Shown one piece after another: positions 1-64,000 of a DNA stretch of 64,000 bases (within the stretch, counting starts at the first letter, position 1; every line of letters begins with the position of its first letter). Origin of the DNA: Bilabrum cf. latius (taxonomy: Eukaryota). The position numbers were made by a program, and so were the translations under genes. The notes under the pieces are model-generated. The model searched no databases. It was not told where the DNA came from and saw only the letters and a list, made by a program, of their open reading frames with translations. The stretch spans positions 248,001 to 312,000 of the forward strand of contig OZ237763.1 of assembly GCA_965178125.1 (NCBI GenBank). The letters are read 5' to 3'.

Positions 1-53
1 ATCGGACCGAGGCCGCCACGACTCATCCCTGTCACGGCCTGCTGCTGCCCCCC

Positions 54-1215
54 TCACACGCCACCGCCAGCGGCCGCCCCAGCCGGTGGCTCCTCGCTGA
101 CCGTGACGAACTTCTCGAACATCTCCTTGACCACGCGGGTGGAGCCCGCGGGGATCTTGCGGGACTCGGGGCGCCGCGTGAGGGCGCGCAGAGGCTCCTT
201 CGGGTTGGGCTTCTCGTACCCGCGCATGACCTCTGCCTTGCCGTCCGCCCGGATGACGCACAGGTCCACGTTGCTGCCCGAGCCCAGGTCGTTGAAGATG
301 CCCGCCCGGATGGCCCTGCGGACGAGATCCCTGGCCTCTTCCTCCGTGAGGTCGTCCTTGTACCCGCTCTCGAAAACGGACATGGCTGCGAGTGAGCCGC
401 TGCCCATCGTCACGAAGGGGAGCTTGTCGGTGCTGCCGTGCGGGTAGATGCTGTACAGGTGGGGGCCGGTCGCGTCCACGCCTCCGAGCACGAGGGCGGC
501 GGAGATGTGGCCCTGGTACTGGAACAGTCTCCTCTTGAGCATGGTCATGGCCGTCACGACCCTCGGCTGCCTGTGCGTCTGCAGGCGCAGCAGTTCCAAG
601 TTGCTCGAAGTGAGCTCCGTGATCTTCTCCGTGTCAGCGGCGGTACCGGCTGCGAATGTTGATCATTGTAGGGCGGATTTCGGTACTAAGCTTAGAGCGC
701 GTGCATAGTAGACGGGAATCTGTCAGACTAGTTCCTTTCTCACCTCCACAGCAGTACACATTGTTAGCCAGGTAGTGAATCTTCTCGCAGTTGAGGTCCG
801 CGATTACTGTGCCCTCGGTAGCGCGAGTGTCTGCGCCAAGCACAACGCCGTCCTTATACACTACACCTACGATGGTTGTTCCTGTCTTCAATACCCTAGG
901 TGGCTTCATACCACGCTTGAGAAGCAGCGCATTCCGGCGTGCTAGATCAAAGCTAAATCCACCAAGGGGGCGCCCAACAACTGCGAGAGAAATCACACAA
1001 TATCTCATAAATCAAGTGTATGCTTTTGACTCGGTCGAATGGAACATGCCGCAACGTTGGCTTCCATCGGCTGCAGCCAAGAGTGCGGCAAGCAGCTCCG
1101 TCACGACGTGGAACGCCGGGACAACACGTCAGTAACCCTCACTCTTTGCCTCAGGGTGGCCCGCCTTATGATCTAGTGACGCATCAGAGCTCGCTCCAGC
1201 ACGAATGGACTCCAT
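54..1215 (-). CDS. PSMB7: 20S proteasome subunit beta type-2/7 (3 exons: 1215-1143, 980-744, 649-54)
   Basis: Propeptide junction [24 protein letters not shown], then [33 protein letters not shown] and [12 protein letters not shown]. Introns 1142-981 and 743-650 are GT..CAG and in phase. Stop TGA. No in-frame TAG. Confidence 0.95.
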
Positions 1216-1348
1216 GCTACGAGAATAATTGCCGTACGAGCATTCCAAAATTTCGGATCGACCCCAAAGTAACGTGCTGCCAGGGTTGATAAATCGGAAT
1301 CCAATGCCTGGGCTGGGTGAGACATACCAGCCAAATTTGGGGACACTC

Positions 1349-3079
1349 ATGTCATCATCTAAGCATAGGATACCCGGATCAGTGCAATCGTAGCCATACT
1401 ACCCATCGAGTGCGTACATGGGGTGAGATACTTGTTTATAGCGCAGCACCGAGGCCTTGCTATATCAACTGCAATCACCGCAAGGCAAGCATCAGCCCGT
1501 GCGCCTCGCAATATTTTGCAGGGATGACTTCCTTGGAACTCCCAAAGCAATTTCAAAGGCTGCTGAAACGGAAGCGCGCACCGACGTAGTAGCTCCAACT
1601 TTGCCGGGATCTGCCGCTGCGCAACTGCAACCGGGTGGCGAACGAGGCGCAGACTCAGCATGTAGAGCCAGTCCTAGCACTCCTGGGGATATCAAATCAA
1701 ATAATGGCATAGATGGCAGCGCTCCCAGCTCTGGAGCCGGTGCCGGAGAGAGCAGCAATGGTAGCACAGGAGCAAGCACTGCGGCCGGGCTATCGGGCTC
1801 AGCCGCGACCAAGACGGGGAGCAAGCCCGGATCGCCCAAAAGAGCAAGAAAATCGAAGGGACTACCCGGTAGCGCATCCAGCAGCCGGTCCGGTTCACCC
1901 GCGGAGGAAGCCTCCTTCGCCCCAGGCTCCGCCAAGCGCGGCCACTTTGCTCGCATGCTTGCCTCCCCTAGCGTGGACCAGAAGGCCCTCAGGGAGAAAG
2001 CATGGGCGGGCATCCCCGAGGAACAGCGCCCCGAGGTGTGGCGCCTCCTGCTGGGCCTCGCTCCTGCACGATCGGACCGCAGGGCAGGCGCCATGAAGCG
2101 GCTCAGATAGGAGTACGTCACCTGCCGCAGAAGGTACTACGGGTCCTCCAGCGCACACATGGCGGCGGGCCGCAGCGACGCGGAGGCCGCGCAGCTGCGG
2201 CAGGTACTCGTGGACGTGCCGCGGACTGGCCCCTCCGTTCCCTTGTTCCGGTCTAGCATGGTGCAGCGGGCGCTGGAGCAGGTGCTTTTCACGTACGGGA
2301 TGAGGCACCCGGCGACAGGCTACGTGCAGGGCATGAATGATGTGGCGATGCCGTTCTTCGCGGTCTTCTACGGGCAGGCGCTCAGGGAGGCGGGCCGTCC
2401 AGATGCATTCCATTGCAGCGCAGACGACCCGGACAAGCACATTCCCAAGGCCAGGGCGCTGCAGGCCGAGTCTGATTGCTACTGGTGCCTATGCGCGATG
2501 CTGGAAGGCTTTGTGGATCTCTTCACAGAAGGGCAGCCGGGCCTCCAGAAGCTGGTGGCGCAGCTGAGGGAGCTGGGGAAGCGGATCGACGGTCCACTCG
2601 TCACACACGTGGAGGCCCAGGGAATCCGGCTGATGCAGGTGGCGAACCGCTGGATGAACTGCCTGCTGCTGCGTGAGATTCCACCCGCTGTGGCCCCAAG
2701 GCTCTTCGACACGTACATTGCGGAGGCTGCGTCGGAGGCGGCTGCGGCTGCTGGGGAGGACGAGGAGGAGGCAGCGAGTGGGGGTGCTGGAGGTCGGGTG
2801 GGTGGTGTGGATGGCGGGTCAAGCGGGAGCTTCCGTGCACTGCACGTGTACGTGTGCGCCGCGCTGCTGGTGCGGTGGAAAGACAGGCTGGCGGGGCAGC
2901 GGATGGACGTTCTGATGAAGTTTTTCCAGGCGCTTCCCACCAAAGATTGGGGAGAGAAAGAGGTGGAGGAGCTGCTCGCGCAGGCCTACATCTACAAGGT
3001 GACGTTCGGGGCCACGGAGGCGCATTTCCGGGAGGAAGGTGGCTCTGCGGCTGCGAGCGGGAAACAGGGGCCGTCCTAA
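1349..3079 (+). CDS. TBC-domain Rab GTPase-activating protein (TBC1D22/Gyp1-like); intron 1423-1521; in-frame TAG at 1391 and 2108
   Basis: Motifs LREKAWAGIP..RPEVWRLLLG, VLVDVPRT, GYVQGMND, ESDCYWC and RWMNCLLLRE. ORFs 1457-2110 and 2159-3079 share a frame and are joined only by TAG (KRLR[TAG]EY) inside the TBC domain. Stop TAA. Confidence 0.9.
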
Positions 3080-3469
3080 CGGAGAACCTCGGTGGCAGTA
3101 AGTTCTATGTTATTGTAATCAACCAATAGATGCATTCATTGCACGTATGACGGGTTGTGGCTTCACACAGCGCGCATTGTGGTACCAGAGCGTGACCTTC
3201 AGCGGTGCCGAGACTTTTTTGTAGCGTGCTGCTTGGGGCACTGCATTCAAGATTTTCGCGGGCAGGTCGGAACGGGACGATCTTGACCATTGCACGCGGT
3301 TACTACGGTATACGTTCACTTCTGCGGAGAAAACCCGCTAACATAGTATCTGTGCACTAGCTAGTAGCCAGTGAAGTTGCGGTTTCGCACTTTGCACTGA
3401 TTTCTTTGACGAGCTCGGGCGAGAACAGCCCTTTCTTCAGCCAATTCCCTGCCTAGATAATAACCATCC

Positions 3470-6400
3470 ATGTCCGGCATAACTGACGTAGATGTTACAT
3501 TTGGCTCGGTGCTTGGCCCTCGAACGTTTAAGAGAGCTGCTGCGCGGACTCTGAACGGCGGCAGCGGCAGCAATACCTCCTGGTTGTGGCTCAGCAAGTA
3601 GACTGCAAGGGATGAAATTGCCGAGATCAGCCTTTTGTACGACGACGAGGCACCACCAGCAGGATGGGAGAAAGTTGATAAGGATATTACTAAGGGTGCT
3701 GTGGAAGGAAAGCCGGTATACATTGCAGTTCGGCGAAAGGCTGACGGCGAGGATGCACCGCCGCTTGTTGACATTGCCATTCAGCATGAAGCAGAGGCCT
3801 GCTCAGGTGAGAATTTTGCACATGGTTATTCAGCTACCGTGTGTTTTATACTGGGTATGTTGTGACAGCGCTGCCCAGCCTGATGGCAGCGTTCCGACCT
3901 TGTTTTGTCGCAAAGATCTGGGCTAGTCCCAAGATCGCGCGCGACTGAGCCACACTGCGCTGGCAAGCGCCCGGTGTTCTACGGGATGCCTCAAGTTAAT
4001 TGAATTAGCTTATACTAGACGGTGTTTTTTTTCTTGGCTTCCTTCTTGCAACGCTACGCTGGCGTGTTCCAAAGTAGCCACAATTTCATCTCGCAACTTT
4101 TCCTGGTTCTTTGCGCACTTGCTGATCAATGCAGACGGGTACAATGTGCTGGAGCGGTCTGCTAGCCGGGAAGGTGCCCCCTTGATGGTGAAGCTCGCCG
4201 TCCGCCATCGCCAGCCCGGCGACGTCCCCGAGTTCCCGGGCGACGTGCTCAAGGTGGGCGACGGCTGCGACGTGAGGTACAAGGGGGAGTGGTTCAAGGG
4301 CCACGTGACCAAGGTCGCTAAGTTTCACGTGTGCGCCAAAAGGGACGGGTTCGAGACGTACCCCGAGATCGAGCTCCTCAGGCGGTCCGAGGACCTGGCA
4401 GCCTTCGACACCAAGACGGAGGGGCGCGACACCCGTGGCGTTGTCAAGCAGGGAGAGGCATTCGAGATCAACGCAGAGACGCTGGACGCGATGGAAGAGC
4501 AGATCGATGCCATCATCCGCGGGAAGATGACCCTGAAAGCGGCCCACAACTTCGCCAAGCAGCAGCTGGCGCCGTACCTCGAGAAGGCCCTCTCGTCCTT
4601 CGTGGCCGAGGAGCACCAGGAGAGGGTGTACGAGTTCACGCAGGCCACTCTGCGCCTGTGCGTGTACTTCTTGGCGAGGCCCGAGCCGCTGCATCCCTCT
4701 ATCCGGCAGCAGCTGGTGCGCATCTTCCTCGGCGACAGGCGGTGCAGCTTCTTCTTCAACCAGAAGCAGCACGGGATCTACGGGAGCGCCCCTGAGGCCA
4801 AGCACTACTTGGGCGATACTGCTAAATTTCCCAACAGCGGTGCCAGCAAGTACTTCATCGGCAACGTGAACTACTTCGGCAAGATCGGCGGATACCAGGT
4901 CCTGGCTCGACGGTTCGACAGCAGCACCGGCTTTCAGGTGCCCATCGAAGAGCTGAAGGGCATGGTGGGCTCGGTGATCAAGGTCCCATTCCGCGTGTAC
5001 ACTGAGTAGTTCGCCAAGGACTTGTTTCCGAGGCTGTACATGGCCGTGTTGAACCGGTTGCTTCGGATGAGCACCAAGGAGCTGAGGGCCAACCCGAGGG
5101 AGGTTGCCATCAAGGACGTGCTGCAGCCCATGAACACCGTGTACTTCGCCATCAAGCTGACCTCTGCGCAGGGCAGGGGTGGCTTCCACGGGTACGGCGA
5201 GGTGCTGCCCCGCCCGCACATCGAGATCGTGGAGGAGTGGAGTACCACCATGGCACTGAGGCAGCTTCGTGCGGAGCCCATGGGCATCCGTCTGGAGGGC
5301 ATGCAGAACCTCGTCGAAATCGTGCAGTAGACCAGGCGCAGGGAAGGCAGGCTGCCCACCACGGAGAGCAGGTGGAGCGCGCGGCAGTACCGCAACGTTC
5401 AGGCGAGGCTCGCAGTCGCGGACTACTGGACGGGCCCAACCCTCGCCAAGTGGATCAAGGAGGCCGGTGTGGTCAAGGCCCTGCTGGGCAAGGCCGAGGA
5501 CGGTGATCTCTCGGGTGTCATCAGGTTTAGGGCCACCCCGGAGGAGGAGGGGCCGGACCGCCCCCTCCGCGCGTGCGTCACGCTCGTGGACCCCGAGGCG
5601 TCGCAGTTCATGATGGGGGAGGAGGAGGCCATCCGGGCGGCCAAGGAAGCCAAGGAGGCGGGGAAAGAGGGCCCTTCATCGGGGGCAGGTGCTGGTGGTG
5701 CTGCCAGCGGTGGCGACCAGCAGGAGATCGACCTGACCGTGGACGAGCCTCAGGCATTTGCCGTCGGCGGCAAGCCGGGATACTTCCTGTCCACGCACGC
5801 AAACCTTGCTACGCACGTGCCCGAGGTGCTCCTGATGCTGGCGGAGGAGAAAGAGCTCGGCGGCAACGAGGTGGAGATGCTGTGGGCCGCCAATCCGGGC
5901 TCGAATGACGAGGACCTTAGGAAGGCCATCTTCGAGGCGGTGCGCAGGGTGAGCGCCAAGCTGCCCAAGCGGCTGCAGAGCCACCTCTTCCGCAAGGTGG
6001 CCTCCACTCCTGCGGACCAGCTGGACCAGGTCACGATTGACCTGATCAAGCAGTTCACGGTGGCCACCCACTGCCCACCCGAGCCACCCGCGCCCAAGGC
6101 GAGCGACGAGCGCCCCGCGCCCGCGGACCCGGGCGCAGCCGCAGGCGGAGCCTAGGGTGTCAATGCCTCGGGCAATGATGCAGCTGAGCCTGCCGCCGAT
6201 GCAAAGGGCGAAGATGCGGAGGAAAAAGAAGAGGAGGAGGAGGTGGACGAGGCCACCAAGACGTCAGGCCTCAACTTGCTCTATGAAGTGTCTCTCGTCA
6301 ACCCACAGGGACTGCCCGACCAGAGCGTGCCCGAGGCGGCCCGCAAGGCACTCGTTGACCTGCTCATGGAGGCCCCGGGCTGCGAAGCGGGCGGCAATCT

Positions 6401-9400
6401 CGAGGCGCGCTCTGTGGAGTACATGGGCAGGGCCGTCCGCGGGATCAAGGAGGGCAAGAGCGTGCGTGAGTGCGTGCAGCTGGCGCAGGCCGTGCTGCAG
6501 GCGCTCTCCGACCGTGACGTGCGACTCGCGAATGACGCCACCGCTAAAGCCACCGGCGTGGCCGGCGCAGGCGAGTCCAAAGATAACGAGGATGACGTGG
6601 AAGAAATTGACGAGGAGGTCGGCGGCGGCGCAAACCCTGCCGCAGGTGCAGGCCCCGCGAGCGAGGGCAAGGAGGGGGAGAAGAAGGAAACCTCGCCCAA
6701 GGTGGAGCGAATGACCGCCGACAAGATGATCCAGTTGCTTTAGGAGAAGGAGGAGCTGCTGAATGTGATCATCGGAGAGGTTCTGAGGTACAAGGAGCAC
6801 GCCGCCAAGCGGGCCGACTCGCTGGGCATCACACCCGCCTACCTCGTGACGCAAGCCGGGGTGGGGGCCGCCAGCGGCGCTGGGACCGAGGGCGGCGAGG
6901 AGGAAGAGGATGATGATGATGATGACCCGGTCGCCCAGGAGGCTCGCGCCGCCAAGGAGAGGCGCGATAACGCGGTGACCGAGAAGAAGGTGAGCGGCAC
7001 CAGACAGCCGCACTCTTCGGAGATCGAGAGCAGGCTCAAGTTCCTGAGCTTCGTGCTGACCAAGAGCAGCTCCACCTCGCTGGACATCGTGACATTTGAC
7101 AAGCTGTGGCAGGGTCTTGCGGTGCACTTCCTGACACCAGGGGAGCGGAGCGCGTTCTTCGGCTGGCTGAAGAAGACGCAGTTCGAGTCTGTGGGCAGCG
7201 CCGGCGCCCTGCTGTCCGAGGAGGAGGCAAAGGAGGTCTTCGAGAAGAGGCTGTGCAGCGACGAGGCCATGGGCTTCCAGAGGCTCACCCTGGACGTGTT
7301 CCGGTGCTTCGAGTCCTTCTTCACGTTCATCAACGGCAAGGCGGGCAAGCTGTCCTCCAGCGACCCCATGGACGACCAGGTCGGCACCAGGGACGTGGAG
7401 CTGACCGGCATCGACGCTCTGTGGAGCATCCTGGCACAGGTGAGAGAGATTGCTTGCGCGTATTCCCGCGCGTTTCGCTTGAACAGCCATGCCTGGACCC
7501 CTGTGGGACCAGTTGTATTGTTTTGTCTTGCCATCGCCACACTGCCTCACACTCGCAGGTCAAGAGCAAGGAGGTCCGGAACGCAGTGCAGGAGCGGATC
7601 GTGGGTACCTACCTGCGGATCGATACATCCACAGGCCTCACCAAGCAAAAGGCTTGGGAGTCGTTCGTCGCCAAGGTCATGGGCAAGGCCAAGGCACTAC
7701 TCGCCGACGTCAAGTGAGTTATGCTAGCATTGTTGCTATTGGGTAGTCTTGTTGCTATTGGGTAGTTTCGGTCGCTAAGGTTGGTATTGTATACTGTAGA
7801 TTTGCCTTCGCGACCATTGTCGTTTTGGTACAGTCCGTACCAACAAGCAGGAGTGATCTCGGTTGGTCGCCGAGTGCGGGCTTCAAACCCGTAGACGCCT
7901 TGCCGCGTAGGGGTTCAATTCCCCCTCACCTGCGCGCTTTTTGCACTAGATTTTTGTATACCGCCCCTTGATCTGCTACATGAGCACTTGTGTGTGTTGT
8001 GACTGGTTTAGAAGCTCTTGTAGACTTCCTTTTGGGGTAGAATCGCCGCTGATTGTCGGCCAGCTGACACGTTGTACTTTTGGTCTTCTTCTTCAAATTT
8101 GGTTATCCCGGCCCTCGGTCGTTGGACCGGCTGCCGACCTTTGCTTTCAACACCTAATGCATTGCACCAATTCAAGATGTATCTATCTTTCCATCTCAAT
8201 CGCAGGGCACGAGGCGTGAAGGCCACGCAGTTCACGACTCTGCGCGAGCTGAGCGTGCTGGCCGCCACGCTGAGGGCCTTCTCGGACCAGGTCGAGACGA
8301 CTGGCCGCAAGGCGCAGGACGACAAGTACAACATCCTCATCGAGGTGCACGTCACGGACGAGAACGATCCACGCGAGACCAAGGGCCGCTGCGTCCGCAC
8401 TCTCTACTACGAGATGAACAAGTATGCCACCCTGGGTGAGCTCCGCGAGAGGATCGCTCGCAGGCTGGGATTCCCCGCCTCGCACATCTACATGGAGAAC
8501 TACAGGCACCAGTACTACAACTCCTGGGAGAACGAGGGCAACGAGGTGCACGATTTCTGGGCGCACAAGGGTATCTACACCATGGCCTGCCACGATGCCA
8601 AGTTCCGGTCACAGGGCCACGACGACGAGCCGCACCGGTTCGCGCCCGACCTCATGCAGAATGACGAGGAGGCTTGCACGAGGATGTACCCCATGATGCT
8701 CATCATGAACAACGACGAGTACTTTAGCACCGTGCGAGAGCTCTTGGAGCTTCCGTTCGAGCCTGCCGACGAGCAGTACGACATCTTCCAGACCATCTGG
8801 GACCTCACCCAGGCTGTGCCCGCCAGGTACGGCACTCGCAAGGCGGTGTGCTCGCTGTAGGGAGCCGTGGCTTCGCCCATCCGCCTGCCTGCCGCCGTGC
8901 TGGAGGAGGAGGACGCCAGCGCGCTGGTGAAGAAGTACGGCTTTGCGGAGGAGGGCGAGGAGGAGCAGCCGGGAGCTCCCAACTGGGACGACCTGCTGCC
9001 GCTCGACAGCCCCGGCACCCTCCTGTACAACCTGACCCTGCTGCAGCGAGTGGCCATGCCCGTGCGTCCCTGGTGGGAGACGGACGAGAAGGGCAAGGAG
9101 AAGCGCGAGAAGCACCGTGAGGACAAGATGAAGCGCATGGAGAAGGAGCAGGAGGAGGCGAAGAAGAAGGCCGAGGAGGCCGCCGCCGCTGCCGCCGCTG
9201 ACCCCGCCTCGGAAGACGGCAAGAAGGAGGAGGGCGAGGAGGAGGCCACTGCTCCCGTGGACATTGTGGGCCGCCCGCTGACCAAGGACGAGGAGCGTGA
9301 GGAGGGCAACAGGAAGGGCAAGCAGACCGTCGAGCTGCCCATCGCCAAGCAGCTGGAGCTCGAGCAGCAGGAGGCGGACCAGCGCAAGGCGTGGATGGAG

Positions 9401-12400
9401 GCGTTTGTGGCCAAGGGGGGGATCAAGCACCTGGCGCGCGGCGTGCTGGGCGGAGGCATCAACCTGCAGAAGATGTACGCGTGCCCCGCTGGCAAGGCCG
9501 CCATGGTGGCAGCCCTGAAGCTCCTGAACTTCTTCCTGCTAGGCACCGCCGCGAAGCTCGACGGTCTAGAGTCGGAGAAGGTGCTGGCACCAGCCGGTGC
9601 CGCTAGCGGAGCGGGCGCGAGCGCGGGCGGCGCCGCTGCCGATGCTGCGGCAGCCCCTCAGCTGTGCATGTACGACGCTGACGTGGAGACGGCCTCCATG
9701 GTGGCTCGTGCGGTGGAGCTCATCGGCGAGGCAGCCAAGGCCGCCACCGAGTCGAGGAAGAAGCAGGAGAGGCTGGAGGCTGCGGCCGCTGCCGCCAAGG
9801 ACGACGACGACGAGGAGGGAGGAAACAAGAAGCAGGATGCCCAGGGCAACATGCAGAAGCCCTCGGAGAACGCCATGAAGCAGCGGACAGACCCCGAGGA
9901 GGAGGCCAAGGGCGTGGCGGGCAGCCTCGCTGTCGAGAGCCAGGCCGTGTCGGAGTGCTCCAAGCTTCTGCGTTCCACCGTGACTGCTGACCCGGCGTCC
10001 CTCAAGGCGCTGTACGACACCCCCTCTGCCCAGGAGTCCATCGTGCAGTCGCTTCTGGCCACAAGGGAGCGCGCCGTGCGAGCAGAGGTGCAGCGCGTGC
10101 TCTCGTCGATGGCGGTGCAGCTGCAAGACCCCAGCAAGATGCCCGAGGGCCTGCCCCGCCCCAACGAGTTCTTCGCCAAGGCGCTGGCAGAGAGCATCGA
10201 CGAGGTGTACGGCAACCCGGACGGGTGCCTCGAGTTCTTCAGGGTGCTTGGCACCTGCCTGAGGGCGGATACGGAGGTACCCGCGAAGGAGAAGGATGCC
10301 TCGGAGGGTGGCAAGAAGGAGGAAAAGGAGGGCGAGAAAAAGGAAGGGCAGGACGAACCGAAGAAGGTCCCGCCCCCACCGCCTTCCGTCATCGACACGG
10401 CCCCCCCGAGGCAGCCCAAGGAGGGTATCCCAGAGCTCATGTTCGACGCCGGGGCGCTGGCGGACAAGCTGGTCGGATACATCCGGGAGCACCCGATCGT
10501 GGAGGTCAGCGCGGAGGACTTCGACCTCGTACTCCGCGGTTTCCTGCGGACCCTGCATGCTCTGGTGGAGCGAGTGCCCTCGCTGGCTGCCAAGCTCGGC
10601 GTGAGCGGCGACGGCGGTCGCAGCATCGTGGACTTCGTGTATGAGGAGGGCCTGTTCCACCAGGAGGAGCACGAGAAGGTTGGTGCGGATCCCTCCAAGG
10701 CTCCCGAGCCGGAGGATGAGAAGCAGGTGAAGCTGCCTCTCTGCAAGAGCAAGCACACCCGCGAGGCAGCCATGAGGTTCCTCAGCGCTGTCGCCGACCG
10801 GCACGAGCCCACCGCGGCGCACCTCTGCGCGCTCGTGTCCATGCACCACTCCCCCGAGGCAGCTGCCCTGGCCAAGCCGGCCCCCAAGAAGCAGGGCCGC
10901 TCCATGTACTACCGCTTCGAGGACATGGCCAAGAGCTCCACGGGGTACGTGGGCCTGGTGAACCAGGGGTGCACTTGCTACATGAACGCGTCCATGCAGC
11001 AGCTGTTCATGATGCCCAAGTTCAGGCAGGGCATCCTCGCTGCCGTGGACAAGACAAAGGAGCACCCCGAGAAGCGTCAAGAAGACTTCATGTGGCAGTG
11101 CAAGCTCATATTCGCCCACCTGCAGGAGAGCAGCAAGAAGGCGTATGATACTGCCCAGTACTGCAAGTCCTTCAAGGATTGGGACGGGAACCCCGTCAAC
11201 CCCGTGGAGCAGAGGGACGCCTCGGAGTACCTGGGCGAGCTCATCCAGAAGATCGAGTCCGAGGTGAGCGGCACCAAGAGCGAGGCGTTCCTTAAGGACA
11301 CGCTGGAGGGCATGACGGCTCGCGAGCAGGTCGCCGAGGGGGGCAAGTACTACAGGGTGGTGAAGGAGCCCTTCTACTTTTTGCAGGTGAGGTGCGAGGG
11401 GGTGAGCACACTGGACCAGGCCCTGCAGAGGTACTGCCGCGGCGAGATGATGTCAAACAAGAAGTGGACGGATGATGACGACAAGCTCATCGGCAACTTC
11501 GACACGATGATGCGCCCGTCCCTGCGGAACCTGCCGCCCCACCTCTTCATCTCTCTGTCCAGGTACAAGACGGACTGGGCGCGTGGAGGTGCCACCGTCA
11601 AGATCAACTCGTACCTCGAATTCCCCGAGCGTATCAACTTCTTCAAGTACACGATGCAGGGCCGGCCGGACGCCGTAGTGGGCCGCGGCGAGACTCACCG
11701 CGTGCAGACCCCCGAGGAGTACGACGCCATGGACCCCTCCAAGATCGCCGAGACCTGCAACGAGTTCGCGGACCCCTGCGGGCCGGAAGAGTACGAGTAC
11801 GAGCTGGTGGGCATGGTGGTGCACACTGGTGGCGCCAACAGCGGCCACTACTTCTCGTACATCCAGGAGCGCGGTCCCGAGGGCGGCACCGGCCGCTGGA
11901 TGGAGTTCAACGACGCTTACGTGTCGACTTGGGACCCCAAGCGCATGAAAGAGGACTGCTTCGGGGGAGAGGAGGAGTACAGGGGGCGCGGATTCTACGA
12001 GAACGTCAACGTGAACGGGCAGTACGTGAGGCGCTACCGCGAGGGCGAGGTGTACCGCCGCACCCGCTACCAGAACGCCTTCTTGGTCGTCTACGACAAG
12101 GTCCCTGCCGAGAGGTACCTCCGCGAGCAGAAGGCCAAGCGAGGGGCGGCCGCCGCTGCCGCCGCGGTCGCGGCTGCGAGCGGTGCCGGCGATGCTTCCG
12201 AGGGCGAGAAGGACACCTCCCAGCTGAGCCTGGTAGAGCGGTTTAAGCTGTAGGTGGAGAAGAAGCAGCAGCAGCAGAGCTCCTCGCTGCAGATGTCCAG
12301 GGCCAAGGTGCCCCCGGAACTGCTAGGCAACATCGCCTCGGACAACCGGTCGTTCTGGCGCAAGAGGAACGTGCTCAACGCCGAGTACTTTGACTTCATG

Positions 12401-14680
12401 AAGGGCCTGCTGGGCGCTGCCATGCGCAAGTCGGGAGAGCAGACGCAGGCGGCCAGCGGTGCCGCAGACCCCTCCACCTCCATGGTGCCGTACCCTGCTG
12501 GCGGCGTCAAGGACAGCGCAGACGCCCGCAAACAGGGCGGTGGCGAGGTGGCTGCACTGCAGACCTCTCTGGCCTTCGTCATGTTCACGCTGGCAGACCC
12601 GCAGTCTCCGCAGCGCCACTCGGCCCCCCAGTGGCTGACCATGCTCAAGAAGGTCGCGGGGGGGAACAAGGTGGCGGCCGTCTGGCTGCTGCAGACCCTT
12701 CTCTCTGACCGCACCCTCCTGCGGCAGATGCTCATGCGCCACAACGACGTGCGCACCCGGGAGGCCTTCAGCGAGCTGGTGCACGGGGCCATCGAGCTCA
12801 TCGTGGACGATGAGACGTTTGACGACGAGGTGGACGTCCCGCCCGCGCTCAAGCGCCGCTCCTCATCCGTCGGTGCTGAGGACGAGGCAGCCAGCGGCAA
12901 ACCCAGCTCAGGCGCGGCCGTGGACGCCGATCTCAAGACAGCGGACGGGCCGGCCGTGCAGGCGGAGGGCCTCGACGGCGGGCTCAGCTTCGCAGCCCCT
13001 CCTGGCCGCGTGGTGTCTTCCTTGCTCAAGGTCATGCTCGAGGAAGCCTGCAAGAGCCAGTCGGACTCGTTTACATACTCCGACTTCTTCCAGGTGCTCT
13101 GGAAGACAGCGCAGGCCTCCAAGGCAGCGAGTGCTTTCTTGATCCGGCAGGGGGCGGTGGGCATGCTTGTGGACCTCGTGTGCGAAGGCCGCACGCCACA
13201 CCCCGAGCTGGTGGACGGGCCCGGCGGGTGGGCTCCCACAGAGTCGATCGACGACGGGCCCAACGCGGCCGGTGGCGCGGCCGGAGGTGCTGCCGCCGGT
13301 GGCAGCGGGGCCGGTGCTAGCGCCAGCTCGGACGGCAAGAAGCCCAGGCCCGTGTTCGCCGGGAAGCCGCGTTACTTCGCGATGCCTCCGCTAGTCGTGG
13401 TGCAGCAGCTGGTGAGTCGGTCCGCAGGCGTGTTTGACAAGGTGAGTGACGCCCCCGCCCTCTCCCGCGTAGACAAGGAGCAGCTCACCTGCCCGTCCTT
13501 CCGCTAGGTACTCCGCGAGTGCATGACCACTGAGGCGCTGGTGGACAAGCTGGAGGGCCTGATGGGCGAGCTGATCGGCACCGAGGCGGCCATGCAGGAC
13601 TTCACCCGTGGAGCTCTCAAGGACATTGGCAAGGCTGTTTCCCCCAACGCGGGTACCACCATCATGGCCATGCGTGTGGTGCTGCAACCGCTCGCTGGTG
13701 AGCCCGTGGAGGCCGCAGCGGCGCGCGTGGAGGAGGTGATGCCGCCGCTGATGGAAACGATCAAGAAGGGCAGCAACTACTTCGCCGAGACGGTCGATTC
13801 GTTCTACGCCCTGATGAAGATCGTGAAGACGTGCCCCCTGGTGGGCGCGTGGGCCGTCAAGCACGCCGAGGAGTTTGCGTGGATGACCAAGTGGGCCAGC
13901 AAGAACCAGAGGCCCCCCTACTACAACACCCCTGGTGCCGCCATGCAGCTCAGCCGCAATGCTCGGCTCTACTCGGACCAGGCAAACCGCGTGTACTCTG
14001 GCATGAGCCACGACATCAAGCTGCTGGCAGCTGGCATCGTGGGCCACAAAGGCGCGGACGGGGCCGTGGACGGGCATTCCGTGTACAACCCGAGCATGCC
14101 AGAGGCCGTGGTGAACAGGCGGGCTCGCATGATGGTGGGTGCCCAGTTCACCAAGTGGGTTCGCGCGACGATCACCGAATACGATGCCGTGCAACGCCGG
14201 CACACTGTCGAATTTGACGACGATGAGCTGCCCAGGCTGCAGAAGTGAGACATGTCGCTGATATTTGCCGCACGGCTTTGATTTCCCTCGCCCCTCCCAC
14301 AGGACAGCCCATCCGTCCAAATTGTACTATTATGTTTCCTTCGATTGCTGTCTTCTCATTTGTTTCGCAGCGGGGAGCTGATTGAGGTTGTGAAGCTGCC
14401 GCTACTAACGTGGCAGCTGCTCCCCGACACAGAGGCGAGCAAGATGAAGGTCCAGGGGGAGGACCCGCCCGTGCCCTTTGACGAGGAGGGCCTCAAGAAA
14501 ACCATCAGGGAGGCAGACGAGGAGCGTCGCAAGAAGGGTGAGATGAGAGCCGCAGCGGAAGCGAGGGTCAGGCAGTTGCGTGCGAGCGGCGGCAGCGGGG
14601 CTGGCGGCAACTTGGATGTGCGTCCTAGGGGGCTCGGTCTCCAAGGCGCCACGCTGAACGACATGTACAAGATGGACTGA
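3470..14680 (+). CDS. Giant ubiquitin-specific protease (USP9X/24/34-like, about 3380 aa) with N-terminal MABP-like and Tudor-like segments; introns 3807-4134, 7440-7558, 7714-8205, 14245-14370
   Basis: Cys box GYVGLVNQGCTCYMNASMQQLF, QRDASEY and His box VVHTGGANSGHYFSYI..WMEFND. Eight in-frame TAGs (3599, 5007, 5328, 6153, 6741, 8858, 12251, 13505) join consecutive same-frame ORFs. Exons total 10146 nt, a multiple of 3. Stop TGA followed by TGA. Confidence 0.9.
7730..7766. repeat. Tandem duplication of TTGTTGCTATTGGGTAGT (2 identical 18-mers, period 19) about 80 bp upstream of tRNA-Sec
   Basis: Seen directly at 7730-7747 and 7749-7766. Confidence 0.85.
7847..7934 (+). tRNA. tRNA-Sec (anticodon TCA at 7883-7885) nested in intron 3 of the USP gene
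   Basis: Eukaryotic 9/4 fold: acceptor GCAGGAGTG/CTCACCTGC with the U-U pair also seen in vertebrate tRNA-Sec, 6-bp D stem CTCGGT/GCCGAG, 6-bp anticodon stem TGCGGG-CTTCAAA-CCCGTA, long variable arm ACGC/GCGT, 4-bp T stem GGGG-TTCAATT-CCCC and discriminator G. Confidence 0.93.
7938..7942 (+). terminator. RNA polymerase III oligo-T terminator of tRNA-Sec
   Basis: TTTTT begins 4 nt after the discriminator base. Confidence 0.7.
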
Positions 14681-15093
14681 TGACGACCGCAGCGCTGATT
14701 CCATCTGCCTGTGACCATCGTTCCGTCGCTTGCTGCTTTTTGCATCTCGCTTCTCGCCGCAGCCGCCTAGCTGGAGAAGGAGCGGGCAGCGCGGGCCGCA
14801 AGTCAGCAGCAAGTGGCGGGCCGGAACAGGCGGGCTGGGATCGGGGGCATGACCAACTACGGGACGGGCACAGGCGGAGGCATGAACTACAGCACCAATC
14901 CGATCCTCATGGGCTAGATAGACATGGGCGACGATGACGACGACTACGACACTTACGGCACGGAAGTGTGACCTCAAACTCCGCTCGGATGGGCTTTTGC
15001 AGACGAGGTCGATTAGGAGTGCCATTTGAATATGCAAACGAATTTCTACTCTTTTTTGAGCTGCCAGAGGATGGACTCGTAGCTTGAACCACG

Positions 15094-16754
15094 TCACGTT
15101 GCTCCAGCGGCTAGTTTCCTCGCAGCCTCCGTTGAAAGCCCCCAACCAGCAACGATACCCCGCATCCAACGCTCATGCTCGTTCCTGGACTGTGTCTGCA
15201 TGAACTGGCTCCTCGATTCCAGCTGCAGTTCGATGCACAACCCTGGGTCATCCGTTGCGCTCGCTGCCTCTTCCGCCCTAGCCCGAATGGCAACTACATC
15301 CTTGAGGTGAATCAATCCCTTCAGGGACGCCGCCCGTTCGTCCTCGAAATAGCCCAAAACGACACCAGTTCCAGCCGATCCGAATTCCGGATTTGCGACC
15401 TTGCCGTCACCCCACACCGGCAAGTCCTCGGCGGAGCCGGCCCCGCTCCCTCCGGCGCCGTGGTGGGACGCGTCCAATCCAGCCAGCTCCGCCTCGTGCG
15501 GATCCATGGCCAGCGCGCCATCGAGCGCCTCTTTAGCCGGGAGGGCGCACGCCGCCGCCGGCACCCCGCTGAGGACGAACCACCGCTTCTTCCACGACTT
15601 GTGGTGGTTGCCCCGTTTGGTGGCGTATCCCTCGTGCGCCGGGGCGGAGAGCACCGCATTCCTCGCTTCCTCCACCCTGGCAGCCTCATCATCCCCCAGG
15701 GCCTCTCGTTTGCTGAATATGCCGAGCATCATGGTCTTGCGGGACAGGAATCCAGCGGCATCCGTGACCAAATCCTCGTCCAGCAGTGCGGCTGGATTCA
15801 CTGGCACGCGGCCCGAGCCCGCGCCTGCGGAACCGCTGGTTGCGCGGCGTGTGCCTGCGGAACCTTCGTCCCGCCAGGCGCCGCGCACCGCCTCGGGCAC
15901 AACCAGTCCAGCCCCCGCCCCCAACGCAACGGCACCCCCCGCGCCCGCCCCGACCGGCAGCTCGCTGAACCTCGCGAGCGCCGACATCCTGCGGCCGTGA
16001 GACGCTGTGGGTGCCCGACTGCTGCCTACAGACGGTGAGGAAGAAACACCACCAGCAGCCCCACCACCTCCCGGCTTCTCGCCCGACCCGTCCTCTGCAT
16101 CCGCTGCGCCTCCGGTGGCCGCACCGGCCGACGAGCTCGCAGCACCCAAGCCTGCCATACCGGCCTGGTGCTCCATATCTTTCCAGTACTATGTTCTGTT
16201 AAATCTCGGCAGGATGTCGTTGAGCATCTCCTGCAGTGCTTTGCGGCGAAGCGCTCGCAGCCTCGATCTGGTCACGACCATGTCGCCCTTCCGTACAGCT
16301 TCAGACAACTCCTTTCTGGTCCCCTGTGCATAGTAAATCAATGAAAACAATAAAAACTCGTTTTGCAGACCAAACTACGCATTGTACTCTGTAGACGGAA
16401 ACTCAAGCGCAGGTGCCGTTTGCAGCTAGTGGAACTTACTTCTTCCATGTTCACCTCGAGCGGTGCGCCAGACCGTACGAACCTTGCCACCACTCTTTCG
16501 ATAATAGGTCGCTCATCATGCTCGCTACGGCCCCCAGCTGGCGCTTTGTCTTGCTCCAATACAGCGCCCCCGTCAGTCTCTTCTCCATCTGGGTCGGCTT
16601 GCCCAGCAAATACCTCTTCACATCCGCTCCAAAAGAGCAGATTCTCGTGATTATGCTATTCTTCACAGAATTTTCTGAATCTTGTAAAGAAAGACAAGTT
16701 TGCGAGCGCTGCACGGAGAGTAAGAAGGCTCTCCGCGGTGGACCCAGCTGCCAT
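15094..16754 (-). CDS. RGS-domain plus PH-domain protein; intron 16439-16324; in-frame TAG at 16656 and 16189
   Basis: RGS motifs FRKFCEE[TAG]HNHENLLFW, RFVRSGAPLEVNM and EMLNDILPRF. PH motifs HEGYATKRGNHHKSWKKRWFVL, LGYFED..KGLIHL and ERWMRGI. Stop TGA. Confidence 0.8.
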
Positions 16755-17883
16755 ATCTTCACTGTTTCGCGACGAATAAGATATTTAGGTCACCTAGCAA
16801 ATGATTGCTGGAGTGCCTATTTGTGCCGAGTGTGAAACGTTGCCCAGAAGTCGTGCAGTTGCAGTTGAGGGCAATCCTTGTGCGATCCGCCGCCGAGATG
16901 GCAAGGCCTTGACCCGAGTCCCCTCTTCAGGTTTTGACTTCCTAGTCCTCGGGTCCTTCACAGTCAATATTCGTCTAACTCAAGAAAAGTAGATAATCGC
17001 GACAGGGCTTCCAGCGGGGCTTGCTGGTGTCGTACTCTGATTGGATTGTCGGCTGCAGATACTCATCTTCATCTTTCATTTGTGTGCAACAACCCTCCTA
17101 GGGCCCTGGACCCCTTCCAGCCGCTGGAATGGGCCTACCACCTGCATAAATGACTGCTACGACTGTTTTTATGTTAAGCTACTGATTAGTGGGGGTAAGC
17201 CACCGAAATAGGATGATGTATCGACCTTAATTGGCTCGCGCTACTGTGTGTGCGCCTTCGCTATACCGAACTCTCCACAATCGCATAGGCGGCTCCAGGG
17301 CGCTTGGTATCTCGTATCCAACGTACGACTGCATACATGGCGTTTGCTCGCGGGGCTAGCGACTGCTTGTCGCACCTGTGTGGTTGCAGGACCTTGCTTC
17401 CATCTACTACTAGGGACCACGCCAAAGCATGCATCTTGCCCTCGCTCGCGGCATTGGTTGGGACGGGGCGCGTGGTGGTGGGGGTGAATTTCATGCTGGT
17501 TGACACGAACCATTTGCTTGCAAGCGGCATGACCAGCAGAGGAGAGAGAGAGAGAGAAAATAGAGTTTTCGCACGCAATTCAATACCAGAGACAATCCGA
17601 GGACTGCCACCAAAGTAACGCGCACCTTAACAGGGGACCCAGCTGTACCCGCGTTGGCGGAGCCAGTCAGGACCTGAAAAGGCCTCTGAAGAAATAGTTG
17701 GTCTGGTTAAGACCGATTGTCACGAGCAACTTGAACGGTTCCGGTCTTCGGCCCGGGGCTGCGGAACCTCCGAGGCTGCGGCCAATCGCACCACATCTAG
17801 ACTCTACTACAGACCTGCACTTTTGGTCCGTCAAACAACTCAACTTGGCCCCGGCAAATCTGGTCTAAGCATCTGTGGAGACC

Positions 17884-20800
17884 ATGTCGAGCACCCCAAA
17901 GAAGATGAAGTCCAAGGACTTGGAGAAGCTGCGGCGGACGCGTGGCATGTCGACAGCGGAGCGGTCCCTTGCGCTCGCTGAACCCAACAAACTGATCAAT
18001 CTAGAGCGCAAAATGTCATCGTTTATCGAAGTACAGCGCACATTCACCTGTCGCGAGAATGAGCTCCTGGCTGATTTGAAATCCAGCATGAATGGCCTGT
18101 CTCAAGCCGAAGCAGCGAAGCGGCTTTCCGAAAACGGGGCAAATGAGCTGGAGTCCGACGTACAGCCATCAATTTTTGTGCTCTTCCTGTTACAAGTGAG
18201 TTAATTGTCCTTTGATAGTCGGAAATCTCCGTTCAATGGCTGCTAAATCCGCACAATCTTGAAATCTTCTGCAGTTGCAGGTGGCACGCGCCGCTTTGCA
18301 AATCCCTTTCCTTAGCCGTTTCTCGACACTTTTGGCGGTTCACACTCTCGCAGTTCTCGAATATCATCATTATTCTCCTGTTGGCGGCCAGCATTGCCTC
18401 GTTTGCACTCGGAGAACCGGTGGAGGGTAAGAGATGCGGCGATGTCTTTGAGATGGCACGAACACTGGCACCTAAACCTTCTTACCACCGCACGTTTCTC
18501 TATTTAGCGCAGGGATTGCGGTGATTATCATCATTTTGCTCAATGCATTCATCTCGGTCGCCACGGAGAAGTCCGCAAACGATGCTTTGGCCGCATTGGC
18601 CTCCATGTCGTAGCCGACGTGTGCCGTCCTCCGTGACGGACAAGTGGTCCGCGTGCCTTCCAGAGAGGTTGTCGTTGGCGACGTGCTCGTTCTTCACAGC
18701 GGTGATATCGTCGCCGCCGACGCCAGGTGAGACGCTCGTGTTGCTTGCAGTAGCCCCTTGCGGTACCGTAGTACGGGACCCAAATGGCCCTCCCTTGTCC
18801 CCCTTGTCAAAACCACAGGCTGCTTTCGAGCAATGACCTCAAGGTTCAAGAAGCTGTGCTCACGGGAGAGTCCACCGACGTGTCCAAGCGCGTGGGAGCG
18901 GCCCCTGTCGCTGCGCCAGCCCCCGCCAGTCATGGCGCCATCACCGTTGGAGGAGGAGACAAGGGACCTGCTGCCGCCGCTCCTGCCGCAAGCCAGAAGA
19001 AGCCCGAGAGCCTCACCCCGCGGAACGAGGTCTTTGCATCCACGAAGGTGACCAGCGGGGAGGGCCACGCCCTCGTCTTCGCCACGGCCATGAAGACTCG
19101 CGTGGGAGAAATCGCCAAGATGATCTCGGGTGCCGGTGCCTCTGGACCCCACGACGACGAAGAGCCCACGTTCTGTGAACAGTGCGAGCACACGTGCGCC
19201 CCCGAGAGACTGTGCGGGCTCACCCCCCGCCGGCGGACGCCCCTGCAGGAGAAGACCCACCAGCTCGGGCTCATCATCTCTGCTGCTGCCCTCACCGCGT
19301 GCGTGGCCGTGTTCATCATCGGCATACTCCGCGACTACCGCGACCCCGAGCACCCCGACAACGCCCCCGCGGTTCAGATGGTCCTGGTGGCCGTGTCCCT
19401 GGCCGTGTCAGCCGTGCCCGAGGGACTTCCCCTTGTCCAGACCGTGGTGCTTGCAACCGGCATGCACAGGCTCATGAATGCGAACGCTCTGATCCGGAGG
19501 CTTCCGGCAGTGGAGACGCTGGGCCAGGCACAGGTGGTGTGCTCGGACAAGACGGGCACGCTCACCGAGGGCAAGATGACCGCCCTCCGCGTCTGGATCG
19601 GCGGAAGGCAGTGCCGCATCGGCGGCAGGGGTGACCAGCCCGTGGGCTCCTTCACAGAGATGGGCCCCGGTGGTGCCACCGTGCTCGAGTCCTCCATGGC
19701 AATGATCGAGAACGGACCCTCCGGCAAAGACGCCGCGGGCCCCTCCACCTCCACGAGGCGAGGCAAGAAGCAGCAGGCTGCCGCTGCCATGAATCAGACC
19801 GCCATCCGCGCCATGCTCGGCGCCGCCGTGTACAACTGCACTGCCATCGCCAACCTGCGCCAGCGCACGGACCAGGCCGCCGCAGGAGGATCCTCCTCCT
19901 CATCCTCCTCAGAGGCCGAGGACGGCAAGCCCATGCCAGCCGAGGCCATCGGCCAGCTGGGCGAGGTCCTGCGCACCAAGGCAGTGGCAGTGTCCGGCAA
20001 CTCCACCGAGGCCGCCATCATCCTCGCGGGCCTCAAGGCGGGCGTGCACTCCCCCGATCTCCGCCGCGCCATGCCCTCCCTGAGCCACGAGAGGAGCGGG
20101 AGGGAGGCGCCCGACGTGCCATTCTCGTCGGCACGCAAGGCCATGGTCACCATCGCCTCGCTCGGGGGGTCAAAGGCGGGAGGGGCCGCCGCGAGGATCG
20201 CCGTGGGTCCCGACGGGCAGCTTGCACCCGTGGCGGAAGAAGACGTCAAGATCGCCATGGACAAGTCGAGTGGCGGTGCTGCTGGTGCTGCTAGCGGTGC
20301 CGCCGCCGCATCCGTGGCTGGTGGCAAGCAGAAGGGGGCGGCCACTCCCATGGCAGCCGAGGTACAGGCAGCCTTCAAGGCCATCAGCCCTCGGGCACAG
20401 TACGTCGCCTACATCAAGGGTGCCCCCGATCGCATGCTGCCCCTATGCTCCCACACCCTCCGGCCCGATGGCACCGTGTCTCTCGTGACACCAGCCGATG
20501 CGGCAGCAGCCAAGGAGGCCGTGTCATCGATGTCCAGCGAGGCCCTCCGCGTGCTGTGCATCGCCGCCAGGCCCCTCCGCCGAGTGCCCTACAGCAAGGC
20601 CGAGGCCCAGGCGATGACCGGCGACGAGCTATACCAAAAGACGCTCACGGAGCAGGGCGCTCCCCTGGTGCTGGGCGGGAAGCCCCACCGGCAGCAGCAG
20701 GCGGCGGGTGGCGACGGAACCGAGGCGGAGGGCGCCGCCTCTGGCTCTGGCAGCGGGTCCAACTCTGACAACGAGGAGACCGACGGGGTGATCCTGCTGG

Positions 20801-22176
20801 GGCTCATCGCGTGCATGGACCCCGAGAGGGAGGGCGTGGACGAGAGCGTGCTGACGGCTCGGGAGGCGGGCGTCAAGACCGTGATGATCACCGGCGATTA
20901 CCTCGCTACCGCCATCGCCATCGGCCGCAACGTCAGCATCCTGCTCCCCGGTGACGACCCGGTGGAATCCGCGATCGACTGTGCCGACCTCCGGACTGGA
21001 GCAGTGGACGACAAGGGCAACGACGTGTACGTGGACGCACCCACGATGGACGAGATCACCTCCCGCGTGAGGGTGTTTGCCAGGGCACAGCCCAAGGACA
21101 AGCTCATGATCGTGGAGTCGCTCCGCAGGCAGGGTCACATCACGGCCATGACGGGCGACGGCGTGAACGACGCGCCCGCCTTGTCTGCCGCGGATATCGG
21201 CGTGGCCATGGGCATCGCCGGCACCGAGGCGGCCAAGGGAGCAGCCGACGTGGTGCTGCTGGATGACTCCTTCCCGACCATCATCCGCGCCATCGAGGAG
21301 GGCAGGCACATTCTGGACGACATCATGAAGTTCCTCACGTACCTGCTGGGCACTAACATGGCCCAGGTGACGGCCATCCTGGTGGCCGTGGCGGTGGGCC
21401 TCCCGATCCCGCTCAAGCCCCTGAGCATTCTGTTCCTCAACCTCGCCATCGACGGTGCCCCCGCCATGGCCATGTCCGTTGAGCCCGCAGAGGCAGGCAT
21501 CATGAAGAGGCACCCCAGGCCGAGCGACCAGCCCGTCGTGACCTCCCGCATGTGGCTGGCCATCTCCTGGCACTCCATCCCCCTTGCCGGGTTCGCCCTC
21601 GCTTCCTTCGTGATGGGCTTGCACTGGCATGCGGGGGGCATCCTCGCCGACGACATCCAGAACCAGACGGGCGAGTGCGAGTGGCTCAATGACCAGCAGC
21701 AGATCGACACCAGGGACGCCGAGATCTGCCGCACCACTGGGTTCAGGCAGGCCCGCACCATGGCCTTCATCACCCTCGTGTACGCCGAGGTGCTCAGGGG
21801 CATCACCGTGCGGACGGGTCGCTGCTGCGCCGCCGTGTCGCCCTTGTCCAACCCCCACCTGCTGGGTGCCATGCTCCTCTCCGCGACTTTGGCCACCATC
21901 TTTCTGCTGGTGCCGGGCGTGCAGGACGTGTTCGGGTTCGAGCCCATCGCGTGGCACGCCTGGGTCCTTGCGGTGGGCCTCTCACTCATCACAGTGGCCA
22001 GCGACGAGATCATGAAGGCCTGCATCCGGGACAGGGACAGGGACGACGAGCGCTGGGCGGGAGTGCAAGGCGGGTTCGGAGACGTCCTCACGGAGCTGAG
22101 GCAGCTGAGGCACCACGTGGAGCAGCTGGAGAACCGGCTTGAGGCCCAGGATGACACCGCGGTCGGGACGGTGTAA
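17884..22176 (+). CDS. P-type ATPase, type II (Ca2+ or Na+ transporting); introns 18196-18353, 18427-18512, 18727-18818; in-frame TAG at 18611
   Basis: Motifs GLS..EAAKRL..NGANEL, TGES, VPEGLP, CSDKTGTLT (phosphorylation site), KGAPD, MITGD and TGDGVNDAPAL. All introns in phase. Stop TAA followed by TGA. Confidence 0.93.
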
Positions 22177-22754
22177 TGAGTGCGGTGAGAGGCGCGCTGT
22201 CGGGAGCACGCGGGGCTATGGGGGCAGGAGCGGAGCTATGGTATTCTACACGTCGTTGGGCATCTCTTGTATTGTGTGTCGCGCTTTCTTTCAGTCGAGC
22301 GTGGAGATCCAACGAGGTCTCTTGTGTTTGGCTGTGGCTCGGCATCCGATGCAACGTGTCCAGCGGCAGATGACCGGCTCCCCTTGACTCCCATCGCCCC
22401 GCGCCCGGCTTGTGCCTGCGCATGAAAGGAAGGCTTGTGGATCGTTCTGATCGGGACGAGGGTGGATCGTTCCGGTTGGGAAATGCAATGCTGGCCCGGA
22501 CCAGGGCAGCGATTTCAGGTTCTAGCGGGTGAATCTACTACTGATATGTATTTCTATTCGGTGCAATTCAAAAACCAGCAGGCAGGGGGCGTGGGCACCC
22601 GCGATGGAAGCCGGGTCAGTTCCATTCACCACCTGGCCGACTTGCCACAGCTTGCACCACAAAGACACCCAGACCCTTCGCACGCACTGCAACGAACACC
22701 ATTCGGGTCATGCATCCGGATCCGATGCGGGCGGCACAGACCTGTCTATCCCCT

Positions 22755-24020
22755 TCAGCCCGGAGCCGTGCTGGCCAACGAATTCCCCAATCCAGATTCC
22801 ACGTCTTCCTGCCCGGCCCTCGTCCTCCCAGTGCTGCCCCCTCCCACCCTAGCAACTTCCACCACAGGCCTCCCAGAATCCGCCCCGCGATGCGAATGAA
22901 GGCCCTAAGCAGAGGGGCCCAGGGAAGACAGGGAGCCGAGCGAGTCTTCAGATCGCAAGGGCAGTCGATTGCGGTACGACGTGCTGGCACCATCGTACGA
23001 TGCTCCCGTCACGCTGCCCGCGCCTGCCTCACCAGGTTCCGCTTCCCTGGCTTCCTTCCTCTCTCCTTCTCCTTCCTCTAAGTCGCTGCCGTGCAGTGCA
23101 CCCAGCAGGCTGGACACGCCCGTACCTGACCTCCCTCGATTCACGGCTGCTTCTCCTTTGGCTTGCTTGTCCCTTGCGAGCAAGCTACCGATCGACATGC
23201 TGCCATCCAGGTCGTCGCGGCTGTTTTCGCCGACTAGAGATGCTGATGTGTACTGCCCTGGGGGCCCCACGCTCCCTGAATCCCCCAGCCCCAGTGCGCT
23301 GCCCAAACTGGCCCCTAATGTTGTGTTCAGCCCATCTTGCCAGCCGTACAAGACCCACGCATCACGATTAAGCTGCTGCACGTCCCTCCAAATAAACCAT
23401 AGCAGTACAATATTGAACAGATCAGTCAAAACTGCCATAATTTGAGACGCCAAGAAGGTCTTTGTCAACTTGCTCATGCCTTCTCGGCGAACTGCCCTTT
23501 CGGAGAAGAACTCGAATGGGTCCGCCGAAACAGCGATGGTCCAAAAAATGTCCCAGCCAAATCCAACAATCCAAATCACTAACAACCACCAGATAGCTTC
23601 TTGTGCCCGAGTCTTGGCTCCAAGAAAGGTGAGTCCATTCAGGAGTGCCTGCAATGCCTAGACGATTGCATTGATCCATGATGCAAAGCCCATGTCGCCA
23701 CGTTGCTCTGGAGTAATCAATAATGAAATTGCACTGACTGCTGCGGCTACCGTACCGACGCTAGCAGAGAAAAAGAGCTGCTGCGTGGCTGAGCCGCAGA
23801 GAGCCTCTCGGCAACTTCGAGGAACTCCTCTAGGATCTCCAAGATCACCGCAGCACAATTCTCTCAGCGAAGACGGCCATCGAATCTTCGCATTGGCTGC
23901 TGCTCGCTGGCTTTGGGTCGTTCCGTTTGACTTGGACTGGCTTCTGTCGACTTGCAGCAGTGGGTCCGATGGCTGACTGCTGCTTGGTGCTGCAGCCGGC
24001 TTTGAGAGTCGATCCTGCAT
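22755..24020 (-). CDS. Hypothetical multi-pass membrane protein (about 4 TM helices, disordered C-terminal tail); in-frame TAG at 23658 and 22905
   Basis: ORFs 24020-23658 and 23654-22905 are in one frame and contain hydrophobic helices. Reading through TAG ends at TGA 22755-22757. Confidence 0.65.
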
Positions 24021-24279
24021 AGGCGAACCAACGAAGCTAACGACCTTGTACCTAATAGATTGTACAACTACTCGATCGGCCGGATCGTCTTATAGACCAC
24101 CGCTTCGCCGCAGGTACAGACGATGTGACGACGACAGGATGGTTGTCATTGGCCAGGTTGTGCGTTCCGATTTGACGGAAACATCTGAAGAACCTGGGCA
24201 GATATGTTTGTGAATCCACAAGGCGTAGCATCCATGCGACTAGCAAGACAGACAGTCCCCGCACGCCGCACACCAGGGA

Positions 24280-24381
24280 CACCACTGGCAACCCCTCCGA
24301 GCTCTAGTGCCGGCGATAAGGCCCCCCTCACCACTGGCAACCCTTGCCAGCTCTAGTGCCGGTGATAAGGCCCCCTTCACC
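24280..24381. repeat. Intergenic tandem repeat, 2 copies of a 49-bp unit (CACCACTGGCAACCC..GCTCTAGTGCCGG.GATAAGGCCCCC.T)
   Basis: Copies start at 24280 and 24329 with a few mismatches, followed by a partial CACC. Confidence 0.8.
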
Positions 24382-24971
24382 GACTCTTGGGCCAGTTTTT
24401 TTCGGCGGTCGTACTGCTGTCTGCAGTGAAGCCTTCATCAACCGCATCCACTCAAATGGGTAATGCGCCTACGCGCATGAGTGGTGCCGAGTGCCTGGCC
24501 GTCAGCACGAGGCATGGCAAGGACTCGGAGTCGACCGCAACCTCCTGCAGTCTTCAAACAAGCCTTCCCTTCCCGCGCCCAGTGCATGCTGCTTCTTGAA
24601 CGACACTATCAGCCCACGCATTACCTGCCTTGCCTCTCTGTCTATCCTGGGCGTCAGCGTCGGGGTCCAATCATTCCGGCAGACTCTGAAGCGGGACTTG
24701 CTTCTCAACAAAATAAAGCCTGGCTGGCTAGCCACTCCTCTCAGATGACTAGCGGAGCCGTTCTGGCACGCGATCGCCCCAGACGCTGGCAGTCCATCCC
24801 CTGTTGCGCCTCGACCGCTGGCTTGCTTGCTTGCTGGCTGGTTGCCCTGAGATTCGGCTCCGGGTCCCTGGTCGTCCGTCTCGTATACGTGCGCCATGGA
24901 CAACATGGTGCTGCGTGGCCGCTGGACCGATACTACGAAATGAGTGCACGGAACATTGCATGACCTCATGA

Positions 24972-25620
24972 TCAGTTGAGCTCCCCGCTGCTCTCCTTCC
25001 TGAGGTACTCGCCCACATCGGCCTGGTGCAGCACAGCGATTGACGTGGGCTCCACGGTCTCTTCCCTCAGTCTCTCCACGCTCTGACTCGCGACTCCGAA
25101 TCCAAGGGGCGTTCCGCTCTGGGAGCAGATCACGATCCCGGCATGCTGAGGTGTGCCCTCTGTCATGCGGCCCACTCCGCTCTTGAGCACGTGATTACCG
25201 TACAGAAAGTTCATCTCGGCGCTGGGCTTCAGCCATACCTTGAACTTGGCAAACTGGTGCAAGTGCTCGAGGCAAGTGATGCGCAGGTTGAACCTCCCTC
25301 CCTTTGTGAACTTGCCGAAGCACGTGCCAAGCGACGTGAGCTTGTCGCGAGGCACGCAGGCTGCCAGCTTCATGATGCGCTCGCTGACGTAGTATACCCT
25401 GTCCTTCTGCAGCCTAAAGCAATACGGCTCATCTTTTCTGTCAAGAAGAAACTTAATGTTGCGCCCAACGCTGCGTTGGTATGAAGGAATCGCCAAGGAC
25501 TAGGACTGGGTGCGTGATCTAGCCCATGCAAACACTTTGGGTGACTCAGCAGAGCCAAACTCACAATTTGGCCAACTTTTCAAAGAAAATCCGCGTCTCA
25601 TCTTCGGTAAGCGGTCTCAT
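24972..25620 (-). CDS. NIP7: 60S ribosome biogenesis factor NIP7; intron 25564-25471
   Basis: MRPLTEDETRIFFEKLAK|FVGRNI, YCFRLQKDRVYYVSE, SLGTCFGKFTK, FLYGNHVLKSG and HQADVGEYLR. Stop TGA. No TAG. Confidence 0.96.
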
Positions 25621-25790
25621 GCTAGCCAAACGCTGTACTGTTCGAGTTCTCCAGAGTTGCAGTTCGGTGGCATCGTAGCGAACCTTCGGGGCCACGCCGC
25701 GCGATTTGGTTCCGCAATTCAAACCAAACCCGACAAACGTCGCTAAATTGAGCTCTACCGTGCATCTAGGAGGTAGTGTGCGGCCTTGCT

Positions 25791-28700
25791 ATGAATGGTA
25801 CAGATCGGTCGCATTCTCCGACGTGGCTGGATGAGCTTGATTCGAAGAAACCTCTCGATGGGCCCCACGAAGAGAGCTTCGAGCTGCCAAATACAACCTC
25901 CACCGTGATGGTTGGTATGCATGCAACTGAGAATGGTGTCGGTGCATTAGATGACGAGGCACCACTTCATACTGTGAACCGGCATTCGCAACCTGGGGAC
26001 GATCAATCGGTGCCTGACAGCCTTGACGGAGGAGGTGGCTTGGCTTCCGAGGGTGGCGAAGACGCAGACGACGGCGTCGAAGACTTTCAAAGAGAGATTA
26101 TGCAGCCCCAAGACGTCAACGATTCATTTGCAGTAGAGTACAGGCTTACTGGTGCTGCCGATTCCGGCGGAGGTGCCGATGCAGCGCAAACGGGCACCGA
26201 TGTACGGCCCAGCGATTCAGCTGGCCCCGGCGCAGCTGTCGGCACCGAGCATGCAGTACAACCGCGCCCCGTGCTCGAGGCCAATTCCGATCGCGATGCC
26301 ATGATCCGGCGGGCGGCTGAAGAGGAGGACGAGCTGCGCGAGTTCGAGGCCATAGAGGCGGTGCTGACGCAGGGGACGGGCGAGCAGCAGCGGCAGGAGC
26401 GCAAGAGCAGGCGCGAGATCCGACGGACCCCACCCCGCTCATCGCACTCGTCACATCCCGTAGAGGAGATCAGCTGGCACGACCAGAAAAGGGACAGCGG
26501 CGAGGCCAATGGCCACCTGCCTGCTCAGCGTGAAGAGGACGGGCATGGTGCAGGGGCCGGCCCTGTCGCAGGGCCGCTGCAGTCGTCTGCAGAGCCCATG
26601 GAGGGTGGACAGGCCCCAAATAGTCCTGGGGGGGGACCCTCATGGTCCAATCGAGGGGATTTCCTGCGGGCATCACTGCAGGGCGGTAGGCACAGGAGAG
26701 GCAGGGGCAGGGCTGGGAGCAGCTCGAACGAGGCCTCGCCCAGCGGTGCCGAGCGACACCACCGTTCGGGCGATCGTGAGTACCATCATGCAGGCGACGA
26801 ATCATCGATGGCGACTCATGGGGACGATAAGGACGATAGGGATGGTGACCCTGGCCCGAGGCACAGGGTCACAGTGCATCCACCTCGACTGCCTGCCTAG
26901 CAGCAGCAATCCGAGGGGCGTGAGCCCAGCCGTGGAGACGAACCGCAAGGGGCAAGCAGCGATGCAGCTATAGGACCTGGGTCTACCAGAGGAAACGGAC
27001 ACTTTTCCACTGCAGGTGCTGCATATGCTGCTACTGGAGGTAGAAGGTCAGGTGCCGCGGAGAGGTGCGGCTCCCGTGGTCGCGCGGGCGCCTCGGCACC
27101 CGGCATGGACCCGGCCATAAGCAACGCGGTGCGAGGCTACGGTGGGCAGTACAACGACTTCGATGAGGTGCCCAAGAGACCGAATGGCGGGGCTTCTGGT
27201 TACGGGGACGATGCAGGCGGTCATGGCGATGGTCCTGAAGAGGACGACGAGTATGATGACCCGTTCGCCGGTGCACTTGCAGAGAGAGCTAGCCGGATTG
27301 CCCAGGAGGCCATCCACCATGGGCAGAAACCAAGGAAGAGGGAAGACCCTGCGGCGACACCCAGGGATTTGGCCCCGTCCAGTACACGCGGAGGTGAGTA
27401 GCAGGCCCCCTTGGACTATGACGCTAGCAGATATCAAGAGGAGGCAGAGGAGGATGAGTACCACCAGCTCCACCAGCACCAGTATGGAGAGTCCTCTGCT
27501 GGTCGTGGAGAACATGGTGCTCCACCACTGGCCAAGGAGTACCGCATTGTTGGAGACGATGACGATGAAGTTGGTACCCTTAGTGGGGGCAAACCTGGTA
27601 GTTCTGCAAGAAGCAAATCTCGGCATCCCGAAGACGTCAGGTACACGAGACGAAACGAAGCCGAGCTGGGCACCAGTGACAACAGCCCTAGCGAGCTGAA
27701 AGGGAAGGCTGAGATAGACCGAAAGGAGGCGGCCCGTGAGCTCGCCGCAGCTCGCAGGGCCCGGGAGGAGTGGCAGGCGTGGGTGGGAGAACAGCGGGAG
27801 AAATTTGACGCGTGGAAGAAGGAGCAGACCAAGCAGGCCAAGCGAGACGCGAGGGCAGCCAGCAGGGCGCTTCGGGACGCAGAGTCCAGGCGACTAGAGG
27901 AGAGGACCGAAAGGAAGAAGAGGCTTGAGGTCGAGAAAGAGCTGCAGAAATCAAGGGAACAATCTGCACAGAAAGAGGGGAAGCTACGGCAGGAGCTGGA
28001 TCGCTTGCGCAGGCAGGTGCAGCATCACAAGCGAGAGTGCAAGCAGCTGAGGGAGCAGCTGCAGGCGTCAGAGAAGGCGAGATTGGAGGGCCTCAACCAG
28101 CTCGCCGCCGAGCACGGTGCCAAGCAGAAAGCCACACCGAATTACACTCCCAAGCAAGGCAGCGGGCGCGCTGGTGCCGCTGGTATTGGCTCGGGTGGTG
28201 GGTCTTACGCTGTCGCCATGCAGGGCTACTCCAACGCAGGGGGAGTGGCCTCGGATCAAAGCGATGTCTAGAGCAGACCAGCTATTACTCGGCAGTCCGA
28301 CCACCGCATAGCAGCCGAGATAGCCTCGCAGAAACCGGACCTTCGTCCCGAGTCGCCAGTAGATGCGTACGACGAGGAGGAGTACCGCAGGCAGGACACA
28401 GGCGCAGCGGGTGCTGTGGAAGAGGTGCCGTTCGATCAGGATGCCAATGGGCGGTCACGTATGCATGGAGATGGCTATGGTGGCCAAGCCCACAGTGCTC
28501 CATCGTCCGACAGGGCGGGGAGGGTGCAGCGAGGGGCGGGCATGGAGTTGCCGGACGGGATGCCTGGTAGTGGCGGGAACCAATTCGAGGCTGCGGATGC
28601 TCGCGGTGGAACATCTGCTGATCTTTCCATTGGGCAGCCGTCATTGCAAAGGAGCAAGGCAGGGGATTCGAGAGCTGCACCGGGCGAGCCCAAGCGTGAA

Positions 28701-29438
28701 AATGCAAGCGGCATTGGCGCAGCATCAATGCCTGGGCCGGCAATAGGAAGAATGGCTGGCTTTGCCACCCCTACCACGGCAGAGGAACGCCAGATGGCGT
28801 CTGTGCCCCCTGCCTCCCGGCCCCTGGCAGCACTTGCAGTACCAGACGCCCCTGAGGCGCCGGCACCGGGCACCGAGGTGTCCGTGCGCGATCTTGGGAG
28901 CGGCAAGGCGGAAATGAGGTACGAGGACGGCGCCAGGCTGACCATGTTCAGGAACGGCACCCAGCGAGAGACAAGGCCAGATGGGGTTGTGATTGTCCGG
29001 TATGCAAATGGTGACGTGAAGGTGACGTATCCCGTGGAGCACGCTGTGTCTGTTCGCCTCGGCTGCGGCACGGACGGTGCAGGCAGGCCCGGAGCGCCCG
29101 GGGGGCAGCAGGCAGGCATCGAGGGCGAGTCACCGGGAGTGGCCGTGGTTGCGTATTTCTACGCCGAGGCCAAGACGACCCACTGCACCTTTCTGGACGG
29201 CACGCAGGTGTTCAAGTTCCCCTCGGGGCAGCAGGAGAAGCACCGGTCTGACGGTGGCAAGGAGATCGTGTACGTGGATGGGACCATCAGGATGATTGCG
29301 CCTGGTGGTCGTACAAGGACGCAGTTCCCAGATGGGACGGTGGAGGAGGGCGCCGTGCCCGGCGAGGCGGGCGTGGGCGATGGTTGTTTTGACACACAAG
29401 GGGTCACGAGCGAGTCCACCACGGTCGGAGTCAATTGA
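25791..29438 (+). CDS. CENPJ: Centriolar protein SAS-4/CPAP (coiled coil plus Tcp10 C-terminal G-box); in-frame TAG at 26898, 27399, 28269
   Basis: C-terminal FRNGT..RPDG..VRYANGDVK..YFYAEAKTTH..DGTQVFKFPSGQQEKHRSDGGKEIVYVDGT. Four same-frame ORFs are joined by TAG, one in the context TAG CAG CAG CAA. Stop TGA. Confidence 0.85.
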
Positions 29439-29529
29439 AGTGTTTTGTGCGATGCACCACTTGTCTTACTGTTGTGCACTTCAGCACATGGTGCACTTTT
29501 ACGGCATGAACCTACTACTGGATGGGACG

Positions 29530-32145
29530 TCACCGCCGGCGCTTCGTTCGCTGCAGGCGCGGGGACCCATGCTGCTTGGAAGCCGCCTAGGAGGACTTTG
29601 CGCCCCCAGCCTATGCACCCATCGAGGGGAGAGCCAAGGCGAAATCGTCATCGCTGTCACTGGCGCTGCCTCCCATGCCCATGCCCATTCCTATACCCAT
29701 ACCCATGCCATCGTCTGCTGCCTAACCGGTTGCACTCGCAGCACCGGCGCTGGTCCCTCTCGCCTGCTTCTTGGCACGCTGCAGCTGCGGGCTGGGCATC
29801 TGCTCACCCCTCCTTCCCCTCTTCTGCCCTGGCAGTGCGCTTGTTCCGCCATGAAAGTCTCCGCCCCCATCGTTGCCCTCGTCGATATCGGTGTCGCTGC
29901 CGTCGCTCTGGCTAGGCTACAGCTGTGCACGGTGGGCTGCGCTTGCTTTACCTCGGCTGGGACTCTGGTGCGCCCAGCGCTGGCGGGAGGGGGACTGTTG
30001 CGGCGCCGAGCTGCTGCCACTCCTGCTCGCCTGTTTCCGCCCTTCATCGCTGCTTGCACCTGTCTCCTCATTTGCTCCTGCCCCGCTTCCTGATGCCGCC
30101 TCGCTTTGATCATCGTCCGACATCACTCCCGCACTGCCGAACACATCATCATCCGTCTCATCAAGGTACTCTGCCTCATCCTCAGAGGAGCTCGAGAACC
30201 CAGCCGCGCCTGGGTCTCCGGTGCCGACGTCCTCCTTTTCCCCGTCCTCTGAATCCTGTGCATGACCGCTGCCGGCGCCATCTCCGCTACCGCTAGGGCC
30301 TCCCTTTCTACCCCTCGTACTAGCGGCCTCGCCTTTGGCGCTCTGCTTGGCCTTGCCCAGCGTCGCCCTCGTTGACTCGAGCTGTGTCCTCATATTTGCC
30401 AACTACTCCTCAAGCTCGGAGATACGCGAGGCCTGTGACTTTATCTTGGCTTTCTTGGTGTTTAGGAGCATCACCATGGGCTCTACCACCTTCTTTCTTA
30501 GCGTGGTCTCCCAGCTGCCCTCTCTCTCGCTGACCGTCTCTCTCAGCTGGGCAATAACCTGCATCTAGGTGCTCTCATGAGCCTCGAGCTGCTTGATCTA
30601 GTCCCTCTGGGAGCGCCTTGTGAGCAGAGAAGCGGCCAGCAGCCTCCGCATGGCGCGCGCACCGCCCTCTACCCTCAGCTCGCACTTCCCAAAGATCACG
30701 TTGATGGTGCCTCCGCCTGCCCTCGCCCCTACCCCGGCTCGTGCTGCAGACCACATGGGTACTGGCCGTGGGGGCGTGTCGTTCGTGACGGTCGCAACCA
30801 TCATGAGCTGGATGTGCTGCGAGGAATCCAGGCCGATCGACTCGTGCCTCGCCGCGGATGCTGCCAGCCTTCCTACAATATCGACATCCTTCGGGTCGTA
30901 CTGCTGGCCTCGAACACCTGACCTAGCAGCTGCGGCGTGCGCACCTGCAGCCGTCTAGGATGCTAGCGATCCCGCACGAGGCAAGCTCCTGCCGACTGAC
31001 GAATGGCTGCTAGACCTAGCAAGCGCCTCGCTGCTGCTGCTGCTATGATTGGCGGATCCAGCACCTCCTGTGTGATCAATCTCGCGATCGGCTGGCAGCA
31101 GCGGCTTGAGCTGCAGCGCTGGACGCTGGTCTGGGGCAACCAGCGATATTTTTTGCACCATTGATGGCAACTTATCGTGAGACACCTTGCTGCTGCTCCT
31201 GTCGTTGTTCGTGCCAATTCCAGCAGCACTGGGCAACGACCCCGCGCGGGCGCCCGCGCCACTCGCGTCTTGAGTGGCCTTACGCCCGGCAACTTGCCTG
31301 CCAGCCTACGAGGCAGCACTATTCCGTAGTGCTCGATTCATTCCGGCCACCACGCTTGCTCCTCGATCTGACTGTGTAAATCCCTAGCTGCTGGCTGCGA
31401 GAGAAGCGAACTGCGCTGCGCCAGCGGCTTGACTTTGAGACACAGAACCGATCGACGCAGACATTAAGCCTCCCTACGTTGGCCTACGGTGTGCATTGTA
31501 CCTTTGCATTTGCTTCTCAAGCGCTACCCTTTTAATTCTGTCGATGGCGCTTTCTTTGCTAGGGACCGGGTCTGATTTGAAACCTGCTTGCTCGGCTTTC
31601 TGCGACCTGTCCCTGTCGCAATCCATCGCACCTTGCTAAACTCCCATTGCTTTACCCGATGGCATACTATGACTGTCATTTTGGTCAAAGGCACCCTGCG
31701 GTTCTTGCTGGGATCGCGGCTCATGCTAGTGACCAGGAAACTCGAGCACTCCACCGCTGCTGAACAATGTATCAACCCCCGGCTCGTCCGCAGAAAGTAT
31801 TGCTGCATTTGCTTCGATTCTTGAGCATCCGAGCCAATCTGTCAAATCGGCTTGTCGAAGAGCAGACTGGTTGGAAGCAGCAGCAACTGCCGCTGCCTGT
31901 TCGCGGCTCATCGGCTCGTGAGACGAAACATTGCCGCAAGAGTGAATCAATGTCTGCAATACCGTGCGATCTATACCAGAGCGTTCAACAGGCTCGCAAA
32001 CACCTGTCCAGACTCTGTTGCCATCGACAAGGGAAACGACAACGGTGCCCCGACCGATCGTTTCCACTCCGATGAGAGCCTCAACGAATTTTCCGCCTGG
32101 CGATGGTATTGACAAGGGTCGCAGTTGTGGCTCAACAGCCACCAT
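29530..32145 (-). CDS. XRCC4: XRCC4-like non-homologous end-joining protein (about 871 aa as one open frame with 13 TAG codons)
   Basis: Head-like VVVSLVDGNRVWTGV and a coiled coil with MVMLLNTKKAKIK, resembling the XRCC4 ligase-IV-binding LVLNEKKTKI. The frame has no TAA/TGA from ATG 32145 to TGA 29530. Confidence 0.7.
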
Positions 32146-33102
32146 TGTTCAGACTATGGACTGAAGGAGGATCTGCCGCCGAGCAACTCGCTTGTGTTGC
32201 AATGCCCTGCATGAATACCACACTGGTCCACCCCAACACTGTTAGGTGTACTCGGACATCAGGATGGAGGCGACGGGGAGCAAAGATGAGCCGGAAGACG
32301 AGGCGGGCACAGGCGGACAGGAAATGGAGAGGAACAAGAGGGAGACACCGGCACAGGCGACGATAGTATGGTGTCAATAGGGAGAGCACAGCGGGAGGAA
32401 GGGGGCTCCAGGTGCCAGGCACGAGGGAGACGCGAGTGACAGCAAGCTGCATGGCCAGCAGCGCGCAGAGGGCCAACGGGCGGGTGGATAGACGGGGCGC
32501 ATGGCAGGTTGGCCAGGACCTGCACGTGCAAGGATAGGGCCAAGGTAGCGATGCAGGGAGCAAAGCACACGGTCCCTAGGGCGGGGAACAGGACCAAGAA
32601 GCCATGTAGCGACGAGGCCAGTCGCGTGCATTGGGATAGTGGTGTGTACGTTCGTAGTGTTAGAGGAATTCAGGTGGGCTGATGAAGAACCAGCCGTTCG
32701 GGGTGAAGCCCAGTGGGTCCGCGGGACTGTTTTTTTTTATAAATGCTGCTCACACAACATCATCACACGGCACCATGGGCACCTCCATCAGACCGCATGA
32801 TAATGGGCTGCCTAGACCTGATGCTAGGCTGTGCTGGCCTCCTCAGTATCTTGCATGCTGCTGCGTACTGCCAGAGAGGGAGGGCCATGGACGGTCACCA
32901 GTGATGATCCATGGATGCTGTGCAACGAGCATTGATGCAGAAAGAGGCGTGAACATGAGTGCACGGGTGACTGGGATGAAGCATTGCCAATCATGCAGCA
33001 CATTCGCTTGTCGCCAGAATTTCTGTTCAGGTTCCATCAACCACATTTTCAGGGTCTAAGATTCAGATACCATCCTCTATCCTGGACGCCCACTTTGAGC
33101 TG

Positions 33103-33157
33103 GTTATACAGAAATACAGAAATACATTGTTATACAGAAATACAGAAATACATTGTT
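33103..33157. repeat. Tandem repeat, 2 x 26 bp (GTTATACAGAAATACAGAAATACATT) with internal TACAGAAA subrepeats
   Basis: Identical copies at 33103-33128 and 33129-33154. Confidence 0.85.
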
Positions 33158-33636
33158 GGGTAAAGATTCCACAAGCACCCAGATGCACCGTTGCCCCCGA
33201 AGGAGTTCGAGTGATCACCTGAATCCAGAGGAGTCCTCAAACAAGGACTACAAGACCCCCGACCCTTTCAGGCCAAAGGCCCCCCAATCTCAGCCTACAC
33301 CGCCGAGTCCCCTTTATTCGCCATCAATGTGGTCCCCCACAAGCCCTCAGTTGTTATCAAATTGGTCTTGTAACGTGCCAAATTGATTTTGAGCTTAGTC
33401 TTATTTTTTGCCACCAATGGATGATCCACAGATAGACCAAGTCTGGGCGCTAATACAGCTGCCATATCCTTGATTGTGAGATACACCTATGTCAAGAGGT
33501 ACTATTAGACGAATTCCGGGTTCATTTCAAGGGTTTCGAGGTTAAGCGAAGACTGGGGCCGTGCACGTCGATTATTTCTAACTCTACCTAGCCTTGGCAA
33601 TTCTTGCTTCTTTGCACAGTACATTTTGGCGTCAAT

Positions 33637-36600
33637 ATGGACAGCCAAACAGATGGTCGCGCGGTACCCGCTAGTGCAGCTTCAGCCGGCGAAACAATGG
33701 TTGAGCGCTGCTCGGCGCAGCCGCAAGACGACATGATTTCGACGCTGACCGAGCGTGCCGATGAGCAAAGTATATTACGAGACGGTGTAAGTTTAGTGGG
33801 TCACGGTGATGACAGTACTGATGCACCGGAGGCATCCGGCGGGGCAGGTGCGGGAGAAGATGTGTACAAGCAGCCGCCCAGTGGACCAGCGCTGCCAGTG
33901 GCAAGCCTCCAAGCAGGCAAGGCGATGGGGGATGCATCATCGTCATCAGAACCGCATGAGTCGAGCAAGGCTGATAAGTGGAGCGATTCGGCAAGTTGCG
34001 ACGACCAGCCTCACAGCAGCTCGGCATCACCTGTTTCGGAGGTCATGCCAGCACTGAGCGGGGATCGCCCCGCCCAAGGCGATCCGAATCTAGCCGTGAC
34101 ACTTAAATCAAGGCAGCAAGATCCCCCTACTTCGGGCCAAGCGTTGGATCAATGCCAGGCCCATGCACCTGGTCATCCCAGCGGCCCTCTTGCCGCTGCA
34201 TCTGGTCATTCCAGCGACCAACCTGCCGCTGCATCCGGTGCTGGGGCAGATCAGCCCTCAACTGGGCCATGGACATACGGTGGCACAATAGGGCATGGGA
34301 AAGATGATGCGTCCAGTGATAGAGGTGGTGGAATTTGCATCAGATCACAAGCTGACATGGCACTGGAAGACAGCGATATTGATGATGATGATGATGATGA
34401 CAAAACCCCCAGTCACCGAGGCCGACAGCCCGCATTCGAGGCCGCCAAGCGCACCGTGGCACTGTGGCCGCACGAGCAGCAGGACCGCAAGCGAAGGCTA
34501 GACCACATCGGAGTGCTCTTCAGGCAGGACGTGCGCAAGGCGCTGGAGGGTTTCCCCGAGGTGGAGATGCTGTGGAGGAACGGGGACTGGTCGCTGGACC
34601 CTATTGGCTTCACCGATGGGGACAAGGCCAAGATCGAGGAGGCCCTGGGTCTCAAGTTCATCGATGCGGGGGGCATGGCCGGGGGCATCAAGGCTGTGCA
34701 TGAAGGCCTGGGTCTGTTCCTGAAGTTCGCCTTTGACCACTTGGGCATCTACGGCAGCACGCGCATGGCGGCCAAGGCAGCGAAGCGGGAGGCGGCGGCG
34801 AGTCGTTGGGTCCATGCAATGGACAGCGTGCATGTATCAACGCCTCTGCTGGAGTGTGTGGATGTGCGGGTTCGCCTGGCTGGAGGCAGGTACTACGTGA
34901 TCCGAGTGCAGGCGTTTGCTCGCGTGAATGTGCAGGGGTGTATGGCGTGGGGCACGCGCACATCTGATGCTGCATTTGCCGCTTCGGTCCATGAGACGAC
35001 GCTACGGATGGGATCATCAGATGGCAAAAAGTCGATCCACTGGGACGAGGAGCAGCTGGAAGACGTGGTGAAGCCTCTGGCCCGGCACTTCGGGATCTCG
35101 CCATACGTGTCTTTCGAATCCATGGCAGCGGTTCAGCATAGATACGTCGCGTCGACTCCTAATGGCAACTCATAGGTTGCTTCAGCCGGCTTATCTTCAC
35201 CAGGGCTAAGCCGAAGCACCTCTTCCGCTCGCACATTCCTGGATCTCTTACAAAATCGAGGCATGAACCCGTCCTGCGTACAGCGCCTCAGGGAGGCGTT
35301 AGATCCAGCCCGCATGCGGCTGACGGAGGAGGATGAGAAAAGACTCACAATGCAGGAACAACAGCTAGCTCAAGCTGTTTACGCTGCTATTGAGAGCTCA
35401 GGTGTGAACCTGGACTACAGAAAACCACTGCACGATGTACATCATTCTTGCAATATTCAGACTAGTGCAAGACACACCATGCATCTCCCATTCGATGTGG
35501 AGGTGCACCAGCTGGCGAGTGGGCAGCGGATGGTGCTGGACACGCACCGGCTGCTGATCCCGGATGTGGTTTGGATGGACTGGATGATGTCGGATGAGGC
35601 CAAGCCGCGAGTGTGGGCAGTGGACCTGACCAATGCTCCATCCAAACCTAGTTCCCAGCCAAGTGTGCATCATGGGCAACTGGACTGTTTCTGTATGTCA
35701 GTCGATGGGAGATTTCCTTCGCCTGAAAGCCTTCAAACTGCTTTGCACCGATGGTCGGGGTCTACCGCTTCCTTTCCAAGCTGCACATTCAAGATAGACT
35801 ATATGCACCGTCACATCGACACAGGCTGCATCAGTGCCAGCGCCGAGGACAGCAGCGGTCAGGTGGTCATTGTGGCAATCGTGGCATGTCCACGATGGTA
35901 CTACTCCGGCAATACGGCCATGACGTGCCTGCTGCCTCCCGAGGCTGCCCATCGGCTGCGGGAGCTGGAGGGCGAGGATGCATTCGAAGGCCTGAGCCCT
36001 GACCTGATCATGGCAGGGGATGCCGGGGCCAGGTCACGCGCGAGAGAGAGCATCGGGAAGCTGTATGCCAAAGCTCGTGCTGAGGTGGTGAATCGGTACC
36101 GGGACGAGCTGGCGGTCGAGGTATGTCTGACAGAGGATGTGGATGTGCAGGCAAATCCAGTTGTACATCGACGCGTGCTGAAGCGATTGATGCATTCGCT
36201 TGGTCTGGGGCTGAGACATGCCCGGCTGCTGGTGGAGCAACTTGAACATCAGACGGAGGCTCGACATGTGTGTGCTGCACTGAAGGATGGCCAACCACCT
36301 GCACAGGTGTCTCACCTAGACGCCCCCGAGTAGATCATTGGATGCAGTGCGTCTGTGGCGGATCGACTATAGAAATTGGCTGGTTTGTTCGCCGCGGCTG
36401 GAATAATGCTACAGGATGTGGATGCACTAGTTTCGACAGGCCATCCAGAGCTAGACTCTTTGGTATCTAGCGGTGGAGATCAAGCTTTTTCGACCTCTTC
36501 GTATTAGTGCGAGGGCACATCCCTAGCGGCAGCAGGTGGCGCATACAGCAAGACCCCAGTCTTAAGCGCAACTAGTTTGGTACACGAGCTCGCGCACAGG

Positions 36601-39006
36601 CAGCGGGTCAGTGGTTTGCCGAATGGGAGTATGGTGCTCAGTTTGAGCAAGGTGGCATAGCAATCGTCGGGGCTAGAGCACATTTATAGAGCCTGTACTG
36701 CAGTGCTATTGAAGAGTGTCGATGTGATCGACACCAACGATACAAGAGGTGGCAAAGCGGACTTTGCTTTGAATCTTAGAGCCGTGGCTGGGTGCCTCGA
36801 GTCTTAGGGCCAGTACCGGGAGGCCATGGAGCTCTATGAACAATGTAGGCAGATCTAGGAGATCGCTTTGGGCAAGCAACATCCCGATTACATTACAACA
36901 CTGGGCAACATGGCTGCATGCCTACAATTGAAGGGCTAGTACTACAAGGCCCTGGAGTTGTTTGAGCTTTGCAGGTAGATCAAAGAGATTGCGCTGGGCA
37001 AGCTACACCCCTCATATGCCGGCACGCTGGGCAGCATGGCTGCCTGTCTCCAACAGCAGGGTAAGTACGTTGAGGCCATGGAGCTGTTTCAGCAATGTAG
37101 GCACATTCGGGAAATCGCTTTCGGTCGGCAGCATCCAGTCTATGCCACCACTCTTAACAACATGGCCGGTTGTCTGTAGTAGCAAGGCCAGTACCGGGAG
37201 GCGCTAGAGTTGCACGAGCAGTGCAGGTAGATCCAGGAGACAGCGCTGGGCAAGTAGCATCCAGTCTATGCCGCCACTCTGAACAACATGGCCGGTTGTC
37301 TGCAGAAGCAAGGCCAGTACCGGGAGGCGCTAGAGTTGCACGAGCAGTGCAGGTACATCGAGGAGACAGCGCTGGGCAAGCAGCATCCCTCTTTCGCCAC
37401 CACTCTGAACAACATGGCCAGTTGTTTAGAGAAGCAGGGAAAGTATGGGGAGGCCATCAAGCTGTATGAGGGGTGCAGGTAGATCCAGGAGACAGCGCTG
37501 GGCAAGTAGCATCCAGACTGTGCCACCACGCTGAACAACATGGCCGGTTGCCTGCAGTAGCAAGGCCAGTACCGGGAGGCGCTAGAGTTGCACGAGCAGT
37601 GCAGGTAGATCCAGGAGACAGCGCTGGGCAAGTAGCATCCAGACTATGCCACCACTCTGAACAACATGGCCGGGTGTTTCGAGTCTCAAGGCCAGTACGA
37701 GATTGCCACGAAGCTGTATGAGCAATGCAAGCAGATCCGGGAGACAGCGCTGGGCAAGCAGCATCCCGACTGCGCCTACACGCTGCACAATATGGCTTCA
37801 TGTCTCCAGAAGCAGGGCCGGTACAGCGAGGCATTGAAACTTTTTGAGCAATGCAAGCAGATCCAGGAGACAGCGCTGGGCAAGCAGCATCCCGACTATG
37901 CCACCGCTCTGGGAAACACGGCCATGTGTCTCCATGCTCAGAGCAAGTACGCGGAGGCCTTGCAGCTATTCGAGCAATGCAGGCAGATCCGGGAGACAGC
38001 GCTGGGCAAGCAGCATCCCGACTATGCCACCACGCTGAACAACATGGCCGGGTGTTTCGAGTCTCAAGGCCAGTACGAGATTGCCACGAAGCTGTATGAG
38101 CAATGCAGGCAGATCCAGGAGACAGCGCTGGGCAAGCAGCATCCCGACTATGCCACCACGCTGAACAACATGGCCGGGTGTTTCGAGTCTCAAGGCCAGT
38201 ACGAGATTGCCACGAAGCTGTATGAGCAATGCAAGCAGATCCAGGAGACAGCGCTGGGCAAGCAGCATCCCGACTATGCCACCGCTCTGGGAAACATGGC
38301 CATGTGTCTCCATGCTCAGAGCAAGTACGCGGAGGCCTTGCAGCTATTCGAGCAATGCAGGCAGATCCGGGAGACAGCGCTGGGCAAGCAGCATCCCGAC
38401 TATGCCACCACTCTGGGAAACATGGCCATGTGTCTCCATGCTCAGAGCAAGTACGCGGAGGCCTTGCAGCTATTCGAGCAATGCAGGCAGATCCGGGAGA
38501 CAGCGCTGGGCAAGCAGCACCCCGAGTACATTGGCACGCTGCACAACATAGCTGGCTGTCTCCAGAAGCAGGGCCGGTACAGCGAGGCATTGAAACTTTT
38601 TGAGCAATGCAAGCAGATCCAGGAAAACACTCTGGGCAAGCAGCATCCCGACTATGCCAGCATTCTAGGAAACTTGGCTATATGTCGGGAAAAGCTGGGC
38701 CAGTATGGGTAGGCTCTGAAGCTGTACGATCAATGCAGGCTGACATTGGAGACCACGTAGGGAAAGCATCATCCATTGTATATCAGAGCGCTACAGAGAA
38801 TGCGCATTACATGCCAGAAGCATGCCGTTCCAGATTTGCGGTCCATTGAAGTGCTGATCCACCTAGAGGAGGCCCTAGCCCTGCAGAAGGGCAGGCAGAG
38901 CCAGGAGTACAGGGACGCGGTGCAGGAGCTAGTAGGGCTACTGGTGCATGCAGGCAAGATGCAGGAGGCCCAGAGGTACATGGACAAGCTGGGTGGGCCC
39001 ATGTAA
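33637..39006 (+). CDS. CLU-domain protein with C-terminal kinesin-light-chain-type TPR array (about 1789 aa, intronless, 20 in-frame TAGs)
   Basis: CLU-like motifs GGMAGGIK..LFLKFAFD..GIYG..AAKAAKRE, MGSSDG and LPFDVEVH..RMVLDTHRL, followed by 42-aa repeats. One frame without TAA/TGA from ATG 33637 to TAA 39004-39006. Confidence 0.8.
36784..38799 (+). repeat. 16 tandem 126-bp coding repeats (42-aa TPR: MAxC..QG.Y.EA..L.EQCRQIQETALGKQHPDYATTLNN)
   Basis: Unit starts recur every 126 nt (36784, 36910, 37036 ... 38674). Units 8-15 are near-identical at DNA level. Confidence 0.95.
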
Positions 39007-39712
39007 CGGGGTAATGGATCGTTCCTTTGGGCGGCATGACGCCAGGCGTGCAGGCCCAAAGGGTAAGGATGCTCCGACAGAAGAAGCAGAAGTCCGCGAG
39101 AGAAAGTGGGCCGTTTTGCGAAGAAAGAGGCAGCAGCCCAGGACCTGGCAGGACGCGTGGTACGAGCGAAGGCTGATGGTGGGCGTCCTGCACGGGGAGA
39201 TGCTTTCTGCCATTGGGTTCTGCTTCTACATCTGGTGCCTCTAAGGCATCTTGTTTTCCCCCTCTCAAGACGAGGTCTTGGGGGGTGGCATCGCTGATCA
39301 TCGTGCTGCAGGACTGCAGGAGCCCGTGGGCTAGCCGGCGAAAGTGATGCTGCTCTTCTTCTGGCAGCTGGGCAGCGACTCTGCAAGGGCCATCGTGGTG
39401 GCTTCTGTGGTGGCAAGCCAAGCCATCGGGGCCAGGGTGCCAAGAACGGTCGCGATGCGCCTGGCAGCGGCCACCACCGTGGTAAAAGGAACGCAATTGC
39501 GCGGGGAGGACGGCACCGTGGTGCAGCGAAGATCTCTCGCAGCCGAAGATGTGCCCAGGCATGGATCCCGCCGCAGAGTGCAAGTAGCGAACGTGATAGC
39601 CCACAAGACTATTCTGGGGTGATGGGCTCGCGTGAGGCTGTCACGCCCATGGCAGCACTCAAACAGTAATTCTCGATCTTAACCATGCACCTACTCAATT
39701 CACTATGTATCG

Positions 39713-41053
39713 TCATTTAGTCCCTCTCTAGCGAGCCAGAAATGTCTCTGAGAAGTACTGCACCCACCATCGCGCACTCCCATCCGAGGCGTCCGGTGCC
39801 CTGCGGAACAGCTGACCCGTGGGAGCATCCGCGCGCCAGTCCTCGATGCGCCCTCCAGTGTGACGAGTGCAAGCACCATGCCAGTCCCACGGCTGCCAGG
39901 ACCCACAGTCTGACGCGAAGGGCTCCTCAAGCCGCACTACATCATCGTTGCAAGCGCCAGGCACTCCAGGCACTGCGTAGGGTGGCACATCAGCATGCCC
40001 GAGATCATCAAGACCATCGACAGGCGGAACCGACCCGTCCTCTCCCACACCCATTGCCACATCCAGCCATGCCAGCATCTCGGCTCGCCTCTGCTTCTGG
40101 CCAGCCGCCACCACGCTGATGCTCTTGACCCTGCTCCTGATCTGCTCCCGCGAGCATGCCACCAGCTGCACGCTGTGCAAGAGCTGCTGGGGGTGCCAGC
40201 CGTGCGCGCCCGGCGTGCCTGTCAAGCTGCTCCCCACCGGGTTATTCCCCTCTCCACCCTCTCCCACAACCACCGGCCCGGTCCCAGAGCGGAACCGGCG
40301 CCGTGCATCATCGATCCCTTGGTGCAGGTCCATCGATGCGGCACCTCTCATGTCCAGGATCCGCTGCGGCTCCAACCCGAAGGCCTTGGCCCACTCCCCG
40401 GTGATGGCCCTGGGCACTTGATCTCCCCCCTGATTCTCAGCTGCGTCTCTGTAGAACCCAGACATGCACGCTTCCACCCATCGGAGGGCGGGCTGGCTCA
40501 CGTCCAGGTGGTTCCAAAACAGGGCGAGCATGCCTCTGGGGGCAGCGCACCTGGCAAATTCCTGTAGGGTTTCATTCGTAGCGAACCAATGGAATGCCTG
40601 TCCTGCTGTGATCATGTTCGCTCGCCTGTCGCTGTTGGTGCTGCCCTGGTCTGCGAAACCGAGCAAGTAATCAGACCTTGCATCTTCCGGCAGGAGATGC
40701 AGCCGACCTGCCAGGGCAGGATCTGCCTGTAGAGTATCTCTCAGCCCGGAGGGCTCCACGCAAAACAATTCAAAGTCGCAACGGCTGTCAGCGGCAATGG
40801 ATCGAGTGAGCTTGCCTGTCCCGGCCCCAACGTCCAAGATAATAGTGGGCGAGCCAGCAGATACTGAAGCAACAGCAGCTTGAACATGCTAGTGAACATA
40901 GCTTGGCCTTCCTGCTTCATACATGTTCCCGTCTTGAAAGCCTGTGGCAGCAACATGGTGCAGGCCATGTGGTCGAGCTCTGCTGGGATCACGAATACGA
41001 TAACTTTGCATGAAGCGGGCATGACCACACAGCCGACGGGTATTCGCGATCAT
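39713..41053 (-). CDS. Class I SAM-dependent methyltransferase with Arg-rich N-terminal extension; in-frame TAG at 40889 and 39728
   Basis: LHHVAATGF..YEAGRPSY, IILDVGAGTGKLTR, ITAGQAFHWF and GMLALFWN. ATG 41053 is preceded by in-frame TAA. Stop TGA 39713-39715. Confidence 0.85.
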
Positions 41054-41527
41054 TTAATTGCTTTGAACGGCGGTGGAAGGTTTGAACTGTGCATGCTAGT
41101 CTGCCTAAAGGATTCAATTCGGAGTTGGTGTGATTAGAAAGTGAGAAAGTATCGAAATCGTTCCTATCAGGCTGTCGCGCTACCAAGTACGTTGAATTTG
41201 AGCCTAAATATGTGTTCTACGTACAGCACTAGACAGCTTTGGTTGGATATTGAAATATGAGCTGGATCGGAAACTCCCATCATCTGCAGCTGTGGCGCAG
41301 TACTACTTCGTGGGATGGACAGATCTTCCCAAACAGCAGGGTAGATCAAACCGTGATATATTTAACTGCTGTACATGCGTTGTTATACCATTAAGCCACC
41401 ACATCGTGCTTTATAGTTTTTTCTGTCTGTGTGGCGGAACTTCGTGTTTGCGCGGCGACACTCGGCGCACCGTGACTGCGGCCGAGAGGCGCCCACCCAC
41501 CCTCACTCGAACCAGATCGATTAGAAT

Positions 41528-43474
41528 ATGGCAGCCGTATCAGGAAGCGAAGCCAAGGAATGCCCTTATCGCCATGGTAGGACTGATGGGCCGACAAAGT
41601 GCACTTGGGTCCCCAACACCACGGAGAAGTCTCCCCACAAGCATTCCAGGCCCGCTCGCCCGAAAATCCTAGACTCCATGGTCCAGTCAATCGGTGACAC
41701 CCCGCTGGTTCGATGCAGCCGCTTGGCTAAAGAGGAAAAGCTTGAGTGCGAGATCCTAGCAAAATGCGAGTTCTTCAACGCGGGAGGGAGCGTAAAGGAC
41801 CGCATCGGTCGGCGAATGATCGAAGATGCTGAAGCTTCCGGTCGAATCAAGCCCGGCGACACGCTGATCGAACCAACTTCTGGTAACACTGGGATTGGAC
41901 TTGCATTGGCAGCAGCAGTCAAGGGCTACCGAATGATTGTAACGATGCCAGAGAAGATGTCGCAGGAGAAGGTGAGTCCGAATAGTGAACAACGAGCTTG
42001 AAACCGCCGATGTGTTGCCTGCGTCTCTTTTTCTAGAAACTCGTGTGTGTTTGCATCAGTACTATTTGCTTTGGATTGCCTCGGCAGCTTGGGCTGCCGG
42101 AAATTGCGATCTTGGTGCAGGTCGTCAAGGTCCCCCTGTTCCATCGCACATCGCATGCATTCTCTTGTCTTCCCGCACTCCCAGGTGGATGTGCTCCGCG
42201 CCCTCGGAGCTGAGATCGTGCGCACACCAACGGAGGCCGCGTTCGACGCGCCTGAGAGCCACATCTCCGTGGCAAAGCGCCTGAACAAGGAAATCCCCAA
42301 CTCTCACATCCTGGACCAGTACGCCAACCCCTCCAACCCCCTCGCGCACTACGACGCAACCGCGGAGGAGATCCTGGAGGCTTGTGATGGCAAGTTGGAT
42401 ATGCTGGTGGCCGGCGCCGGCACCGGGGGAACAATCACGGGCATCGCCAGGAAGCTCAAGGAGAAGTGCCCCGAGTGCGTGATCGTGGGGGTGGATCCCG
42501 TGGGAAGCATCCTCGCGGAGCCCGAGCCCATGAACGACGAGGACAGGCTGGCCCCTTACCAGGTGGAGGGCATCGGCTACGACTTCATCCCGACCGTGCT
42601 GGACCGCTCCATCGTGGACAAGTGGGTCAAGAGCAACGACAAGGAGTCCTTCCTCATGGCCAGGAGGCTCATCCGGACCGAGGGCATGCTGTGCGGAGGG
42701 TCCAGCGGCGCTTCCATGTCCTGCGCCGTGGAGGCCGCGAGGTCCCTGGGCAAGGGCAAGAGGGTCGTGGTGATCATGCCCGACTCAATCCGCAACTACA
42801 TGACCAAGCACCTCTCCGACGAGTGGCTGTGGGAGCATGGGATTGAGGACAAGGCCAGGGGCTTTGGCATGTCTGACTTGAGCAAGCTCTCCGACGACGA
42901 GGTGGCCTGGTGGGCCCGCAAGACCGTCAACGACCTGAAGCTCAAGACCCCGCTGACTGTGAGGACCGATGTGACGTGCGAGGACGCCGTGCAGATCATG
43001 AAGGAGAACGGGTTTGACCAGCTGCCCGTGCTGGATGCGGAGGGTGGGGTCGTGGGCGTGGTCACCGAGGGGAACCTCGAGGCTGCGATGATCCAGGGGC
43101 GCTGCAAGGCATCCGACGAGGTCTCCAAGGCGATGTTCAAGAGGTTCCGCCAGGTGCAGTTGGACACTCCCCTCGTGGACCTGGCCCGGATTTTCGACAG
43201 GGACCATTTCGCCCTTGTGGTCACCTCCCAGAGGTGCTTTTCCTCTGACAAGAAAGCCACCGTGGAGCGTAGCATCGTGTTCGGGGTGGCGACCCGCATC
43301 GACATGCTCTCCTTCCTGACGGAGAACTCCCCCGTCCCGCCCGAGTCGCCTTCGCTGGGCGCGCGCGGGATCACAGGCCCCGCGGGGTCCATGGTGTCTG
43401 CGGCATTCTCGCTGCCCAAGGCCGGGGTTGGGGGCGCAGCCGCAGGTGGTGCTGGTTCCAGCAAGGTGGAGTGA
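41528..43474 (+). CDS. CBS: Cystathionine beta-synthase (heme N-terminus, PLP core, CBS pair); intron 41972-42184
   Basis: KCTW..SPHKH heme segment, [40 protein letters not shown] and C-terminal CBS domains (GFDQLPV). Stop TGA. No TAG. Confidence 0.97.
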
Positions 43475-43798
43475 AGATCCAGGAGTTAGCTGGCCCGAAA
43501 GGTCCATGGTTCTGGTTCAGTCGGTCGTATCGATTGGAGCGTTCCGGCTGGTTGGCTCTCGGGGACAGGTGTGGCGGCTTGGCTTGATGTCTTGTGCGAG
43601 ATGCGAGCAGGCCGCAGCATGCCCTGCGGTCTGACACAAAATGGAGAGTGGCATGTTTGAAGTACATTCGCAGTATTTTATCGAAGAGTCCAAGTCTGTG
43701 TTCCGTTGATTCGATCCGTATTCTTCCGAAAGTAGTGTGCACTATTGTTCGGCACTGGCTCCCGTATCCAGGGCGTATTTCATCACCCCCCGGGCTTC

Positions 43799-45267
43799 AT
43801 GGAACCCTACGGACCTTCTGATGATGGCAGTTATTAGCAATGGCTGCGTATTCACCGGATGTACAGCACGGGATCCGCGTCGTTGCAAGCAGAGGCGAAG
43901 TCCTTCGTGGCTGGGAGCTGGTTCTGCATGTGGTCCTTCTTATACGGATTGATTTTCCTGATGCCATTCATTTTTGCCTATCATAACATATCTGTCGGTC
44001 TTACGTGTGAAGGCATTGGGCAGGAGTTTTATTGGTGAGCGAGTTCGCTTGTCACTACGACACATGCTGCTGCGTCTTGACATGAATCACGATCCACACT
44101 TGCAAAGCCTAATCATATCGCAGGTGGGCCTTTTTTACAAGTTGTGCTGGCGTTGTCCAGTTCGGACTTCAGACGCTCCAAGCACTCATGACGTGGTTCG
44201 GGTGTGGTTTCGTGGTTGAAGAGACATCAAAATCAAGCAGTGGGAAGACGCAGCGCGTCACCCACGACCTTGATGGGTGTACATCGAGCAGAGGCGCCTC
44301 TAAATCGAATGGCCAGCAAGATATAGAGTCGGGAAGTGCAAGTCGCAGCGGCTCGTGCGAAGGCTGCTACGGGACATCCAGCCAGCACGTCAACAATTCG
44401 CACGAATCGACCAGGAAACGAGCTACTGGCACGAAAGAAGAGAGCGAAAGCACAGGGGAAGGCGAAGAAAGGGAAAATGGTACCGCCTCCTTGGGTGCCG
44501 CCGGTAGCGACGCCACCGAGCACTTGCCCAACGGGAATGCTCGCCCGGCGGCCTGGACGGGACGCAAGGCTACGCCGCCGGGACCCCCACCAAAGCCAGA
44601 TGGCCGCCCGCGAACAGCGACAGCTTCTGCCTCTGCACCCACGCTATCCGCCGCCACCGGAAGCCGGGGTACAAGGGCATCAAGCAACACAAGCGAGTCC
44701 GGGAGCTTGCTGCAGACCTTGCAGGACTCCAAGAGGAAGGACGAGGGCTCGCCAGACTCGAAGTCTGATTCCGGTTCAGTGTACCAGCAGGCGGCTGCGC
44801 TCTACCGCACCACCAAGATGGTACCCTCCTGCATCCTTAACGCGCTGCAGTGGGCCAGCTTCATCGTCAGGGTGGTGCTGGATGCCGCGCTGCTTGCCGG
44901 CATCCAGTTCTTCCTGGTTCGGCGGGAGGCGACCTATGGGTGTGCGGACCGCACGCTTGTGGTGACGATGGACATAATATTCTGGGTGAATGCCGTGTTT
45001 GTGGTGCTTATGACCATGGCTTTGATCCTGGGCGCGGGGCTGGGGTGCGCGGCCGTGTTCTTGCAGCTGGAGCTCAAGCACGCCGACGAGGAAGCGCAGA
45101 AACAGAAGATTCAGAAGTAGAAACAGAAAGAGGAGGATAAGAGCAATGCGAAGGACAAGGAGAGTATGGCTCCGAATGGTAGCAGCGATGGAAGTGGTAG
45201 CAGTGGGGCAGTGCAGCGAGAGGGGCGTGGCGGCCAGGCAGGAGGAAGCAGAACTGCGACGGCATGA
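43799..45267 (+). CDS. Hypothetical 4-TM membrane protein with long disordered loop; intron 44035-44123; in-frame TAG at 43835 and 45118
   Basis: An in-phase GTGAG..CAG intron joins hydrophobic segments. The TAG at 45118 lies in QKQKIQK[TAG]KQKEE. Stop TGA. Start codon uncertain. Confidence 0.65.
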
Positions 45268-45436
45268 CGACGCTCGGATGGATGGATGATGCAATTTGCA
45301 CATTGCTGATGATGGTACTATTGATACAAAATAAACGTCTCAGGTGCGGTTCAAGATATGCTTGTCCGGATACAGGCACGCACGATCACTCAAATCATCC
45401 GTCACGGGAGTTCGGCTGCATTGCACCATCAACTCA

Positions 45437-46863
45437 TCACAGCTCAGACCCACCGGTTGGCTCCGAGTTCCACTCGTCATCATCACCATTACCCTCGTCC
45501 TCATCCCCACCGATCGACACGTCCACTGCACCGGTCGCGGCGGCTTCACCCTCCTCGTCCTGCCCTGGCGGCAGCTCCTTGGGTGCTGGGGCCGGTGCTG
45601 CTGGCGTGGTGCCGTCACCGGTGGTGGGCTCCGTCAGGGGGGCTGAGTAGTCTCCGGCTCCGCTGCCCATATCGGGGGACTAGCCCTGCTCCGCAGCCGA
45701 TGCCGATGCGGCGCCGCCGTCTGCGGAACCGACGAACTCTGCAGCCGCGCCGGAGTGCACGTGTGGCTGCCCGGTTGGGGGCATGCCAGGTGCCTTTCCA
45801 CCCGCTGCCTGGGCGTCGGGCACTGGCTCGTTCAAGGGGTTGCCCTCAACGAAGAACTGCAGCGCCACAGCGATGCCCGCGTGCAGCATCCAGTTGATGA
45901 TGACGAGTGCGAACCCTCCGCCGTAGTTGTGGGACGACGGGTGCCTGTTGTCGGTGGCTACCCTGAGGCCGAGCCACATCTTCTGCCTGTTGACAACTCC
46001 GGCATAAATCGAGAACGTCAGCATGAAAAGGAACGACACGAGTCCATTGTATCCCACCAAGAACGTCTTGTCGGTCAGGCCGAGCACGCATCTGCAGCAG
46101 CAACCGAATCCCTGCACCGCCCAGTTCGCGATACCAAGGTGGAAAGAGACCGTGAAGTAAATGAGCACGATTTCCAAAATCAGCAAGAGCAGCATGAAGA
46201 AACCAGCTGCGGCGCCTGCATCGAAGAAGGGCTTCAACGATGTGGGTGCTGCCGCCAGCGAAAACATACGGCACTCGTGGGCAGGCCGGGAGTCGCTCCT
46301 CTGCTGGTCGTAGCATGTGTGCACTTCAAACAAACTAATGTGCCCTGCAGCATGGTGGGAACATCAGCGAAAGTAGCAAGTTGAGACGAGTGCAAACTAA
46401 TGCCACGTCTCACAGCAACTGCGAGCCTCTTCAGCTTGCTCACCATGGATATCATCCTCCGTATTATCCTGCAAAATATGTTTAATTTCTGAAGAGGTCA
46501 GTGCGGACTGCTCATTGCAAATCAGGCAACGGCGAAGATTCCTGGCAAGGCTCGCGCGGGTATACCGGATGTGCTCACCGTCTCAGCCGTGTGGGAGGTT
46601 TCGTACCACGAAGTGATCAAACTGACCAGGGTGAAAAAGACACCAAACGCTGTCGCTGCCAGAATACCAGAGTGCGACGGGCGCTCCTTGAAGCTCTGCA
46701 CTGTGTTTTCGTAACCTCGAACCGCCGTATCTACAACCGTGTTCGATACCTGTGTAAAATGGTCTGGTGCGCCTCCCATGTCCTCGTAGGCTGAGCCTTG
46801 CACTTCTTTGTGTCCATCCGCCGTACTAGGTCTCTGCGCGTCCTCAAGATCGGTGGTTGCCAT
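45437..46863 (-). CDS. Tetraspan membrane protein with claudin/PMP22-like topology; exons 46863-46579, 46468-46444, 46344-45437; in-frame TAG at 45680
   Basis: TM1 followed by SWY..GHISLFEVHTCYD..C, further TM helices and YGGGFALVIINW before the last TM. Two in-phase introns. Stop TGA TGA. Confidence 0.7.
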
Positions 46864-46965
46864 CGCTGGAATAGTGAGATCCCGGCAACGTCAACATTAT
46901 TCTTATTGGCACGCTACATAGAAATTGTGGGTTGCGTCGCAATAAATAAAGACGGCTACAGAAGC

Positions 46966-49401
46966 TCAACTTCTGCCCCCTTTCCTGCCGTTTTTTCTCT
47001 TCTTGCTCCTAGGGGACTGTGCTACCAGTGGCATCTCCCTAAACCGCGGATCCAGCCCAAAAGCAGTCCCCATTGCGCTCCGCCGAGTCTTCCTGCCGGA
47101 CTGGTGGGTCTTGGCATTGCCTCGCTCCGCAAGCTGCTAGCCCTATGATTCCCCCTTGGCTGCAGGCGCTCCATCCACGGCAGCAGACACTGCCCGCGCA
47201 CTCTGAGGTCCACGTCCAGCGCCCGGCCGTTCGGTCCTTGTAGAGCGGCCCGATCCACCAGTGGAGTCGTCCTATCCATCGGTGGATGGTCCCATAGCAA
47301 GCGCACTGCCGGCCTCCTCGAAGAGCATCCCCGCCTCGAGCATGTCTGACACCGGAGAGCGCCGCTTCTGCTTGCCAGGGCGACTGCCACCCCCACTGCC
47401 ACCACCACGCCCGTCACCGCCACGCCCGTCACCACCACCGGCATGCCCCATCAGGTGCCTCACCTCGTCCCAGAGACGCATGTCCTTCCTGCCCAGGTAC
47501 ACCTTCACGCGTCCACTTTGGCCACCCCTGGCCGTGCGACCGATCCTGTGCAGCAAGTCGCTAGGGTTGGAGGGGAAGTCGAACACGATGACGTCGGAGA
47601 CAGCGGGCAGATCGAGACCGCGAGCAGCCGCGTCCGTACACACGAGGAAGCGCGTCTCGCCCGCGAGAAAACTGCGGAACTCTGCGCGGCGCCGGATTGG
47701 CGGGATCCCGCCGTGGAGGCTGCTGTGGCCCACGCCCAGCATCTCAAGAAGGTGGCCCGATGCCCTTGCTGATTCGAGGCTGTTGCAGAAAACGAGGGCC
47801 CTCCCCATGTTGGGGTCACCCCCCGAGGGGACAGCCAGGGAGGCAGCGCCACCAGGAACTGACCTTGCGACCACCGCGGCACCGTCGTCCTTCGGGTGCA
47901 CCGCTTTGCGGTGCCTCCTGTCGCCGTCTTCTTTCTTCCACCGCGCCATGAGTGCGTCTGCGTCAGCGGCGAGAGCTTGCGCCTTGTCTGGCTTCCTGGC
48001 AGCTCCACTTCCTTTCCCAGCCCCCGATGCGGAGGAAGAAGAGGTCACCTCCAGCACCTCCACGCGCAGTCCGGCGGGCGGGCGGTGCGACCCAGAGCAG
48101 TTAATGACCTCCAGGCTGGGGAACAAATCGAGCAGTCGCTCTAGGGCCGACCTGGGCATAGTGGCAGCAGCGAATGCCAGCTGGCACGCAGCAGGCAGCC
48201 CGACGGCACCAGCCGCCTGGCCTTGACCCGAGCCAGTCGGTAGCCCCAGCGGCACGATGGGTGGATCACCAGAGCCTGCTTCTCTCTCCTCTGTCGATGA
48301 CGTGGCTTCCCCCGTGCTGCTGGCGGACTCCCAGGACTGAGCGTCCCTCGCGATGTCACTCGCCTGGCTCGGTGATCCCTCCGATGAATTGCCGCTGTTT
48401 CCCGCATCCCTGTCGGCGTTCGCATCTTCTGAAACATCGGCATCTGCTCCGACCAGCGACCTCGCCTCGGAGCCAGCGAACGTTCCTTCCTCCCTGGCGA
48501 GCCTCGACAGGATTGGACTCAGGATCGCGTCGACCTCCTCGGAGAAACTACCACCCTCTGCTGATTTCTCCGACGCCCGAGCCGCCGCAATGTGCCGCAT
48601 CCTGCCCTTGGAACGATCCGCAGCGTGCCTCGCCGCCCGCCTGCCGCTGCTTCTCGCCAGCTTGCCTGCGTGCTGGCCCGCCTCGGTCAGTGTGTCGGCC
48701 TCGTCGACCACCACTCTCCGCACGTCGCTCAAAGAGACGTCACCATTCTAAACGAGGTCCAACAGTCTTCCTGGAGTTGCGACCAACACGTCACAGGGCG
48801 ATCTGAGCCGCCTTCTCTGCTGGGAGCGGGGCACCCCACCGGTGATGGCGGCCGAGCTGAGCTTGAGCGAGTGGCACAAGTGCTTCGAGACGAGGCCAAT
48901 CTGCTGTGCCAGCTCTCGCGTTGGCGCTAGCACCAGCATTCTGGGGCGTCCTGGGCGGGACAAGACGGAAAACCGTTCCTCTTCCTCCTTCATTCCAAGC
49001 ATCAGCGGAGACAGGTACGCCAGAGTCTTGCCGCTCCCCGTTGGAGCGACGAGCAGCGCAGATGCGCCTGAAGCTAGGATAGGTGCTGACAATTGTTGGA
49101 CCTCCGACGGGTTGCCAGCGCCAATCTGGTCCAAAGCATTCGCCAGCGCGAGTCTTGGAGAGGGCTGCTGCTCGGCCGTCCGATCGTGTGCTGCTACTTC
49201 ATGTGCCACACCAGAGTATAGCCGCTGGCAGCCTCTACAGCATGCAGATATTGGTATGTCGCGCTTGCAAGATGCGCTCGATCGCCATTGCGAATTTGTG
49301 CAGCTGAAAATGCTCCGGTAGGCTTGTGTTGTTCCGAATCGCAGCAGTTGTGGCCCAAGCCAAGCACGGCGAAGCGGAAAACGAGCCTTGCCTCGCCACA
49401 T
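46966..49401 (-). CDS. DEAD-box RNA helicase, probably mitochondrial (RH39/DDX28-like); in-frame TAG at 48748, 47272, 47143, 47137
   Basis: Q motif PSEVQ, APTGSGKT, LAPTREL, ATPGRLLDLV[TAG]NGDVSLSDVRRVVVDEAD, TDAAARGLD and HRIGRTAR. Arg-rich N-terminus. Stop TGA. Confidence 0.9.
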
Positions 49402-49541
49402 CGTTTAATTAGTATTGATGCACATTTAAATTGGGTCCACTGTGGTATCCAGCGTGCCTGTGTCTGCTCGCCGACCGCACAACTTGAAGTCAATTTTGCT
49501 CCGAATCATGGAATTGGGGGCCGACAATTTGCGCACTGTGT

Positions 49542-52500
49542 ATGCGAGCAGGCAGACGTATACCGCCTGTACTTGCCCGGATCTTTCGAATATAGCCACA
49601 GCTTACCGCCAGTTTCCGGACAAGCGCTACAGGATTGCTCCATCGGACGGTTGATCGCGTTCCAGATCATCGGGTGCAAGCCGCAGGAACGCGAAAGTTC
49701 TCGGTCAACTCTGAAAGCTCTGTTTCCGAGGAATTCGCGGACCTCAGCTTAGTACCTATTAATACTACCTTTGAGTGGCTTGTGGACGCGAACCCCCGGC
49801 ACGATTGCATGGAACTGGTCAAAGTTCCAGTTCTTCGTGCGTGCCGTGATACAATCGCGGGAAAAGACACATACCGCAGCGTAAGCTCGGTAGCCAGGTC
49901 GCTTGGAGCGGCTGGACAAAAGAGGAGCGCAGATCACATCCGTCAAAGCGATTTGGCAAGCGAACAAAGCGCCAAAAAAGCTAGAGTAGTTGGTTCCGAT
50001 CTAGATCTGGAAAACCAAGAAACGATGAGCAGTTCAGACAAAGCATTGACGACGACCGAAACTGGCGGCATCAAATGCGAAATAGTTGCGCGGCACTCGG
50101 TGGAGATGAGCGAGGTGGAAACGAGCATCTTCAAGCTGCTCCGCGACGTCCTCAAGGCGCGAGGCCTCAAGACCACGGTTCGGGTCGCCGGCGGCTGGGT
50201 CCGAGACAAGCTGCTGGGGCGGTAGAACCACGACATTGACATCGCAATCGATGACATGACCGGCATTGAGTTTGCAGAGCACGTGCAGGCATGCATGGAG
50301 TCTCAGGGGCTGGAGACGCGCACCATCGCCAAGATAGAGGCCAATCCAGAGCAGAGCAAGCACCTGGAGACAGCAACAGTCAAGATCTTCGACATGCCCA
50401 TCGATTTCGTGAACCTTCGCGCCGAGGAGTACACGGACAGCCGCATTCCCACCATGCGATTCGGCAATGCGAGGGAGGACGCCGACCGCCGCGACTTCAC
50501 CGTGAACGCACTCTTCTACAACGTGAACACAGGTGCCATTGAGGACCTCACAGGGAGGGGCTACATTGACCTGAAGGCAGGCGTCATCCGCACGCCGCTG
50601 CCCCCGCGCACCACTCTGCTGGATGACCCCCTAAGGGTCATGCGGGCCGTCCGCTTCGCTTCGAGGTATGCCTTCCACATCGTGCCAGAGCTGAAAGCCT
50701 CCATGATGGACCCCGTGGTGAGGGCGGCGCTGGGGAACAAGGTGAGCAAGGAGCGGGTGGGAAGTGAGCTGGACGGCATGCTTTTGGGCCAGCGGCCAAT
50801 CGGCAGCCTTCGCATGCTGCACGACTTTGAGCTCCTGGCCACCGTGTTCGAGCCCTGCTGCCCCCTCTTCGTCTTCGAGGACGAGGTCACCAAGGCACAG
50901 GATGCCGTGAGAGAGGCGAAACGGGCAGAGTAGGCGGCCAAGACCAGCAAGAAGAGCAAGAAGAAGACAAAGGGGAATGATGCCGGTGCGGATGCTGCCG
51001 CCTCTAGTGGCAAAGCTGCGGTGAGCGTGGAGGGGTCGAAAGCCTCTGCACCCGCTCCCGCAGCAGAAGCCTCCGGTGCTGCTTCTGGGGCAAGAGCCTC
51101 TGAGGAGGAGAAGGCCATCGATTCGATCCCTCCCAGTGCAGTTGACGAGGTTCTGTCCGATCCCATCATGCAGGCGGGACTGAGGCTGCCCGGCCTCAAG
51201 GGACTCCTATGGCCTGTGGGGGCGCTCGGTGGCGATTCTGCAGAGTGTAGCGACGCTGCTGCGTCTACTGCTGCACCCTCCACCGCGGGTGGGGAAGCTC
51301 CGCCAGTCGCAATCAGGAGCAACTCAACGGGGGCGCGATTCGCCACGGACACATCCCCGGGCGGGTGGCCCCAGGCCATGTACGAAGAAGGCAGCGAGAT
51401 CGTGGACGGGCTTGACGTGCTGCTGGGCGTGCTAGGGGACAAGGGGCCCAGCGTGAAGGACGCGCACAAGATGTTGACTGCGTCCTCCGTGCCTGCTCTT
51501 GGGTCCTCGGGATCCGCGAGCAGCCTGCTCCCAGGGGACGCTGGGTCTGCCGACGCAGCGGCTGGTGGTGCTGACGGCTCCGGAAAGGACGGTGTTGCGC
51601 CGAGTTCCATCGCTGCAGCCTCAACCGGCGCTGCCTCCGGTGCTGGAACGGGGGCCTCTGGCGCCGAGTCGACAGAGATGACGGTCGTCCCACTCCACAG
51701 GCGTGTTGCCAACCACGACGGCGTCGCGGATGACTGGACCAAGCAAGCCGACGAGGCAGTCTAGGGTTCGGAGGCATAGCAACTCCATGTTGAGGCCGAT
51801 TTCTCCCCGGCTGGTACCCATGCCGCCAAATCATCCATCGCGAGGCACGTGCCTGTGCTCGATGGCGATTAGCCGCTGCTCGGAGATGAGGAGGACCTCC
51901 GCGTGACTCTCCTTTCAGGCATCTTGTGGTCGCTAAGGGGCTTGCACACGCTTGCTTTTGACGGGAAAGACAAGGGAAGGGGGGCACCTGCGACCAACAT
52001 GGTCATCAAGTACGCCATCAAGCGCAAGCTGGCGGACGCATCCGCTGCAGTGGACCTGCAGGTGTGCGCCACCCAGTTGAGGCAGGTGGCGAGAGACATC
52101 GACCAGGAGGTGCACCGTGCGGGGCTGCACGTCGAGTCTGATAGTGCTGCGCACGATGTGGAGGAAGCGGCGACTCCTAAGATAGGTCGTCTTGATACGA
52201 GCTCTTCCACAATGTCGCACGATCGAAGCATCGAGGTCACCGACCCGGCCTACCTCAAGCGCGAAGAATCTACCCGGAAGATGCTGCACGAGGGCATCCA
52301 CAAGACGATGCGCAAGCTTGTCTCCCACAGAGACTTGGCCAGGCTGCTGCATGAGGGTGAGGCGGGCGACTGGGACGCTGGGGTGATCGCCCAGGCAGCG
52401 TCTGAGGAGGCCGTCACCCTCGCTGGCCCTGTCGTGGGTGGTGCCAGCGGTGATGTGCTGGGAGATGCCCGGCTGCGTCTCGCGACCGCCATTCGGGCGT

Positions 52501-53072
52501 GCAAGGCCAAGTGGGCGCAGGCGCGCCTGCTGGCACTGGCTGCGGACATGCGCGATTTGGCCGCGGTCTCTCATAGGGTTAGGGGGGCAGGAGATGGTGG
52601 CGATCCGGTGGTCGGCGGGGGTGCAAGCGCTGCGTCTGCTGCCGACGATGGCAAGGCGCCCGCTGAGGAGGCAGCAGAAGTCACAGACGAGGAAGACGAA
52701 CCGGAGATGCGTTTGCTGGATGCCAAGCAGAGGCTCGGCCTGCTGCCAATGAAGGAAGAGGACAGGCTCGCGAAGGCAAGCCACGACGAGCGCCGCACGC
52801 TGCTTGACCACGCCCTCAAGCACGTCCTCCGAAAGCACCTCAGGATTTGGTGCCTTGCGGCCCACTGGGAGTGCGACAAGGCATGGCAGATGCGACCACT
52901 GGTGAACGGCAAGGAGCTCATGAAGATGGGCGCTCCACCCCGCGAGGGGATGCGGCAGCTGATGCAGGAGCAGACGGACTGGCAGCTGGTTCGCCCCCGT
53001 GCCACCAAGGAGGAGTGCGTAGCATTCTTGCAGGAACGGATCGCGGCAATGACTGCTGGCAAGTCCTAGTAA
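49542..53072 (+). CDS. CCA1: tRNA CCA nucleotidyltransferase (class II) with N-terminal presequence-like extension and large low-complexity insertion; 7 in-frame TAGs
   Basis: RVAGGWVRDKLLGR[TAG]NHDIDIAID, IDFVNLRAEEY..SRIP, EDADRRDFTVNALFYN, LLDDPLRVMRAVRF, KVSKERVG and C-terminal RPLVNGKEL. TAGs at 49593, 50223, 50931, 51762, 51777, 51870 and 53067. Stop TAA 53070-53072. Confidence 0.92.
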
Positions 53073-53297
53073 CTTTAGTCGCAACTCGTGAGCTTTTTGG
53101 TGGACCTAACGTGCAAATTATGCTCGATCGGATATGGCGAAATTGTCTTGTAGTCTACTATACGCAGTAAAACAATATCCATATCAGCAGTAGCTCAATC
53201 AGCTCGATCGACACGAGCAGACAAACAAAAACAACGGGCGCTGTCATCGGCTGCACGCCGAATAGACACCCACAATGATTCGCACGATAGCTGCTCA

Positions 53298-56200
53298 TCA
53301 CCTCCTGGTCAGCCTCCCACGGCCTCGGCCACGTCCCCTACCCCTGCTTGACCTTCCGCTGGCTCGGCCGAAGGCACCACCCCCGCCAACGATGGTGCCC
53401 GCACCACCCCGCCCCTGACTCTCTGCAGACGCGCTTGACTCCGCACTACTGCTTCTAGGCGGCATGGGGATGTGTTCACCAGCGGCTGAGCGGCCACGGG
53501 CACCCGCAGCTGCCATCGGGTTTGTGAATGGCTCCCCATCATCAGTGGCGGCGGGTGCGGCAGGGTACTGCGGTGCCAGCGTCACTTCTCTTCCTGCTAT
53601 GCTGGCCGTTCCGAACACGCCCCGCTCTTCCTCAGCCGCATTGCCAATCGACCGCCCCCTTTGCAACGGGTTGGCCACGGCCGATCCGAATGCGCTGCCA
53701 CCGCTCCGACCCGCATCACGAGCACGACCCGACTCCCCGGCTCGCTGGATGGACCGAAGCCGCGCAGGCGATAGCAGCGGGTTGCTGCTCGCAGCCTCGG
53801 CGACGTCGTGAATGCTCTCGCTCGAGTGCTCATCGATGGAGCCAAGGATTGGCCGGCCTCCTCGCCTGCCCGCTTGTGACACGACAACCTGCCCATCTGA
53901 CGGCCCCTGGAGCCGAAGGCCTCGACCCTGCCTTGCCTTCGATTCCAGACGTCTCCGCTGGTCAGGAGTCATCGCGGCTAGCACGTGCGCCGGCAGCGAC
54001 TCGCCCTCGCTTTCGCTCGAGCCCTGATTTGCCATGCGCATCATGCGCATCATGCCGCCATGGCCACCGCCCATGCCTCCCATCTCCAGCGCATCACCAG
54101 GCATGGCATGCTCCTCCTCGAGCCCTTCCGCCTTTCGTCTCGCCGCCAAAATGGCACTGGCACGGCCTGCTTCACCATCGGAAGCAGCGTCATCGCTCCC
54201 GGTCGAGATGCTCCTGCGCTTGCCCTCGCCGCTCGCCAGCCTCTGCCTCCTGGCCGCCTCCTTTCTCTCCTTGGCCTGCAGAGCCAAGTGGCGGACCAGC
54301 CCGGCGCTGGCTCCGGTGAGTGGCAGGGACGAGGCCGGCGCTTCGCCTCCATTGCCGCCCTCGCTCCCTTGAGAGCTCTGGCTGCCATTCGAGGTCGATC
54401 TTGACCTGGGCTTGCGAGCTCCAGCCACGCCCAGTAACCTCGCGGCGCGAGCCCCGCCAGCGATGCTTCTGAACCCGTCGAGTGGGTTGGCCTGTGACAC
54501 TTTCCCTGGGCTGTCCTTCCTGCTCAAGGCTGGAGCACCGCGGCCCGGATGGCTAGATGCGGCCTAGGACAGGCCGAGGAGCGGGTTCACGCCGGCGGCC
54601 TCGTCGATAGGACGCATGGCTGCGTTTTGGTTAGCGGCAGCTCGGATCAGGGAGCTCCGGCCGCCGCTTCCGTCTCCATCTCGATCGGCACCCGAGGCGT
54701 CGCCGCTGCCCAAAGTCATTGGATTGGCACCTGCGGTCAGGTTGGCAATCCTCTGCTTTCGAATCTCTTCTGCCTCTTTCTTGGCGGCGCGGGCTGCCCT
54801 CGCCTGTTCCTTCCGTCTTGCCCTCGCTGCAAGCGCCAGCCCGCTGACAGCCTCACCGGCTTCCATCGAGAACTCGTCTGAGCCCTTCTTGTCTCCCGTT
54901 CCATCATTACCATCTTGGTTGTCGTCTGGCGAGGCCACGCAAGGGCACAGGAAGGCGCAGTGACCAGCGCTGTAGGCTGCGCAAGCACCAAGCAAAGCAA
55001 CATACAGCGCAGTCAGCACAGCAGCTGCCACTGGAGCCAGGTTCAGCACCAGCACAGTGTACCCAAAGCCCCCACGAGCGTTGGAGTCCACGCCATCGTC
55101 ATACGCGAGGAGCCCGAGCAGCACAGACGTCGCCTGCACAAGCAGGCAGGACAGCTCCAGCCCGTTCAGCCACTTTGTGACGTATGGCCGTGTGAGTGCC
55201 TGCGCGATCACGGAGCAGCTAAGCACACCGAGGAGGCCGTAAGCCTGCACTCGAGTGCCGGCGCCTGCCAGCGCAGCAGTCGAGATCGACATGATGGCCT
55301 GCCGAACGAGCAGCAGGGGCGCCCACCAGGCGTACTTCTTGACGCGCATGCCTGCCAACCACGCACCCCACCAAAGGGGCCAGGGAGCGTCGGGGTCGTC
55401 GCCGTCCTGAAGCAGTTCACCGTCCGGCCTCACGTGGGTGTAGCGGGTGCCGCATCCCTCCGGTGGGGAGCAGGTCCTGCGCCAGCAGCCCTTCCTCTGA
55501 TGCCTGCCCGAGCCAGCGCGGGCCGACGATTCCCAGCAGCAGCAGTCGCAGTCGCACAAGGGTTTTGTCCCGCACCAACCTGGTTGCGCCTGGTCTCCCG
55601 CTCGTTTGACAGCCTCCCGCTCTCGCTGCTCCCTCTCCCTTTTGGCCCTCCTTCGAGCCAGCTCCGCTTTCATGACATCACCAGGACGGGCCATCATCAC
55701 CTGCCCGCCCACCCTGGTGGCAGTGGCCCCCGCAGACTTGCCAGCACCAGGCGCGCAGCACAGTGGCCTGGCCTGCTGGGCCTCGCGTCCGATGCCTGAC
55801 GTGCACCGGTACAGACGAGCTAGGAGCGGGAAGTTCTGCGGGAGTGACAGCAGCATGGCAGCTGGCAGTGCCACCAGCAGCAGGAGCAGGAGCGGCCCAG
55901 CGAAGCCAACCTGCAGGCCCACCACGGCGGGCGCGTCGCACCGCGCGCCGAGATCAAACAAGAGCACCTGGATGGTGAGACTGTCACCACCACCGGAATC
56001 AGAAGTCATTCCAACCGTATCGTTACCACCTGTACTCGCACGCAGAGAGCCAGGACTATCGCTGGCAGCAGAGGCGCTGTCATCGGGCGGAGTCACGCTG
56101 CCAAGGCCTTGCATGTACACGCCCTGTGGGCCCACAGAGACGCATAGCAGCGACAGCACCAGCGTGTCAGCCATGGGCGCGCACCACACGCACACCGCAA

Positions 56201-59200
56201 TGGCAACAGCAGCCACGAGGCCCGTCCATCCCCTTGGTCCAAGGAAACGCGGTGGCACCGACCCATCCATCCCAGGCCGCGCAACCACCTTCTCACGCCC
56301 GCGCCTGCCGGCGCCCTCACCAGGTTCACCATCGCTTCCCTCCTCGTCGGAGCTCCACAGGAGGTCAGGCGGGAGCCCGTCCTCCTGCGGCCTCGCCGCA
56401 ACGGCAGCATCCATGGCCAGCGGGTTCTGCGCCGTTTGTCTCGCTCTGGCTGCCATCCTGCTAATCCCGTGCCTGCCGGTGGCTGCGCCTGCAGCCAGCC
56501 TCCGGGGGGCCGGCTGCGCAACGGCGGACCGTCCAGCGCCGTTCTACGCCATCTGTCCCTGCATTGCTGCTCGCAGCGGGTTGCTGGCACTGCCGTTCTG
56601 TGCACCAGACAGCGCCTGCCGCTGCATGCCCAGCCTTGAAGGGAACGCAGCCCCGTCGTCATCCTCATCGCTGTCTCGATCCAGCGCCATCCCGCCCTGG
56701 AGGCCGTCCGACTGCCCATGCAGCACATCGTCGTCATCAATGGCAGCAAATCGAGGCCCCTGTCTCTACCCAGAGCGGCCAGGCAGTCGTCTGGCGTTCT
56801 GGGATCTCTCCCTGCGCACGAGGTCAGCGGCCCTTCCAAGCTCCCCCGCGTCCAGCAGGTCAGCAGCAGCGCGATCGTTGAGCTTCTTCTTGCGCATGCG
56901 GTCCCGGTTGTGGATTTGCTTGGCAAGCTCTGCATCCTTCTCGATCTCCTCCTCCATGCTACCGTCCACATCGGCGGCCATGGCCCGGATTTCAGCGCTG
57001 CTCAGCGGCGGTGGGTTTAGCAGCATCTCGAGGCAGGGCACCCGCTTGAAGCACCACCGCAGCATGTAACGGGAGAGGGGAGCAAGTAGCGCCACGGCCA
57101 TAACCAGTAGAGTGGCAGCCACAACTGGCAGCAGGACAGGAGACTCTGCCAGCGAGTTGGGATTACCTGGCACCGGGCCGGGGTCTGGCAGAGCCTCAGC
57201 GTCGCCTGCCAGGACAGACGCAGCGCAGCGCACCGATGCCACCTGCGGCCAGGGATTGGACACTGCGTCCGCGGCCAGGAACAGCCCAAGCACCGCATTC
57301 GGCCAGCCCAGGTCCACTCGGCTAAGGAGCGCAAGCACCTGCAGGTGCCAGAAAATCACGATGGATGCCCGAGCCCAGTGGCCCGCCCGACCTTCTGGGT
57401 GCATGTTCTCGACCGCTGCGGTGTACGCCTTGGAGCGCCTCCTCCTCGCAGCAGCCAATGGGCTCTCGGAGGCTGAGCCCTTAATTGCAGCGCTCTATCC
57501 CTCATCGCCGTCCGCGCGCGTGGAGGGCTGAGCCTTGGAGTCCGCGCCTGGCGTGCCGGGAGCTAGGGCGCGACCTCCCATGCCGACATCGTCCTCGGCC
57601 TCGGAGTCGCTATCATCCAGCCCAAAGTGCGCGTTCACAAAATCACCCTTCTTCTTTGGACCCACCTTGCCATCCCCGCGCCAGGACTGTGCCATGAGGG
57701 CTAGCGACAGGCGTGGCGCACGCCTCCCGCCGGCACCAGGTGCGTCTGTACTTTCCGCGGAATTTGATGAGCTCGGGTTATCCAGCTCCTCCTCGTCGCT
57801 CTCCTGCATCTAGTGGCACAAATCGCACCCTGACAGCCAAAACATGAAGCCCTTCGGCCGCACCCCCCGCCTGGGCCTCGCCCTGTACTAGGAGGGCCTC
57901 ACGCCGTACACCACGCGATCCACGCTCCAGCCCGCGAACACCCACACGATCACGGCACCGAGAAGCGCCACGAGCAGAGAGAGGACCCACACGCCGGGGC
58001 TAGGGCACTACTCGCACGCAAACACGCCGTCTCGTGTCCAGCCCTGCACGCACCCGGTGCACAGGACACCCCCGTGCCCATCCACGCATCGCTCCATGGA
58101 TGCAGGGTTGAGGCTGCTCAACGCATCGTCTCCTTCCGTGTAGAACTTGATCGGCGGCAGCTCCGGTGGACTGCGCGACGACGACAAATTCGTGCCACTC
58201 GTCTGAAGATGTCGACCATGACGGTAATGGCGTTGTGCGTGAGAAGCTGAGCCAAGCAGCCGGCTGGCTCCCGCGTCAGACACTGCAGTCGATTCCGCCA
58301 GTTGGCTGCTGCTGCCCTCCCCGCGCCCCTGCGATCCGATGCAATTGTCGGGTATGGGACAGGGCGCGAATACGAGCGTGTCCGAAGAGGCCCATGGCAG
58401 CCTCCAGAATCCCGACTGGGCCGTCACGTTCCCGGCAGCGAGACCCGCGCAGTCCGCGCCCCTTGGGCAGTCTAGGCATACGACCTCAGAGGCAGTCTCC
58501 GGGTCCGACTCGTCGAATGCCTCTGTCGAAAGGTACTGGAACGGGGGGCAGGCAGCCACGGCAGCACGGGACGACACTGAGGAGGGTCCGAAACCGCCCG
58601 CGTTCCGTGCTCGGACTGCCACGACCAGCGGGTCGTCAGACACGGCAAGGGGCAGTCTCGCAGACAGCCGCTCCCACGGGCCCCCTTCGACTTGGTCGGT
58701 TTCCTGTTCTCCTACCCGGGCCACCTGCAGCAAATCACCGTACCCAACGAGGGATGCAGCAAGCGCTGACGATGCCTGCAGCCCTCTCGTCTCGGCTGCC
58801 ACGCGAGATGCTGGAAGCGTGAGCCAGCCGTGATCAGGCGCTCGTGGGATCTCAGCCGCACTGGCATCCTAGTTGGCCGGCACGCTCGAGTTGGAAGTGC
58901 CAGATGCGTCCCAAACGGTCGCCGAAACAGGGTCTCCATGGAACAGCCACACGCCTGCATCTGAGATCATGAGGCCCTCATCCAACTCAGGGCGGTGCTC
59001 GCTGGTATCTGAGGCAGCCCAAGCATCCGCCAGTCGCCTGGCGTCGCTGTAGCGAGCCCAGGCAAGGTCAAAGCCGGTGGCAGGGCCTGTCTCCTCTGTG
59101 CCTTCCCTGATCCACAGCGGCAGGTGCCACTACACAGACAGCCGGCTGGCATCACCGGTAACCCGGTCCGTCTAAAGCTCCTGCGGCCGGACCCTTGGGC

Positions 59201-62200
59201 GTCCTGTTTGCGCGAATTCGAACAGGGAGTTAGCCGGGGACACTGCCAAGGCACGCGTCCGCACCGTCACGGATTTGGGCCCCCTGCGGGATGCAACACC
59301 GCCGGGAGGATTTGGCACCTCGCACCCTGCGGAATTGCCGCCCTCATAGATGAAGCGGGCGCACGGAAACCCGCCCACTGAGATGCCTACGATGTCCTGG
59401 GCGGCGCGACCAAAGCCAATCCCGACCACGGAAAGCATCTCGCCAGGCAGAGCCACTCTGGGACGCACCTCCCGAACCACAGGAAAGGGCAGGGCATCCA
59501 GGAGAGCATTTTGCGCGGAGGATTGCTGCCCTACCGCCACTTGAACATTCCTGGATGGCCACCCGGCGGCTGGAATTACCCCCGAGCACGAGAGGACCTG
59601 GCCTATTGATTTTCCGGAGGACGCATTGCCCCTACGCAAAGACAGGTCTTCGCACTGGATGCCTCCCACCGAGGCGTCGTCAACGAGGCTTGCTTGGGTA
59701 CCAAAGTAGTTGCCAATGATGCGGAACGACTGCGGCACGGGCCCCGGCATGGCATACACAGGGTCAACATCTGTCACTTCGGGGGCAAAGTAGCTCCAGT
59801 GATCGTTCTCAGGGCTGAATATCCCATTGGTCATGTGGACCCTGATGTCAAGCCCAGCGCCAACACCCGGCGGTGCTATGCACTTGAGTTCGCCTTCTCG
59901 CGGCTTTGTGACGTTGACGCACTCAGCGCCACCGATTGTGATGTTTGCCACGTCACTGACTACCCTCCCAAAGTTAACCCCCGTGAGAACAACCTCGGTC
60001 CCACCGGCCGGATCACCCGAGGTAGGCAGGGAGAACTGCACTACTGGCAGTCCCGCGAAACCGAGGAGGTCCTATGAGTCGCATAGGTTTGCAGTGCACA
60101 AGCGCACCGTTGGCACGCGGAACTGCCTGGGATCCACTCCGACGCACACGACCCTCGTATTCGACAGCCACTCAATCGAGGAGCATGGTGCTGATCCAAC
60201 AGCCACATTGCTGACGTCGGCAAGTTTTGCGCCGAACCCAGTGCCGATGAGCGTGACGTTCACCGCTTCCAGATCTGGCAGCACCGTGATGAACGAGGGG
60301 TCGATGGACTGGATACTGGGTCGCTCAAAATCTACAACCGCCTGCCCAAAGTCACCCACCTCGCTGGCAGCCCCCTCGATGAGAACTGTGACCAGGTGAT
60401 TCCCGCCGATGCCCGGTGGAGACACGCAGGTGATGCGGTCGTCTCGCACCCTCGTGACATTGATGCACTCGTATGGCCCAAGAGAAACCTCGATCCTAAG
60501 ACCGTCCACGAAACCGAACCCAGCCCCCACCACGAGGAACTCAGCACCGCCTTGTTGAGGCAGTCCTGTCGGAGGAAATACTACATCCACCACTGGTGCA
60601 GTGTACCGCACCAGAGCCCGCTGGTTCTCGCGCGACCGCTGGCCACCAATATCCACCACGAGTGGAAGGTCTTCGCCGCCACCGGCCGGTGTAGAGATAC
60701 ATTCAACTGCAGTGTCGTTGTGCCGCACAATGGACGATCCTGTGCAGGCAAAGCCCCCTAGCAAGATCGAGGCGCCCGGGGCCGACTGGTCGGTTCCAAA
60801 ACCGCTTCCAAGTACCACCAGTCGCTCGCCACCTCCGGGGTACAAGACAGCCAGCGGCTCCAGCAATGTTGCGTTGCCAGTCGGCACGCTCCCGCGGGGA
60901 TGCACCTGGCTCTGGACGCCGCCACCAGCTGATCCACGTTCAAAGAACACAACGGAGTCTATCACGGGAGGAGCGTACGACACGACAGCCGGCAAAGACG
61001 GTGGTACTTGGGCGGCATCGGCGCCACCGACAATTGAGCCTGGAATAGCTAAGCCGGGCAGCACAGGCAGGCCCGGAATCACCCTGCTCTCCACCTGTGC
61101 ATCCGGCGCGAACAGATTGCGGCTCAGGGTGTCCATCGGCTCGCCTTCAAATGTGCTGTTCCATGACGAGCCCAAAACACCACAGGCTCTCACTTGCACC
61201 GCGAGATCGGCGCCACCACCACTTGGGGGCACGCACAGGGCTGCACGGTCACTGATCCACATTGTGCGAAGGCAGTCGCGGCCATTGATGGAGACCTGCA
61301 GGGCACTGCCACCATTGGAATCGCCAGGGCACGACATGGGTGGCACCCATCCGCCAGTTGTGACATTTTGGCTGGGTCCGTCGGACTGGCACGAGATCGC
61401 AGTACCGTTTGCTGAGGTATTGCAAGGACTTGTCCTTTCCTACCCGGCTTCCATGCTGATCTAACCGCCTGTACCAGCTGCATACGGGCTTGACAAATTC
61501 CAGGGGCCAAAGTTCATGCCTGAGACTAACAGCACGCCTGGTGCACGAATCGCAGCAAGATCAGGCGCTTGTGCGAGTGGCAGAGGTTCACCCTGGTCTT
61601 GAAGAGCAATGCCACCTGTGGACACCAGCCACGGCGAACCGCCTGTCTCTTGCCGTTGAGAATCCAGCCAAGACACGTAGGACACCGTCCCGTTGGCAGA
61701 TTGGTTCGCGGCACTACCGCTTGCCACAACCGCATCATCCCACAAGCCCTCGCACGCCGCAATGATCTCGCCCAGGTCAAGGCTGGCCAATGAATCGAGA
61801 AATGGCGGCGTGCACGATCGTACGGCGTGCACTTCTGGCGCAGCGTAAGCCAGGGCAGGCGGGTTGCTATCGACGATAGAAGAGCTCTAATCCCCAGCGA
61901 GCACGCTGATATGCCGGCCCTCTCCCACACCAGCAGGCGCGGCACAGTAGGCCACAGAATCGTTGAGCCTCACTGACTCTAGGCACTCTACCCCGGCAAT
62001 GCTGATCGTCACGTCGGGCTCGAATCCACCAGCACCAAAACCACGACCGGACACCACCAGTGGCAGTGGTCGCGGTCCATTCGGCGACGACGCATTGGTC
62101 CATCGCCAGCTCTGGGGCGGAGCCGTGACGTCAGCCACCACGGGCCACTCCCGTGACAGCAAGGGGGGCCACGGCAGCGGCTCAGATACCGGTAGAGGGA

Positions 62201-64000
62201 AGGCGCTGTCGCCAGGGGCGGCAAGGCTCTCGCTAGACATGCGCTCCTTCACGTGCGCATCCTAAGCACCTTCAAGGACACCTTCACTCGCTGGCTATCC
62301 GTGAAGCAGGCTCTCAACAGATGTCGCTAAACGCTGGCCACAGACCCGTACTTCTATCTCTGTGCCTGTGCCCAGCCCAGGGGGCACGTTGCACTCGATC
62401 ACAGCGTCAGACATGACTTCAAGATTCGAGCACAGCCTGCCTCCAATGCGCACTTCGACTGGATTTAGCATCCACGACGGCAGTACTGTGCTTGTGGCGG
62501 TGCTGTTTTCGTCCCGCACTGGATCAATGGCAAAGTCAGGGTATGCGAGCAAGCGAGCACCGCTTGCATCCACTGCAGGAAGCGGCAAACTGCCAATGGC
62601 ACCGGCAAACAGGTCTGATGCCCCCTGTGGCGAATACGCAAGCGAAGCGATCGAAGCCGCCGCAAGTGACCCAGCACACGCCGCCTCAGTGGGGCTAAGG
62701 TCAGTTGCTAGACGCCCGCTATCAGCCGATACATCTACTGCCCTCTATATCCTATCGAATGAGGCGGGGCCAAGGGCGAATCCGCGGCCGTATAGCCTGA
62801 GACGATTGCCTGGCGCAGTCGCGAAGAGTGAATCCACCGGTGATGCAGCCGGCGTGCTGCTATTGCCGCCGAACCGCAATTTTCGCACGGCGTGTACTTC
62901 CGGCAGTGCGGTGGAGAAGCCCCCAGGCCCCAGCAGGTCCCGCATGCTCGGTGAATGCAAGTCATTAAGCCAGTCAGCACTTATGACCGAAGAAGTCTGC
63001 TGCAGTAGCGCCGATACGTTCAGACCCAGCCCATTCTGAACGGACAAATTATTCAGCAGCTCCGCAGTGACCACGGGCAACGCACCACTCGTACCCCAAG
63101 TTGCAACATGCAGCAGATGATTGATCCCTTGCTGCTGCTGGAACAAACTTGCGTTACTATTCGCCAGGGATGCGAACTGAAGGATGGGTCTAGGTGCCGT
63201 GAGTGCGGACGCATCCCAGCCGTCAAACATACCTCTGTCCGCAAGGCGGGGAAGTGGCACCATAACGCCAACTGAAGGACTGCCGCGACTCGAGGCAGTT
63301 TCTGGTGAGCTCTGTACCGCGTACTACGAGTCCTGAACCGGGCTACGTGTCCGCTCATTCGTTTCTCGGGCTATTTGATCGTCGAACGAGGATGAACCTC
63401 CCACGGACACGGAAACCACGAGCGCTGATCCGGCGACATTCGGAGCTTCGCATCGAACCGAGGTGTCATTGACCCACACCGTTGCACGGCACTCAACACC
63501 ACCCACGTATGCCACGGGTCCGAGGTTGCTGCCGCCAAAGTCCTGCCCGTGGACTTCGATCCAGTATCTGTCGCTAGGATCGCTTCCGTCAGCGAATCGC
63601 ATGGGTTGGGGTGGGGCAGTCCAGGAAGTCACCTGGGGCGGGTTGACCTGAAGAGCAGCTTCCCTACCAGCCACTACTACCCCGAGAGATGCCATCCCAA
63701 TGCCGAGCATTTCTTCGAAGGAAGCATTGCTCAAGCCACGTCGATCAAGCAGCTCAGACCGAGCCAAAGCTTGGACTCTCGGATGAACCACGTGCCCACC
63801 CGAAGATGCAAGGGCAAACAAGCTGGCGTTGCTGATCAAGCGAAGCGGGTGGGCAGGAGGTGGCGCATCGAGGCGCAGCTGAATGCGCCCGTCGACCACC
63901 AACCCGACAGAAGCGCCAGCGACCGCAGGCACGGTGCACTGGGTGCTGATCGCCGCGATGCCGGTCCTAGCCGCGGATGGGGCCGTGAAGAGGTGGGACA
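53298..64000 (-). CDS. Giant membrane protein (over 3500 aa, 5' end outside window): multiple IPT/TIG domains, FN3, Cys-rich region, multi-TM domain and disordered tail; 18 in-frame TAGs
   Basis: Repeated G.NFG...V.IGG.EC......I.C..PPG.G units, FN3-like LSV[TAG]W..VRARNAGGFGPSS, CPRGADC..GFWR..C..GHGGVLC..C and TM motifs HLQVL..WP and RPY..LNGLEL. All minus-strand ORF pieces are in one frame, separated only by TAG. Stop TGA TGA. Confidence 0.85.

Follow-up and report, generated by a model that had tools for sequence, protein, structure and literature searches.

Probable reassignment of UAG, with UAA and UGA retained as stops, in GC-rich DNA of a microbial eukaryote

What does TAG mean in the stretch of DNA analyzed here? 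We consider it quite likely that the window (the whole 64,000-nt stretch, whose internal positions serve as coordinates throughout) comes from the nucleus of a microbial eukaryote, GC-rich and not a ciliate, whose UAG has turned from a stop into a sense codon, most probably for glutamine, while UGA (the main stop) and UAA still act as stops. The sense reading of TAG, with termination left to TAA and TGA, is supported by the structure of the open reading frames (ORFs), by Pfam domains that continue across in-frame TAGs, by the persistence of the TAGs in transcript-like contigs, and by a coding signal extending past the last TAG. A sequence-only reading had assigned the three codons these same roles, and the ORFs, domains, contigs, and coding signal bear it out. 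The code of the window is a further instance of an already known UAG-only reassignment.

Reading frames and stop codons

How far do reading frames extend in the window, which has a GC content of 60%? With ORFs delimited stop to stop by TAA or TGA and TAG read as sense, the longest reach 3566, 2081, 1850, 1407, 1228, 1194, and 1156 aa; the longest ORF under the standard code is 1134 aa. Reading TAA as sense does not increase ORF lengths anywhere in the window. In sixteen ORFs, totaling 17,276 codons, TAG occurs in frame 91 times and neither TAA nor TGA occurs internally, with in-frame runs free of both codons for up to 3566 codons. In the other two frames of the same ORFs, TGA and TAA together occur 716 times per ~34,500 codons (2.1%), and TGA alone 649 times, versus 0 in the 17,276 codons in frame. 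The frequency of TAG, on the other hand, is similar in frame (0.53%) and out of frame (0.61%). The pattern of in-frame TAGs is far beyond chance. Trimming of apparently noncoding ORF heads and tails leaves ~80 TAGs (65 in 15,514 codons outside a TPR array and 15 within it), to which the N-terminal exons of the RGS and ATPase genes contribute 2 more. The earlier estimate of about 85 TAGs, and the accompanying claim of no in-frame TAA or TGA, thus stand.

At the left of the window, a RabGAP-TBC gene (Gyp1/TBC1D22-like; 1427..3079, + strand; Pfam PF00566, E = 7e-34; TAA end) carries a TAG within its TBC domain (2108-2110). A USP9X/UBP24-like deubiquitinase (USP; 3555..14248, +; Pfam PF25010 and PF00443; TGA end) follows as two long ORFs (3555-7778 and 8003-14248) with an intron probably between them, the TAA that ends the first ORF being probably intronic; the TAGs tested in this gene lie at 5007-5009, 5328-5330, 6153-6155, and 6741-6743, and the second ORF has more. 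An RGS and PH domain gene of at least two exons (15094..16784, −; TGA end) has a TAG in an RGS helix motif (16656-16658). The next gene, an ENA/ATP4-like P-type ATPase identified by Pfam (17869..22176, +; TAA end), consists of several short 5' exons and one 3.4-kb exon, and has a TAG at 18611-18613; the top PDB match of the ATPase exon is a non-SERCA Ca-ATPase. Two in-frame TAGs are found in a membrane protein of no known family (22755..24089, −; TGA end), 4 in a Tcp10_C (CENPJ/CPAP-type) gene recognized by Pfam (25752..29438, +; TGA end), one of them adjoining a CAG CAG CAA run, and 13 in a low-complexity protein of no known family (29530..32148, −; TGA end). The CLU domain and TPR array gene (33454..39006, +; Pfam; TAA end) has 21, of which 15 fall in its array of 42-residue KLC-type units (about 36691-38832).

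Farther right, a methyltransferase-like gene (39713..41053, −) has 2 in-frame TAGs, one of them 5 codons ahead of its TGA stop. Cystathionine beta-synthase (41366..43474, +; Pfam PALP and CBS; TGA end) is the contrast case, its last exon being the only TAG-free ORF among the 16. Two short membrane-protein genes (44113-45267, +, and 45437-46363, −) have one TAG in each, and a DEAD-box helicase (46966..49404, −; TGA end) has 4, one in the core (48748-48750) and three in the C-terminal tail. A CCA-adding enzyme with long inserts, identified by a PDB match (49488..53072, +; TAA end), has 7, including one in its core (50223-50225), and 18 lie in an intron-less IPT/TIG-repeat membrane protein of more than 3566 aa (53298..63998, −; TGA end) that is open at the window end. 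The five sites on which the sequence-only reading had drawn—in the TBC, RGS, ATPase, helicase, and CCA genes—are confirmed at the positions and on the strands given above.

Where do these genes end? Eleven of the 16 ORFs finish at TGA and 5 at TAA; that no gene ends in TAG is partly built in, because ORFs were defined by TAA and TGA. Past the last TAG, the codon-usage score in frame is still positive in 11 of the 14 TAG-bearing genes (weakly so in 2), and the remaining three tails, of 0-18 codons, are too short to score. With those three set aside, none of the 14 genes has a coding signal that ceases at a TAG, and downstream of the TGA or TAA stop the score is negative in 14 of 14. Four genes end in TAA with the coding signal falling afterward. 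Transcript-like contigs, described below, finish 10-130 nt past the TGA or TAA stop of five genes (10-97 nt past the TAA of the CCA gene and 13-130 nt past the stops of four TGA genes). UAA is untranslated and acts as a terminator, as does UGA, possible Sec sites aside.

Transcript-like contigs and the reality of the TAGs

Do the TAGs persist in transcripts? Two runs from separate studies, X7 and X8, have transcript-like contigs, and those of X1 and X5 (two other studies) are DNA-like. None of the runs matching the window is recorded as RNA; that X7 and X8 are RNA is a tool's guess, with X7 marked "probably DNA," and the case for RNA is argued here from the splice joints and from contigs bounded by genes. 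Three GT..AG introns (44034-44122, +; 46344-46442, −; and 46468-46577, −), seen as GT..AG or CT..AC joints in X7 and X8, are absent from the contigs of these runs, which begin and end at gene borders. A single transcript-like contig covers the helicase (46889-49453), others cover 49544-53082 and 49553-53169 in the case of the CCA gene, and one X7 contig covers 53213-64000 with the IPT/TIG gene. X7 and X8 contigs cover 31 of 31 in-frame TAGs of five genes with no listed base unlike the DNA; the X7 piece over the helicase gene has one differing letter, whose position is not listed. The DNA-like X1 and X5 contigs are identical to the window across the stretch. In keeping with the sequence-only reading, the TAGs are neither spliced out nor changed in the transcript-like contigs, and contigs of four studies agree base for base. 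RNA editing, splicing, and assembly error are excluded as the source of the TAGs at 44-64 kb, because intron-skipping, gene-bounded contigs of two runs keep them.

Across the window as a whole, it is extremely improbable that the TAGs are untranslated (i.e., assembly or sequencing errors, RNA-edited sites, unrecognized introns, or pseudogenes). Apart from the guessed RNA nature of X7 and X8, no support for this was found, and against it stand not only the agreement of four studies and the removal of real introns from contigs that keep every TAG but also the preservation of frame across 91 TAGs without a TAA or TGA, the interruption of relatives at the same codons, and the presence of essential single-copy enzymes among the affected genes. 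A UAG of ambiguous meaning, usually translated but terminating some genes in a position-dependent manner, is improbable as well, though the least so of the alternatives weighed here. Position-dependent stop codons occur in Condylostoma and karyorelict ciliates, and TAG lies within 20 codons of the stop in 4 of the 16 ORFs (1, 5, 17, and 19 codons ahead of TAA or TGA; ~1.6 ORFs are expected, as estimated from TAG density); therefore, UAG may occasionally terminate translation. Three of these four tails are too short to score, and in the CCA gene the last TAG (53067-53069) has the TAA stop directly after it. However, the coding signal of no gene stops at a TAG and 11 of 14 tails are still coding, TAG is not depleted near gene ends as position-dependent stopping predicts, and TAA and TGA are never in frame. 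Because of this last observation, the code is not one without dedicated stops.

The amino acid at TAG

Which amino acid does the sense codon specify? Glutamine is most probably the meaning of TAG, less securely than first claimed, and it is favored because of calibrated column and neighbor tests and the TPR paralogs, not because of sites in conserved cores. The sequence-only reading had argued from those cores, where homologs prove to carry mostly E, D, K, or S and rarely Q. Site by site, the residues opposite TAG across homologs are E/D, E, K/E, E/K, S/A/Q, K, Q, and L. The CCA column at 50223 comprises, among 119 homologs, E47, D32, T6, Q6, S5, N5, A5, and others, with D in a relative of 88% identity. 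PDB alignments give E in 5 of 5 printed cases at the RGS site (RGS10 and RGS17, so 2 proteins), K, K, E, K, and D at the TBC site, and E, E, and K at the helicase core site. The ATPase column at 18611 (115 homologs) reads S71, A21, Q15, T3, E2, K2, and C1. The nearest relative of the USP gene carries K opposite the TAG at 5007; opposite that at 6741-6743 it carries Q, the residue seen most often in this column (7/20). Divergence among the IPT/TIG repeats of the giant protein is too great for them to reveal the meaning of TAG, and one relative of this gene (87% identity) reads L at 61461-61463. All of the residues found opposite TAG (Q, E, K, L, S, Y, and, once, D) except D are one-step mutational neighbors of TAG; thus, the alignment evidence partly shows the origin of the codon and not its meaning.

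Manual BLOSUM-style tallies of aligned residues did not separate Gln from Glu, and two tests calibrated by resampling, both of which accept Gln, were used instead. In the column test, log-odds were summed over 5 TAG sites with 20-119 homologs each, giving Q 4.5, E 2.4, S 2.4, A −0.3, and all others −3.2 or less. Resampling of 5 true sites per residue from these alignments put the correct residue first in 80-99% of cases; the calibrated P values are 0.014 for E, 0.082 for S, 0.008 for A, and <0.001 for K, L, D, R, T, and G. The RGS, TBC, and helicase sites, represented by PDB alignments only and leaning toward Glu or Lys, fall outside this test. In the flanks of TAG, Q is enriched 1.63-fold, compared with 1.66 for Q beside Q, and the value for E is 0.95, versus 1.72 for E beside E. 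The calibrated neighbor test ranks Q first over 76 untrimmed sites; over 65 trimmed sites Q and S lead, with Ser first or tied. It rejects E (P = 0.003-0.01 at spans of 2-5 residues) and also K, L, Y, and W, the value for Leu being P = 0.000-0.04 in trimmed segments and 0.08 over the 76 untrimmed sites; at a span of 1, Gln (P = 0.11) and Glu (P = 0.10) both escape rejection. Gln and Ser are inseparable in this test, which may partly reflect a tendency of TAG to lie in disordered, low-complexity segments. Paralogous comparison within the TPR array, in which 17 units were compared codon by codon, places TAG where other units carry CAG in columns 11 (at least two separate events), 20, 38, 13, and 40; one TAG occupies a column in which GAG (Glu) is conserved across 12 of 17 units, and another a Leu column. 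What holds of the earlier assignment to glutamine, then, is its first place by columns and its first or joint first place by neighbors; what does not is its fit to the conserved-core sites.

Glutamate is the meaning of UAG in peritrich ciliates, Blastocrithidia, and the ciliate PL0344; here it is quite improbable. E or D fills 79 of 119 positions in the CCA column, E appears in all printed RGS alignments, in 2 of 3 for the helicase, and in 1 of 5 for TBC, the TAG on the conserved GAG column of the TPR array suits it, and it ties with Ser for second in the column test. However, five true Glu sites trail the leader this far in just 1.4% of resamplings, at the ATPase site 2 of 115 homologs have E and 15 have Q, E lacks the enrichment beside TAG expected of a Glu codon, and the TPR TAGs mainly match CAG. 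A sense UAG that specifies another residue (e.g., serine or leucine) is a shade more improbable again. The case for Ser consists of its 71 of 115 homologs in the ATPase column, its standing in the trimmed neighbor test, and a column-test P value of 0.08, but the RGS, TBC, helicase, and CCA sites, like the Q-type TPR columns, have little or no Ser. Leu, with its residue in the 87% relative and its TPR column, aligns with TAG at only those 2 sites and is contradicted by the column test and the trimmed neighbor test; Lys, Tyr, and Trp are likewise rejected by the neighbor tests, and Lys by the column test as well.

Lineage and relation to known codes

What organism might use this code? The best named protein matches are oomycetes, apicomplexans, plants, and a dinoflagellate record, not ciliates, and no close named relative was found among the protein matches. 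In a FastTree phylogeny of the ATPase, the window falls within an 11-sequence clade beside oomycetes and apart from apicomplexan ATP4, and no lineage is resolved. The description "non-ciliate" in the sequence-only reading fits these matches, the 60% GC, and TGA as chief stop. An anaerobic fornicate is an unlikely source, judging from gene content, because the window has a CLU-domain protein and a helicase with DDX28-like matches.

Protein fragments of IPT/TIG relatives (87-94% identity) end exactly at TAG sites of the window (61887-61889, 61440-61442, and 59172-59174). Related organisms thus appear to carry a stop-type codon at the same positions, and that codon is presumably TAG. We tentatively suggest, with somewhat less than even confidence, a protist clade without named sequenced relatives whose members (55-94% protein identity) share orthologous in-frame UAGs, the UAG-only change being independent of those in Iotanema and ciliates and having occurred in a 60% GC genome with UGA as main stop. 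The usual scenario for the loss of UAG as a stop is AT pressure; a GC-rich setting with UGA as main stop would, if true, be its opposite. By analogy with other reassignments, a tRNA with anticodon CUA, derived from tRNA-Gln(CUG), would decode UAG and would pair with UAG, not UAA, and eRF1 would have lost recognition of UAG. The only tRNA gene within the 64-kb window is tRNA-Sec, and eRF1 is not among the window's genes.

How does the window compare with known codes? Both UAA and UAG specify Gln (table 6) in many ciliates, hexamitin diplomonads, ulvophycean algae, and Amoeboaphelidium, and all three stops are translated in Condylostoma and Blastocrithidia. These codes and that of the window would share a stop-to-sense change through suppressor-type tRNAs. 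The table 6 code was rejected for the window, where TAA is never in frame and ends genes; so were the codes with all three stops translated (Condylostoma, Blastocrithidia, and Amoebophrya), given the lack of in-frame TAA and TGA, and the exLh-type code with UAG as Leu, on the column test and the mere 2 sites aligned with L. Amoebophrya sp. ex Karlodinium, which translates all three stops, is AT-rich (PMC12005148), unlike the window, and was discarded as its source on both grounds.

UAA and UAG nearly always change together, and UAG-only cases are few (PMC11687900 and PMC5304391): Iotanema, a rhizarian, Scotinosphaera, Protocruzia, and some phyllopharyngean ciliates. Iotanema spirale (Fornicata), as described in Panek et al. 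2017 (PMC5304391), reads UAG as Gln and keeps UAA and UGA as stops, with UAA as primary stop, a feature on which it was discarded as the source of the window; the predicted mechanism there is a tRNA-Gln(CUA) unable to read UAA. The window resembles it in being non-ciliate with UAG alone reassigned, UAA and UGA kept, and Gln as the probable meaning but differs in having TGA at 11 of 16 ORF ends and a GC content of 60%. Protocruzia tuzeti and phyllopharyngean ciliate lineages also read UAG as Gln (McGowan et al. 2024, PMC11687900; NCBI table 15) and would have the same codon table if Gln is right. In contrast to these ciliates, the window has 60% GC, genes with spliceosomal introns over a contig of at least 64 kb, and non-ciliate named matches. 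UAG means Leu in the rhizarian exLh and Ser in the green alga Scotinosphaera (PMC5304391 and PMC11687900), and there, as in the window, a non-ciliate nuclear code has separated UAG from UAA; however, Leu is rejected for the window, and Ser, at P = 0.08, fits the paralogs and conserved sites poorly.

No published account of a UAG-only code in a GC-rich non-ciliate was found in a search of mostly open-access main texts. An independent case of this kind, if that is what the window represents, would add data on how eRF1 loses UAG while keeping UAA and would bear on whether UAG reassignment needs AT mutation pressure. Standard-code annotation of the organism and its relatives is broken, and the protein collection searched here already contains genes of the relatives as fragments cut at what is presumably TAG.

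In-frame TAG codons in the window

What does the window encode, and how often do its genes run through TAG? GC content ranges from 56 to 65% along the 64 kb, and eukaryotic genes lie on both strands: a Gyp1-type TBC RabGAP, a USP9X/UBP24-like deubiquitinase split over two long open reading frames (ORFs), an RGS + PH protein, an ENA/ATP4-like P-type ATPase (17869-22176, +), a Tcp10_C (CENPJ-type) protein, a CLU-domain protein with a long array of KLC-type TPR units, a methyltransferase-like protein, a cystathionine beta-synthase, a DEAD-box helicase (46966-49404, -), a CCA-adding enzyme (49488-53072, +), an IPT/TIG membrane protein of more than 3566 aa without introns (the "giant gene"; 53298-63998, -), and several further proteins of no known family. 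The ~220-nt gap between the two USP9X-like ORFs is occupied by a tRNA-Sec gene with anticodon TCA (7847-7933, +; Rfam RF01852, 67.7 bits), which probably sits inside an intron, because the adjoining ORF ends look non-coding. The organism thus uses selenocysteine, and some UGAs may be Sec.

When TAG is read as sense, the longest ORFs reach 3566, 2081, 1850, 1407, 1228, 1194, and 1156 aa; the standard code allows no more than 1134 aa, and a sense TAA leaves this unchanged (1135 aa). Sixteen ORFs, 17,276 codons in all, contain 91 in-frame TAGs and not one in-frame TAA or TGA, which bears out the absence of these two codons claimed in the sequence-only reading. Read in their two other frames, these ORFs contain 649 TGA, 67 TAA, and 211 TAG: TAG is equally frequent in and out of frame, and the other two stops are absent in frame. 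Trimming non-coding-looking ORF heads and tails leaves 65 TAGs outside the TPR array and 15 inside, with one more each in the 5' exons of the RGS and ATPase genes—a count (65 + 15 + 2) close to the "about 85" reported from the sequence by eye. The five conserved-core sites cited there (TBC 2108, RGS 16656, ATPase 18611, helicase 48748, and CCA 50223) are correctly placed, and the quoted contexts (TAG-CAG-CAG-CAA, a QK-periodic run, CE-TAG-CP, and A-TAG-NG beside AQNG) are all present in the translations. That TAG is a sense codon is, in our judgment, practically certain.

Transcripts and termination

Is TAG retained in RNA? Contigs from four public sequencing runs, belonging to four studies, were aligned to positions 44001-64000. 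Runs X1 and X5 (two studies) yielded long DNA-like contigs with a sequence identical to that of the window, X1 being possibly its source, and runs X7 and X8 (two further studies) yielded pieces bounded by gene borders: 46889-49453 for the helicase, 49544-53082 for the CCA gene, and from 53213 on for the giant gene. Depth varies between genes, in a pattern alike in X7 and X8. The X7/X8 contigs lack three introns (GT..AG or CT..AC ends) that are kept in the DNA-like ones. We read X7 and X8 as RNA because of these spliced joints; the run labels are themselves a guess, X7 being marked "probably DNA." The X7 pieces cover 31/31 in-frame TAGs of five genes with no differing letter listed, confirming for these genes, in 44-64 kb, that TAG persists in transcript-like contigs; the X7 helicase piece (2565 nt) has one unlisted differing letter somewhere along its length. 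Splicing out of TAG, editing, and systematic assembly error are excluded by the X7/X8 contigs for 44-64 kb, a third of the window.

Spliceosomal introns, seen directly as contig joints, are short (89, 99, and 110 nt, with GT..AG ends). Close to the 5' end of gene 45437-46363, introns 46344-46442 and 46468-46577 flank a 25-nt micro-exon (46443-46467, -), whose two joints occur in contigs of two runs. The giant gene is intron-free over more than 10.7 kb (53213-64000, -) and is covered by a single transcript-like contig of 16.6 kb that extends beyond the window end.

Do TGA and TAA terminate translation? The ORFs end in 11 TGA and 5 TAA, the TAA ending the first USP ORF being probably intronic. 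Such counts leave out TAG by construction, so gene ends were tested separately. Beyond the last TAG, the in-frame codon-usage score is still positive in 11/14 genes, weakly so in the helicase and in the 22755-24089 gene; in three genes the last TAG lies only 0-18 codons before the stop, too short a stretch to score. Negative scores follow every TGA or TAA, together with a drop in GC3 from 0.65-0.85 to 0.38-0.62, and transcript-like contigs of five genes stop 10-130 nt past these codons. The drop in score and the contig ends together indicate that TGA and TAA terminate. At the end of the CCA ORF (53067-53072, +), TAG is directly followed by TAA, and which of the pair terminates is ambiguous from sequence. 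Genes with a TAG 1-19 codons ahead of their TGA or TAA include this one, the methyltransferase-like gene, and the gene at 29530-32148.

The amino acid assigned to TAG

Which residues stand opposite TAG in homologues? At the CCA site, 119 homologues carry E47, D32, T6, Q6, S5, N5, A5, and others, with D in a relative of 88% identity. The RGS site faces E in 5/5 printed alignments (RGS10, RGS17), the TBC site K, K, E, K, and D, the helicase site E, E, and K, and the ATPase site S71, A21, Q15, T3, E2, K2, and C1. Among the USP sites, the nearest relative has K in a mixed column at 5007, the column at 5328 is mixed, and at 6741 the nearest relative has Q in a column with Q7 and E5 (n = 20); giant-gene site 61461 faces L in an 87% relative. 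The choice of residue is the weakest point of the sequence-only reading: opposite the TAGs that it placed in conserved cores, homologues mostly have residues other than Gln (CCA E/D, RGS E, TBC K/E/D, helicase E/K, ATPase S/A).

We also compared the 17 units of the TPR array codon by codon. TAG falls on CAG columns 11, 20, 38, 13, and 40 (positions within the unit), and also on AAG column 37, GAG column 1, and Leu column 17. Column 11 has 9 CAG, 4 TAG, 1 TAC, and others, its TAGs representing at least two separate events; the TAGs of three units are common by descent. The residues found opposite TAG are Q, E, K, L, S, Y, and, once, D, all but D being one-step neighbors of TAG, so that much of the alignment signal shows the origin of the TAG codons and not their meaning. 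The array itself (36691-38832, +) consists of KLC-type 42-residue units fused to a CLU domain. Its C-terminal units are near-identical in DNA and without TAG; all but two of its 15 TAGs lie in the older N-terminal units, the remaining two being in the degenerate final unit. Part of the array looks recently homogenized.

Two calibrated tests bear on the assignment. In the column test, which drew on five TAG sites, each aligned with 20-119 homologues, the summed log-odds were 4.5 for Q, 2.4 for E, 2.4 for S, -0.3 for A, and at most -3.2 for the rest; when five true sites of one residue were resampled from these alignments, the true residue came first in 80-99% of 1000 draws. Deficits as great as those seen arise in such draws with P = 0.008 for Ala and P < 0.001 for Lys, Leu, Asp, Arg, Thr, and Gly. 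The second test concerns neighbors. Self-neighbor enrichment in the window's proteins is 1.66 for Q, 1.72 for E, 1.84 for K, and 1.42 for S; TAG is enriched 1.63-fold beside Q and shows no enrichment beside E (0.95). A naive-Bayes comparison, with true codons resampled for calibration, put Gln first over 76 sites; over the 65 trimmed sites Ser and Gln led, Lys, Leu, Tyr, and Trp were rejected, and span 1 was uninformative (P = 0.11 for Q and 0.10 for E). This test may partly measure a preference of TAG for low-complexity segments.

How do the alternatives fare? Glu draws on the RGS, TBC, and helicase sites, which are PDB-only, lean to Glu or Lys, and stand outside the column test; against it are that test (P = 0.014) and the neighbor test at spans 2-5 (P = 0.003-0.01), and given that TAG is sense we consider Glu highly improbable. 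Ser, which shares first place with Gln on the trimmed sites and has a column-test deficit of P = 0.082, is, even taken together with all remaining residues, a slightly remoter prospect under the same premise. Gln alone is accepted by both tests and is likewise favored by the TPR paralogues. Judged from these sequence comparisons, a sense TAG most probably encodes Gln, and the combined code, with TAG as Gln and TAA and TGA as stops, is likely.

Lineage, known codes, and relatives

To which lineage might the window belong? The best named matches are all weak: the CCA core reaches 62-65% with a partial record labeled Symbiodinium sp. KB8 and ~50-56% with plants, green algae, Aplanochytrium, Phytophthora, and fungi, and the ATPase 37-39% with oomycetes and 35-41% over partial lengths with apicomplexans. 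The top ATPase match overall, an unnamed sequence, is at 41%. A FastTree phylogeny of 48 ATPases puts the window together with ten environmental sequences; these 11 form a supported clade next to a group that contains oomycetes, and the apicomplexan ATP4 clade lies separately. The tree of one gene does not place the organism; the clade hints that its lineage has been poorly sampled. A ciliate is made unlikely by the GC content, the predominance of TGA among the stops, and the best matches, in keeping with the earlier view. Two candidate sources are misfits: Iotanema, whose primary stop is UAA (PMC5304391), and Amoebophrya Kv, which is AT-rich with all three stops translated (PMC12005148).

PMC11687900 and PMC5304391 describe UAG-only reassignment in Iotanema (Gln), the rhizarian exLh (Leu), Scotinosphaera (Ser), and Protocruzia and phyllopharyngean ciliates (Gln, Leu); in ciliate PL0344, UAG is Glu and UAA is Lys. 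As in the UAG-only codes, in-frame UAG in the window is kept in mRNA, with UAA and UGA as stops. The Gln assignment is probable. A full-text search of limited coverage found no published report of this code; if the lineage is indeed unreported, it would be a further UAG-only case.

Do relatives share these codons? In the protein collection, genes of the window itself break off at TAG: three giant-protein fragments end exactly at TAG sites 417, 567, and 1308. Giant-protein fragments of related organisms (87-94% identity) end exactly at window TAG sites 703, 852, and 1608, and the CCA relative (88%) has a mid-protein end within one residue of a window TAG; more distant fragments (55-72%) match the USP gene. 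From these protein ends we infer that relatives carry in-frame UAG at orthologous codons. Code changes of this type are rare, the GC-rich setting is unusual, and a small clade without named relatives apparently shares the change. One 261-aa protein, P0001, matching the CCA locus at ~50040-50830, has Q at the TAG codon; this probably stems from an alternative table used in gene calling and does not count as evidence for Gln. Further products from this organism break off at TAG, and gene-calling tables seem to differ between its contigs.
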